Positions 1 through 64,000 of a stretch of 64,000 nucleotides of DNA are shown piece after piece. The number at the start of each line of letters is the position of its first letter. The stretch's first letter is position 1. Origin of the DNA: Ophelia neglecta. Lineage: Eukaryota. Location of the stretch: NCBI GenBank assembly GCA_965285935.1, contig OZ260662.1, positions 88,164,001 through 88,228,000 of the forward strand. The letters are read 5' to 3'. The notes beneath the pieces are model-generated. The model made no database searches and was not told where the DNA came from. It saw nothing but the letters and a program-made list of their open reading frames with translations. Made by a program: the position numbers and the translations under genes.

Positions 1-989
1 CCACGCTTGTCTGAAGGTGAAGATTACAACCACACCTGTACCGACAAGTTCAGCGTCTTCTACCACTGCAACGCCTGGATCAACTGCTGCAACCACCACC
101 AGTACAACCACACCAGTCACGGAAAGTACAACAGCAACAACAGAGAGTACCACTACCTCTCCGACGACAACCACTACGACAGCTACAAGGACCACCACTA
201 GCACCCAGGGAACAACGACGCTGACAGAGAGAATAACAACTACTCGTACGGAGGTCACTACCACTACCAATGTGGCCACAACCACCACAGTTGCTGTCAC
301 TTCCACCACGCCAGGTGAGAAGTGTCCAGAGGACATGGAAAACCCTACCCTCATCACTCCTGAAATGATCACCATACAGCCAGAGCAATACTCACCTCAA
401 AAGGAGAAGCTAAGAGTAAAACCTGAGCCTAGTGAGCCTTTTACCGCCCCAGTGGCTGAGAAGCCATCCATCATTATCAACTTCCCCGAACCCGACAGCA
501 GCAAACCAAGTGGCACGCTTGTAGAGAAACTCGTATTCCCCAAGCCTAGCAATGTGAAGACAGTTAAAATTTACAGACGCCGGCCTTCCACGCCTACCGA
601 TAACAAACCATCAGATGAGCAATGGGAGCCAGTAGGAGATACGCCTACTTATGATGCTACCAAACCCATTGTCTTTAAGCGTCCAATCAAGGTGATTAAG
701 TTGAAGATTGTGCCTGATGAGCCAACGGACAAGAGTGGAGAGTTCAAGATCAAGCTGCAGGTACATGCCTGTATTAAGGTTAAGATGACCACGACCACTA
801 CATCTACAACTGTGAGACCCACCACTTCACAGGCAGCTACAACAGCCGAAACTTCTCCGACAGAAATGTCATCTACATCAAGAGCTACCACTGCCCGAAC
901 AACCCCTGGAGGCATAACCACTACAGCTGGTACCACGGCAGAACAGACTCAGCCGACCACTACGGTAGCGGCATCAACAACCACACAGG
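1..989 (+). CDS. Mucin exon (array 1, partial): PTS + one F5/8C-like module
   Basis: Open frame with CPEDMENP...LQVHAC module; phase-1 donor at 990. Confidence 0.88.
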
Positions 990-3900
990 GTAATGGCAGC
1001 AATCTCTTTTTTAGTTTCAGCTACAATGTTTTTCTGTGAAATCGATTTAACACAATATGGTATTTCTATGTCATAATTATCAGGATACGCGTCTCAGTTT
1101 AAAATGTTCTGTACCTAACACTCGTCATTTTATCTTACTTTTTACATGACAATTGAATCAGACCGTATTTGAATGACGCTTTCCATATAAAAGACCAATA
1201 TAGCCATGTTTGAAGTTTAATTTCCATGCCTCCTGCATTTTGTTCATGTAAAGTTTTAATGATTTAATTCTTAGTATAAATGCGTTTATATTCTCTTCTG
1301 ATTGTCTCTGAATACAGCTACAACTACAACCACTCCACCAGTTACTACTACTACTGCTGCTGGTTCTACCACATACACATCAGTGATCTCAAGCACGGTT
1401 CAGCCAACCGTGGAGCCATCCACAACAAGCAAAACCACCACCACCACGGAGGGCACCACTACTGTGTCTGGAGTCAACACTTTGACACCAACTACAAGGA
1501 CCTTCCCGACTACAACTGCCACAACTCCTGTGGCTACTACCACGGTTGTTATAACCTCAACTACACCGGGAGAGAAATGTCCAGAGAACATGGACAATCC
1601 TACATTTATCACTCCCAATATGATCACTATCAGGCCTCCACAATTCGACCAAGATAAGCCTAAATTGAGGCCATCGTCCGAGCAACCACTACGCATTCCG
1701 AAGACAGAGAAGCCATCCATCGAAATAGACTTTACCGAGCCCAATCCACAACAGCCAGTCGAAACACCCGTGGATAAGATCGTCTTCCCAACACCTAGCA
1801 ATGTGAAGAGAGTTAAGATTTTTAAGAAAAAACCAACTAGCGGCACCCCGACTGATGAAGAATGGGAAGAGGTGAAGCCAAAGAATGGTGAGCCAACATT
1901 TGATGGCACACATCCAATCGTCTTTGACCCACCAATTGACGTCACTGTACTGAGGATCGTTCCAGAAGAGCCAAATGACAACGACGAGGATTTCATCATC
2001 AAACTGAAGATCCACGCTTGTCTGAAGGTGAAGATTACAACCACACCTGTACCGACAAGTTCAGCGTCTTCTACCACTGCAACGCCTGGATCAACTGCTG
2101 CAACCACCACCAGTACAACCACACCAGTCACGGAAAGTACAACAGCAACAACAGAGAGTACCACTACCTCTCCGACGACAACCACTACGACAGCTACAAG
2201 GACCACCACCAGCACACAGGGAACAACGACGCTGACAGAGAGAATAACAACTACTCCTACGGAGGTCACTACCACTACCAATGTGGCCACAACCACCACA
2301 GTTGCTGTCACTTCCACCACGCCAGGTGAGAAGTGTCCAGAGGACATGGAAAACCCTACCCTCATCACTCCTGAAATGATCACCATACAGCCAGAGCAAT
2401 ACTCACCTCAAAAGGAGAAGCTAAGAGTAAAACCTGAGCCTAGTGAGCCTTTTACTGCCCCAGTGGCTGAGAAGCCATCCATCATTATCAACTTCCCCGA
2501 ACCCGACAGCAGCAAACCAAGTGGCACGCTTGTAGAGAAACTCGTATTCCCCAAGCCTAGCAATGTGAAGACAGTTAAAATTTACAGACGCCGGCCTTCC
2601 ACGCCTACCGATAACAAACCATCAGATGAGCAATGGGAGCCAGTAGGAGATACGCCTACTTATGATGCTACCAAACCCATTGTCTTTAAGCGTCCAATCA
2701 AGGTGATTAAGTTGAAGATTGTGCCTGATGAGCCAACGGACAAGAGTGGAGAGTTCAAGATCAAGCTGCAGGTACATGCCTGTATTAAGGTTAAGCTGAC
2801 CACGACCACTACATCTACAACGGTGAGACCCACCACTTCACAGGCAACTACAACAGCCGAAACTTCTCCGACAGAAATGTCATCTACATCAAGAGCTACC
2901 ACTGCCCGAACAACCCCTGGAGGCATCACCACTACAGCTGGTACCACGGCAGAACAGACTCAGCCGACCACTACAGTAGCGGCATCAACAACCACACAGG
3001 GTAATGGCAGCGATCTCTTTTTTAGTTTCAGCTACAACGTTTTTCTGTGAAATCGATTTAACACAGTCCGGTGTTTCTATGTCATAATTATCAGGATACG
3101 CGTCTCAGTTTAAAATGTTCTGTACCTAACACTCGTCATTTATCTTACTTTTTACATAACAATTGAATCGGATCATATTTGAATGACGCTTTCCATATAA
3201 AAGACCAATATAGCCATGTTTGAAGTATAATTTCCATGCTTCCTGCATTTTGTTCATGTAAATTTTATTTGATATTCTTCTTGGTATGAATGCGTTTATA
3301 TTCTCTTCTGATTGTCTCTGAATACAGCTACAACTACAACCACTCCACCAGTTACTACTACTACTGCTGCTGGTTCTACCACATACACATCAGTGATCTC
3401 AAGCACGGTTCAGCCAACCGTGGAGCCATCCACAACAAGCAAAACCACCACCACCACGGAGGGCACCACTACTGTGTCTGGAGTCAACACTTTGACACCA
3501 ACTACAAGGACCTTCCCGACTACAACTGCCACAACTCCTGTGGCTACTACCACGGTTGTTATTACCTCAACTACACCGGGAGAGAAATGTCCAGAGAACA
3601 TGGACAATCCTACATTTATCACTCCCAATATGATCACTATCAGGCCTCCACAATTCGACCAAGATAAGCCTAAATTGAGGCCATCGTCCGAGCAACCACT
3701 ACGCATTCCGAAGACAGAGAAGCCATCCATCGAGATAGACTTTACCGAGCCCAATCCACAACAGCCAGTCGAAACACCCGTGGATAAGATCGTCTTCCCA
3801 ACACCTAGCAATGTGAAGAGAGTTAAGATTTTTAAGAAAATACCAACTAGCGGCACCCCGACTGATGAAGAATGGGAAGAGGTGAAGCCAAAGAATGGTG

Positions 3901-6900
3901 AGCCAACATTTGATGGCACAAAGCCACTCATCTTTGACCCACCAATTGACGTCACTGTACTGAGGATCGTTCCAGAAGAGCCAACCGACAACGACGAGGA
4001 TTTCATTATCAAACTGAAGATCCACGCTTGTCTGAAGGTGAAGATTACAACCACACCTGTAACAACAAGTTCAGCGTCTTCTACTGAGGCAACGCCTGGA
4101 TCAGCTGCTGCAACCACCACCAGTACAACCACACCAGTCACGGAAAGTTCAACAGGAACCACAGAGAGTACCACTACCTCTCCGACGACAACCACTACGA
4201 CAGCTACAAAGACCACCACTAGCACCCAGGGAACAACGACGCTGACAGAGAGAATAACAACTACTCCTATGGAGGTCACTACCACTACCAATGTCGCCAC
4301 AACCACCACAGTTGCTGTCACTTCCACCACGCCAGGTGAGAAGTGTCCAGAGGACATGGAAAACCCTACCCTCATCACTCCTGAAATGATCACCATACAG
4401 CCAGAGCAATACTCACCTCAAAAGGAGAAGCTAAGAGTAAAACCTGAGCCTAGTGAGCCTTTTACTGCCCCAGTGGCTGAGAAGCCATCCATCATTATCA
4501 ACTTCCCCGAACCCGACAGCAGCAAACCAAGTGGCACGCTTGTAGAGAAACTCGTATTCCCCAAGCCTAGCAATGTGAAGACAGTTAAAATTTACAGACG
4601 CCGGCCTTCCACGCCTACCGATAACAAACCATCAGATGAGCAATGGGAGCCAGTAGGAGATACGCCTACTTATGATGCTACCAAACCCATTGCCTTTAAG
4701 CGTCCAATCAAGGTGATTAAGTTGAAGATTGTGCCTGATGAGCCAACGGACAAGAGTGGAGAGTTCAAGATCAAGCTGCAGGTACATGCCTGTATTAAGG
4801 TTAAGCTGACCACGACCACTACATCTACAACTGTGAGACCCACCACTTCACAGGCAACTACAACAGCCGAAACTTCTCCGACAGAAATGTCATCTACATC
4901 AAGAGCTACCTCTGCCCGAACAACCCCTGGAGGCATCACCAGTACAGCTGGTACCACGGCAGAACAGACTCAGCCGACCACAACAACACCAGTTGTAGCG
5001 GCAACTACAACCACACAGGGTAATGGCAGCGAATAACTGTTTATTTATTGCTAGCTATGCTTTTATTGCTGCAAAGCGTTTCCTTGATCCGAATTATTAG
5101 ATATTTTAACTGTTATTATCAGCAATAAAAATGGATAGTTTCTGCCATAAATTACGATAATCGTTCTCTGATGTTCAACTTTATTATTGCATTGTATTTT
5201 TCATTGATTTCGTTTGTTACAGCCATTTGCATTCCTATGAAGTCACATTTCTGTACCTAGTAGCAAGCTTGATTTAAAGAAATGAAGTTATTGACATTCT
5301 TTCAATATATGTGTTATTTGCAGAATCAACAACTAAAGCCAAGACACAAAAGACTACACCCGTCATCATAACAACAGAGGTTACAAAAACAGTTTCCCCA
5401 TCCCTGACTACAACTATCACTAAAACAACAACTGAGATCATAACAACTGTTGGTACTACAACTTCCTCTGGTGTTAACACTTCAACTCCGTTTGGAACTA
5501 CAACGCAAACCAGTGGAACTACGCCTAAAGTTTCATCAACAACGGCACCACTTGTACTTACTTCGTCCATACCTCCTACTACCTCAAATGCTCCAACTAC
5601 TACCACACGAAAGAGGTATGATGACGAAAAGAAAACTACCACGACTACCCACGCCTCTTCCGCAACTACAACTGTTGAGGTTGGAACAACCACCCAAGGT
5701 GCAACCACAACAGTCAGTGAGAAACCAACTGGACATCCATCCCCATCCGCCACCATATCTGGTTCTACAAGCACTTTAACCACAGCTGGTTCCTCAACTA
5801 TCGGACGTGAAACCACTGCAGTAGCATCAACCACTACTTCAGGTCCTGGTACCACTACTGCACAAACTACAATTGGCGCAGGCACAACAACAACTGAGGA
5901 GGAACTAGCTACAACTACCGGAACCTCAGCAACACCAACAACAACGCATGCTCCAACAGCTGGTAGAACAACGGTTACTGAATCCACTGCACCAGGTAGG
6001 TTTGCAACATAACGTACACAATGCCACTTTTGCCATATTTTTTCAGTGGATGAAGAGTGACAAATACGAGTCTCTCGATTTTTTACATATCTTACCTTTA
6101 ATTCAAGTTAAATGTGTCATTTAAAACTTTGTCAGTAAAATTATTTCGTTACCTTGTTTTTGCCTATTGAGATGGATATTGAACCTGTTGGTTGGCCAAT
6201 GGGATAGATAAGAACACTTACAATGTAAATAACAGGACTGAACTTTTGGAAGATAATAAGATTTTGTATATATATGTAGAATGCCCATAGACACTGGCAT
6301 CATTTTCCTAGAAAAAGTTTAGGAGAGTAATGTAGTTCACTGTCAACGGGGTATAAAGCAGTTTCTTCTTCACATTGGGAGGGCCATTTCCATCCAAAAA
6401 TCACCGGCTTCTCGCATTGAGAATACGACATAGTCTTCTGTAGGCTATTCTAGGCAATATTATTTTCGTCATATGTTGGCCTCTAACCTTCTGCTTGTGC
6501 GATTGACTCGTGTCATGAGAAACAGTAGAATACTTCTCATTGGAAGTGATAACTTTATTTTTATTTATTCCATTCATAATACTTGGTACACGTATTTATA
6601 ATTTTGGAACTGGAGATCGATGTAATCAGGGATGGCGGTCGACGGTTGTTGGTGGACGAATAACTCTATAATATTTTGAATTAGTAATATTGATTTTTCA
6701 GTCGGTTGATTGGATGAGACAAGTGTATGTACCGAAATGCGCTGCTGGTTATGTGTAACCTCCCATACTTTTTCAATTGGTCATCCATTTGGATTCGTAC
6801 CGGCATTAAGTATGCCACTTCCATGCACTTACTCCAACGACAAGCTTATGTCTGGCCGTGTATGACCGATGCATTGAATAGAGAAATGACCCTCTGACAC

Positions 6901-9900
6901 AATTATATTAAAATGTGATTCGGACACACACACAAAAATATTTGTTCATAACGTGTTAAAGCCAAAGTGGTATGCTTTGGTTTCAACTGACAACAGCACT
7001 TTTCTTTTGGCGCCGCAGTTTCATTTTTCAGAAGAAAAAAACCATGAGTAGATACCGCACAGGCAGAATAAATTCGATTCATAAACGGAATGGTATAATC
7101 AGTTTTGTTGGCTGTCCTCAGTAATTTTCTAACATGAAAAGACAATGCTTTTTATGTTTTATAAACGTTCCCATCTGGCACAAAAGTTAACCTTTCAACA
7201 CTTTTAAGAAATAACCATTTTCCTCAGGCTATTGTGATGAAAGGCCGGTGCCTATGGTAAGCACATCCATACTGATATTGGCGACAGGCTCTACACCAAA
7301 AGAAAACATTTACGCTGCAAGCAAGGAATGGACATCTAAGACCAAGAAGGAAAATCATGAACCCAATATTGCTGTGGGAATCAAAGATAGGTCGGTTTTA
7401 TATGTATGGTAAAGTCCTAAACAGTCATTTGTTTTGTTAACGTTAACATTGTCATTTGTCTCGATTTACTGTCTCTTTTTTAGGGGGGTTAAAGAAGTCA
7501 CCTTAGTTGAAATGGAAGTGGAGGGTCAATTAAAAGAAGTTCAGATCCTTACCGATACAGGATACACCAAGGTATTCTTTTAATGACTTGAATAGCATTT
7601 TTAGTATTTACTTATCCAAGAGTGCCTTCAGTAACATATTCCTCATTGACACAATCTGATGTGAAATATTTGTTTGTAATTAGAGTTAAAACACCTGGAA
7701 AAAAGGCATTATACATTCTTACTAAATGTTTTGTCAACACAGAGGGTGTCTGTTTCTAATGCGGATGCCTGGACTTTTGTGAAAATCCCTGTGATTATAG
7801 CCTCAAAGCCTGCCACATTCTTCATAAGGCCAGTGTTTTCTGATGATGCCCTTGATGATTCTTCAGTTGGTGTGAAAAATCTTAAAATCCATGCCTGCTA
7901 TGAAACAAGTGAGCCTTTTTTTTATTGTATTTATTCTAGGAAAGACTTAGATTAATTGAATTGAAGGAATATCCAAAACTCAAATACATTCACTAAACGT
8001 AATTTCAATTTCGCATACCTCTGTTTGCAAAATTTTGTAGCCACCACCACTTCAAATCCAACAAAACCAACTACGCTTACAGGTGAGTCATTGAAATAAA
8101 CATAATCGGTGAATCTATTTTGTGAGAAAAGCGACATTGGAATCAGATAACACGCAGAAAAACACGTTGATGAATAATATAACGGGTACACGGATTACTA
8201 CGCTATCAACGTACAGACCGATTGAACTCACATTTCTCTGTGAACACATTCTACAATCTATTTTCCGTGTGGTTTCACATGGGTCATTGATGTGGAATTG
8301 ATATTCTCTTTTGTTTAGAAAAAAATAGGTTGACAATCTAAAAATTATATATCTCATTATTAAAGCAGTAAATTATAAAAACATATAATGCTGTAATCAT
8401 TTTTTTGTGACAATGTATAGTTGTAACACAAAACACGGACACTTGTGCAAAATTGCAACTTATTTTTTTGTTTAATGTTAAGGCTCAACAACATCCACAC
8501 CGCCTACATCAGTAACCCAGGAACCAACAACAAATACTGAAAGAAACACACCGTCTACAGTAACCACAACTATGAAATCTACTACTACAAGCGGTGTCAC
8601 AAGTCCTATAACTTTCTCATCAACAACAGCTGCTCCTCCGTCTTCTCCCGTACCAACTACCACCACAACGACCAAAGAAGCAACAACCAGTTCCAGTTAT
8701 ATAACAACGACAGGCACACCTGCTGTCACCACAACTACCGTCCTGGCAACAACGGTGACCGTAGCATCAACTACACCTGGCGAAAAATGCCCAGAGGACA
8801 TGGACAACCCTACTTTCATCACTCCCGATATGATAACTGTCAGGCCTCCACAATTCGACAAAGATAAGCCCAAACTTAGACCATCTACAGCGGAACCGCT
8901 TCGGATTCCAAAGACGGAGAAGCCGTCCATCGAGATAGACTTTACCGAGCCCAATCCACAACAACCAGTCGAAACACCGGTGGAAAAGATTATCTTGCCC
9001 ACACCTAGCAATGTGAAGACAGTTAAGATTTTCAAGAAGACAGTAAAACCAACTAGCGGCACCCCGACTGATGAAGAATGGGAAGAAGTGAAGCCAAAGA
9101 ATGGTGAGCCAACATTTGATGGCACAAAACCAATCGTCTTTGATCCACCAATTGACGTTACTGTACTGCGGATCGTTCCAGAAGAGCCAACTGACAACGA
9201 CGAGGATTTCATTATCAAACTGAAGATCCACGCTTGTCTGAAACTGAAGATAACTACCACCACGGTGCTCACTGAACCTACAACAAACACAGAAGGCACA
9301 ACAACACCTTCTATCACGGAACCAGAAACAACTACTACAGGTGCCACCACCACAACTACAACAATGGCCGAAACCACAACCACATCTGCAATTCCTGTGA
9401 CAACGACATCCAGCACTATGGGAACCACAACCATGGTTGAAGTTGCAAGCCCGTCTGGAACAACAACAGCCGCTGTAGGTACAACAACAGAGGAAATGAC
9501 AACCACAACGGTCTCTGGTGTAAACACCCTGACACCAACCATTAGAACCTTCCCAACCACTACAACCGAGGCAACCGTTACCACTACTGTGGGCACTACC
9601 TCCACAGAAGCTGGCACTACTACGTCTGCGGGCGAAGCTACAACCACAGAGAGTACAACACCTGAAACTACAACTGGCAGCATGACTACAACGTCCCTAG
9701 CATCAACAAGTACAGTGGGAAGTACCACACTGCCTAGCACAACTACCACAGTTACCATCACATCAACCATGCCTGGTGAAAAATGCCCCGAAGACATGGA
9801 CAATCCAGTTCTTATCAATCCTAACATGATTACCATCAATCCAAGTAAATACAATGACCAACCAAGTAAAGATAAATTGAGACCATCCTCCGTTAAGCCA

Positions 9901-12900
9901 CTCAGTATCCCCATATCTGAGAAACCCACAATTGAGATTGACTTCTCCAAACCTAGCCCAACAAAGGCATCCAAGACTCCTGTAGAGAAGCTTGTTTTCC
10001 CCAAGCCTAGCAATGTGAAGACAGTGCGGATTTACAAAGAAACGCCTTCTACGCCTGCTGCTGGCAAGCCGTCTAGCGTGCAATGGGAGCCAGTAGGAAC
10101 AGTGCCTACATACGATGCCTCCAAACCAATCATCTTCAGCCCTCCAATCAAGGTGACTAAATTGAAGATTGTACCTGAGGAGCCAACTGACAAGAGTGAA
10201 GATTTCATCATGAAACTCAAAGTTCACGCTTGCATCACCGTCACAGTTACTACAACAACACTGCCAACTACTTCAACAACCGAAACAGCTACAAGTACCA
10301 CTGGTAATTATGTGTTTATCACTTATCATTAAATATTTTACATAAGTGTACTAAGTACGGTTTTCAGTTCTTGCAACAGCATAGAAAGCCTTTATTCAAG
10401 ACATGTATTTTTACAATTTTAATTTCAGCACAAACGACGGTGCCATCGACAACAACCATTTCAGGAACTACAACTTCCGGGACTCTTCCTCCCGAGTTCT
10501 CTTCCACCACCCAGGGTACAACCACAACTCAAGGAGCATCATCAACAACCGAAATAGACACTGGTAGTCCAACTCCAATAAGAACCACGGAAGTCATGAC
10601 TACCACTCAGACACCAACTACAGCTGCTCCTCCCTCTTCTCCCGTACCAACTACCACCACTGGTACAGAAACAACGACCAAAGAAGCAACAACCAGTTCC
10701 AGTTATTTAACAACTACAGGCACACCTGCTGTCACCACAACTACCGTCCTGGCAACAACGGTGACCGTAGCATCAACTACACCTGGCGAAAAATGCCCAG
10801 AGGACATGGACAACCCTACTTTCATCACTCCCGATATGATAACTGTCAGGCCTCCACAATTCGACAAAGATAAGCCCAAACTTAGACCATCTACAGCGGA
10901 ACCGCTTCGGATTCCAAAGACGGAGAAACCATCCATCGAGATAGACTTTACCGAGCCCAATCCACAACAACCAGTCGAAACACCGGTGGAAAAGATTATC
11001 TTGCCCACACCTAGCAATGTGAAGACAGTTAAGATTTTCAAGAAGACAGTAAAACCAACTAGCGGCACCCCGACTGATGAAGAATGGGAAGAAGTGAAGC
11101 CAAAGAATGGTGAGCCAACATTTGATGGCACAAAACCAATCGTCTTTGATCCACCAATTGACGTTACTGTACTGAGGATCGTTCCAGAAGAGCCAACTGA
11201 CAACGACGAGGATTTCATTATCAAACTGAAGATCCACGCTTGTCTGAAACTGAAGATAACTACCACCACGGTGCTCACTGAACCTACAACAAGCACAGAA
11301 GGCACAACAACACCTTCTATCACGGAACCAGAAACAACTACTACAGGTGCCACCACCACAACTACAACAATGGCCGAAACCACAACCACATCTGCAATTC
11401 CTGTGACAACGACATCCAGCACTATGGGAACCACAACCATGGTTGAAGTTACAAGCCCGTCTGGAACAACAACAGCCGCTGTAGGTACAACAACAGAGGA
11501 AATGACAACCACAACGGTCTCTGGTGTAAACACCCTGACACCAACCATTAGAACCTTCCCAACCACTACAACCGAGGCAACCGTTACCACTACTGTGGGC
11601 ACTACCTCCACAGAAGCTGGCACTACTACGTCTGCGGGCGAAGGTACAACCACAGAGAGTACAACACCTGAAACTACAACTGGCAGCATGACTACAACGT
11701 CCCTAGCATCAACAAGTACAGTGGGAAGTACCACACTGCCTAGCACAACTACCACAGTTACCATCACATCAACCATGCCTGGTGAAAAATGCCCCGAAGA
11801 CATGGACAATCCAGTTCTTATCAATCCTAACATGATTACCATCAATCCAAGTAAATACAATGACCAACCAAGTAAAGATAAATTGAGACCATCCTCCGTT
11901 AAGCCACTCAGTATCCCCATATCTGAGAAACCCACAATTGAGATTGACTTCTCCAAACCTAGCCCAACAAAGGCATCCAAGACTCCTGTAGAGAAGCTTG
12001 TTTTCCCCAAGCCTAGCAATGTGAAGACAGTGCGGATTTACAAAGAAACGCCTTCTACGCCTGCTGCTGGCAAGCCGTCTAGCGTGCAATGGGAGCCAGT
12101 AGGAACAGTGCCTACATACGATGCCTCCAAACCAATCATCTTCAGCCCTCCAATCAAGGTGACTAAATTGAAGATTGTACCTGAGGAGCCAACTGACAAG
12201 AGTGAAGATTTCATCATGAAACTCAAAGTTCACGCTTGCATCACCGTCACAGTTACTACAACAACACTGCCAACTACTTCAACAACCGAAACAGCTACAA
12301 GTACCACTGGTAATTATGTGTTTATCACTTATCATTAAATATTTTACATAAGTGTACTAAGTACGGTTTTCAGTTCTTGCAACAGCATAGAAAGCCTTTA
12401 TTCAAGACATGTATTTTTACTATTTTAATTTCAGCACAAACGACGGTGCCATCGACAACAACCATTTCAGGAACTACAACTTCCGGGACTCTTCCTCCCG
12501 AGTTCTCTTCCACCACCCAGGGTACAACCACAACTCAAGGAGCATCATCAACAACCGAAATAGACACTGGTAGTCCAACTCCAATAAGAACCACGGAAGT
12601 CATGACTACCACTCAGACACCAACTACAGCTGCTCCTCCCTCTTCTCCCGTACCAACTACCACCACTGGTACAGAAACAACGACCAAAGAAGCAACAACC
12701 AGTTCCAGTTATTTAACAACTACAGGCACACCTGCTGTCACCACAACTACCGTCCTGGCAACAACGGTGACCGTAGCATCAACTACACCTGGCGAAAAAT
12801 GCCCAGAGGACATGGACAACCCTACTTTCATCACTCCCGATATGATAACTGTCAGGCCTCCACAATTCGACAAAGATAAGCCCAAACTTAGACCATCTAC

Positions 12901-15900
12901 AGCGGAACCGCTTCGGATTCCAAAGACGGAGAAACCATCCATCGAGATAGACTTTACCGAGCCCAATCCACAACAACCAGTCGAAACACCGGTGGAAAAG
13001 ATTATCTTGCCCACACCTAGCAATGTGAAGACAGTTAAGATTTTCAAGAAGACAGTAAAACCAACTAGCGGCACCCCGACTGATGAAGAATGGGAAGAAG
13101 TGAAGCCAAAGAATGGTGAGCCAACATTTGATGGCACAAAACCAATCGTCTTTGATCCACCAATTGACGTTACTGTACTGAGGATCGTTCCAGAAGAGCC
13201 AACTGACAACGACGAGGATTTCATTATCAAACTGAAGATCCACGCTTGTCTGAAACTGAAGATAACTACAACCACGGTGCTCACTGAACCTACAACAAGC
13301 ACAGAAGGCACAACAACACCTTCTATCACAGAACCAGAAACAACTACTACAGGTGCCACCACCACAACTACAACAATAGCCGAAACCACAATCACATCTG
13401 CAATTCCTGTGACAACGACATCCAGCACTATGGGAACCACAACCATGGTTGAAGTTACAAGCCCGTCTGGAACAACAACAGCCGCTACAGGTACAACAAC
13501 AGAGGAAATGACAACCACAACGGTCTCTGGTGTAAACACCCTGACACCAACCATTAGAACCTTCCCAACCACTACAACCGAGGCAACCGTTACCACTACT
13601 GTGGGCACTACCTCCACAGAAGCTGGCACTACTACGTCTACGGGCGAAGCTACAACCACAGAGAGTACAATACCTGAAACTACAACTGGCAGCATGACTA
13701 CAACGTCCCTAGCATCAACAAGTACAGTGGGAAGTACCACACTGCCTAGCACAACTACCACAGTTACCATCACATCAACCATGCCTGGCGAAAAATGCCC
13801 CGAAGACATGGACAATCCAGTTCTTATCAATCCTAACATGATTACCATCAATCCAAGTAAATACAATGACCAACCAAGTAAAGATAAATTGAGACCATCC
13901 TCCGTTAAGCCACTCAGTATCCCCATATCTGAGAAACCCACAATTGAGATTGACTTCTCCCAACCTAGCCCAACAAAGGCATCCAAGACTCCTGTAGAGA
14001 AGCTTGTTTTCCCCAAGCCTAGCAATGTGAAGACAGTGCGGATTTACAAAGAAACGCCTTCTACGCCTGCTGCTGGCAAGCCGTCTAGCGTGCAATGGGA
14101 GCCAGTAGGAACAGTGCCTACATACGATGCCTCCAAACCAATCATCTTCAGCCCTCCAATCAAGGTGACTAAATTGAAGATTGTACCTGAGGAGCCAACT
14201 GACAAGAGTGAAGATTTCATCATGAAACTCAAAGTTCACGCTTGCATCACCGTCACAGTTACTACAACAACACTGCCAACTACTTCAACAACCGAAACAG
14301 CTACAAGTACCACTGGTAATTATGTGTTTATCACTTATTATTAAATTTTTACATAAGTTTACTAAGTACGGTTTTCAGTTCTTGCAACAGCATAGAAAGC
14401 CTTTATTCAAGACAAGTATTTTTACAATTTTAATTTCAGCACAAACGACGGTGCCATCGACAACAACCATTTCAGGAACTACAACTTCCGGGACTCTTCC
14501 TCCCGAGTTCTCTTCCACCACCCAGGGTACAACCACAACTCAAGGAGCATCATCAACAACCGAAATAGACACTGGTAGTCCAACTCCAATAAGAACCACG
14601 GAAGTCATGACTACCACTCAGACACCAACTACAGCTGCTCCTCCCTCTTCTCCCGTACCAACTACCACCACTGGTACAGAAACAACGACCAAAGAAGCAA
14701 CAACCAGTTCCAGTTATTTAACAACTACAGGCACACCTGCTGTCACCACAACTACCGTCCTGGCAACAACGGTGACCGTAGCATCAACTACACCTGGCGA
14801 AAAATGCCCAGAGGACATGGACAACCCTACTTTCATCACTCCCGATATGATAACTGTCAGGCCTCCACAATTCGACAAAGATAAGCCCAAACTTAGACCA
14901 TCTACAGCGGAACCGCTTCGGATTCCAAAGACGGAGAAGCCATCCATCGAGATAGACTTTACCGAGCCCAATCCACAACAACCAGTCGAAACACCGGTGG
15001 AAAAGATTATCTTGCCCACACCTAGCAATGTGAAGACAGTTAAGATTTTCAAGAAGACAGTAAAACCAACTAGCGGCACCCCGACTGATGAAGAATGGGA
15101 AGAAGTGAAGCCAAAGAATGGTGAGCCAACGTTTGATGGCACAAAACCAATCGTCTTTGATCCACCAATTGACGTTACTGTACTGAGGATCGTTCCAGAA
15201 GAGCCAACTGACAACGACGAGGATTTCATTATCAAACTGAAGATCCACGCTTGTCTGAAACTGAAGATAACTACCACCACGGTGCTCACTGAACCTACAA
15301 CAAGCACAGAAGGCACAACAACACCTTCTATCACGGAACCAGAAACAACTACTACAGGTGCCACCACCACAACTACAACAATGGCCGAAACCACAACCAC
15401 ATCTGCAATTCCTGTGACAACGACATCCAGCACTATGGGAACCACAACCATGGTTGAAGTTACAAGCCCGTCTGGAACGACAACAGCCGCTACAGGTACA
15501 ACAACAGAGGAAATGACAACCACAACGGTCTCTGGTGTAAACACCCTGACACCAACCATTAGAACCTTCCCAACCACTACAACCGAGGCAACCGTTACCA
15601 CTACTGTGGGCACTACCTCCACAGAAGCTGGCACTACTACGTCTGCGGGCGAAGCTACAACCACAGAGAGTACAACACCTGAAACTACAACTGGCAGCAT
15701 GACTACAACGTCCCTAGCATCAACAAGTACAGTGGGAAGTACCACACTGCCTAGCACAACTACCACAGTTACCATCACATCAACCATGCCTGGCGAAAAA
15801 TGCCCCGAAGACATGGACAATCCAGTTCTTATCAATCCTAACATGATTACCATCAATCCAAGTAAATACAATGACCAACCAAGTAAAGATAAATTGAGAC

Positions 15901-18900
15901 CATCCTCCGTTAAGCCACTCAGTATCCCCATATCTGAGAAACCCACAATTGAGATTGACTTCTCCAAACCTAGCCCAACAAAGGCATCCAAGACTCCTGT
16001 AGAGAAGCTTGTTTTCCCCAAGCCTAGCAATGTGAAGACAGTGCGGATTTACAAAGAAACGCCTTCTACGCCTGCTGCTGGCAAGCCGTTTAGCGTGCAA
16101 TGGGAGCCAGTAGGAACAGTGCCTACATACGATGCCTCCAAACCAATCATCTTCAGCCCTCCAATCAAGGTGACTAAATTGAAGATTGTACCTGAGGAGC
16201 CAACTGACAAGAGTGAAGATTTCATCATGAAACTCAAAGTTCACGCTTGCATCACCGTCACAGTTACTACAACAACACTGCCAACTACTTCAACAACCGA
16301 AACAGCTACAAGTACCACTGGTAATTATGTGTTTATCACTTATCATTAAATATTTTCCATAGTGTACTAAGTACGGTTTTCAGTTCTTGCAACAGCATAG
16401 AAAGCCTTTATTCAAGACATGTATTTTTACAATTTTAATTTCAGCACAAACGACGGTGCCATCGACAACAACCATTTCAGGAACTACAACTTCCGGGACT
16501 CTTCCTCCCGAGTTCTCTTCCACCACCCAGGGTACAACCACAACTCAAGGAGCATCATCAACAACCGAAATAGACACTGGTAGTCCAACTCCAATAAGAA
16601 CCACGGAAGTCATGACTACCACTCAGACACCAACTACAGCTGCTCCTCCCTCTTCTCCCGTACCAACTACCACCACTGGTACAGAAACAACGACCAAAGA
16701 AGCAACAACCAGTTCCAGTTATTTAACAACTACAGGCACACCTGCTGTCACCACAACTACCGTCCTGGCAACAACGGTGACCGTAGCATCAACTACACCT
16801 GGCGAAAAATGCCCAGAGGACATGGACAACCCTACTTTCATCACTCCCGATATGATAACTGTCAGGCCTCCACAATTCGACAAAGATAAGCCCAAACTTA
16901 GACCATCTACAGCGGAACCGCTTCGGATTCCAAAGACGGAGAAACCATCCATCGAGATAGACTTTACCGAGCCCAATCCACAACAACCAGTCGAAACACC
17001 GGTGGAAAAGATTATCTTGCCCACACCTAGCAATGTGAAGACAGTTAAGATTTTCAAGAAGACAGTAAAACCAACTAGCGGCACCCCGACTGATGAAGAA
17101 TGGGAAGAAGTGAAGCCAAAGAATGGTGAGCCAACATTTGATGGCACAAAACCAATCGTCTTTGATCCACCAATTGACGTTACTGTACTGAGGATCGTTC
17201 CAGAAGAGCCAACTGACAACGACGAGGATTTCATTATCAAACTGAAGATCCACGCTTGTCTGAAACTGAAGATAACTACCACCACGGTGCTCACTGAACC
17301 TACAACAAGCACAGAAGGCACAACAACACCTTCTATCACGGAACCAGAAACAACTACTACAGGTGCCACCACCACAACTACAACAATGGCCGAAACCACA
17401 ACCACATCTGAAATTCCTGTGACAAAGACATCCAGCACTATGGGAACCACAACCATGGTTGAAGTTACAAGCCCGTCTGGAACGACAACAGCCGCTACAG
17501 GTACAACAACAGAGGAAATGACAACCACAACGGTCTCTGGTGTAAACACCCTGACACCAACCATTAGAACCTTCCCAACCACTACAACCGAGGCAACCGT
17601 TACCACTACTGTGGGCACTACCTCCACAGAAGCTGGCACTACTACGTCTGCGGGCGAAGGTACAACCACAGAGAGTACAACACCTGAAACTACAACTGGC
17701 AGCATGACTACAACGTCCCTAGCATCAACAAGTACAGTGGGAAGTACCACACTGCCTAGCACAACTACCACAGTTACCATCACATCAACCATGCCTGGCG
17801 AAAAATGCCCCGAAGACATGGACAATCCAGTTCTTATTAATCCTAACATGATTACCATCAATCCAAGTAAATACAATGACCAACCAAGTAAAGATAAATT
17901 GAGACCATCCTCCGTTAAGCCACTCAGTATCCCCATATCTGAGAAACCCACAATTGAGATTGACTTCTCCAAACCTAGCCCAACAAATGCATCCAAGACT
18001 CCTGTAGAGAAGCTTGTTTTCCCCAAGCCTAGCAATGTGAAGACAGTGCGGATTTACAAAGAAACGCCTTCTACGCCTGCTGCTGGAAAGCCGTCTAGCG
18101 TGCAATGGGAGCCAGTAGGAACAGTGCCTACATACGATGCCTCCAAACCAATCATCTTCAGCCCTCCAATCAAGGTGACTAAATTGAAGATTGTACCTGA
18201 GGAGCCAACAGACAAGAGTGAAGATTTCATCATGAAACTCAAAGTTCACGCTTGCATCACCGTCACAGTTACTACAACAACACTGCCAACTACTTTAACA
18301 ACCGAAACAGCTACAAGTACCACTGGTAATTATGTGTTTATCACTTATTATTAAATTGTTACATAAGTGTACTAAGTACGGTTTTCAGTTCTTGCAACAG
18401 CATAGAAAGCCTTTATTCAAGACATGTATTTTTACAATTTTAATTTCAGCACAAACGACGGTGCCATCGACAACAACCATTTCAGGAACTACAACTTCCG
18501 GGACTCTTCCTCCCGAGTTCTCTTCCACCACCCAGGGTACAACCACAACTCAAGGAGCATCATCAACAACCGAAATAGACACTGGTAGTCCAACTCCAAT
18601 AAGAACCACGGAAGTCATGACTACCACTCAGACACCATCTACAGCTGCTCCTCCCTCTTCTCCCGTACCAACTACCACCACTGGTACAGAAACAACGACC
18701 AAAGAAGCAACAACCAGTTCCAGTTATTTAACAACTACAGGCACACCTGCTGTCACCACAACTACCGTCCTGGCAACAACGGTGACTGTAGCATCAACTA
18801 CACCTGGCGAAAAATGCCCAGAGGACATGGACAACCCTACTTTCATCACTCCCGATATGATAACTGTCAGGCCTCCACAATTCGACAAAGATAAGCCCAA

Positions 18901-21900
18901 ACTTAGACCATCTACAGCGGAACCGCTTCGGATTCCAAAGACGGAGAAGCCATCCATCGAGATAGACTTTACCGAGCCCAATCCACAACAACCAGTCGAA
19001 ACACCGGTGGAAAAGATTATCTTGCCCACACCTAGCAATGTGAAGACAGTTAAGATTTTCAAGAAGACAGTTAAACCAACTAGCGGCACCCCGACTGATG
19101 AAGAATGGGAAGAAGTGAAGCCAAAGAATGGTGAGCCAACATTTGATGGCACAAAACCAATCGTCTTTGATCCACCAATTGACGTTACTGTACTGAGGAT
19201 CGTTCCAGAAGAGCCAACTGACAACGACGAGGATTTCATTATCAAACTGAAGATCCACGCTTGTCTGAAACTGAAGATAACTACCACCACGGTGCTCACT
19301 GAACCTACAACAAGCACAGAAGGCACAACAACACCTTCTATCACGGAACCAGAAACAACTACTACAGGTGCCACCACCACAACTACAACAATGGCCGAAA
19401 CCACAACCACATCTGCAATTCCTGTGACAACGACATCCAGCACTATGGGAACCACAACCATGGTTGAAGTTACAAGCCCGTCTGGAACGACAACAGCCGC
19501 TACAGGTACAACAACAGAGGAAATGACAACCACAACGGTCTCTGGTGTAAACACCCTGACACCAACCATTAGAACCTTCCCAACCACTACAACCGAGGCA
19601 ACCGTTACCACTACTGTGGGCACTACCTCCACAGAAGCTGGCACTACTACGTCTGCGGGCGAAGCTACAACCACAGAGAGTACAACACCTGAAACTACAA
19701 CTGGCAGCATGACTACAACGTCCCTAGCATCAACAAGTACAGTGGGAAGTACCACACTGCCTAGCACAACTACCACAGTTACCATCACATCAACCATGCC
19801 TGGCGAAAAATGCCCCGAAGACATGGACAATCCAGTTCTTATCATTCCTAACATGATTACCATCAATCCAAGTAAATACAATGACCAACCAAGTAAAGAT
19901 AAATTGAGACCATCCTCCGTTAAGCCACTCAGTATCCCCATATCTGAGAAACCCACAATTGAGATTGACTTCTCCAAACCTAGCCCAACAAAGGCATCCA
20001 AGACTCCTGTAGAGAAGCTTGTTTTCCCCAAGCCTAGCAATGTGAAGACAGTGCGGATTTACAAAGAAACGCCTTCTACGCCTGCTGCTGGCAAGCCGTC
20101 TAGCGTGCAATGGGAGCCAGTAGGAACAGTGCCTACATACGATGCCTCCAAACCAATCATCTTCAGCCCTCCAATCAAGGTGACTAAATTGAAGATTGTA
20201 CCTGAGGAGCCAACTGACAAGAGTGAAGATTTCATCATGAAACTCAAAGTTCACGCTTGCATCATCGTCACAGTTACTACAACAACACTGCCAACTACTT
20301 CAACAACCGAAACAGCTACAAGTACCACTGGTAATTATGTGTTTATCACTTATTATTAAATTTTTACATAAGTGTACTAAGTACGGTTTTCAGTTCTTGC
20401 AACAGCATAGAAAGCCTTTATTCAAGACATGTATTTTTACAATTTTAATTTCAGCACAAACGACGGTGCCATCGACAACAACCATTTCAGGAACTACAAC
20501 TTCCGGGACTCTTCCTCCCGAGTTCTCTTCCACCACCCAGGGTACAACCACAACTCAAGGAGCATCATCAACAACCGAAATAGACACTGGTAGTCCAACT
20601 CCAATAAGAACCACGGAAGTCATGACTACCACTCAGACACCATCTACAGCTGCTCCTCCCTCTTCTCCCGTACCAACTACCACCACTGGTACAGAAACAA
20701 CGACCAAAGAAGCAACAACCAGTTCCAGTTATTTAACAACTACAGGCACACCTGCTGTCACCACAACTACCGTCCTGGCAACAACGGTGACCGTAGCATC
20801 AACTACACCTGGCGAAAAATGCCCAGAGGACATGGACAACCCTACTTTCATCACTCCCGATATGATAACTGTCAGGCCTCCACAATTCGACAAAGATAAG
20901 CCCAAACTTAGACCATCTACAGCGGAACCGCTTCGGATTCCAAAGACGGAGAAGCCATCCATCGAGATAGACTTTACCGAGCCCAATCCACAACAACCAG
21001 TCGAAACACCGGTGGAAAAGATTATCTTGCCCACACCTAGCAATGTGAAGACAGTTAAGATTTTCAAGAAGACAGTTAAACCAACTAGCGGCACCCCGAC
21101 TGATGAAGAATGGGAAGAAGTGAAGCCAAAGAATGGTGAGCCAACATTTGATGGCACAAAACCAATCGTCTTTGATCCACCAATTGACGTTACTGTACTG
21201 AGGATCGTTCCAGAAGAGCCAACTGACAACGACGAGGATTTCATTATCAAACTGAAGATCCACGCTTGTCTGAAACTGAAGATAACTACCACCACGGTGC
21301 TCACTGAACCTACAACAAGCACAGAAGGCACAACAACACCTTCTATCACGGAACCAGAAACAACTACTACAGGTGCCACCACCACAACTACAACAATGGC
21401 CGAAACCACAACCACATCTGCAATTCCTGTGACAACGACATCCAGCACTATGGGAACCACAACCATGGTTGAAGTTACAAGCCCGTCTGGATCAACAACA
21501 GCCGCTACAGGTACAACAACAGAGGAAATGACAACCACAACGGTCTCTGGTGTAAACACCCTGACACCAACCATTAGAACCTTCCCAACCACTACAACCG
21601 AGGCAACCGTTACCACTACTGTGGGCACTACCTCCACAGAAGCTGGCACTACTACGTCTGCGGGCGAAGCTACAACCACAGAGAGTACAACACCTAAAAC
21701 TACAACTGGCAGCATGACTACAACGTCCCTGGCATCAACAAGTACAGTGGGAAGTACCACACTGCCTAGCACAACTACCACAGTTACCATCACATCAACC
21801 ATGCCTGGCGAAAAATGCCCCGAAGACATGGACAATCCAGTTCTTATCAATCCTAACATGATTACCATCAATCCAAGTAAATACAATGACCAACCAAGTA

Positions 21901-24900
21901 AAGATAAATTGAGACCATCCTCCGTTAAGCCACTCAGTATCCCCATATCTGAGAAACCCACAATTGAGATTGACTTCTCCAAACCTAGCCCAACAAAGGC
22001 ATCCAAGACTCCTGTAGAGAAGCTTGTTTTCCCCAAGCCTAGCAATGTGAAGACAGTGCGGATTTACAAAGAAACGCCTTCTACGCCTGCTGCTGGCAAG
22101 CCGTCTAGCGTGCAATGGGAGCCAGTAGGAACAGTGCCTACATACGATGCTTCCAAACCAATCATCTTCAGCCCTCCAATCAAGGTGACTAAATTGAAGA
22201 TTGTACCTGAGGAGCCAACTGACAAGAGTGAAGATTTCATCATGAAACTCAAAGTTCACGCTTGCATCACCGTCACAGTTACTACAACAACACTGCCAAC
22301 TACTTCAACAACCGAAACAGCTACAAGTACCACTGGTAATTATGTGTTTATCACTTATTATTAAATTTTTACATAAGTGTACTAAGTACGGTTTTCAGTT
22401 CTTGCAACAGCATAGAAAGTCTTTATTCAAGACAAGTATTTTAACAATTTTAATTTCAGCACAAACGACGGTGCCATCGACAACAACCATTTCAGGAACT
22501 ACAACTTCCGGGACTCTTCCTCCCGAGTTCTCTTCCACCACCCAGGGTACAACCACAACTCAAGGAGCATCATCAACAACCGAAATAGACACTGGTAGTC
22601 CAACTCCAATAAGAACCACGGAAGTCATGACTACCACTCAGACACCAACTACAGCTGCTCCTCCCTCTTCTCCCGTACCAACTACCACCACTGGTACAGA
22701 AACAACGACCAAAGAAGCAACAACCAGTTCCAGTTATTTAACAACTACAGGCACACCTGCTGTCACCACAACTACCGTCCTGGCAACAACGGTGACAGTA
22801 GCATCAACTACACCTGGCGAAAAATGCCCAGAGGACATGGACAACCCTACTTTCATCACTCCCGATATGATAACTGTCAGGCCTCCACAATTCGACAAAG
22901 ATAAGCCCAAACTTAGACCATCTACAGCGGAACCGCTTCGGATTCCAAAGACGGAGAAGCCATCCATCGAGATAGACTTTACCGAGCCCAATCCACAACA
23001 ACCAGTCGAAACACCGGTGGAAAAGATTATCTTGCCCACACCTAGCAATGTGAAGACAGTTAAGATTTTCAAGAAGACAGTTAAACCAACTAGCGGCACC
23101 CCGACTGATGAAGAATGGGAAGAAGTGAAGCCAAAGAATGGTGAGCCAACGTTTGATGGCACAAAACCAATCGTCTTTGATCCACCAATTGACGTTACTG
23201 TACTGAGGATCGTTCCAGAAGAGCCAACTGACAACGACGAGGATTTCATTATCAAACTGAAGATCCACGCTTGTCTGAAACTGAAGATAACTACCACCAC
23301 GGTGCTCACTGAACCTAAAACAAGCACAGAAGGCACAACAACACCTTCTATCACGGAACCAGAAACAACTACTACAGGTGCCACCACCACAACTACAACA
23401 ATGGCCGAAACCACAACCACATCTGCAATTCCTGTGACAACGACATCCAGCACTATGGGAACCACAACCATGGTTGAAGTTACAAGCCCGTCTGGAACGA
23501 CAACAGCCGCTACAGGTACAACAACAGAGGAAATGACAACCACAACGGTCTCTGGTGTAAACACCCTGACACCAACCATTAGAACCTTCCCAACCACTAC
23601 AACCGAGGCAACCGTTACCACTACTGTGGGCACTACCTCCACAGAAGCTGGCACTACTACGTCTGCGGGCGAAGCTACAACCACAGAGAGTACAACACCT
23701 GAAACTACAACTGGCAGCATGACTACAACGTCCCTAGCATCAACAAGTACAGTGGGAAGTACCACACTGCCTAGCACAACTACCACAGTTACCATCACAT
23801 CAACCATGCCTGGCGAAAAATGCCCCGAAGACATGGACAATCCAGTTCTTATCAATCCTAACATGATTACCATCAATCCAAGTAAATACAATGACCAACC
23901 AAGTAAAGATAAATTGAGACCATCCTCCGTTAAGCCACTCAGTATCCCCATATCTGAGAAACCCACAATTGAGATTGACTTCTCCAAACCTAGCCCAACA
24001 AAGGCATCCAAGACTCCTGTAGAGAAGCTTGTTTTCCCCAAGCCTAGCAATGTGAAGACAGTGCGGATTTACAAAGAAACGCCTTCTACGCCTGCTGCTG
24101 GCAAGCCGTCTAGCGTGCAATGGGAGCCAGTAGGAACAGTGCCTACATACGATGCCTCCAAACCAATCATCTTCAGCCCTCCAATCAAGGTGACTAAATT
24201 GAAGATTGTACCTGAGGAGCCAACTGACAAGAGTGAAGATTTCATCATGAAACTCAAAGTTCACGCTTGCATCACCGTCACAGTTACTACAACAACACTG
24301 CCAACTACTTCAACAACCGAAACAGCTACAAGTACCACTGGTAATTATGTGTTTATCACTTATCATTAAATATTTTACATAAGTGTACTAAGTACGGTTT
24401 TCAGTTCTTGCAACAGCATAGAAAGCCTTTATTCAAGACATGTATTTTTACAATTTTAATTTCAGCACAAACGACGGTGCCATCGACAACAACCATTTCA
24501 GGAACTACAACTTCCGGGACTCTTCCTCCCGAGTTCTCTTCCACCACCCAGGGTACAACCACAACTCAAGGAGCATCATCAACAACCGAAATAGACACTG
24601 GTAGTCCAACTCCAATAAGAACCACGGAAGTCATGACTACCACTCAGACACCAACTACAGCTGCTCCTCCCTCTTCTCCCGTACCAACTACCACCACTGG
24701 TACAGAAACAACGACCAAAGAAGCAACAACCAGTTCCAGTTATTTAACAACTACAGGCACACCTGCTGTCACCACAACTACCGTCCTGGCAACAACGGTG
24801 ACCGTAGCATCAACTACACCTGGCGAAAAATGCCCAGAGGACATGGACAACCCTACTTTCATCACTCCCGATATGATAACTGTCAGGCCTCCACAATTCG

Positions 24901-27900
24901 ACAAAGATAAGCCCAAACTTAGACCATCTACAGCGGAACCGCTTCGGATTCCAAAGACGGAGAAACCATCCATCGAGATAGACTTTACCGAGCCCAATCC
25001 ACAACAACCAGTCGAAACACCGGTGGAAAAGATTATCTTGCCCACACCTAGCAATGTGAAGACAGTTAAGATTTTCAAGAAGACAGTAAAACCAACTAGC
25101 GGCACCCCGACTGATGAAGAATGGGAAGAAGTGAAGCCAAAGAATGGTGAGCCAACATTTGATGGCACAAAACCAATCGTCTTTGATCCACCAATTGACG
25201 TTACTGTACTGAGGATCGTTCCAGAAGAGCCAACTGACAACGACGAGGATTTCATTATCAAACTGAAGATCCACGCTTGTCTGAAACTGAAGATAACTAC
25301 CACCACGGTGCTCACTGAACCTACAACAAGCACAGAAGGCACAACAACACCTTCTATCACGGAACCAGAAACAACTACTACAGGTGCCACCACCACAACT
25401 ACAACAATGGCCGAAACCACAACCACATCTGAAATTCCTGTGACAAAGACATCCAGCACTATGGGAACCACAACCATGGTTGAAGTTACAAGCCCGTCTG
25501 GAACGACAACAGCCGCTACAGGTACAACAACAGAGGAAATGACAACCACAACGGTCTCTGGTGTAAACACCCTGACACCAACCATTAGAACCTTCCCAAC
25601 CACTACAACCGAGGCAACCGTTACCACTACTGTGGGCACTACCTCCACAGAAGCTGGCACTACTACGTCTGCGGGCGAAGGTACAACCACAGAGAGTACA
25701 ACACCTGAAACTACAACTGGCAGCATGACTACAACGTCCCTAGCATCAACAAGTACAGTGGGAAGTACCACACTGCCTAGCACAACTACCACAGTTACCA
25801 TCACATCAACCATGCCTGGCGAAAAATGCCCCGAAGACATGGACAATCCAGTTCTTATCAATCCTAACATGATTACCATCAATCCAAGTAAATACAATGA
25901 CCAACCAAGTAAAGATAAATTGAGACCATCCTCCGTTAAGCCACTCAGTATCCCCATATCTGAGAAACCCACAATTGAGATTGACTTCTCCAAACCTAGC
26001 CCAACAAATGCATCCAAGACTCCTGTAGAGAAGCTTGTTTTCCCCAAGCCTAGCAATGTGAAGACAGTGCGGATTTACAAAGAAACGCCTTCTACGCCTG
26101 CTGCTGGAAAGCCGTCTAGCGTGCAATGGGAGCCAGTAGGAACAGTGCCTACATACGATGCCTCCAAACCAATCATCTTCAGCCCTCCAATCAAGGTGAC
26201 TAAATTGAAGATTGTACCTGAGGAGCCAACAGACAAGAGTGAAGATTTCATCATGAAACTCAAAGTTCACGCTTGCATCACCGTCACAGTTACTACAACA
26301 ACACTGCCAACTACTTCAACAACCGAAACAGCTACAAGTACCACTGGTAATTATGTGTTTATCACTTATTATTAAATTGTTACATAAGTGTACTAAGTAC
26401 GGTTTTCAGTTCTTGCAACAGCATAGAAAGCCTTTATTCAAGACATGTATTTTTACAATTTTAATTTCAGCACAAACGACGGTGCCATCGACAACAACCA
26501 TTTCAGGAACTACAACTTCCGGGACTCTTCCTCCCGAGTTCTCTTCCACCACCCAGGGTACAACCACAACTCAAGGAGCATCATCAACAACCGAAATAGA
26601 CACTGGTAGTCCAACTCCAATAAGAACCACGGAAGTCATGACTACCACTCAGACACCATCTACAGCTGCTCCTCCCTCTTCTCCCGTACCAACTACCACC
26701 ACTGGTACAGAAACAACGACCAAAGAAGCAACAACCAGTTCCAGTTATTTAACAACTACAGGCACACCTGCTGTCACCACAACTACCGTCCTGGCAACAA
26801 CGGTGACTGTAGCATCAACTACACCTGGCGAAAAATGCCCAGAGGACATGGACAACCCTACTTTCATCACTCCCGATATGATAACTGTCAGGCCTCCACA
26901 ATTCGACAAAGATAAGCCCAAACTTAGACCATCTACAGCGGAACCGCTTCGGATTCCAAAGACGGAGAAGCCATCCATCGAGATAGACTTTACCGAGCCC
27001 AATCCACAACAACCAGTCGAAACACCGGTGGAAAAGATTATCTTGCCCACACCTAGCAATGTGAAGACAGTTAAGATTTTCAAGAAGACAGTTAAACCAA
27101 CTAGCGGCACCCCGACTGATGAAGAATGGGAAGAAGTGAAGCCAAAGAATGGTGAGCCAACATTTGATGGCACAAAACCAATCGTCTTTGATCCACCAAT
27201 TGACGTTACTGTACTGAGGATCGTTCCAGAAGAGCCAACTGACAACGACGAGGATTTCATTATCAAACTGAAGATCCACGCTTGTCTGAAACTGAAGATA
27301 ACTACCACCACGGTGCTCACTGAACCTACAACAAGCACAGAAGGCACAACAACACCTTCTATCACGGAACCAGAAACAACTACTACAGGTGCCACCACCA
27401 CAACTACAACAATGGCCGAAACCACAACCACATCTGCAATTCCTGTGACAACGACATCCAGCACTATGGGAACCACAACCATGGTTGAAGTTACAAGCCC
27501 GTCTGGAACGACAACAGCCGCTACAGGTACAACAACAGAGGAAATGACAACCACAACGGTCTCTGGTGTAAACACCCTGACACCAACCATTAGAACCTTC
27601 CCAACCACTACAACCGAGGCAACCGTTACCACTACTGTGGGCACTACCTCCACAGAAGCTGGCACTACTACGTCTGCGGGCGAAGCTACAACCACAGAGA
27701 GTACAACACCTGAAACTACAACTGGCAGCATGACTACAACGTCCCTAGCATCAACAAGTACAGTGGGAAGTACCACACTGCCTAGCACAACTACCACAGT
27801 TACCATCACATCAACCATGCCTGGCGAAAAATGCCCCGAAGACATGGACAATCCAGTTCTTATCAATCCTAACATGATTACCATCAATCCAAGTAAATAC

Positions 27901-30900
27901 AATGACCAACCAAGTAAAGATAAATTGAGACCATCCTCCGTTAAGCCACTCAGTATCCCCATATCTGAGAAACCCACAATTGAGATTGACTTCTCCAAAC
28001 CTAGCCCAACAAAGGCATCCAAGACTCCTGTAGAGAAGCTTGTTTTCCCCAAGCCTAGCAATGTGAAGACAGTGCGGATTTACAAAGAAACGCCTTCTAC
28101 GCCTGCTGCTGGCAAGCCGTCTAGCGTGCAATGGGAGCCAGTAGGAACAGTGCCTACATACGATGCCTCCAAACCAATCATCTTCAGCCCTCCAATCAAG
28201 GTGACTAAATTGAAGATTGTACCTGAGGAGCCAACTGACAAGAGTGAAGATTTCATCATGAAACTCAAAGTTCACGCTTGCATCATCGTCACAGTTACTA
28301 CAACAACACTGCCAACTACTTCAACAACCGAAACAGCTACAAGTACCACTGGTAATTATGTGTTTATCACTTATTATTAAATTTTTACATAAGTGTACTA
28401 AGTACGGTTTTCAGTTCTTGCAACAGCATAGAAAGCCTTTATTCAAGACATGTATTTTTACAATTTTAATTTCAGCACAAACGACGGTGCCATCGACAAC
28501 AACCATTTCAGGAACTACAACTTCCGGGACTCTTCCTCCCGAGTTCTCTTCCACCACCCAGGGTACAACCACAACTCAAGGAGCATCATCAACAACCGAA
28601 ATAGACACTGGTAGTCCAACTCCAATAAGAACCACGGAAGTCATGACTACCACTCAGACACCATCTACAGCTGCTCCTCCCTCTTCTCCCGTACCAACTA
28701 CCACCACTGGTACAGAAACAACGACCAAAGAAGCAACAACCAGTTCCAGTTATTTAACAACTACAGGCACACCTGCTGTCACCACAACTACCGTCCTGGC
28801 AACAACGGTGACCGTAGCATCAACTACACCTGGCGAAAAATGCCCAGAGGACATGGACAACCCTACTTTCATCACTCCCGATATGATAACTGTCAGGCCT
28901 CCACAATTCGACAAAGATAAGCCCAAACTTAGACCATCTACAGCGGAACCGCTTCGGATTCCAAAGACGGAGAAGCCATCCATCGAGATAGACTTTACCG
29001 AGCCCAATCCACAACAACCAGTCGAAACACCGGTGGAAAAGATTATCTTGCCCACACCTAGCAATGTGAAGACAGTTAAGATTTTCAAGAAGACAGTTAA
29101 ACCAACTAGCGGCACCCCGACTGATGAAGAATGGGAAGAAGTGAAGCCAAAGAATGGTGAGCCAACATTTGATGGCACAAAACCAATCGTCTTTGATCCA
29201 CCAATTGACGTTACTGTACTGAGGATCGTTCCAGAAGAGCCAACTGACAACGACGAGGATTTCATTATCAAACTGAAGATCCACGCTTGTCTGAAACTGA
29301 AGATAACTACCACCACGGTGCTCACTGAACCTACAACAAGCACAGAAGGCACAACAACACCTTCTATCACGGAACCAGAAACAACTACTACAGGTGCCAC
29401 CACCACAACTACAACAATGGCCGAAACCACAACCACATCTGCAATTCCTGTGACAACGACATCCAGCACTATGGGAACCACAACCATGGTTGAAGTTACA
29501 AGCCCGTCTGGATCAACAACAGCCGCTACAGGTACAACAACAGAGGAAATGACAACCACAACGGTCTCTGGTGTAAACACCCTGACACCAACCATTAGAA
29601 CCTTCCCAACCACTACAACCGAGGCAACCGTTACCACTACTGTGGACACTACCTCCACAGAAGCTGGCACTACTACGTCTGCGGGCGAAGCTACAACCAC
29701 AGAGAGTACAACACCTAAAACTACAACTGGCAGCATGACTACAACGTCCCTGGCATCAACAAGTACAGTGGGAAGTACCACACTGCCTAGCACAACTACC
29801 ACAGTTACCATCACATCAACCATGCCTGGCGAAAAATGCCCCGAAGACATGGACAATCCAGTTCTTATCAATCCTAACATGATTACCATCAATCCAAGTA
29901 AATACAATGACCAACCAAGTAAAGATAAATTGAGACCATCCTCCGTTAAGCCACTCAGTATCCCCATATCTGAGAAACCCACAATTGAGATTGACTTCTC
30001 CAAACCTAGCCCAACAAAGGCATCCAAGACTCCTGTAGAGAAGCTTGTTTTCCCCAAGCCTAGCAATGTGAAGACAGTGCGGATTTACAAAGAAACGCCT
30101 TCTACGCCTGCTGCTGGCAAGCCGTCTAGCGTGCAATGGGAGCCAGTAGGAACAGTGCCTACATACGATGCTTCCAAACCAATCATCTTCAGCCCTCCAA
30201 TCAAGGTGACTAAATTGAAGATTGTACCTGAGGAGCCAACTGACAAGAGTGAAGATTTCATCATGAAACTCAAAGTTCACGCTTGCATCACCGTCACAGT
30301 TACTACAACAACACTGCCAACTACTTCAACAACCGAAACAGCTACAAGTACCACTGGTAATTATGTGTTTATCACTTATTATTAAATTTTTACATAAGTG
30401 TACTAAGTACGGTTTTCAGTTCTTGCAACAGCATAGAAAGTCTTTATTCAAGACAAGTATTTTAACAATTTTAATTTCAGCACAAACGACGGTGCCATCG
30501 ACAACAACCATTTCAGGAACTACAACTTCCGGGACTCTTCCTCCCGAGTTCTCTTCCACCACCCAGGGTACAACCACAACTCAAGGAGCATCATCAACAA
30601 CCGAAATAGACACTGGTAGTCCAACTCCAATAAGAACCACGGAAGTCATGACTACCACTCAGACACCAACTACAGCTGCTCCTCCCTCTTCTCCCGTACC
30701 AACTACCACCACTGGTACAGAAACAACGACCAAAGAAGCAACAACCAGTTCCAGTTATTTAACAACTACAGGCACACCTGCTGTCACCACAACTACCGTC
30801 CTGGCAACAACGGTGACAGTAGCATCAACTACACCTGGCGAAAAATGCCCAGAGGACATGGACAACCCTACTTTCATCACTCCCGATATGATAACTGTCA

Positions 30901-33900
30901 GGCCTCCACAATTCGACAAAGATAAGCCCAAACTTAGACCATCTACAGCGGAACCGCTTCGGATTCCAAAGACGGAGAAGCCATCCATCGAGATAGACTT
31001 TACCGAGCCCAATCCACAACAACCAGTCGAAACACCGGTGGAAAAGATTATCTTGCCCACACCTAGCAATGTGAAGACAGTTAAGATTTTCAAGAAGACA
31101 GTTAAACCAACTAGCGGCACCCCGACTGATGAAGAATGGGAAGAAGTGAAGCCAAAGAATGGTGAGCCAACATTTGATGGCACAAAACCAATCGTCTTTG
31201 ATCCACCAATTGACGTTACTGTACTGAGGATCGTTCCAGAAGAGCCAACTGACAACGACGAGGATTTCATTATCAAACTGAAGATCCACGCTTGTCTGAA
31301 ACTGAAGATAACTACCACCACGGTGCTCACTGAACCTACAACAAGCACAGAAGGCACAACAACACCTTCTATCACGGAACCAGAAACAACTACTACAGGT
31401 GCCACCACCACAACTACAACAATGGCCGAAACCACAACCACATCTGCAATTCCTGTGACAACGACATCCAGCACTATGGGAACCACAACCATGGTTGAAG
31501 TTACAAGCCCGTCTGGATCAACAACAGCCGCTACAGGTACAACAACAGAGGAAATGACAACCACAACGGTCTCTGGTGTAAACACCCTGACACCAACCAT
31601 TAGAACCTTCCCAACCACTACAACCGAGGCAACCGTTACCACTACTGTGGGCACTACCTCCACAGAAGCTGGCACTACTACGTCTGCGGGCGAAGCTACA
31701 ACCACAGAGAGTACAACACCTAAAACTACAACTGGCAGCATGACTACAACGTCCCTGGCATCAACAAGTACAGTGGGAAGTACCACACTGCCTAGCACAA
31801 CTACCACAGTTACCATCACATCAACCATGCCTGGCGAAAAATGCCCCGAAGACATGGACAATCCAGTTCTTATCAATCATAACATGATTACCATCAATCC
31901 AAGTAAATACAATGACCAACCAAGTAAAGATAAATTGAGACCATCCTCTGTTAAGCCACTCAGTATCCCCATATCTGAGAAACCCACAATTGAGATTGAC
32001 TTCTCCAAACCTAGCCCAACAAATGCATCCAAGACTCCTGTAGAGAAGCTTGTTTTCCCCAAGCCTAGCAATGTGAAGACAGTGCGGATTTACAAAGAAA
32101 CGCCTTCTACGCCTGCTGCTGGCAAGCCGTCTAGCGTGCAATGGGAGCCAGTAGGAACAGTGCCTACATACGATGCCTCCAAACCAATCATCTTCAGCCC
32201 TCCAATCAAGGTGACTAAATTGAAGATTGTACCTGAGGAGCCAACTGACAAGAGTGAAGATTTCATTATGAAACTCAAAGTTCACGCTTGCATCACCGTC
32301 ACAGTTACTACAACAACACTGCCAACTACTTCAACAACCGAAACAGCTACAAGTACCACTGGTAATTATGTGTTTATCATTTATTATTAAATATTTTACA
32401 TAAGTGTACTAAGTACGGTTTTCAGTTCTTGCAACAGCATAGAAATCCTTTATTCAAGACATGTATTTTTACTATTTTAATTTCAGCACAAACGACGGTG
32501 CCATCGACAACAACCATTTCAGGAACTACAACTTCCGGGACTCTTCCTCCCGAGTTCTCTTCCACCACCCAGGGTACAACCACAACTCAAGGAGCATCAT
32601 CAACAACCGAAATAGACACTGGTAGTCCAACTCCAATAAGAACCACGGAAGTCATGACTACCACTCAGACACCATCTACAGCTGCTCCTCCCTCTTCTCC
32701 CGTACCAACTACCACCACTGGTACAGAAACAACGACCAAAGAAGCAACAACCAGTTCCAGTTATTTAACAACGACAGGCACACCTGCTGTCACCACAACT
32801 ACCGTCCTGGCAACAACGGTGACCGTAGCATCAACTACACCTGGCGAAAAATGCCCAGAGGACATGGACAACCCTACTTTCATCACTCCCGATATGATAA
32901 CTGTCAGGCCTCCACAATTCGACAAAGATAAGCCCAAACTTAGACCATCTACAGCGGAACCGCTTCGGATTCCAAAGACGGAGAAGCCATCCATCGAGAT
33001 AGACTTTACCGAGCCCAATCCACAACAACCAGTCGAAACACCGGTGGAAAAGATTATCTTGCCCACACCTAGCAATGTGAAGACAGTTAAGATTTTCAAG
33101 AAGACAGTTAAACCAACTAGCGGCACCCCGACTGATGAAGAATGGGAAGAAGTGAAGCCAAAGAATGGTGAGCCAACATTTGATGGCACAAAACCAATCG
33201 TCTTTGATCCACCAATTGACGTTACTGTACTGAGGATCGTTCCAGAAGAGCCAACTGACAACGACGAGGATTTCATTATCAAACTGAAGATCCACGCTTG
33301 TCTGAAACTGAAGATAACTACCACCACGGTGCTCACTGAACCTACAACAAGCACAGAAGGCACAACAACACCTTCTATCACGGAACCAGAAACAACTACT
33401 ACAGGTGCCACCACCACAACTACAACAATGGCCGAAACCACAACCACATCTGCAATTCCTGTGACAACGACATCCAGCACTATGGGAACCACAACCATGG
33501 TTGAAGTTACAAGCCCGTCTGGAACAACAACAGCCGCTACAGGTACAACAACAGAGGAAATGACAACCACAACGGTCTCTGGTGTAAACACCCTGACACC
33601 AACCATTAGAACCTTCCCAACCACTACAACCGAGGCAACCGTTACCACTACTGTGGGCACTACCTCCACAGAAGCTGGCACTACTACGTCTGCGGGCGAA
33701 GCTACAACCACAGAGAGTATAACACCTGAAACTACAACTGGCAGCATGACTACAACGTCCCTAGCATCAACAAGTACAGTTGGAAGTACCACACTGCCTA
33801 GCACAACTACCACAGTTACCATCACATCAACCATGCCTGGTGAAAAATGCCCCGAAGACATGGACAATCCAGTTCTTATCAATCCTAACATGATTACCAT

Positions 33901-36900
33901 CAATCCAAGTAAATACAATGACCAACCAAGTAAAGATAAATTGAGACCATCCTCCGTTAAGCCACTCAGTATCCCCATATCTGAGAAACCCACAATTGAG
34001 ATTGACTTCTCCAAACCTAGCCCAACAAAGGCATCCAAGACTCCTGTAGAGAAGCTTGTTTTCCCCAAGCCTAGCAATGTGAAGACAGTGCGGATTTACA
34101 AAGAAACGCCTTCTACGCCTGCTGCTGGCAAACCGTCTAGCGTGCAATGGGAGCCAGTAGGAACAGTGCCTACATACGATGCCTCCAAACCAATCATCTT
34201 CAGCCCTCCAATCAAGGTGACTAAATTGAAGATTGTACCTGAGGAGCCAACTGACAAGAGTGAAGATTTCATCATGAAATTCAAAGTTCACGCTTGCATC
34301 ACCGTCACAGTTACTACAACAACACTGCCAACTACTTCAACAACCGAAACAGCTACAAGTACCACTGGTAATTATGTGCTTATCACTTATTATTAAATCT
34401 ATTACATATGTGCACTAAGTACGGTGTTCAGTTCTTGCAACAGCATAGAAAGCCTTTATTCAAGACATGTTTTTTTTTTACAATGTTACAAGTTCACGCT
34501 TGCATCACCGTCACAGTTACTACAACAGCAATACCAACTGTGTCAACGACAGGTATTAATGCTCAGTGTTTAATATTAAGGTTTAACCATTATTTTGTTT
34601 TCTGTTAAGTAACCTTTAATATTCCCATTACAAAAGCAATCAAAAACAACAGCAACAACAACATGATCAAATGTTGATTACATATTTGTTTGTATATTTT
34701 TGTCAATCAAACTGGGAATTGTTTGCCTATTGTAATTAATTCGTTATGTGATAAATCGCATTTATTCTAAAATGTGTGCGAGCATATCATATGGTGTCTT
34801 GCTGCATATTTGTGTATTTTTGCTGCGCACGTATGATTTGCAACCATTTCAGAACTCAATTGGGAATTATTTTCTGCTAATAACAGATTATTTTAGCATA
34901 TTACTTCCCTGAAACTTTTTTTTTATTACAGTACATACAACAACACCCGCATCATCAACATCTTCTGGTACTACAACTTCTATTGGAAGCGTTCCAACAG
35001 TGCAGTCCACCACCACGATAGGGACAACTTCACCTCAGAGCACAACAACGACGCCTGAGATTGAGACTGGTAGTCCAACGCCGCCGGGAACCACAGAAGT
35101 ACCCACCACCGCTGCTACTACCGCCTTTACTTCCAGCACGACAGAATCTGGAACGACCACCACTATTGGAGCTACTAAAACAACTGAAGTATTAGAGAGT
35201 AGTGTAAATACCAGGACATTCCCAACCACCACTGTTGCAACAAGTGCTCCGAACGTATCCACCACAATAACGCCCCCTAGCCCAACTACAACACAAGAAA
35301 GCGGCACTTCGTCACCAATAGAGACTACAAGTAGTACAACACCAGTCATAACAACTACGGCTACAACAACAGAGGCTACCTCTCCAACAGAGTCCACTAC
35401 AACTACACCAGTGACGACTACTTCACCCAGAAGATGTGAGTAGCAACACTTTGAGGATTCTTTTGTTAAGAGTTATAAGTCTGGCTTGATATTTATTGTC
35501 TGATTTGGTATGCTTCATACATCACATGTTTGTAAATATAAGCAAATGGAAATGGATTTAAATATTTATATGCATGAAACTAATTTCAATTAGCCTATCA
35601 CCTTATTCATTTTAACAATTATTTTTTAGACTGTAACCAAGCCTGTTACTGTCACCTTGGTTGTTTTGGCGATGTGGGACAATGCACTCCTCTACCGGGA
35701 TGTGACCAGTCATGTGAATGTGTTGGCACAGATCTGGATAGGACTAACTGGAGATGTGCCCGTTTTGTTACATGCACCACTCCAACAACAACAACAGAAA
35801 ATCCAACCAGGCCAACTACAACTAGCACAACTGAAACGGCCACTGCCAGCTCTACACTAACCACTACTCCCACATGTTAGTATAGCCCTGCGTGCTGGGT
35901 CGCAGTGTAGAGCATTAAGCTACAGGAATGTACTTAAAGATTTCTTGCACGCTGTAGTTTGGTTTAGATACAAGTCGTAAGGGTTCTATTTTTTGTTTCA
36001 AGCACAGAAACCGTGACAGTCAGGCACTCACGGTTTTTGTCCTTGAATATTACCAGCTTCTTACCGACTTCACGTTTCCCATACTGCTGTATGCAAGATA
36101 CCGACACATTTCCGGTAAATGATCATATGCATAGAATCCCATCCCTCCTCCTCCTCCCTGAGAAGTAATAAATAATCTCCAATCATTAAAATTAATGTTA
36201 TCAAGTAATCAAGTTAGTTAAAATAGACATGTGACAGTATATCTTGTGCCGAAAGAACCACTCAAACATGCAATGAATTCTCGGATTTGTCTTTCTGGCA
36301 TCATTCAAATGATTTTAAACCGCATGACACCCAATATATTACAGGCACCATGTACCCAGAGTGTGTAACTGAACTCTCCTGTGAGGATGAGTACAGTGGG
36401 GTAAAGCCACAGCTTGACTTCTCCGACATCCAAGGTGATTTTGGAGCCATGTTTGCGCGAATCAAGAAGTGCAGTGAAATGATCAAAGAATGTGGTTGTG
36501 ACAAATATGTTGCCAGCAAAGACGGAGATGTGTGCGTGGAAAAAGAGAAGGGATGTACAACGCCATGTACTTGTGAAAAGGATGGAGTCATGACACAGAT
36601 TAAGGTAATCTTAAATTCAGCCAAGATTATTGTTTTGCTCAACTATTATTGGAATGTGTAGCCTTTGTAAATAACGTTTATTTCTTTAGTTCTTGGCATT
36701 TCCAATGAGAATTCCATAGTGTACTTCAAATTGAGAATGCAATAGTAGAAAAGTGATTAATTTGGACTGCAATTGCACTTAACAGTTTGCCCGTTGAGTT
36801 AATAGTCATTGTTGTAACATTGCCAAATAGTTTCAGCCTATTACGGGTCAATGGCATATTACATAATTTGAATATTTGATCAATACGCCTGAAAGTTACT

Positions 36901-39900
36901 TGCTAACTCGCAAATTTCGTTATGTTGGATATTGTATTTTGTTTTATATAATTGTGTAAAATGACTCTATCATATAAATTAAATTTGTGTTTAGTCTGGG
37001 GAGACATGTCAACTAAAGAACTGTTCAGTGTGTACATGCGATTATGTACCTAGCAAGGGCAGTGTGTGGAGCAAGTGTGAGGCCTCTTCTTGCATGCCAA
37101 CCACCACCACCACCACGCCGAACCCAACCACTACAATGGCAACTTGTAAGTTATATAACTATATAATAAGTAATATATAATGTGTTATACCAAAAAATAT
37201 GTAAAAAATATTTTCAGCCTCCACGCCAGCTTCTTCATGTTCTAAGTGACATTTTCATGAATAATGCAAATTTTGCATAAGTATTTTTTGTGTAATAATT
37301 TTTACTATGTACAAACAGCATCTCTGTAGGCTTTGATAATGTTCTCGTGTTAAGGTACCTACCCCAGTGGCTGTTTGATTAAAGCTACTTGTGAGCAGGC
37401 TTATGACATCAGGTGGTCCCCACAGCTGCCATTTGATTGGTCTCTGATCCAGTCTTGCGCTAGAGCCAAAACACAAGGATGTGCCTGTCCAACGGGCTAT
37501 GTCCAGCCACCTCAACAAAATTTTGCACCTGTTTGTGTAAAATATCCATCCAAAGATGTCTGTGTCAAACCATGTACTTGTAATGGCCAGGATATGAAGG
37601 TTAGTAACATAAATAGCAGTACTATTACTATTACTAGCATAAATAGAAATTTTTGTCAATTTTGATATTGTAGATATATTTATTCATTCATTGATAGACG
37701 AGATTCGCCTTTTGTAAAATTCTTAACCTAGATTTCTAAGCATAGCGTCTGTATCAGGTTGGTGAGAGCTGCATGCTATCAGGTTGTAAGAGTTGCCAGT
37801 GTACATATGAGAGGGGCCAATATGTGTGGACTAATTGTGAGAAGAAGCAGTGCGCAACCACAACAGTGAGCCCAACCACCACCATAGCTACTACCAGTGT
37901 GACTGGTGTCACAACCATCTCACCTGAGACTACAACATTCCCTGAAACGACCCAAACCAGCACTACGTCTACCGCACGACCAACAACCACTACTCCAAGG
38001 ACCACCACACAAATAGGTACATATTTAGATACTTTTCATTTTATATACTTTACTATGTAGGGATTGGAATTAAACATATATTCTTATTTTAACAATTGTT
38101 ATTTATTTTAGCAGCAAATTGTAAAACTCAGATATAAACAACGATTCTGCCCCCGAAACACGCGGGCACGCACACTCATAAGTACCCAAACTTTCTATAT
38201 ACACAACCTATATTAAAATCTAAGCAGTCTTTGACATGTATTTTTTCAGTGTGTCCTGAAATGTGTAACTGTAAGATTGGTTGTTTTGGTGACCAGTCTG
38301 ACTGTACCTGGCGCAGTATGTGTGACAGAGACCATTGTCGCTGTACCGGCATGAGAATCAATGGCCGATGTGTCACTTCAACTGTTGACCCAAGTGAATG
38401 TACTACCACTACCAATATGCCAAGCACAACGCCCGGTTGGTTTTATTTCATAAATGTCATAATATTAAGTCATTGTTACCTGTTTTTCTGTGTTATTTCT
38501 ATGTAATTATTTCCATAAATACATAATTGGAAACAAGTCTATTATTATATAGCGATGACAACAGTGACTTCTTCAACCATGGAAACGACAACAACACCTG
38601 CAATAACTACAACAGAGGCCACAACGGTTGCAACTACCCCATCAACAACTACTAACGCGGGTAAGTGTTTGCGGCCTGCCTTTGCCAGATAAGCCGAAAG
38701 CACACCATGTATGCGATTATTCGCCCATTATTATACGAATGTAAATTATCGTTCAGACGTGCTTTAATGCAACTCAACTCATAATTACGCTTTCCTTGCA
38801 GTCTGTTTTGATCCACTCAGCACTGACCCATTGGTTTTGGCCCGTGTACAGGCAAGCACGGTCCACAGTGTGACCAGACCTGATGATCCGGATTTCTACT
38901 ATGGAGCTGAGTTTTCTAAGCTGGACAAGGCTGGCTGGAAAGCTAAATCAACAGATAAGAAACCATGGTGATATATACATATATCTATATACCTCCATAA
39001 TACCCGTTAAATGGTTATTTCTTTACAATTGATTTCTTACATATTAACAATTCTCAACTGCGTCCTCTTGTTAATATTTCAATGAATCGTCTGTCTTAGT
39101 AAGGCATTTCATGCACATAAGTATTATAACTATATATATATGTATGCTTGTGTGGGTGTGTTCCAGGTTTATCATAATTTTCAAGCAGAAGGTCACCGTC
39201 ACAGGATTTAAGATACAACCCTTGAGAGTCTCAAAACTTTTACTGGAGTTCAGCAATGATGGAACATCATTTGAACCATATTCAGAAAATGGAAAGCCAG
39301 TTGTGAGTTTCAACGTTTCTAAAATACAACTATTCAAATAGTCATGGACTAATCCTACATAAACTTTAATTTCTTTTCGCAGATTTCTGTGTAAGTAACA
39401 CAGCTAGACACTTACGCAATTCGAACATAACCTTATTATTAACACTGATTGACGGTTTTAATTTTATCATTTTTCATTTGCAGACGTATAATCTGGTAAG
39501 CTTCAGTACACTTGTGACCATCAGACTGAAGAATCCCACAGACGCCCAATTTGTAAAATTCACAATAATGGAGAAGACCCAGGATGGTGTTACCGGATTT
39601 AATGTCCAACTCCAAGGATGCTATGAACTGTGTATGTTATTTTCGTGTACTTGCTAACGGGCCTAAAAGTAGTTCTTTTATAGCAAGGACGTTTTGTAGC
39701 CACAATATTACTTAAGACATCACGCCAATGGTCATATGCTAGAGTCACCTGACAATATTCTGATATAGAATAGCATGTCGTTGTCAGAAGTGTTTCGTGC
39801 TGAAAACAATATGAAACATTTCTCTTCGATATTAGATTATTATTGGATTCAATGCCTGATTGACTCTTGCCCAGTTAGATTTGTAGATCAAAATATCGTT

Positions 39901-42900
39901 GGCGCATTTGCACATCGGATATTTGGATGCAGAAATATAGTTTTGTTCGTGTTTATTTTCTATGTGTTGAAATGATATACCAGCTTCTTTCCTATGAAAG
40001 TAACTACAACTGCTTCCACCACTGTTGGAACAACCACTACACCAATGCCTACCACGACTACACCACTGCCAACCACAACCACACCACAGTGTATGTATGA
40101 AATAGAGTTCATATAGAAATAGAAGTGCGATCGGCTAATACTTGTATTTGTTAGAGCATTTCAATTTTTAAAATGGTGAAATGTACTTTTGTTATCCAGA
40201 CTGTGATGCCCCACAAGTGGCTACCAAATGTGTCTGCCATAAGACCTGTGACCACCTGGCCTCTCCTAGTGATGTAAGAAGCTGCCCTGCCCCAGGCTCA
40301 GCCGAATGCCACAAAGGATGCCACTGTCCCGAGGGCACAGTTATGAACAATGGCAAATGTATCAAGGAAACAGGTTGTCCATGCTACTACCAACCACATG
40401 GCAAATATTACAAGGCAAGGACTTGGCTACTTCTACGTCATTAGTTCGAGTGTAGAAAGCATCCTCGTCTGAAGTCTTCAATAGCAATGTCGTTAAATTA
40501 AAAAGTATGATAATGTTAGTGGTACACAATATCATGAAATAAAATTATTTCATAGGTTGGTGAGAAGATTGAGATTGGACAGCAGTGTGTACATGCTATT
40601 TGTACTCCTGCAAATGGTATTGTCAAAATCACTGACATGAATTGTCACCACCACAGTGAGTATACATGCTCAAATATGGTTTACACGGTAGACCCACTTA
40701 GATTTGCAATAACTGAAACATTAACAACCATGTTATTTCGTGTTCATATTGTAATAATGCTTAGGCCTTTGCCAGCTATTTTATATTTACACTATATGAT
40801 TCACTCAGATGTGTGCACCAATGGCCGTGTCTTTAAGAGCTGTCCGTGTGAGAAGACCTGTGAGCAGCCAGACCATGTCTGCGATATGTCCAGCTGCAAG
40901 CCAGGCTGTGCATGTCCACAGGGCACCTTCTGGAATGAAGACCAATGTGTCGAGAAATGGCAGTGTGACTGTCGCCATGGAAATAAGACATTTGACAATG
41001 GAGACAGATGGGATGTAGGCCAGTGTACAAAGTGTCGGTAAGACGTAAAAAAATGCTTATTTACAGCATTAATACTAAACTGTTTCCTTTTTCCTCTACT
41101 CCTATTTATTTATTTCCTAGTGCATGCGTCAGACCGCATGCTATAGTGCATTTATGCTAGAGCTTCATTTTTAAAACTTGGCATGTTTAATACAGGAAAG
41201 GCTACATTCAATAATGGAGGAACGCTCACTCAACCTGTAAGGAATAAAGTATTCAACCGATTAAATGCCCTTTATCGCCGAAAGAATTTTTTTGAATTAA
41301 AAACGTCATCATCAGCCACCATGTACCGATACATAGATACGTCACGTGCTATGGATTTGAACGATAAAAACTCGTCTGCACTAACAAACTAAAACTAAAA
41401 ATCTGCCATGTATGACAGGCAGGAAATAATTAATACCTCAATTCCGGGATCACAGTCAATTGACACCGCCCGCCCGCCCCCCCCCCCCCCCCCACCCACT
41501 CCTACCCGCATATACAACGCCAAGGGTGCGTTTGCATTTTTCATGGCTCGGTAGCAATTTTTTAAATTGTGGACATGATATAAGTTGCACGGGATTATTA
41601 TCTATTTATATTATTTATTTTTCAATTGCTTTTACCTTAGCTGTGTGAATGGTACCGAAATATGCAGTGAGTATTGTGGCCTAACGAATGAGATGTGCTC
41701 AGCTCAAGGCAAGACTCTTCTCAACAAAGACTTGGAGGACAATATCTGCTGTCGCTGTGTATCGGATGAGCCTGTTTGTGAAGACGAGGACGGAAAAGAA
41801 CGTCCTGTGAGTGATTGTGATTATAATCACCCAATTCATTACTTTATGTTCCTAAATTTATATTTGTATACCAAAAACTTAACATTTGATATAGACCGGT
41901 AAATACTCCTTTACAGATCGGCTCTACGTGGAACAAAGGTCTATGTGAATCTTTGGAGTGCGTCATGACAAAGTCAGGCAATGCTGAGATAATCAAGACA
42001 AAGACAGCGTGTGCCCCATGCCGTGAGGATGAGATGCCAGTCTACTACTCGACTAAGTGCTGTCCGGAATGTAGACGCACGAACATTACTACTACTACTG
42101 TGGTGACCATTGCGCCTACTAATGGTACACAGACTACCACTCCAATGACTACCGTGCCAATAATAAGCACAACCACACCCATCATCTTTACCACTAGTAA
42201 GTTAGGCGTTTAAAAAAAAAACAATGTATACACTAACTCTTAAAAGATAACTTATAATTTGTTTAATGAAGCAAAGTCTATTGATCTAATAATACTTTGT
42301 CTCAGAACTTCAAGCAAGCATGATATTTGAAGAAAAACCACCGGCTCCCAAAAATGATAGATAACTCTTGAAATGGAGAAACTTATATATGACCATACTC
42401 GGTATTGAGGCACTAAGAAAGACCAATTATTTCTTTGTTTCCAATCAGCATCAATGTTGACAACAACTACTTCTGACATTGTAACTGGCAGTCCAACTCC
42501 ACCAACAGAAGTGACCACAGCTTTGCCAACAACAACTTCCGCCCCGGTAACAACCACGGCTGGTACCACTGCCACATCTAATCAACCTACGACAACAATG
42601 ACAACAACTCCACTGCCGAGTTCCACTACAACATCAGGCACAATGGAAACGACAACAGGTAATTCAGTTGTCCAAACCACGGAGAGGAGTAACCTGTTAA
42701 AGGGACTTGTATAATCTAATTGGAACATGTAAAACGTTTCCTAAAACACATGGCACAAATTAACTCAAAACCATCAGCTGAAGAGCAATGGCCAGCGTAA
42801 ATGAAAACTCTTTATCAAACCACCCCTAAACGATCACTATCATACCTCTAAAATGACGCCGATTTTATTGTAAGGGCCGTGAAATATCGCCATAATATAT

Positions 42901-45900
42901 TGCAATAAAACGTTTGCGTGATACAAACATTTCCGAATTCAATTGATGAAAAAGTTTCTAATTAGCGAAAACGTTTTTGCGAATTCAAGAGTTTGCACTT
43001 CCACTGTCAATATCATTTGGCCAAATATGTAGGATGTTTTGTAAAATTGCCATATTTAACCTCACTTGTTAAAAAACGGGATTTTGATCAAGTAACAACT
43101 GAGAAGTTAACAAAAACGTTTGAGTGGACGTAATGTTTTTGTATGTCAGTGCCGTCCTATGTAGTATACCTGTGCTCAAAGCAAAGGAGAACCAAAAAAA
43201 TACATTTAATAAAAATACAAAATTGAGAGAAATATAAATTCAATCACTTGAACTTAATAGCTTCAACAACTACAACTGCACCAGTGGATAAATGTCCAGA
43301 GAGCATGGACAATCCCACACAAATCACTCCCGATATGATCACTATCAGACCTCCGCAATTCGACAAAGATAAACCCAAATTAAGGCCATCGTCGGACGAA
43401 CCACTTCGCATTCCCAAGACAGAGAAGCCATCCATCGAGATTGACTTCACAAAGCCTAACCCAATTCAACCCACTCCTGTCGAGAAACTTATCATGCCAA
43501 CTCCAAGCAATATCAAGACCGTCAAGATCTTCAAGAAGACACCAACAACAAGTACTCCTTCAGACAATGATTGGGAGGAAATCAAGCCAAGCGAAGGAAA
43601 TCCAACATTCGACGCCACCAAACCAATCGTTTTCAGGCCTCCCATAGATGTAACGATCTTAAAGATTGTACCTGAAGAGCCAACTTCTGATGATAAGGAT
43701 TACAAACTTAAATTGGCTATCCATGCATGCATTAAGATTAAAACGACAACTACAACTTCAGCAGCAACTACAACTGCCTCAACAGGTAGAACAGATATAT
43801 TCAAAATTCAATTATTTTGCACATCATACATTTGTTTTCCCTCTAAGCTCGCACTGTGTTTCTCACTCATTTACTTTCGCCCTAGCTCCATCCACAACCA
43901 TGCCACCAACCACAACCACTGAAGTATCGACAACGACCCTAAGACAGTCTACAACTACAACACCACCTACAAATCCAATTACAGTCCCCACAAATCCAGT
44001 ATCTGGAACTACAACCGAAACTGGAACAACCACCACAGAAACTGAACAGACAACAACAGAACCTGGATCAACCACCAGAGAAACAACCTTGTCAACTGCA
44101 TCGACAACGCCTACCACCAGTAAGGGAACGACCATAGTTTATATCTTTTCAAATGAATGTAAAATCTTATATGTGATTCTCGCACGTGATTGAAAGGCGA
44201 AAACTTATTTGATGTTTTAAACAAATTCGAAACCATGAAATATTGTTGTGAAAATTATCTCAAATTCATAAAGCAATTACTAAAGTCATAATATGTTATA
44301 CATACACAGTGCCATCAAAGACCACAACTACTACTGAAATTATGACCGACAGCCCCACTCCTCCAGAAGAAGCCACTACGTCATCATCTACCAATAGCCC
44401 TGTTCCTACAACAGTTGCCCCAATTGCTACAACCACATCACAGACTATGACGTCTTCTGTACCAGCATCTACCACTACCCCATCAGTACCAGTCACAACT
44501 ACAACAGGTAAGAATTTTAGCCAATTAAAAGTAAAACTACTTTGTTTGGTCGAAAGAGTAATTTTGTTTGTTTCCTGGCTAAACAGGGCTTATGCTTACA
44601 AGCAGGGGCCACTGCACAAGTGTTATCTAAGCGAATGAGAGACAATACGCGTGCCATTGAAATGGACTGCTGGTATTTGACCATAACATTTAATAAAGCT
44701 GTATGCCAAAACATAAAAGGCATGAATCGTGCAACCGGAATGGGTGTTTGATGGAATCCTATGTGAGAATACCAATGGTAGCTTGTTTGTCACAGTTTGT
44801 GTAGACTGCTAGCATATTTAAAGGTGGGACTTAACACTGCCTTTTCTAAGAGATTGATTCGTGGTAATAAACGTACTGGACCGCGTCGCTGGAGTTGGAG
44901 GTAAAACGGGAGTGGATACCCGGCAGACACAACAAAGTTCCTTATCAGGAATAGTCAATAAAATCGGTTCGAAAGAGTCAGGAATCACCAGCCACTTGCC
45001 CACAAACATCAACACCAAGCTCCCCAACATTGGATAAACTCAAAATAATTGATATCATATGCAAGGGTAGTCAGCAGTATTCAGGATGCCAGTAAGGTCT
45101 GCCTTCTTGGTCATATTGCTTTCAGCCGACCGTTACAATGATTAATGATTTACCATTGTTTGCCGGGTATCCACTCCATTGTTCCTCTACAACGGTACAA
45201 ACTTTAATAAAGAGAGGCTGAAATATAATAAAAATAGAAATAATACCTAGTTTTATTTATTGCTAATATACTACTATAGGCGTTATTTTAACTTCCTCAA
45301 GGGGGTTCATTTCATTCAGTGCTTTGTAGCAGATAAAGCAGCTAATGATTCTGGAAGTTAAGTCCTCTCTCCGAATTACGCTAATAATCAGGAACAATTT
45401 TGTGGCAGTCAAATTTCCACCAAAGATTTCATTAGTTACTAATAAAAAAAACGTTGTTATAGCCATAAATACGTAAATAAATGGTGTTTGAAAATATTGT
45501 CTCTTGGGGTGAAAATATCAAAATCACTTAAATTCCCCTGTATGAACAATGTGACTATGGGTCGGTAGCTGCACATGTACATTAGCCGCAATTATACGGC
45601 AGCTAGAGGACTTTCTGTTTGTCCCATAAGCACGAATTTATTCCAAAGGGTTCTCCATTTCTAGACCATTGATGATTACTTCTAGTTGCATCAACTACCA
45701 TGCCACCAACAACCACACCAGAAGTTTCCACAACAAGCTTAGGACAATCTACAACTACCACGCCACCAACACGAATTACCACAGTGACAGCAACAACTGA
45801 GGCTGGAACAACAACCATTACCTCTGGAACAACGACATCCGAAATAGGAACAACAACCGCACCAACTACAGAGTCAACAACATGTACGTAGAAAGTTAAA

Positions 45901-48613
45901 CTAATTAAACGTAATGGTCCATATGCAAAATAATGTTATGGCATGATTGACACATTATCATTAAATTGTAGTTAGTCAGTAAGCTTATTTTAATTGTAAC
46001 CATGTTTTCTCGTCGTATCTACAAGCATAATCTTTACAATTGTGCATTGTTCTCAGTTAATGTTTTAATCATTGTTTCAAACTTTAGCTAAAGGTGTACA
46101 ATATGAAGCAGCTCTTTGTGTTATTTCAGTCTCACACCTCGTCAATACTGTCACTGTGCCATCTACAACTAAACGAAATACAGGTATTAACCCTACTGGC
46201 ATAATGTATTATTTGCCCGGTATTCTAATGATATATATCGGTAAAGAAAAACATCATGCATATAATACACTACAACTGGTATAAGAATTATTTGTTTCCA
46301 CTCTATAGTGACACCCCCTTGGCCTACTAGTTCATCATCCACTGAGGGCACAACAACAATAGCTACAACCACAACATCTGGTGTCAATACTCTTACACCG
46401 ACCACAAGGACCTTCCCTACCACAACCCTACCAACCACTACTCAGGGAACTACCACCATGGAAACCACTACCGTGTCTGGGGTCAATACAATGACTCCAA
46501 CCACAAGGACCTTCCCTACAACAACCCTACCAACCACCACACAGGGAACTACCACCATGGAAACCACTACTGTGTCTGGGGTCAATACAATGACTCCGAC
46601 CACAAGGACTTTCCCGCCAGGTACATAATAAGTAATAAGATATTCAAGCCATGCACTGAAATATAAATTATTATGAATCAGTTCAATATGCATGGAAATA
46701 CTCTATTGCAATCCTTACAGGCGATAATATGTCTGAAAGAGGGTATAATCACTATGTCCAGAAACAAAGGAATTTATTACCATTCTGTAACTACTGTTTC
46801 GTTTTTTCCCAGTTTCTACCGACTCTACAACAGCTGCGCTGACCACAACGCATCCAGCCGTCACCACAACTGCAGCTGCGTCTGATACGACTACAAACAA
46901 ACAAACTAGTACAACTGGTGTTAGCTCTACAACTACAGGCTTAGCAACAAGTACGGTAGGGGAAACTGGCAGCCCATCGCCAATCACTTCCGAAACTACG
47001 GCCGGACAGACCACACTTGTATCAACTACAACTCAACCTCCTACTACAAGTACGGCCGAACAGTCGACAACAACAACACCTCCAAACACACCCGCTCCAA
47101 CAACCGGTACCTATAATGATCACATACATACTTTGGTCTCTAGATTCCAAAAGCATTATTTGAATTGATGAATATGATTCTTTTTATGTATGACATGTTT
47201 TGTCCCCCTATAGGTACCACTGGAGCCACAACAATGACAACTACTAGATCAACTACTACGACTACTTCTGGGTGTAAGCTAAACGATTTCATCTACTCAA
47301 ATGTTTTAAATACAACTTACCTAAATGTGCGTCCATCAATAACATACTGTGCATCTAACTGATCATTATATTTTCAAATATTAAGATATAATACGCATTT
47401 GACATGGATACCATCATAACAAGCCATCTAAGCTTAAATATATAGAAAAAATATATGTTAAAAGATGTATTCAACGAAAATCTGTCAATGTATTTAGGCG
47501 AATACGAGGGCAAGATGTACACCATTGGCGAAGTATGGCGACCCAAGACCAAGGAGGGCAGTGCCACCTGTATGAAGTGCACCTGTAGGAGTCCTGCCCA
47601 GGGCGGTGTCACTTGCGAGGATCTCTCCAAACAATGTGATCTGACGTGTAATGTAAGTCCTTATCAGAACAAGAAGCCCTACGTTGATTAATGGCTAGTT
47701 TCTTTAATAGATGGTGTGTGATATTTTAGACATTTTAGTCACTTTTCAAGACAACGCTATTATTGACGATTTTTCCCATTTTAGGGTGAATTAATTTATG
47801 TTGAAGACAAATGTTGCCCGATCTGCAGTAAGTGATTTTTTTGTGACATACTTACAGTTAGTAATTCAATTGACTAAAAAAAATGTTATGTGCACTTCTC
47901 TTTCGTAGCGGAGATATGCCAATATAGCTGAGCTTTTTTATAACTTTTTTAATAGAGCTTAGTTCTACTGTGAGGAGTTTTCGTGTTACTAATTGTATAT
48001 GGTTTTATAACCAGGGCCAAAGGAAGAAAAATGCCTACACAACTCATACGAGAGCACAATTAACATTGATGGCTGCGTTTCCGACAAGCCGGTGTTCCGG
48101 TCCCTGTGCTCCGGCTCGTGTGGCTCCAACGCTACAACAACATTCACCGCTCCCTATATGAAGACCTCGTGCAAATGTTGTAAACCAACAAGTATGGCAA
48201 GAGAATCTGTCTCGCTCCGATGTGGTATGTAACAACAATACATAACCATTTGATTATTAGAATGTTAACTGTATGTAGTTTTTCCTGCATAAGCCTAAAT
48301 GCTTAGTAGTCTGATAATCGCATAGTATGCTTTGGTGATAATGAAAATTGAATTCTTTATCCGGCAATTATCTTAGGAATACACTGTGACAGTGATTCGT
48401 GGTTGAATTAATCTGACAACCTCATATCATGTTACTCTATATAGAAAACGACTAATTCAAACCTTTTTCTCTTCAGCCAATGGAACAATGACCGAACACC
48501 ATTATGTGAGGATAACGTCTTGTGGCTGTGAAGCATGTCAGTACAACCCGTTTGCGCCTAGTTCCTCAATGCAGCAGCCTATCACTACTCAACTTGGAAA
48601 TACCAACAACTAG
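1..48613 (+). CDS. Giant gel-forming mucin/VWF-superfamily-like glycoprotein (PTS + F5/8C-like repeats + TIL + VWC + CTCK), multi-exon, 5' end outside window
   Basis: Hand-traced exons with compatible phases: <1-989, 1318-3000, 3328-5019, 5324-5995, 7228-7390, 7484-7571, 7743-7908, 8041-8082, 8483-10303, twelve 1881-nt exons starting 10429, 12435, 14440, 16445, 18450, 20455, 22460, 24466, 26471, 28476, 30481, 32487, then 34932-35435, 35630-35875, 36345-36604, 36995-37145, 37355-37599, 37758-38016, 38250-38435, 38553-38660, 38802-38967, 39167-39302, 39484-39631, 40001-40090, 40200-40414, 40556-40655, 40809-41037, 41641-41806, 41917-42196, 42449-42658, 43261-43785, 43886-44119, 44310-44507, 45686-45883, 46130-46183, 46309-46620, 46813-47106, 47214-47273, 47498-47652, 47785-47827, 48015-48224, 48477-48613 (TAG). 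Summed length from base 2 is 36006 nt, a multiple of 3 (~12,000 codons). Confidence 0.9.
1318..3000 (+). CDS. Mucin exon (array 1): PTS + two F5/8C-like modules, phase 1-1
   Basis: Pyrimidine tract + TACAG acceptor at 1317, GTAATG donor at 3001, 1683 nt. Confidence 0.9.
3328..5019 (+). CDS. Mucin exon (array 1, last unit): PTS + two F5/8C-like modules, phase 1-1
   Basis: Acceptor 3327, donor 5020, 1692 nt. Confidence 0.9.
5324..5995 (+). CDS. Mucin exon: unique Thr-rich PTS tract
   Basis: TTTGCAG acceptor at 5323, CAG|GTAGG donor at 5996, 672 nt, phase 1-1. Confidence 0.85.
7228..7908 (+). CDS. Three mucin exons (7228-7390, 7484-7571, 7743-7908) encoding a divergent F5/8C-like domain
   Basis: Spliced product YCDERP...EWTSK...EVTLVEMEVEG...FFIRP...LKIHACYE; phases 1-2-0-1 join without stops. 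Confidence 0.75.
8041..8082 (+). CDS. Mucin 42-nt PTS mini-exon
   Basis: TTTTGTAG acceptor, CAG|GTGAGT donor, phase 1-1, TTTTSNPTKPTTLT. Confidence 0.7.
8483..10303 (+). CDS. Mucin array-2 exon 1 (variant 5' end), two F5/8C-like modules
   Basis: TTAAG acceptor 8482, donor 10304, phase 1-1. Confidence 0.85.
10429..12309 (+). CDS. Mucin array-2 exon 2
   Basis: 1881 nt, AG/GT bounded, phase 1-1. Confidence 0.9.
12435..14315 (+). CDS. Mucin array-2 exon 3
   Basis: 1881 nt, AG/GT bounded, phase 1-1. Confidence 0.9.
14440..16320 (+). CDS. Mucin array-2 exon 4
   Basis: 1881 nt, AG/GT bounded, phase 1-1. Confidence 0.9.
16445..18325 (+). CDS. Mucin array-2 exon 5
   Basis: 1881 nt, AG/GT bounded, phase 1-1. 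Confidence 0.9.
18450..20330 (+). CDS. Mucin array-2 exon 6
   Basis: 1881 nt, AG/GT bounded, phase 1-1. Confidence 0.9.
20455..22335 (+). CDS. Mucin array-2 exon 7
   Basis: 1881 nt, AG/GT bounded, phase 1-1. Confidence 0.9.
22460..24340 (+). CDS. Mucin array-2 exon 8
   Basis: 1881 nt, AG/GT bounded, phase 1-1. Confidence 0.9.
24466..26346 (+). CDS. Mucin array-2 exon 9
   Basis: 1881 nt, AG/GT bounded, phase 1-1. Confidence 0.9.
26471..28351 (+). CDS. Mucin array-2 exon 10
   Basis: 1881 nt, AG/GT bounded, phase 1-1. Confidence 0.9.
28476..30356 (+). CDS. Mucin array-2 exon 11
   Basis: 1881 nt, AG/GT bounded, phase 1-1. Confidence 0.9.
30481..32361 (+). CDS. Mucin array-2 exon 12
   Basis: 1881 nt, AG/GT bounded, phase 1-1. 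Confidence 0.9.
32487..34367 (+). CDS. Mucin array-2 exon 13
   Basis: 1881 nt, AG/GT bounded, phase 1-1. Confidence 0.9.
34493..34552 (+). other. Relic 3' end of a 14th array-2 unit / possible 60-nt cryptic exon
   Basis: Copy of VHACITVTVTTT directly after a truncated array intron; AAG acceptor and CAG|GTATTA donor, phase 1-1. Confidence 0.6.
34932..35435 (+). CDS. Mucin unique PTS exon
   Basis: T-tract + TACAG acceptor, GTGAGT donor, 504 nt, phase 1-1. Confidence 0.85.
35630..38660 (+). CDS. Seven mucin exons: TIL-like and VWC-like Cys-rich modules alternating with short PTS tracts
   Basis: Exons 35630-35875, 36345-36604, 36995-37145, 37355-37599, 37758-38016, 38250-38435, 38553-38660; CxCxxGC...CxC and GExC...CxxCxC patterns; phases compatible. 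Confidence 0.8.
38802..39631 (+). CDS. Three mucin exons (38802-38967, 39167-39302, 39484-39631): canonical-looking F5/8 type C (discoidin) domain
   Basis: CFDPL...GWKAKSTDKKPWFIIIF...VTGFKIQ...LEFSNDGTSF...AQFVKF...VQLQGC matches F5/8C hallmarks (WxA, PW, VTG.xxQ, SxDG, ELxGC). Confidence 0.85.
40001..42658 (+). CDS. Mucin exons with two TIL domains, VWC-like modules and PTS
   Basis: CVCHKTCD...CHKGCHCPEG...CI...CPC and CPCEKTCEQ...CKPGCACPQG...CV...CDC are TIL patterns; CCRC and CCPEC are VWC-type ends. Confidence 0.85.
43261..43785 (+). CDS. Mucin exon with a solitary diverged copy of the intronless F5/8C-like module
   Basis: CPESMDNP...LAIHAC, 525 nt, phase 1-1. Confidence 0.88.
43886..47273 (+). 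CDS. Run of seven symmetric (phase 1-1) PTS exons
   Basis: 43886-44119, 44310-44507, 45686-45883, 46130-46183, 46309-46620, 46813-47106, 47214-47273; all AG/GT bounded, lengths multiples of 3, Thr-rich. Confidence 0.75.
46377..46616 (+). repeat. 99-bp (33-aa) coding tandem repeat, about 2.4 copies
   Basis: SGVNT(L/M)TPTTRTFPTTTLPTTTQGTTTMETTTV starting at 46377, 46476, 46575. Confidence 0.9.
47498..48613 (+). CDS. Terminal mucin exons: VWC domain + C-terminal cystine knot (CTCK) + stop
   Basis: CEYEGKMYTIGEVW...CMKCTC...CCPIC (VWC); CLHN...GC...CSGSC...CKCCKP...LRCANG...SCGCEAC (11 Cys, CxGxC/CxC knot); TAG at 48611-48613. Confidence 0.9.
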
Positions 48614-49000
48614 AATTAGGCGGCTGCACTGACATAATCGGCCATATTTAACCAAAATTGCCACAATATATTACGCAAACTCAAGTCATGTGTTTCGTGA
48701 ATCTAATGTATATTTTAACTTTTTGAACCACATTCTGCAGGTCGTAAGATAGACTCATTATTTCATGGATGCATGGTGGGAGACCTATTTTATCATCAAT
48801 AGTTAATGTGTATAAGTATCCTGCAGATCAAAGTTATTGTTGATTGTTACATAACTATGTTCTTCTCTAATTGCATGTGTAATTAACTAATCCCCAGGCA
48901 AGGCCCTTCCAGTCGATTTCATGTTAAACCTTGTGGCAATAATAATCGATACAATTGGAATTCATCTGAGTTGTTTACTTACCTTTAGAACACACAAGAC

Positions 49001-49006
49001 ATTAAA
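49001..49006 (+). terminator. Candidate poly(A) signal (ATTAAA) of the mucin gene
   Basis: Variant hexamer ~390 nt after the stop; other AATAAA hexamers lie further downstream. Confidence 0.3.
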
Positions 49007-49619
49007 ACTGCTAATTCTGACTACAAAAAGATTCCATAGATTCAGATTCTTTTTTTTATTTGTCCCAGAACAATGTTACATAATAACGAATACAGAATAA
49101 TACAAAGATACACTTAAGTAAAGGGAAAGGAGACTCCCACTATAGATAAAATAAATTATCGCTCGCGTGAGAGCCACCTTAAACTGGCAAATATGAATAT
49201 TTTATATTAAATAGAACATGCGCAGACCGGACAAGAAAACCCCAACGTACGTCCACAGATAGCAGCACCATAATAACAATAAACGGACATTGATTCATTC
49301 GTGTGCTCTAAAGTATGCCTTGGTCAATTATAAATTCGTGATGTTTGTTTCAACTATAAAAATATAATAATAGATTTGTCCAGAAGAGGTTTGACATCAT
49401 TACCAGTCAAAGTTAGTCCAGTTTAAAATTTGTTTCTAAAATTAAGAATCAAACATTCGATCATTTATGCAATCAACACAATTGAAATAAATCTCGTCGA
49501 CAGATTTCCTGTTATATACGGCACGCTTTAAATAAAATGAGTGTCATGTAGCACCCGACATTTGCGGGTGAAAATAAGTTCTTCTATATGCTGATATTAA
49601 TATAACTAACGTTAATATT

Positions 49620-50060
49620 CACAAGCCCAGCTAGACTTTTCCAGAACTGACATCATCCGAACTGAATGAAGCGACTACGTCATACTCTGGTTTTCCGAAT
49701 TGGTTTTGAGCGACAATACTTGTCTGCATTCCCATGTCTGTCCTCAAAATATGTCTCTTAAAGTGACTAAATTGTTGGTGATGCCAACGAAAGTATTAGT
49801 CATCTCGACTAAAACACGAAAATGTCTGTAGTGATAGGTGATTGAGTGACTAACACGTGCTTGACTTTCCCAAAGAAATTAGGCATCTATTCGGTGAGAA
49901 TGGTTTACTAAATAACGAGTTGTCTTCAGTGCAACAAATACACACTTTCTTCGATAATTTGCCAAATTCTGAGAAGGTTAAATTTGTCTGGGTGTCTTTT
50001 TGCCATCTCCCGCTTAGAAGCATTCAGTCCTGCATCCCTGAGAAGAAATAGGCGAGTAAT
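49620..50060 (+). pseudogene. Decayed, internally deleted LRR gene relic (paralog of 54624-56042)
   Basis: 49622-49812 aligns by eye to ~54835-55025 (e.g. AATTGGTTTTGAG[C/T]GACAA...TGTCCTCAAAATA) and ~49830-50060 to ~55395-55625 (NNELSSVQQIHTFFDNLPN vs NNKLSSVRRIYTFLDNVPN); stops, frameshifts and a ~370-nt deletion. Confidence 0.85.
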
Positions 50061-53000
50061 GTGCGATACATGATTGTTGAATAGTATTAGGTAATGATGG
50101 GAGGGAGGATTCCCGCTAAAGGGGGAGGGCTTGAAAAACAGGGGGTGAGGCACGTGCGGTGACCGGAGAGATGACACCGGGGGAGTATGTACCGGGTGAG
50201 GCGGGGAAGGGGGCTGGACACTGTAGCTGAATGACATTAATATTAAACTTATTTAGACTCGATAGCCCTTTCAGCTTACGCTGTTTGCCATAGGGATCCA
50301 GTTGATATTTACAAATCAAACAATCGTTTTATAAGAGAGGAAAATTTACAAACTATATAAACAAAAACACCTGCCACATTTAAACTAGGACGAGGGAATC
50401 TCAAACCAACAATTCAGATATGGGAAAATGTACAGCATGCACAAATCTAAACCTATACTTATTTTATAAGAAAACACCTGGTCACATTCGTGCAAATCCA
50501 ATCACTTAAATCATTGAACTTTAGCATACAATGAATCTAATGTCACCCACAACAACATCATAAATGGGACAATAGAGACATAAGGGTGGGGGTCTAATTT
50601 TCTTTCCGAGATAAAGCCCTGTTGCTTAGCACAAAAGTAGGCAGACCTGACTTGGGTAAGAGTTGATTATTTGATTAGAAAAGAGGATACTTTGTCGTCT
50701 ACTCAGAGGAGTCTTTTAACTCTTCCCGTACGCTGTTTAATATGCCCAATACTCGACACTGAACTTGTGTAGGTCGTTAACTGCAATGTCTAACATGCTT
50801 ACTTTCGGTGCCTCCAAGCTCCGTGCGGCGAAAAGCTCTGTTATCATTTTAAATCCTAATTTTTTTTAAAGGGCGGTTATGTCAAACTTATAGTCTAAAT
50901 TGAAGGAACTTACTAGCTGCAATAACTTATTTCTAGCCTAATCAATATCGGCATGTTTAATACAAATACTATTCCCTACAAATAGTAAAGTTTGAAATGT
51001 GTAAAACCAAGTTAGATAGCCTAACCAACGTCTTTCAATAAATAATCATTCACTAGATTGTAAACCTCTACCTTCTTGAATGAGTAAATTCGTTGAATAA
51101 ATTAACCCTCGTGCTTAACACAAAATTTGAATGAAATTGATTAATTTCTTCATATCAGCTGTTTAATGTCGGTTACCTCGAGGTTTAAGTTTTTGCCCTT
51201 GCTCCCATTTCCAACAGAAAGCTATGAATACCATTAAGATATACAGACGGTATTTCTGATTAAGTTGCGCAGTGATGGTGGACAACGTGAAAATGTTACG
51301 TTTGCATTAACTTTTTTTCACTAACCTTTCATTCGTCATACTTGTGTAATGCGCTCGCGAACTTGAAATTTTGGTTTAAACATATTTATTTACATTTTGG
51401 TTTTTACAAGAAGTCGAAGCTTATCTGGTGTAATTACCAAAAAAAATCAAGTACAATATATGTGTGTGTGTATAAATTACATGCATGCGGTGATGAGATG
51501 AAAATAGATGTTATGATGAACTGGACATAGCAAAAATGTTACAAGATATAATTTACTTAAAAATAATTTACTAGCAGGCAACAAAGTATATTTATGATGG
51601 AATGCTGCGGCGGCCAACGGATACAACAAGAAGGCTTTATAAAACAGAAATAATTGGTGTATGAACAGCAATATATGTATGAGGAAAAGTGATACGGATG
51701 TACATTTATATAGGAAAGTTATAGTAATAATAATAAACAGGGATAACAAATATTGGTAACTGATTTTTAATATACGCAAACTATCATCTGATTATAGAGT
51801 ATATGCGAGGAAATGATTGGTGAAGCTCATAGAGAGTTAATGAACTCAAGCTCATGGAAGACGACCGAGAGCCGTGAAGTAGCGAGAGACATGACCAGAC
51901 CACCAACACCATACAGTAACAATGACCCACCCATGACCCCCATCCCGCCACAAACCACATAGGATAAATGGGGCATCAGGACACGCACCGCCTTGTTTGA
52001 AATTTTCCCCTTCCGTTGCGTCTAACAAAATCGGTAATGACCGCTGCCATGTCGGAGTTGGGTAAGCCTGTAATTTGGTAAATGACATTAGTGGACATAT
52101 TTTGAATCGAACGTCAGACAGTCTACCACATGTTATTGTAGGCCTAGCGTGTTGACCTAATAGATCGACGCCACAACTGCATTTTCACATAATTGCAAAT
52201 TCATTATCTTTGTATGTGTAACTTTCGCGTATACTTATTGCGAAATTCGCATTATAGTTTGAATTGATGCAAAGCGGGATACAATTTACCCTAAAATAAG
52301 TGCATTGTTTAAAATAAAAGGCAAACGTTTGCCGTTTTAATCGTCAGGCCATTGGGCTACGAAAAACTGCTTGACAAACTAAGGTTTATAAACAAAGAAC
52401 TTGATAAGCCCTGCGAGAATAACGAGTCATGTTATTTGGGAAGTTTCCTCGGTCTATTTAAACGAACTAAGCTAAAAAGGCAAGGAATGTGTAATGATTT
52501 GAATAGAGACTCATTTTGGCAATACATTTTATTTAGTAATGGTTTGATGGCAAATTTAGGAGTAGAAATATTACAATTTGCTTCGTTAGTACATTTTTAT
52601 CTGACACGACAGTTATTCCATTAAGTATTATCTCTATGATTTATCATAAACATATATTAAAAATAAAAGTGTTCCTATGATTCCAACCTGAGGAACATCA
52701 CAGTCAACGTTTGCTAGATGGGATAGAGAGCCATTAACATATACAATTTGGCTTCCATCTGACAGACAAGATCCAAACCAACAAATAGTAATGTTGTCTG
52801 TTCCCATAACCCCAACTTATTTAGCAAATGTCAAGGTTTGTAGTGTCAAATGCGTTTAGTACATCAATATATGCTTGTTATTTGTCCCCGTCCATTTTTG
52901 CTTTAACCGTACCTAACCAAATAATCTTAGCAGTCTTTATAGAAAAACTACGCCAAAAACGTGATTGATACTAATGCAAAAATTCCTTTTTAGTAAAATT

Positions 53001-53179
53001 TCCAGCAGTCTGAACATAAGCCACCCACTCCCTAATCCTGGACAAATCCTGGGCAAAAGCGGACGCTCTGAGACAGGCCTTTAGTTATGTGAGTCACATG
53101 AATCATCCAATTTGTGCAACCACTATGCTTGTAAATATTTGGTATACATGAATTCTGAATTTACAGATTATCAGTTAAT

Positions 53180-53760
53180 GACTTAACAATAATATTGGTA
53201 TAATATTTTTAATGTCGAAAGAATAACGTCCAGTCATATTGCTTTCATTATAATTATGTTTGACAGACGCTTTCTTATAGTTTCTTAATCCATCTCGCGC
53301 AACATTAATTCCTTCCCCGGGATTTATTAAGAAGCAGCGTATTGATTGAATTCTTAGAAATCTGGGTAATCTGTGAATTTGAAAGTGTAGGCAGCATCTG
53401 AACTGGCTAGCTGCAAATAGAAAGAATATCTATAATTGCTACACTCATCAAAGGCAACTTTACCTAACTCAGATTTACGAACGATCTTAGTTTATTACCC
53501 TCGGCCTTGGTAGATAAACCCAAGTTTTGGAAACAATTCCACAAATACTTACTACTATGGATTTTCTTTACAACCTGATGCTTTACATAAAAAGACTTGG
53601 CTTGTTTCATTTTTTCCTTAATTTGCTTAAAGTTTATAGTTTGCCAGATTCTCTATATCTAACAAGAGTTCTAGTGACAATTAATTCTTTAATTTTGTCA
53701 TCAAACCATGGCTCAATTCTTTGTTTCCTGCGTATTGCCTTGCTTTAAACCACGAGCAAA
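53180..53760 (-). mobile_element. Decayed non-LTR retrotransposon ORF2 fragment (L2/CR1-group-like linker region)
   Basis: Minus strand reads RKQRIEPWFDDKIKELIVTR and later TIRKRLSNIIIMKAI*LDVI, resembling the PW and KAxGxDxI motifs preceding LINE RT; multiple stops. Confidence 0.5.
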
Positions 53761-54623
53761 CGATCGTGGATTCAATCGAAACAGCCTCACTACACCGGAT
53801 GAGGACTGTAAATGCCTGCATGTACAACGTTCTCCATCAGTATTTTTAATGACCTCACAGCAGAAGCTACTCGGTAACTACTTTGATATAGGCCTATGGG
53901 AGTAATTTCGAGCTTGACATTAATTTGCTGAAATGTGACATTTATGAACTCAATGCTGGTTTTTGTTGGCTTAGTTTATGCAGCACAAAAGCCTATTCCT
54001 ATTACCTCATTGAAATAATTAATAAATACTTGTGCGCGGGCAACATGGATATATAAGTTGATGACATTCATAAGAGCAAATGCACTAGTGTTTCAGTAGA
54101 ATTGAATCATCCACTTGTACGCTTAAACATTGCAGACACAGTGAAATACATCATCGACCTATTATTTCAAATAAGAGGCGCTGTTTTCCATTGAACATAA
54201 GGTTGGCAAATATTTTATTTTTTGTGTTGCAAACTTCAAGTCTGTACTGATGAAAAAAGATATGGAGACTACTAATTCTAAACGATTTTAAGCATGATAT
54301 TGGTTATCAACCAAGTCAGTGCATTACTTGTAATTACAAGTTTGAATTTCTCAACTAATTTGTTAAACACAATGTATTAGTATAGTTTAAACCTAATCTA
54401 GTGTAACATTTCTGATTAAGCAGCAAAATGAACACTGAGCGTAAGCGTGGTTTATGATATAGCACGGTTTATTGGGGTAGGCCTAGTCGGAATGATTAAA
54501 ACTCGGCTAGCGCTATGAGACACATTGAAATCATTTGGAGTACCAGCAAAAACAGCCCTATATTAAACAGCTACGCAGAAAGTTTTCATAATGTTACCCA
54601 TTTCCTTTTCTGTAGAATATACT

Positions 54624-56042
54624 ATGGCGTGGTTGCGAAAACCGACCTACGTATCCCTCCTGTTGGTTTTGGTCATGGCTGCCAGAGCAAAGGGTATGCG
54701 GGAGCGGAGATGTAACCTGCTACCGGCGGAGGGCTGCACGTGTTGGACGAGTTACGGTAAGATGGATGTTAGCTGTGTCAACCTCGGGATGAGCGCCATC
54801 CCTCCAATTGACACGTCACTGGCTTCCGGCTTGCAAGTCCATCTGGACTTCTCTAGAAATAACATCATCCGAATTCAATCAAATGACTTCGACGGACTTT
54901 GGCTTACCAAATTGGTTTTGAGTGACAACAATTGTCTGCAAGGATCTGGCTGTCCTCAAAATACGCCTGTCACTGAAGAAGCTTTTGCTGGCGATGTCAA
55001 GGACAGCCTTAATCATCTCGACTTGAGTAATTGTCGCCTCCACGAGATTCCTTCCACAATTCTTCTAATAAATGACTTGAGAATCTTGATTCTTTCTAAT
55101 AATATAATAACTACAATACCCAGAAGTTTTTCAGACCTTAATACTTTAGAGACACTCTATCTGGACGGTAACCCTATAGCAACCATCGCGAGTTATAGCT
55201 TCGAACACTTTTCCAGTCTTACATCTCTACATATTACCTTCAGCAGAGCAATCCACGGGAACGCTATAAAAAGAATCCTTCCATACTCTGATTTAAGAAA
55301 TTTGAAAACTCTTCGCATCGTTGATTCGCCTATTAAAAATTATCTCACATTCATCACTAAGGCGTCACATTTCCCAGACCTCGAGTATTTCTATTGTGAC
55401 GGGTGTGAACTGAACGACCGACACATGGTGAACTTTCTACAAGAGACACGGTTTCCGTTGAAGGTCATTGGTTTCCCAAACAACAAATTGTCTTCTGTGC
55501 GCCGGATATACACATTCCTCGACAATGTGCCAAACCTTGAGAGGTTAGATTTGTCTATCAATCAGTTTTCCACTCTCGGCTCTGACGCATTCACCCTAGA
55601 ATCGCTACGACAACTAAACCTGAGTTCGAATCAAATCACTGACCTTTCGCGCAGATTCTTTGCACGGGGTCACATTGATTTACTTGACTTGAGCAACAAC
55701 CAACTGACCGAGATTTCGAACACTTCCCTGAAATTTATCTTGGATTCTGACATAGAAGTCATACTTCTCGGCGGCAATCCTTTTCATTGTGACTGCAACA
55801 CCAGAGCGTTTCAACGCGCCCTACAAAGAGAACAGAATGGTTTCCCCGGGCCGTTCTCGCGTTACGAGATTTACAATAGTTTAAATTGCCATTCACCCCA
55901 ACGAGTACAAGGAACTTTGTTAGTGGATCTTACTGTGTCAGGATCTTGCTGCAACCCTTGCTTGAGTTTGCCTATTTCAGAACAGGAGTTTTGTGAATCA
56001 TTTTTTCAAGTTTCTGGCAACCGTACAGGCTGTGTCTCCTAG
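54624..56042 (+). CDS. Secreted leucine-rich repeat protein (signal peptide, LRRNT, LRRs, LRRCT, Cys-rich tail), 472 aa
   Basis: LxxLxLSxNxI repeats, CTC...VSC N-cap, LGGNPFHCDC...C.SP C-cap; ATG 54624 follows acceptor TTTTCTGTAG (54615) and opens a hydrophobic signal peptide; no TM segment seen. Confidence 0.9.
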   Translation: MAWLRKPTYVSLLLVLVMAARAKGMRERRCNLLPAEGCTCWTSYGKMDVSCVNLGMSAIPPIDTSLASGLQVHLDFSRNNIIRIQSNDFDGLWLTKLVLSDNNCLQGSGCPQNTPVTEEAFAGDVKDSLNHLDLSNCRLHEIPSTILLINDLRILILSNNIITTIPRSFSDLNTLETLYLDGNPIATIASYSFEHFSSLTSLHITFSRAIHGNAIKRILPYSDLRNLKTLRIVDSPIKNYLTFITKASHFPDLEYFYCDGCELNDRHMVNFLQETRFPLKVIGFPNNKLSSVRRIYTFLDNVPNLERLDLSINQFSTLGSDAFTLESLRQLNLSSNQITDLSRRFFARGHIDLLDLSNNQLTEISNTSLKFILDSDIEVILLGGNPFHCDCNTRAFQRALQREQNGFPGPFSRYEIYNSLNCHSPQRVQGTLLVDLTVSGSCCNPCLSLPISEQEFCESFFQVSGNRTGCVS

Positions 56043-58950
56043 TCTCATACACTGACTACAGAGGACACAAAATGATTCCATCTATTTGAATGTCCATGTA
56101 TTTTTGTCAATTTACATAATAATATAAAAATAATCGCATATACGATAATAGTACCATATAGTCCCACATTCAAACGGTGACATCCACTCCTTTTGAACTC
56201 CAATTGAAGTAAGGAATTCGCCTGAAATCACGCATCATCCTTCTCTGGTCATACATGTTGTACTGTTAACCTATTTAATGATATAAAGCTACTTATAGAA
56301 GGATATTAAAGTATTGTTTGAGAGTATGTTTTTTCGAATGAGAATGTCGGTTTTTATACCCATATTCCTTATTTCTTACTGGTAGTGCTCATTTCATATA
56401 ACTTAACTATATATTTTAATCACTGGCCACCTTTTCCTAACACTGCAACCTGAAAAGCTCAATGTACTTTCATCAAGGAATTGATTAATAAGTATGAATA
56501 TTTAATTGTAGGTGATCAATATCAGGTATAGCCATTATAAAGCGCTCTGGGTAGCGCCTTCGAGCTTCAATGTAGAATTCTTCACACAATCGGCCACAGA
56601 CTGTCAATATTCATGTATTATTGCCTGAAGGAAATATTTGCTTAAAAGAACGTCTAATTTTACGTACATACGGCCTACGTAACTTAGAATTAATTATTTA
56701 TTCAAATGTACGTCATTGCCTAAAATGAAAACCAATTAGCTGTTTGAAAGATTCATCAACCTACGTTTTGACCTACGTTTGATTGTTAAATGACCTTTTG
56801 GCCCCGGATATGTTTAAAATAAGTCAATTCATGGTCGGATTACATGTATATCAAATCAACACTGTAGTTATTACTTGAAGGTCGCCTGTGATCATTATAA
56901 CTATTAACCGAGCTGCTTCGTTTGACAAAACACGCTTGATACCCATACTAATATGCCCAATTTGCATTGTTAAAAACTTATTTTTGTCAATTTACAGCAA
57001 GGACACTTGAACTAAGTGTACAAGTTTTGCCAGCGGACATCGGTATCGCTATTAAAACAACCAATTACTAATCCCCAAAGTTTATGGGTTATCAGGGAAA
57101 AAGGATAGTACGAACATTGATTTGTATTTATTTATCCTTTGTTAATAGAAGGCTTATATAGGCATTAGTTTACCAATGATACTCATCTTTGTGAAGTGGA
57201 TTGGTGAGAATAAATATAGGACAGACAAATGAACCTAAATTATATTGACCGTAATTTCACTATGCAATTGATTTTTTTTGCAAATGAGCCATTTAACTTT
57301 GATCGAAATACGCCAATTATATACTTACTTTGTTATGTAGTGAGTATTGTTTGGAATTAAAATGCACAATAACACAATTACAACAAAGGTTATTATGATT
57401 ACGTTCAATTTAATTATATTTATATACGAATTCTGCTAGAAACACATATTTGAGGGTCGCAAAGCAACAAGAATGCATTCAAATTAACACGTGAATCGGA
57501 ATGAGATGCCAACTATGCAGTGTATGGAGGGTGTGGTGTCTTACCCGAATAGAAAAATAAAATAGCGTTATGCGTTTTTTCTGCAGATTATTGGCCATGA
57601 CCAAGAACAAAATTGCTTTCAAAGTGTTTCAGACCCTATTGGGTTTGTCTCAGTGTGGCTTCATAACGTGGGTTAGAGATCTGCTTGATATGTTAAAAAA
57701 ATGCGGCTTTGCATTTGACGTAGAGTCAATACAACTCGAGAGGCCTAATTACTTTTCTGTTCATCACAAATTTTAAACACACTTACGCACTACTTACGTA
57801 AGAGACTTGCTCGACCCTATTAAGTCCCCTTCAGACCTCCAAAAACTCCTAACATACTGTACTTATATACTTGCATTTAGAATGGAGTTATACATAACTT
57901 TTCTGTCACAATTTAAATTAGACATGCCCTGTCAAAGTTCCGATTGAGTCGCCACAATCTCGAAATGGAAATAAGTCCCTATCCAAGACCTATAACTCAA
58001 GCCCATCTACGAATAGGTAATTTGTGCCATAATGGCGTAGAGGAAGAGCTACATTTTCTTTTACATTGTGAAAGATTGAAACAAATTTGAGAACCATGTC
58101 TCTATACATTGAATTTTATTACTCCAACTTTGACATATTATCAAATGACATACTTGTTTTGCTTCTGTCCTCGCAGGACGTGGATGTCATATATCTATTA
58201 TAATTAATTTTACTTTGACAATACTGCTATATTTATAATTCATAATTTACTACTGGTGCTTACTTGTGTGACCTGTTTTATTTTCCTCTGTGTACATAGT
58301 GTATATTATATGCCTTGTATTATTTTATACTTGTACATTCAGTCAGACATGACTCTTTTTTTTAATATCCCCTTAACCTATACACGCACGAATTTTCCTT
58401 GTGCAAAATGTATGATGTATTATTTGCGAAAACGCAGTGGCATAATACCACTGTCATGCCTGTTAAGCCTGATTTAGATCTTTTGTAAAGATAGTTAACA
58501 AACAGGCCTAGGCTATAACTGTTTTTAGAGGCAAACTTTTAATCTTTGCATCAGACGAAATGTCGTAATTCCACCTGTAACAATCTTTCCAACCCACAAG
58601 CCTCCTTCTTGTGTAAGTACAAGGGCCTCATCTTGTCTTATTTTAAATTAAGATTGCTTTCTCAGATAATCAATTTGTTTTATTGTAAAAATTGCAAAAA
58701 AAAAACACTAGAACCACAGTATAAACTTAAACCTACAACTGCTCCACAAAAAAAAATCATGAGCCTCAAGGAACTCAAAGGGACAGTCTATTTGGATAGT
58801 ATTCATGAACATCGGCGCTTTGATATTCCATGATATCAGAAATTTAGCTATAGGCTTACACTATATATTCAAGGAAGAAGTTTCCGGCCTTATTGGCAAC
58901 TATTGGAATTATAAATGTTCACACTTTTTTGACCGAAGTAATACGATAGG
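55849..58950 (+). repeat. Old tandem segmental duplication, copy 1 (copy 2 at ~59246-61440)
   Basis: Collinear blocks: 55849-56310 ~ 59246-59730; 56720-56975 ~ 60010-60245; 57175-57515 ~ 60615-60945; 58380-58600 ~ 60960-61180; 58850-58950 ~ 61340-61440. Confidence 0.85.
57520..58380 (+). mobile_element. Decayed LINE 3' end (ORF2 C-terminal CCHC region) inserted in duplication copy 1
   Basis: RLSRHNLEME...LRIGNLCHNGVEEELHFLLHC at ~57940-58070 resembles RxSxHxLxIE...CxxC...EDExHFLLxC; the segment is absent from duplication copy 2. Confidence 0.7.
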
Positions 58951-59017
58951 TAGTAATGCAATAGGGTAATATGTTTAGTTACCTGCACAATCTGTTAATA
59001 CTCCGTTATAATATAAA

Positions 59018-59245
59018 GTGTGTGTCACCCGCTCAATAGTGTGTATCAGCGAAGCACAGCGGGAGATACAAAACTGTGTTTCAGACATAAGACAATTCTT
59101 GTCAATCAGTTCCAAATTTGCGATGAAGCCAGTGGCGACAAAGCTGGTAATCAATTTTGATGTGATCAGTTCTTCTCCCTCTGTCAGGGATCTTGGTGCC
59201 TGGTATCACTCTACATTTTCATAGAGGAGCACATCAGCAAACTCA
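59018..59245 (+). mobile_element. L2/CR1-group LINE reverse-transcriptase fragment
   Basis: IQNCVSDIRQFL...SPSVRDLGAWYHSTFS*EEHISK resembles the CxxDIxxW and VRDLGVxxDxxLSxxxHI motifs. Confidence 0.6.
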
Positions 59246-59443
59246 GGCCATTCTCGCGGTACGAGATTTACAATAGTTTAAATTGCCATTCCTGAGTACA
59301 AGGAATTTTTTAGTGGATCTAATTGTGTCTTTTTGTAATTTGGTTGTAACACTTATTTGAATCGGCCTAGTTCTTCGGAACAGAAGAAGGCCTATTGTAA
59401 ATTATTTTTCAAATAACTGGCAATCGTACTGACCGGCTCCTAG
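59246..59443 (+). pseudogene. 3'-terminal fragment of LRR gene 1 paralog
   Basis: GGCCATTCTCGCGGTACGAGATTTACAATAGTTTAAATTGCCATTC nearly identical to 55849-55895; indels follow; TAG at 59441-59443 corresponds to the 56040-56042 stop. Confidence 0.88.
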
Positions 59444-60275
59444 TCGCATACACGTCAAACTCGTGCCTTTTAAATTAATATAAGGTTACAAAATGATATG
59501 AATTATTTGAATGACCATGCGCCTAGTAATTTCTGTCAATTTACCTAATCATGCCTTTAATATAATCGAATATACAATAAATGCAATATATAGAGCGACA
59601 TTCAAACAGTGACACCCACTCATTTTGAACTCCAATTAAAGAAAGAAAGTCGCCTGAATCCACAACTCATTCTTCTCTCATCGTACATGTACTAGTGTTA
59701 ACTAATGATATAACGCTACATAAAGTGGTATGTTGAAGTATAAAAAAAAATGTTTTTGAATAATCTGTAATAAAACTCATACTGATTATTAATTGATCTC
59801 CAATATTCTTTGTTAATCAATTGTTAACCATATATGTTAATTTAATATGGTATGGAAGTTTAGATATGGCATGAAATGTTTGATATACAGCTGAAAAGCA
59901 TTATTCTCGACAAAAACAGACTAGATTTTAGAGAATGTTTGCTTTAATTTAGGTCTCATTTTACGCACATGACATAAATAGTTAATTCGAGACATCACTG
60001 GCAATGTTAAATACTAATTAGTTGTTTGAAAGTTTCATTAAACTGCGTTTTATTGTTAATTTGACCTTTGGTCCCGGATATGTTTGTAAGTAGGTTCAAA
60101 CTCAATTGAGGCTCAAATTATATCAAATTACCAGACTGTAGTAAAATTGAAGGCCGCTTGTGATCATTATAACTATATAATGGCCTGCTTCGTTTGACAA
60201 AACAGCCTTGTTACTCGTACTAATATGCTCAATTTTCATTGTTAACTCGTTCTGGCCAACTGACGCTGTGCTCTC

Positions 60276-60569
60276 TATATAAAGTCCTAACTAACAGGCG
60301 ACCTACTTCACTCCAGCAGAGAATTACTATCGTTACCGATTAACCTTCATTTGTGCCAGAATATATCGTATTAAAAGCTTTGTGCGATATAAGGACCGTG
60401 CTATACACGATAAATATAAGCACTGGCCTTCTCCTATTACCAGCATTACTGTATGTATTATTATTATTGAATTCTTGAGGAAAGTGGATAAAAAATTGCC
60501 AACGGAAATCGGTAATCGTTTCAAACAACGATCAAACCCCGCTGTGTATGCTTTATCAGTTGTAAAAAG
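60276..60569 (+). promoter_or_regulatory. Candidate core promoter and non-coding first exon of LRR gene 2
   Basis: TATATAAA 60276-60283, Inr-like TCACTC 60308-60313 about 30 nt downstream, consensus donor AAG|GTAAGT at 60570, acceptor TTTCAG at 62222 one base before the ATG. Confidence 0.55.
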
Positions 60570-62223
60570 GTAAGTACATTTAAGTTAATTTAAAGCCTTA
60601 AAGCTTAAGCCGAAATGATACTCATTGTTGTATTGTGGGTCGGTGGTATAAATATAGGACACACATATGAACCTAGACTAATATAAACCGTACTTATACT
60701 ATTCATTTGATTTTAACTATGAAAATGAGCAGAATCACTATAAAGAAAGAACGCCAATTTTACAAACTTTTGTTATTTTATGGTGATTGGTTTAAATTAA
60801 TACATGCGCATTAGCGACAAACTTAGTTTCGAACCTTCGTTTAGATATGTTCATGTGATATTCGCTGGAAACAAATATATTAGTGTTGCAAATCAATAAG
60901 ACATCAGCGCATTAACACATAAATCGGAACTAGATACCAAATGCATATACATCCAATTTCGCACGAAGTTCGGTGGGCAAAATGATTATATTATTTGAGG
61001 AAAGTAGTGGAATTATATCAGTGTCACACCTGTCATAGCCTCTTGTAGATCTTTTGTTCATATAGTTAACAAGTATACATAGTTGTTGTTTTGGAGGCAA
61101 AGTTTTAATCTTTGCATCAGACAAAATGGGCAAGTTGCATGCACCTGAGTCAGTCCTGGCCATCCATAAGCCTCCTTCAGATCTATGAGACCAGGAATAA
61201 TGTTCCATTGGTTATTGAGGCATTGCGGAGTTTGGAATTCTCAGTGTTGCATCGGTTTTCAAAAGTGAAAAGATTTTTAAACATGAAAAAACCTCAATAA
61301 GCATAATTACCTAGTTTTGCATTCCATATTAAGCCAGATGCCTACAATATATAAGCATTTCAAGGACGAACTAGTCCGCCTAATTGACAAAAGTTGGAAT
61401 TCTTAGTATTCACCTTTTAAGGCAGTAGTATTACGTTAGATATAACTTATGAGCCATAGCGTTATAGCTGTCGAGCTACCAGTACCATGTTTTACAACAA
61501 AATCTCAAGATTGGCTGAGACTAGTGATATTTAATGTGAGCATCCTATATTTTCAAATGCAACACAAAATGAATTAGATCATCAAATCTTATGTTATATA
61601 CAACATGGCCCACTTAACAGAAACCGACCGGGTTTCCAAATATGCCCCATCATGCCCATTTGTATATTTTAATGTTAAGGTTTAATTAGAAAAACAATTA
61701 TTGTATCCATTGTTATGTGAATATCAAGAAATGATAAAGGTGAACAAATGTTAATATGTATTAAGACTTAATGCTTCTACAGTGCGGTTTCAGTAAATTA
61801 ATTAATAATTGCACGGCGTTTATATAAGGGGTAACTCATAATGGTCTTATTGCCGATTCAGATGTAGTGATTAATAAATAATGAGTTGCTGCAAATTAAA
61901 TTTCAGTGCTTGTGTTTTTCCTTGTTGAGTGTTTAAAACGAGACGTAGTCAAGGTTTGTACGAATCGGAATCCCCTAACTAGATCATGACTTACTTTTCC
62001 TTTAGTCCACGACTAACACCCGGCGCTCCATGGGTCTTACGTGCCGAGATATTAAAAGTGAGATATACAAAGAGCGGACTAACTTATGAGCACGCCGGCA
62101 CGCCAGTGTGAATGTTATACTAGGGTATAATGATGTGTAACTATTTATATAAGCTATGAGAGCCATGTAACACTTCTTCGTTTGTACTTTCGAGTCTTAG
62201 ATGTACACGTTGTACATTTCAGT

Positions 62224-63636
62224 ATGTTGCCTCCAAGATGCGCGCTGCTGTTTGTCCTTCTGGTAGCCATGTTGTTTAGAGCAGAAGCCCGTAGAGGGCG
62301 GGCATGCAGCCTACAACCGACTGAAGGCTGTACCTGTTGGGCGAGTTTTGGTAGAATGTACGTTAGCTGTGTCAACTTGGGTCTGACGGAGATCCCTCAG
62401 ATTGACTCATCTCTCGCCACCGGCTTTCACGTGCATCTGGACCTTTCACAAAACAACATCGTCCGAATTGAATCTGGAGCATTTAGAGGGCTACATTTAA
62501 CCCAATTGGTCATTCGGGACAGTTCATGCCAAGGGAACTGTCAGCCTTTTGTAGCCGAGGATGCCTTTAGTGACGTGTCATCTAGCCTGGAAAAGCTTGA
62601 CTTGAGCAACTTTGGTCTCAGTGACATTCCTGCAGCCGTCTTTACAATTCGAGCCCTGGAAACACTCATATTGTCCAATAATCGAATTTCGGACATTCCG
62701 TATCAGTCAGGCGGCTTCCCGTCTTTGGACACGCTCTATTTGGACGGTAACCCTGTATCCAACTGTCGAAATGCCTTCTCCTCTTTAAACATGCTTAGGT
62801 CTCTCCACATAACATTACACCCTGGACCAACCAATCACATTAGAAATATGCTCCCGTACTCCGACCTCGCCGGTCTGACATTTCTCCGCATTTCAGACTC
62901 TAACTTTGGTTATTCTCGGAGCCTTTCTTACATACTTAGACACCAACATTTCCCATCCTTGGAGAGGTTCGTTTGCGACGGATGTCAGTTGACAGACGAC
63001 TCGCTGAACAATGCCTTTGATCAAACCAGAGAGTCACTGAGAATTATTGGCTTGCCTAACAACATGCTGTCCGATTTTGACAACATACGTTCAGGCATGG
63101 GAATGCTGCCAAATCTAGAAGAGCTGGACTTATCAGAAAACCAATTTAGCGTCCTTGGCGCCGAAGGATTGAACTTTGAAACGCCTCTGTATAAGTTGAA
63201 TATGAGCGGTAATCAACTCACTAGTGGCGCTCTTGGTAGATTTAGAGAGGGAAATTTAATCACAAATTTAGATTTAAGTTACAACCAAATTGAGCACGTT
63301 TCGAGTGTAGTGTGGGAGACAATTATCTCCTCAGACGAACATCGAGTTCTTCTCGGGGGAAACCCGTTCAGGTGCGGGTGTGATAGCAATTATTTCAGGG
63401 ACGCTCTGCAGAAGGAGTTGGACGGTTTTCCAGGTCCGTTCTCCACTTACGAGATACACAATAACATTTTCTGCTCTTCTCCCAGCGCGCATAGCGGAAA
63501 GCGCGTGATGGACCTGCAGATTAATGTATCCTGCTGCAACATTTCGTGTGACGGGTTGGATACAAGTGTGAAATTTTATTGCATGTCGGACAACTTCCAG
63601 GCAATCATTTCACCTAATACCTTTTGTGTTTCATAA
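62224..63636 (+). CDS. Secreted leucine-rich repeat protein, paralog of 54624-56042, 470 aa
   Basis: Same layout: signal peptide, EGCTCW...VSCVNLG, LRRs, LGGNPFRCGC, GFPGPFS.YEI.N, CCN..C...C...CVS*; AATAAA at 63674-63679. Confidence 0.9.
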   Translation: MLPPRCALLFVLLVAMLFRAEARRGRACSLQPTEGCTCWASFGRMYVSCVNLGLTEIPQIDSSLATGFHVHLDLSQNNIVRIESGAFRGLHLTQLVIRDSSCQGNCQPFVAEDAFSDVSSSLEKLDLSNFGLSDIPAAVFTIRALETLILSNNRISDIPYQSGGFPSLDTLYLDGNPVSNCRNAFSSLNMLRSLHITLHPGPTNHIRNMLPYSDLAGLTFLRISDSNFGYSRSLSYILRHQHFPSLERFVCDGCQLTDDSLNNAFDQTRESLRIIGLPNNMLSDFDNIRSGMGMLPNLEELDLSENQFSVLGAEGLNFETPLYKLNMSGNQLTSGALGRFREGNLITNLDLSYNQIEHVSSVVWETIISSDEHRVLLGGNPFRCGCDSNYFRDALQKELDGFPGPFSTYEIHNNIFCSSPSAHSGKRVMDLQINVSCCNISCDGLDTSVKFYCMSDNFQAIISPNTFCVS

Positions 63637-64000
63637 ATACAGCATCTCTGCATTTTACATGTGTCTTAAATGAAATAAACATTAAGCCCATACACCTATA
63701 TAACTTTTGTTTATTGCTTAATATAATTAAAAATATCAAAGTGCGCGCTATTCATGATCGAGGACATTTTGTGCAATATATAAAAGCTTTTCGTAATGAA
63801 ACGTACGTCATTTGATTCCCACACATTCATAGGTCGAAAGAAAAAATGCTATGCATATTTAGGGAGACTAAGTAAAATTGGCTGCTTTGCCCTGACCATA
63901 TTTTGCACTCTCCGAAACTGCCAGCCATGGAGGTCAAAGGTCAGGCTATATAGACCTTTTATTTTCAGATGACGGGCAGTAAGCGTAACAGAGTACAGAA

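What the first reader, a model, noticed from the sequence alone, without database searches (positions are those of the whole stretch)
1..48613. Giant (>12,000 aa) polymeric mucin-like protein built as beads-on-a-string: PTS linkers with 32+ discoidin-like modules and a C-terminal cystine knot
Seen: one splice-compatible frame of ~12,000 codons in this window alone, with no N-terminus yet; 32 complete CPExMxNP...LKxHAC modules spaced by ~100-200-aa Thr-rich tracts; TIL/VWC modules; 11-Cys CTCK. Established: CTCK mediates tail-to-tail disulfide dimerisation in VWF and MUC2/MUC5; vertebrate gel mucins interrupt PTS with CysD domains; F5/8C domains occur in hemolectin, SCO-spondin and the sea-star adhesive protein Sfp1, but in small numbers. 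Inference: this is an unusual invertebrate mucus/glue/tube-matrix polymer in which a lectin-fold module takes the CysD position as a regularly spaced non-covalent cross-linker. This is my best candidate for the undescribed system.
Basis: partly seen in the sequence, partly recalled or inferred. Interest (0 to 1): 0.85.

Follow-up and report, generated by a model that had tools for sequence, protein, structure and literature searches.

The report
Giant mucin with discoidin-fold beads
This invertebrate (probably annelid) chromosome carries what looks like one 112-kb gene for a roughly 21,000-residue secreted, mucin-type polymer whose sugar-coated stretches are interrupted about 55 times by a fast-evolving version of the discoidin (factor V/VIII C) domain; that layout is not described in the papers I could search, but no RNA data exist to prove the transcript.

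Summary
The window has exactly 32 intact 146-150-aa modules (CPExMxNP...HAC) between Thr-rich tracts. It also has about 11,900 stop-free, phase-compatible codons, a TIL, VWC-like pieces and an 11-Cys knot ending at 48613.

The modules fold as discoidin (F5/8C) domains: AlphaFold pLDDT 84.5 and VIA Z 13.3 to factor VIII, neuropilin and CASPR2. Single modules miss Pfam's cut-off; a tandem relative reaches 41 bits.

The missing N-terminus lies 64 kb upstream on the same strand. It comprises a candidate signal peptide, EGFs, three VWD(-C8-TIL) units, an LDLa, TILs and a VWC. Array 1 continues upstream, giving 55 intact modules in two arrays of 14 and 13 near-identical two-module exons.

One unidentified other organism has the same exons in the same order (61-70% identity), but with a module array at a different site.

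My reading: a gel-forming mucin/hemolectin-type polymer in which a derived discoidin domain sits where CysD sits in vertebrate mucins. This is a new variant of a known kind.

Not shown: the single transcript (no RNA runs exist) and any cross-linking role (the dimer test gave no verdict).

The scan noted the discoidin likeness and the PTS motif before, on this same locus.

The parts
1..989 (+). 3' part of an array-1 exon (PTS, then module at 323-772, then PTS); the exon begins upstream of the window
   Evidence: donor at 990, same 1683-nt unit as the next exons
1318..3000 (+). array-1 exon, 1683 nt = 561 codons: PTS, module (1578-2021), PTS, module (2334-2783), PTS; phase 1-1
3328..5019 (+). 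last array-1 exon, 1692 nt, two modules (3588-4031, 4344-4793)
5324..5994 (+). PTS-only exon between the two arrays (model; acceptor TTATTTGCAG, donor GTAGGT, phase 1-1)
8561..10303 (+). first, 5'-shortened array-2 exon (5' boundary is a model), modules at 8788-9237 and 9784-10233
10429..34367 (+). twelve array-2 exons of 1881 nt (627 codons, two modules each) separated by 124/125-nt introns; 99.0-99.9% identical to each other; exon starts at 10429, 12435, 14440, 16445, 18450, 20455, 22460, 24466, 26471, 28476, 30481 and 32487
   Evidence: unitig depth about 10-20 times that of the unique flank
34932..35435 (+). PTS exon after array 2 (model)
35630..38660 (+). series of small Cys-rich exons, each followed by a PTS stretch (about 35630-35875, 36345-36604, 36995-37145, 37375-37599, 37758-38016, 38250-38435, 38553-38660); no Pfam family; conserved at 68-70% identity and in the same order in another organism (L020)
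38802..39631 (+). one canonical F5/8 type C domain split over three exons (about 38802-38967, 39111-39302, 39484-39631); inner boundaries uncertain
   Evidence: two exons hit PF00754 collinearly (profile 39-84, E 0.012; 92-118, E 0.093)
40200..40436 (+). TIL domain exon
   Evidence: PF01826, E 5.1e-7, 30.2 bits, over the cut-off
40809..42196 (+). TIL-like and VWC-like Cys-rich exons (40809-41037, 41641-41806, 41917-42196), ending in a PTS tract
   Evidence: (VWC E 0.045 on the first piece only); otherwise by reading of the Cys pattern
42449..42688 (+). PTS exon (model)
43261..43785 (+). single-module exon (module 32 at 43293-43730, 79% identical to the array-2 first module)
43886..47273 (+). 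PTS exons (about 43886-44119, 44310-44507, 45686-45883, 46309-46620, 46813-47106, 47214-47273); 46309-46620 holds a 99-bp tandem repeat with three copies of the motif SGVNT(L/M)TPTTRTF
47498..47827 (+). VWC-like domain in two exons (47498-47652, 47785-47827), ending ...CCPIC; canonical GTAAGT donors
   Evidence: (fn1-type weak hit E 0.0024)
48015..48613 (+). C-terminal cystine knot in two exons (48015-48224, 48477-48613), 11 Cys, CSGSC and CKCCKP motifs, TAG stop at 48611-48613
   Evidence: the only CxCCxP in 138 kb; VWF CTCK 4nt5, E 0.0017; DAN E 0.0021

Best explanation
The finding is the 3' two-fifths of one gene, about C2:88100736-88212613 (112 kb, + strand), for a secreted protein of about 21,000 residues of the VWF/gel-forming-mucin/hemolectin kind.

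The inferred order is:
1. Candidate signal peptide, an EMI-like piece and about four EGFs.
2. Three VWD(-C8-TIL) units.
3. Two diverged split discoidin-like domains.
4. PTS, LDLa, TIL and VWC pieces.
5. Array 1: 14 exons, each PTS-module-PTS-module.
6. A PTS exon.
7. Array 2: 13 such exons.
8. Small Cys-rich units with PTS.
9. One canonical F5/8C, then TIL and VWC.
10. PTS with one more module, then VWC and CTCK.

Shown here: the domains, their order on the DNA, the discoidin fold of the module, purifying selection on it, the phase-compatible open chain, and conservation of the exon order in another organism.

Inferred from the homologous parts of VWF and MUC2/MUC5:
- The chains dimerise tail to tail through the CTCK and multimerise head to head through the third VWD assembly.
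- The PTS tracts are densely O-glycosylated and extended.

If so, the product is a disulfide-linked polymer gel in which folded, disulfide-closed discoidin beads sit every 100-180 residues. That is where vertebrate mucins carry CysD.

The beads most likely act as binding nodes, for glycans, for other matrix components or for a partner site on neighbouring chains, that set the gel's stickiness. That step is inference only.

The arrays grow and are homogenised by unequal crossing-over of 2-kb exon-plus-intron units.
For: Module count and arrays.

Fold of the module:
- AlphaFold model pLDDT 84.5, pTM 0.81.
- Foldseek top 40 hits are nearly all eukaryotic F5/8C domains, E from 6.6e-5.
- VIA-align Z 12.4-13.3 over 127-132 residues for the top 17, all discoidin domains, spanning both terminal Cys.
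- Language-model neighbours are all F5_F8_type_C clusters, score 0.95.

Sequence link to F5/8C: a 10-module ORF of a relative scores 41.4 bits, E 1.9e-10, against PF00754. P0005 gives 4.8e-4 and P0006 9.4e-4. An upstream copy gives E 0.006.

Selection: dN/dS is 0.04-0.25 between module paralogues, for example 0.13 at dS 0.35.

N-terminus on the same strand:
- VWD x3, C8 x2, TIL, EGF, LDLa and VWC.
- Exon 1 candidate with Kozak gccgcaATGG, a hydrophobic core, a GTAAGT donor, and an in-frame join to the next exon.

One knot only: a single CxCCxP motif in 138 kb. The CTCK matches VWF 4nt5.

Open chain.

Collinearity in another organism:
- L020 has a two-module exon followed by the same Cys-rich exons in the same order, at 68-70% identity.
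- L021 has the LDLa...VWC series at 61-67% identity.

Copy number: unitig depth over array 2 is about 10-20 times that of the unique flank (the tool warns that depth is not a copy number).

Literature: F5_F8 domains are typical of lophotrochozoan mucin-like VWD proteins (PMC4948705).
Against: No RNA run exists for this organism. The single transcript, the exon boundaries outside the arrays and expression itself are therefore models.

My chaining script can insert small filler exons to keep the frame. Several exons are doubtful: 34517-34552, 37218-37245, 41419-41550, 44606-44700, 44955-45069 and 46130-46219.

The unit at C2:88139432-88140849, between the N-terminal part and array 1, carries a TAG and frame shifts.

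Single modules do not reach Pfam's cut-off (13.7 bits against 28.2).

The EMI-like exon has no Pfam hit.

No fourth VWD unit was found downstream of the third.

Nothing tests glycosylation, polymerisation or binding.
Confidence: 0.7

Rival explanations
1. The locus holds two or more transcription units. For example, a VWD-rich gene upstream and a separate array-plus-CTCK gene, or the two arrays in different genes.
For: There is no RNA evidence. A decayed two-module unit with a stop and frame shifts lies at C2:88139432-88140849, just before array 1. A 2.5-kb AT-rich gap separates the arrays at 6012-8560. Plus-strand AATAAA sites occur at 5124, 7067 and 8095.
Against: The 112 kb hold only one candidate signal-peptide exon and only one cystine-knot motif. 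All junctions tested are phase compatible. The exon order is conserved in another organism. An array-only product would lack a signal peptide.
Confidence: 0.15
2. It is one gene, but the mature products are much shorter. The 27 symmetric (phase 1-1) array exons would behave as cassette exons, or part of the array would be an assembly artefact, so 55 beads is an upper bound.
For: Every array exon can be skipped without changing the frame. The units are 99.0-99.9% identical, introns included, which is hard to assemble.
Against: All 27 exons are intact, with canonical GTAAT...CAG introns. Collapsed short-read unitigs over array 2 are about 10-14 times (run X3) and 14-22 times (run X2) as deep as the unique flank, against 13 assembled units. 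That sample is probably the assembly's own, and depth is not a copy number.
Confidence: 0.25
3. The discoidin-fold modules bind nothing. They would be compact, disulfide-closed spacers that break up the PTS, for example to aid ER folding and granule packing or to limit proteolysis, and cross-linking would rest on the VWD and CTCK ends alone.
For: The modules are Pro/Lys/Glu-rich with few aromatic residues. They evolve faster (44-50% identity between organisms) than the Cys-rich exons (61-70%). The self-association test gave no signal, though it is not evidence either way.
Against: dN/dS of 0.04-0.25 shows constraint beyond mere foldability. Discoidin domains are generally binding domains for lipids, glycans or collagen; this is general knowledge of the family, not tested here. 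Two module types are maintained side by side in every exon.
Confidence: 0.3

Closest known systems
Vertebrate gel-forming mucins (MUC2, MUC5AC, MUC5B, MUC19)
   Same: Three N-terminal VWD assemblies with C8 and TIL, very long PTS tracts interrupted at intervals by a small folded disulfide-bonded domain, C-terminal VWC and an 11-Cys CTCK, giant size, and tandem-repeat evolution.
   Different: The interrupting domain is a derived discoidin (F5/8C) domain instead of CysD, and there are 55 of them rather than 2-9. No D4-type VWD was found. The N-terminus has extra EGFs and an EMI-like piece, plus LDLa. The central region consists of 27 separate 1.7-1.9-kb exons with their own introns instead of one giant exon.
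Hemolectin/hemocytin and the lophotrochozoan mucin-like proteins of Lang et al. 2016 (PMC4948705)
   Same: Three VWD-C8-TIL units are followed by F5/8C domains, with a CTCK end. That paper states that the F5_F8 domain is characteristic of lophotrochozoan mucin-like proteins and that small PTS and CysD domains occur near it. Here two split discoidin-like copies sit just after the third VWD unit.
   Different: Hemolectin has a 3+2 VWD layout, two F5/8C domains and little or no PTS. Here no further VWD unit was detected downstream, and the discoidin module is amplified to 55 copies alternating with PTS.
SCO-spondin
   Same: EMI-like start, three VWD units, LDLa, F5/8C, TIL/VWC and CTCK.
   Different: No thrombospondin type 1 repeats were found in 138 kb: no WSxW or CSxTCG motifs. 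SCO-spondin has no PTS arrays.
Sea-star footprint protein Sfp1 and molluscan adhesive mucus proteins (e.g. Patella vulgata P-vulgata_3, PMC7333891)
   Same: Large secreted adhesive or mucus proteins that combine VWD, C8, TIL, LDLa, EGF and, in Sfp1 (from my own knowledge), discoidin and lectin domains.
   Different: Those have a few copies of each domain, are a few thousand residues long and have no regular PTS-discoidin alternation. No sequence relationship to them was tested here.

Membership tests
Gel-forming mucin / VWF-type secreted polymer | Three N-terminal VWD assemblies with C8 and TIL | tested here: met
   VWD at C2:88106072-88107341, 88108357-88110131 and 88112106-88113038; C8 x2 (E 1e-14 and 1e-15); TIL x4. 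They lie 51-58 kb upstream of the window on the same strand. Linkage to the arrays is inferred.
Gel-forming mucin / VWF-type secreted polymer | Long Pro/Thr/Ser-rich (PTS) domains | tested here: met
   Thr-rich linkers of about 90-180 aa between modules in all 27 array exons, plus PTS-only exons.
Gel-forming mucin / VWF-type secreted polymer | C-terminal cystine knot (CTCK) with the Cys pattern of the dimerising VWF/mucin knots | tested here: met
   11 Cys, CSGSC and CKCCKP motifs, stop 44 codons after the last exon junction. Best solved relative is VWF CTCK 4nt5, E 0.0017, followed by sclerostin, norrin and gremlin.
Gel-forming mucin / VWF-type secreted polymer | Signal peptide and one continuous transcript from the VWD units to the CTCK | not testable with these tools
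   A candidate first exon, MASVSPLQCILLAVIVQG..., has a Kozak context and a GTAAGT donor. No RNA run exists.
Hemolectin/hemocytin (3+2 VWD) | F5/8C domains directly after the third VWD-C8-TIL unit | tested here: inconclusive
   Two collinear, exon-split matches to the module profile at C2:88117126-88118283 (best piece E 6.3e-5) and 88118528-88119168 (E 0.2-7). Pfam finds nothing in these pieces.
Hemolectin/hemocytin (3+2 VWD) | Two further VWD-C8-TIL units C-terminal to the F5/8C domains | tested here: not met
   The genome-wide PF00094 search shows no VWD match between C2:88113038 and the stop at 88212613. No VWD hit appeared in the C-terminal pieces scanned.
F5/8 type C (discoidin) domain, for the repeated module | Eight-stranded beta-sandwich of the discoidin type | tested here: met
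   Model pLDDT 84.5. VIA-align Z 13.3, rmsd 2.9 over 131 residues to factor VIII C1; the top 17 are all eukaryotic discoidin domains. Foldseek E 6.6e-5, probability 1.00.
F5/8 type C (discoidin) domain, for the repeated module | Cys at the first and last position of the domain (the disulfide that closes eukaryotic discoidin domains) | tested here: met
   C1 and C150 are the only Cys of the module. C150 is invariant and C1 is present wherever the N-terminus is complete. Structural alignments span residues 1-150. The bond itself is inferred.
F5/8 type C (discoidin) domain, for the repeated module | Match to Pfam PF00754 above the gathering score | tested here: inconclusive
   Single window modules score 13.7 and 12.1 bits (E 0.067 and 0.22) or nothing, against a cut-off of 28.2. 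A relative with ten tandem modules reaches 41.4 bits, E 1.9e-10; P0005 reaches 20.7 bits.
F5/8 type C (discoidin) domain, for the repeated module | Ligand binding through the loops at one end of the barrel | not testable with these tools
   No coordinates or binding assay were available. The homodimer prediction gave no verdict.
SCO-spondin | Many thrombospondin type 1 repeats | tested here: not met
   No W[ST]xW[ST] or C[ST]x[ST]CGxG motif in any + frame of C2:88090001-88228000.

The most novel reading that the evidence does not exclude
The polymer would be self-complementary. The discoidin-fold beads would bind the conserved linear motif TVSxVNT(L/M/Q)TPxT(R)xF, or its glycoform. That motif recurs in otherwise unrelated PTS tracts of this gene and of its relatives in another organism. 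Chains would then cross-link reversibly bead to motif, giving a tunable glue or tube matrix whose strength scales with the copy number of a 2-kb exon unit.
Probability: 0.1. Interest if true: 0.8.

Novelty: new variant of a known kind. Interest (0 to 1): 0.55.

Why it matters
Gel-forming mucins are understood almost wholly from vertebrates, where CysD domains punctuate the glycosylated regions and their role in gel cross-linking is still argued. Here evolution has put a different, well-studied binding fold in the same position and amplified it 55-fold. That offers a natural comparison for what such interrupting domains do.

It also gives an unusually clean example of concerted evolution of whole exon-plus-intron units. 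Twenty-seven exons, all phase 1-1, are about 99% identical within each array. The same gene in another organism expanded the module at a different site.

If the protein is the bulk component of an annelid's mucus, glue or tube, the module and the conserved PTS motif are candidates for biomaterial design.

Tried and rejected
- RNA support: the look-up of sequencing runs found no RNA run, only three DNA runs of one sample. Splicing could not be tested.
This is not evidence either way.
- Pfam on whole array exons and on most Cys-rich C-terminal and EMI-like exons: no family.
- First exon-chaining script (longest open path with strict donor sites): it skipped real exons and added false ones. I replaced it with a composition-scored version, which still holds doubtful filler exons.
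- Tree of modules across organisms, to ask whether the two module types predate the split: the deep forks are unresolved.
- Organism identity: assembly GCA_022702835.1 and WGS prefix JAKGBL are named in no paper held. Earlier notes of the scan say lophotrochozoan, probably annelid; I did not test that.
- Literature searches for a mucin with repeated discoidin domains found no precedent. Only open-access papers are covered.
- Fold search 'atlas' was not available.
- SCO-spondin membership: rejected, no TSRs.
- Hemolectin 3+2 membership: rejected, no downstream VWD.
All searches were exon by exon, by reference. The joined chain was only translated inside scripts to check frames and count Cys.

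Full report
**What is in the window**

A six-frame scan finds exactly 32 stop-free modules of 146-150 aa that start CP(E/D)xMxNP and end (H)AC, all on the + strand. Five lie at 323-4793, 26 at 8788-34297 and one at 43293-43730. They sit in long open frames whose remainder is Thr/Ser/Pro-rich. The window has no N runs.

The regular spacing comes from two tandem arrays of exon-plus-intron units.
- Array 2 has a 5'-shortened first exon ending at 10303. It is followed by twelve exons of exactly 1881 nt (627 codons, two modules each), separated by introns of 124 or 125 nt with GTAAT donors and CAG acceptors, all in phase 1.
- These twelve exons are 99.0-99.9% identical. They differ at 41 sites, 18 synonymous and 23 not, and none has a stop.
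- Array 1 exons are 1683 nt (the last is 1692), also with two modules and phase 1-1, and their introns are about 330 nt.

**Size of the open chain**

From the last array-1 donor (5020) a phase-compatible path runs through a PTS exon at 5324-5994 into array 2. From the last array-2 donor (34368) a stop-free chain reaches the TAG at 48611-48613.

The in-window coding length adds up to about 35.6 kb, or about 11,900 codons.

The C-terminal chain is a model. My script can add short filler exons to keep the frame. I regard 34517-34552, 37218-37245, 41419-41550, 44606-44700, 44955-45069 and 46130-46219 as doubtful.

The last four exons are confident. They have GTAAGT or GTATGT donors and YAG acceptors, and I read them directly.

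All searches were exon by exon, by reference.

**The C-terminal end**

- ORF 40181-40444 is a TIL domain (PF01826, E 5.1e-7, over the cut-off).
- Exons 47498-47652 and 47785-47827 read as a VWC-type module ending CCPIC (weak fn1-type hit).
- Exons 48015-48224 and 48477-48613 carry 11 Cys, including CSGSC and CKCCKP.
- The larger knot exon best matches the solved CTCK of von Willebrand factor (4nt5, E 0.0017), then sclerostin, norrin and gremlin.
- This is the only CxCCxP motif in the 138 kb I examined.
- A canonical F5/8C domain is split over three exons at about 38802-39631. Two of the exons hit PF00754 at collinear profile positions, E 0.012 and 0.093.

**What the repeated module is**

Pfam finds nothing in whole array exons. 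Single modules give at most 13.7 bits against PF00754, where the cut-off is 28.2.

An AlphaFold model built on 11 sequences is confident (pLDDT 84.5, pTM 0.81) and mostly beta.
- Foldseek against the PDB returns almost only eukaryotic discoidin domains: factor V and VIII C domains, neuropilin b1/b2, DDR2, CASPR2, retinoschisin and lactadherin, from E 6.6e-5.
- An independent all-against-all structural search gives Z 12.4-13.3, rmsd about 2.9 A over 127-132 of 150 residues. Its top 17 are all discoidin domains, and bacterial CBM32 modules follow at Z 9-11.
- The alignments run from the first to the last residue, that is from Cys to Cys. This matches the closing disulfide of eukaryotic discoidin domains.
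- Language-model neighbours are all F5_F8_type_C clusters.

At sequence level, relatives bridge the gap to Pfam.
- An ORF with ten tandem modules from another organism scores 41.4 bits, E 1.9e-10, against PF00754. Two single-module fragments give E 5e-4 and 9e-4.
- One upstream copy in this gene gives E 0.006.

It is under purifying selection. dN/dS between paralogous types is 0.04-0.25, for example 0.13 at dS 0.35 between the first modules of the two arrays.

It is also rare. A full HMMER pass over 1.84 billion representative proteins found 8 hits. All are unnamed fragments from at least five samples.

**The rest of the gene**

The window is C2:88164001-88228000 of a 762-Mb eukaryotic assembly. 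Array 1 continues 22.8 kb upstream. In all it has 14 intact exons, which gives 55 intact modules in the gene.

Before array 1 lies a decayed two-module unit with a TAG and frame shifts (C2:88139432-88140849). Further upstream are at least four more diverged, exon-split copies. Two of them (88117126-88119168) sit directly after the third VWD unit.

Further upstream on the same strand, Pfam confirms the following exon by exon:
- about four EGFs;
- VWD1 + C8;
- VWD2 + C8 + TIL;
- another TIL;
- VWD3 + TIL;
- an LDLa;
- two more TILs;
- a VWC.

A candidate first exon at 88100736-88100809 has a Kozak context (gccgcaATGG), a hydrophobic core (MASVSPLQCILLAVIVQG) and a GTAAGT donor. It joins in frame to an exon that reads like the start of an EMI domain. 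Pfam does not confirm the EMI.

No thrombospondin repeats occur. No VWD is found downstream of the third one.

The sum is a protein of roughly 21,000 residues from a gene of about 112 kb.

**Is it one gene?**

There is no RNA run for this organism, so this is inference.

In favour:
- one signal-peptide candidate and one knot in 112 kb;
- compatible phases at every junction tested;
- conserved order in another organism.

On the conserved order, contigs from one metagenome-type assembly (ERZ25069296) carry clear orthologues.
- L020 has a two-module exon followed by the same small Cys-rich exons as window 35.6-38.4 kb, in the same order and strand, at 68-70% identity.
- L021 has the LDLa-to-VWC series of the upstream part at 61-67% identity.
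- In L021, 13 modules with only 7-residue linkers and no PTS sit between the LDLa exon and the next exon. This genome has 600 bp and no module there.
- The module has therefore expanded independently at different sites of the same gene.

Against:
- the decayed unit before array 1;
- the 2.5-kb gap between the arrays;
- a few intronic AATAAA sites.

**Is the array real?**

Short-read unitigs of three runs of one sample, probably the assembly's own, collapse array 2. Over the array they are about 10-14 times (X3) and 14-22 times (X2) as deep as the adjoining unique sequence, against 13 assembled units.

The tool warns that contig depth is not a copy number. I take this only as showing that the array is not grossly inflated.

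**How it most likely works**

By homology with VWF and MUC2/MUC5, the CTCK should make tail-to-tail disulfide dimers and the third VWD assembly head-to-head links. This rests on established knowledge of those families, not on a test here. The PTS tracts should be densely O-glycosylated and stiff.

The result would be a polymer gel carrying a compact discoidin bead every 100-180 residues. That is the position CysD holds in vertebrate mucins.

Discoidin domains are typically binding domains. I therefore think the beads are binding nodes that tune adhesion or cross-linking. A passive spacer role cannot be excluded, and the homodimer prediction gave no verdict.

**Comparison with what is known**

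Lang et al. 2016 (PMC4948705) already state that F5_F8 domains are characteristic of lophotrochozoan mucin-like VWD proteins. They also state that hemolectin has a 3+2 VWD layout with F5/8C domains in the middle.

This gene fits that lineage at its N-terminus, but it lacks the two C-terminal VWD units. It has instead turned the discoidin domain into the repeating partner of the PTS, 55 times over. I found no description of that in the papers held.

I file it as a new variant of a known kind.

**A side observation**

The motif TVSxVNT(L/M/Q)TPxT(R)xF occurs once per array exon, three times in a 99-bp repeat at 46377-46615, and once in an upstream PTS tract. It also occurs in nine different PTS contexts in the other organism's contigs, and never on the opposite strand.

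A conserved linear motif inside otherwise free-drifting PTS sequence suggests a recognition, processing or docking site.

Noticed in passing
window 1470, 3480, 9517...33581 (one per array exon), 46380/46479/46578; C2:88124120; L020:1041, 9095; L021:2122, 2245; L022:80, 1367, 5412, 10664, 15886: A linear motif, TVSxVNT(L/M/Q)TPxT(R/K/I/V)x F, is conserved inside otherwise unrelated PTS tracts of this gene and of its relatives in another organism. It never occurs on the minus strand. It is not an N-glycosylation sequon. It might be a docking, cleavage or cross-link site.
   Followed up: partly
L021:4659-11131 compared with C2:88126931-88127556: In the orthologous gene of another organism, 13 discoidin-like modules joined by 7-residue linkers, without PTS, sit between the LDLa exon and the next exon. 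This genome has only 600 bp and no module there. The module array has expanded at different sites in different lineages.
   Followed up: partly
C2:88139432-88140849 (24.6-23.2 kb before the window): The unit just before array 1 is a decayed two-module exon with one TAG and at least two frame shifts. It may be a pseudo-exon, a skipped exon or an assembly error.
   Followed up: partly
C2:88117126-88119168 and 88136925-88138923: Four more diverged copies of the module are each split over two or three exons. Two lie directly after the third VWD unit, where hemolectin has its two F5/8C domains. They may be the ancestors of the array module.
   Followed up: partly
window 54591-56042 and 62182-63636 (+): Two single-exon paralogues (47% identical, 483 and 484 aa) encode secreted leucine-rich-repeat proteins. 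Each has a signal peptide and Cys-capped LRR flanks and no membrane anchor. They lie 6 and 13.6 kb downstream of the mucin stop.
   Followed up: partly
C2:86271418-86271606 (+), 1.9 Mb before the window: An isolated weak match (46% over module residues 2-70, E 1.2e-5) to the module. It may be a further gene or a fragment carrying it.
   Followed up: no
genome-wide, e.g. C1:132.7-133.6 Mb, C2:103.8-104.9 Mb, C5:16.6-19.1 Mb, C12:62.0-62.2 Mb: Canonical F5/8C exons are very numerous in this genome and lie in large tandem clusters (126 matches scored from 555 candidates).
   Followed up: no
window 41419-41550: A G/C-rich simple repeat inside an intron reads as poly-Pro on the + strand. My chaining script wrongly took it for an exon.
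   Followed up: no

Follow-up and report, generated by a model that had tools for sequence, protein, structure and literature searches.

The 150-residue module repeated in the window (the whole 64,000-nucleotide stretch of Ophelia neglecta DNA analysed here, G000:C2:88164001-88228000) is almost certainly homologous to the F5/8 type C (F5/8C, discoidin) domain, and structural models predict that it folds into the eight-stranded, two-sheet discoidin beta-sandwich. We lean towards the view that this discoidin-fold module acts in one giant gel-forming mucin as a repeated, non-covalent cross-linking bead. The module is a derived variant of a known domain inside a known protein class.

Sequence of module A

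8788..9237, + strand: module A, first copy, a derived F5/8 type C (discoidin) domain (translation, AlphaFold2, Foldseek, VIA-align; net charge -8)

Translation of 8788-9237 on the forward strand yielded exactly 150 amino acids, from Cys1 to Cys150, with cysteine at the termini alone. The first-pass annotation had claimed such a two-cysteine module with a set of named motifs, and the translation confirmed this: IEIDF, WEEV, FDPPIDVTVLRIVP and IKLKIHAC were all found in module A. The F5/8C motifs AW and SxDG, described as absent, are indeed missing from it. The module had also been called Pro/Lys-rich. The proline part of that description held, with 25 Pro in 150 residues (family median, 8.9%), next to 17 Thr, 16 Lys, 15 Glu and 13 Asp; the lysine part did not, since 20 Lys and Arg residues face 28 Asp and Glu residues. 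With the resulting net charge of -8, "Pro-rich and highly charged" fits module A better than "Lys-rich." The sole histidine is residue 148 and the sole tryptophan residue 98. A stop-free reading of the same positions on the reverse strand was dropped because the splice sites, the homologs and the fold all belong to the forward frame.

Predicted fold

The AlphaFold2 models of module A (pLDDT 88.7, pTM 0.83) and module B, the second module of the same exon (pLDDT 91.6, pTM 0.85), were all-beta except for one short helix; both were built on 74-row alignments with the same rows, and hence the two models are not independent. Foldseek matched module A best to the factor VIII C2 domain (E 1.8e-4, probability 1.00), and among the matches listed (29 of 30 at E <=0.001), all were factor V/VIII, neuropilin, DDR2 or CASPR2. 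Module B matched the same families, with F5/8C entries first and a probability of 1.00. The Foldseek E-values are modest for the modules (1e-4 to 1e-3, TM about 0.5-0.64). When 48,161 chains were searched with VIA-align, ranks 1-17 were all discoidin domains (neuropilin, factor V/VIII, discoidin I, CASPR2 and DDR1/2), with Z 11.8-12.8, an rmsd of 2.8-3.2 A and 126-132 of 150 residues aligned. Bacterial F5/8C, CBM32, DOC and IFT25 followed at Z <=11.2, a small margin (11.8 vs 11.2). In these alignments model residues 1..150 cover the full length of known discoidin domains. Furthermore, the ten best named matches in the ESM Atlas all belonged to the family or clan of PF00754 (top score, 0.95). 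Structure prediction, Foldseek and VIA-align thus gave neither disorder nor an unrelated fold, and they support the derived F5/8C fold that had been proposed.

The terminal cysteines are invariant where covered (41/41 and 66/66 rows). In discoidin domains the disulfide between the terminal cysteines is described as strictly conserved (PMC4332414), and a Cys1-Cys150 disulfide is probably present in the module. Compared with known F5/8C domains (PF00754; factor V/VIII C1-C2, neuropilin b1/b2, DDR DS and CASPR2), the module shares the predicted sandwich over 126-132/150 residues at ~3 A, the terminal Cys pair and a motif order of M..I-T-V, RP, IxIDF, W, FxPPI, LRIxP and xLxxHAC. It differs in being only 10-21% identical, in falling under the Pfam cut-off and in its short Pro-rich loops; SxDG has been lost, AW has become GW or been lost, QG has become (G/S)NV, and ELxGC has become xxHAC. 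Moreover, it occurs in at least 55 copies between PTS linkers, whereas F5/8C domains occur in one or two.

Sequence homology to F5/8 type C domains

The prediction that standard HMMs may miss the module came true for Pfam: against PF00754, with a cut-off of 28.2 bits, module A scored 13.7 bits and module E 12.1, and B and D gave no match. At E 0.1 or better, PF00754 matched 7 of the 74 alignment members. At least 84 PF00754 matches were found in the genome, of which 0 lay inside the arrays (150 of 555 candidates scored). Since the scores remain below the cut-off, the module represents a derived subfamily rather than a curated member. The ordinary PF00754 matches (at least 84) lie on contigs C1, C2, C5, C7, C8 and C16, many of them in tandem clusters.

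Direct hhalign comparison of the family with ordinary F5/8C gave 2.7% (E 0.017) with a fragmentary, mixed template of 20 exon fragments of the same genome. The family profile aligned at 92.7% (E 4e-7) with four PF00754-passing domains from P0011, P0032, P0076 and P0106, proteins of the same profile search; a reversed control gave 0.47%, and column shuffles gave <=0.18% in 20/20 cases. The four bridge domains in turn aligned with ordinary F5/8C fragments of the same genome at 93.8%. As the direct comparison is weak, homology at the sequence level runs via intermediates only. Residues 164-308 of P0025 were matched by both PF00754 and the family profile, and in a quick tree the four PF00754-passing domains joined two P0025 family domains (SH-aLRT 97). 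The sequences form a graded series, from ordinary F5/8C over GW...TGF...SxDG..Y bridges to the RP..GW..P.I.I.L..GNV..HAC family and finally to the Pro-rich, Trp-less window copies, with SxDG-like words surviving in the four bridge domains only. We infer that the ancestor of the module was an ordinary F5/8C domain in a mucin of the hemolectin/SCO-spondin-like kind. Single-sequence searches returned 0 of 12 candidates of similar length and one non-significant PDB sequence match, and for 5/5 proteins no NCBIfam family was found. A label at superfamily level may already exist for the module (SMART FA58C, CATH/SUPERFAMILY or AlphaFold DB clusters).

Copies of the module and the two exon arrays

1..5019, + strand: last units of array 1, type C plus type D per exon
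323-772, 2334-2783 and 4344-4793, + strand: module type D copies in the window (tblastn)
1578-2021 and 3588-4031, + strand: module type C copies in the window (tblastn)
8483..10303, + strand: exon 1 of array 2, in which modules A and B, in this order, are each preceded by a Thr-rich linker and a Thr-rich tail closes the exon (1821 nt, AG/GT, divisible by 3)
9784..10233, + strand: module type B, with the same predicted fold as A, 57-60% identity to it and a net charge of +5 (tblastn, AlphaFold2, Foldseek)
10429..34367, + strand: remainder of array 2, 12 exons x 1881 nt (626 codons), every one with an A and a B module (GT-AG introns of 124-125 nt, stop-free)

That the module is repeated was verified by tblastn of the window, which found 32 full-length copies: 13 of type A, all with identical protein sequence, 13 of type B, 2 of type C, 3 of type D and 1 of type E. 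A search of the genome (762 Mb) gave 60 matches, comprising 55 full-length copies, 4 pieces of one broken unit and 1 remote fragment. The 55 full-length copies all lie inside 67 kb, fall into the five paralogous types and are each intact and single-exon. Array 1, which begins 23 kb upstream of the window, has 14 exons (13 x 1683 nt and 1 x 1692 nt) with one C and one D each, and array 2 has 13 exons (1 x 1821 nt and 12 x 1881 nt) with one A and one B each. All 27 array exons have AG/GT ends, a length divisible by three and no stop; the exon at 8483-10303 is open, is flanked by GT-AG introns and joins its neighbours in frame without a stop. Given use of every exon, the arrays would encode 7,857 + 8,131 residues, about 16,000. 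In array 2, Thr and Ser make up 56% of the 326 linker residues per exon. The amplified modules are intron-free; older modules of the same gene are split across 2-4 exons.

The 12 equal array-2 exons differ from each other by 1-18 bases (mean, 10.9), and their introns (124-125 nt) are near-identical, which suggests recent or continuing homogenisation. Among these exons, amino-acid-changing and silent variants numbered 0/3 in module A, 6/7 in module B and 16/9 in the linkers. dN/dS was 0.12 for A-C and 0.25 for B-D; for the remaining 8/10 paralog pairs dS was saturated or undefined. Of the two modules in a repeat exon, one is acidic (A, -8; C, -7) and the other neutral to basic (B, +5; D, +1). 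A general rule of acid/base alternation was dropped, as it is absent from most homologs with several modules. Summed depth over array pieces was ~7-12x that of the flank (three runs of one sample, maybe the assembly source), a ratio that is not a copy number.

The edges of the arrays carry incomplete units. The first unit of array 1 (L021:9350-10000 and L029:1-850; G000:C2:88139432-88140630) has deletions and frameshifts in both modules, and the next 14 units are intact; it is likely a decayed, skipped edge copy or an assembly error. Behind the last array-2 exon, at window positions 34372-34606, an extra intron copy runs directly into the final strand of module B (...LQVHAC), after which comes a short Thr-rich tail; this is the remnant of a 14th, mostly deleted array-2 unit. 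An isolated, frameshifted type B fragment lies 1.9 Mb upstream of the gene (L032:5400-5680, G000:C2:86271418), and no adjoining mucin exons were seen.

The arrays are part of a likely gel-forming mucin gene

5324..5995, + strand: Thr-rich (PTS) exon between the arrays, 672 nt
7228..7908, + strand: divergent intron-containing module, exons 7228-7390, 7484-7571 and 7743-7908, 134 aa from Cys to ...KIHAC (weak family-profile match, 11 bits)
8041..8082, + strand: small Thr-rich linker exon, 42 nt (splice path)
39370..39654, + strand: open stretch in which a less-derived F5/8C-like domain is represented by its C-terminal strands, ...FVKFTI...FNVQLQGC (Pfam match weak, E 0.19)
40172..40441, + strand: TIL domain exon (Pfam 30.9 bits, cut-off 24.5)
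43293..43730, + strand: the one copy of module type E, with 79% identity to A (genome search, tblastn)
48011..48229, + strand: exon of the C-terminal cystine knot (Pfam: DAN at 31 bits with a cut-off of 22, Cys_knot at E 0.003)

Upstream of the arrays and on the same strand, EGF, VWD, C8 and LDLa exons scored above their Pfam cut-offs. Three GLCGN VWD motifs were found there; the two such stretches that were scanned both passed Pfam VWD and one C8 passed, and the third VWD and the upstream TILs were identified by eye. The VWD-type exons are followed by older, intron-containing modules, four of which were matched exon by exon in L023 and L021, and a less-derived F5/8C domain with an FSNDG..W..Y word is located upstream at L021:5921-6271 (E 0.003). 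Splicing was examined inside the arrays and across window 3328-12309; among four splice paths tried between the arrays, one was open, and this path takes in the three-exon divergent module. Downstream of array 2 come Cys-rich exons, the TIL and the cystine knot. The mucin parts lie on one strand, in the order of a gel-forming mucin, over about 110 kb, and several features of gel-forming mucins are present: three VWD-C8-TIL units, long PTS regions and a C-terminal cystine knot. The exons from the VWD domains through the arrays to the cystine knot probably form one transcript, and it is very probable that all parts make up one mucin gene. When the 42 kb upstream were crudely scanned for hydrophobicity, 11 candidate starts came up, none of them a convincing signal exon. 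CysD was not found at the mucin locus, the single PF13330 match of the genome lying on a different contig. The stretches scanned at the locus showed no C-terminal VWD motif.

A second module type, shorter, more divergent and with ...KAC or ...VAC at its end, has about three copies in the upstream part of the mucin gene (L023:9631 to L022:3910). The same type is found in P0025, P0032 and P0076, with about a dozen copies in P0106, and gives weak family-profile scores. The mucin gene is followed by two paralogous long-exon leucine-rich-repeat genes (window 54567-56042 and 62134-63636, + strand) with hydrophobic N-termini and Cys-rich caps.

Relatives in other lophotrochozoans

A word-indexed search found three homologs of 30-46% identity. 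When 1.84 billion representatives were searched with a profile, there were 103 hits, 94/103 of which carry the module as judged with the iterated profile; the query profile also contained flanking VWC and Thr-rich columns, and the 9/103 module-less hits were dropped. The 94 homologous proteins support the new subfamily that the first-pass annotation had envisaged. Named relatives (30 proteins looked up by cluster) were a "mucin-2-like" protein of Liolophura sinensis, two proteins of Dimorphilus gyrociliatus, a "mucin-2-like" protein of Lineus longissimus, a protein of Bugula neritina and a "SCO-spondin-like" protein of Magallana. Every one is lophotrochozoan, that is, from a chiton, annelid, nemertean, bryozoan or oyster. 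The Lineus protein contains VWD x3, C8 x3, LDLa x7 and 13 modules, and VWD x3, LDLa and the module are united in single Lineus and oyster proteins. There are 12 equal-scoring full copies in the Bugula protein and 7 in the chiton protein, so that tandem amplification is seen in three named relatives (bryozoan, nemertean and chiton).

Over 115 distinct near-full domains, the most conserved positions were Cys150 (111), Asn75 (106), Met5 (98) and Pro46, Val76 and Ala149 (96 each), followed by Ile16 (89), Arg31 (81) and Pro32 (80). Trp at position 38 is present in 63 domains, and the absence of the AW tryptophan, true of the window copies, therefore does not extend to the whole family. The net charge of the family spans -28 to +7. 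In the quick tree the five window types fell into one supported group of 14 rows, including nine other domains; the tree had 112 rows with 54/109 inner branches open, and no order of events was drawn from it.

Proposed role in mucus

In discoidin domains the ligand face at the top is made up of loops L1-L4 and L6, and the two termini meet at the bottom of the barrel, tied together by the disulfide (PMC4332414). If the module is built likewise, the terminal disulfide would hold both of its termini on one face, and with the termini fixed by Cys1-Cys150 the bead would hang from the chain. In the model of module A, residues 20-46, 70-75 and 135-139 would form the top face. In these putative loops Phe23 is the only aromatic residue; His and Trp are absent, and Pro, Lys, Asp and Glu are frequent. 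Across the family the loops show little conservation. The loop sequence suggests that the ligand site is altered relative to F5/8C, and the single aromatic and poor conservation make a fixed sugar or lipid pocket a poor fit.

CysD domains (Mucin2_WxxW, PF13330; MUC2, MUC5AC and MUC5B) are small, disulfide-bonded beta domains amid PTS regions, as the module is predicted to be. The likeness is a functional analogy only, as the module is unrelated to CysD in fold and sequence, has no WxxW (one Trp) and has two cysteines where CysD has many. In MUC2, CysD binds VWD1 and C8-2 and is required for filaments (PMC7599080). The loop content, the CysD-like placement between PTS regions and the lack of CysD at the locus favour weak, multivalent cross-linking, and by this analogy we give a CysD-like cross-linking role a little less than an even chance. 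Beads would then hang off an O-glycosylated chain about every 160 linker residues with the loop face outward, and would make weak, highly multivalent protein-protein contacts, either with each other or with the VWD/C8 units. Polymerisation would proceed at the head via the VWD assemblies and at the tail via the cystine knot, as in vertebrate mucins. A complex prediction for modules A and B, run without alignments, gave a score of 0.09 and a mark of 0.34 and carries no weight either way. In a broader scenario, which we regard as unlikely, lophotrochozoans would have turned the discoidin domain of a hemolectin-like mucin into a dedicated cross-linker that stands in for CysD. Having lost its introns, the domain would have become a one-exon cassette and undergone separate amplification in several phyla, leading here to an acidic plus a neutral-to-basic bead per exon in a protein of ~20,000 residues, with gel strength set by bead number.

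With the same fold, the beads could instead be passive spacers, free of glycosylation and resistant to proteases, whose effect is to stiffen the chain or give it a pattern; this is a somewhat unlikely alternative that would ascribe the amplification to the ease with which a symmetric exon duplicates. The conserved positions (Cys, Met5, Ile16, Pro46, Asn75-Val76 and Ala149-Cys150) resemble core or turn residues, the family net charge varies widely, and the arrays are homogenised, introns included, as unequal crossing-over predicts. However, a dN/dS of 0.12-0.25 over the whole module and 0 amino-acid changes in 13 A copies argue against mere spacers, as do the retention of two distinct module types per exon in both arrays and the recurrence of tandem arrays in bryozoan, nemertean and chiton. 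The beads could also be lectins, like CBM32 or Dictyostelium discoidin, that act multivalently on mucin O-glycans or microbial glycans. CBM32, bacterial galactose-binding modules, belong to the same clan and superpose with Z 9-11; when the family profile was compared with PDB sequences, it gave hints to just two CBM32 chains (4a42, E 0.078; 2v72, E 0.53) and one unrelated chain. In a weak alignment the near-invariant Asn75 falls near the GNN loop of the NanJ CBM32, and discoidin I takes structural rank 5 in VIA-align. The galactose site of CBM32 is built of His, Arg and Trp; the putative top loops of A, however, offer neither His nor Trp, RP stands in place of DG in the CBM32 alignment, and sugar-site residues are not evident in the module. 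As the CBM32 sequence matches are also non-significant and the chains rank under the metazoan discoidins in VIA-align, we consider lectin activity doubtful.

Binding to lipid or solid surfaces via the loops, which would anchor the mucus or an adhesive to cells or substratum, is suggested by the factor V/VIII C domains at the top of the Foldseek list. C2 domains of the factor V/VIII type carry exposed hydrophobic spike residues, and titles of the Foldseek-matched entries name L2251/L2252 and W2313. No counterpart of such spikes is evident in the module, whose top loops abound in Pro, Lys, Asp and Glu, and the net charge of module A is acidic; this reading, modelled on factor V/VIII and lactadherin C2, is improbable even though a SCO-spondin-like VWD/LDLa protein occurs in adhesive limpet pedal mucus (PMC7333891). 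Very improbable, and already largely refuted, is the reading that the module is convergent, or a separate member of the galactose-binding-domain-like clan, or that the array is an assembly artefact. Pfam scores under the cut-off, the weak direct hhalign result and several Atlas matches to IFT25, NR2C2AP or CEP104-type clusters would fit a non-F5/8C origin, but graded intermediates in the same proteins, clean controls, the SH-aLRT 97 grouping of PF00754-passing and P0025 domains and the terminal Cys pair all speak for F5/8C. Near-identical copies might reflect misassembly, but they differ by 1-18 bases, their splice sites are intact and similar arrays occur in other species. Non-covalent cross-linking by the repeated beads remains the role that we prefer.

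Relation to known mucins

The F5_F8 domain has been called characteristic of lophotrochozoan mucin-like proteins (PMC4948705), and a discoidin fold in the present mucin is therefore expected. As described there, the hemolectin-/SCO-spondin-like lophotrochozoan mucins resemble the present one in having three VWD-C8-TIL-type units followed by F5/8C and PTS regions. The present mucin differs from that description in that its F5/8C domains are mostly derived and missed by Pfam, its arrays alone would encode ~16,000 residues, and no CysD was found at the locus and no C-terminal VWD motif among the scanned stretches. For the SCO-spondin-like protein of limpet pedal mucus, the main text does not name the module domain (PMC7333891). 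Topic searches of the openly accessible literature brought up no paper on this derived subfamily, which Pfam does not see, or on the tandem amplification that it has undergone repeatedly.

The present data put a name to a domain for which Pfam gives no annotation in proteins labelled "mucin-2-like" or "SCO-spondin-like" from molluscs, annelids, nemerteans and bryozoans. The long Thr-rich regions of such proteins appear as beads on a string, not plain PTS. If the module is only a passive spacer, the value lies in a new profile and improved annotation. Since a 150-residue module with two cysteines is easy to express, one can now test directly how invertebrates cross-link their mucus and adhesive gels in the absence of many CysD domains. 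Linkers are not Thr-rich in every homolog: P0005 has four modules with His-rich linkers (HPHDEHH-type repeats) in their place, which hints at metal-based cross-linking in another lineage.
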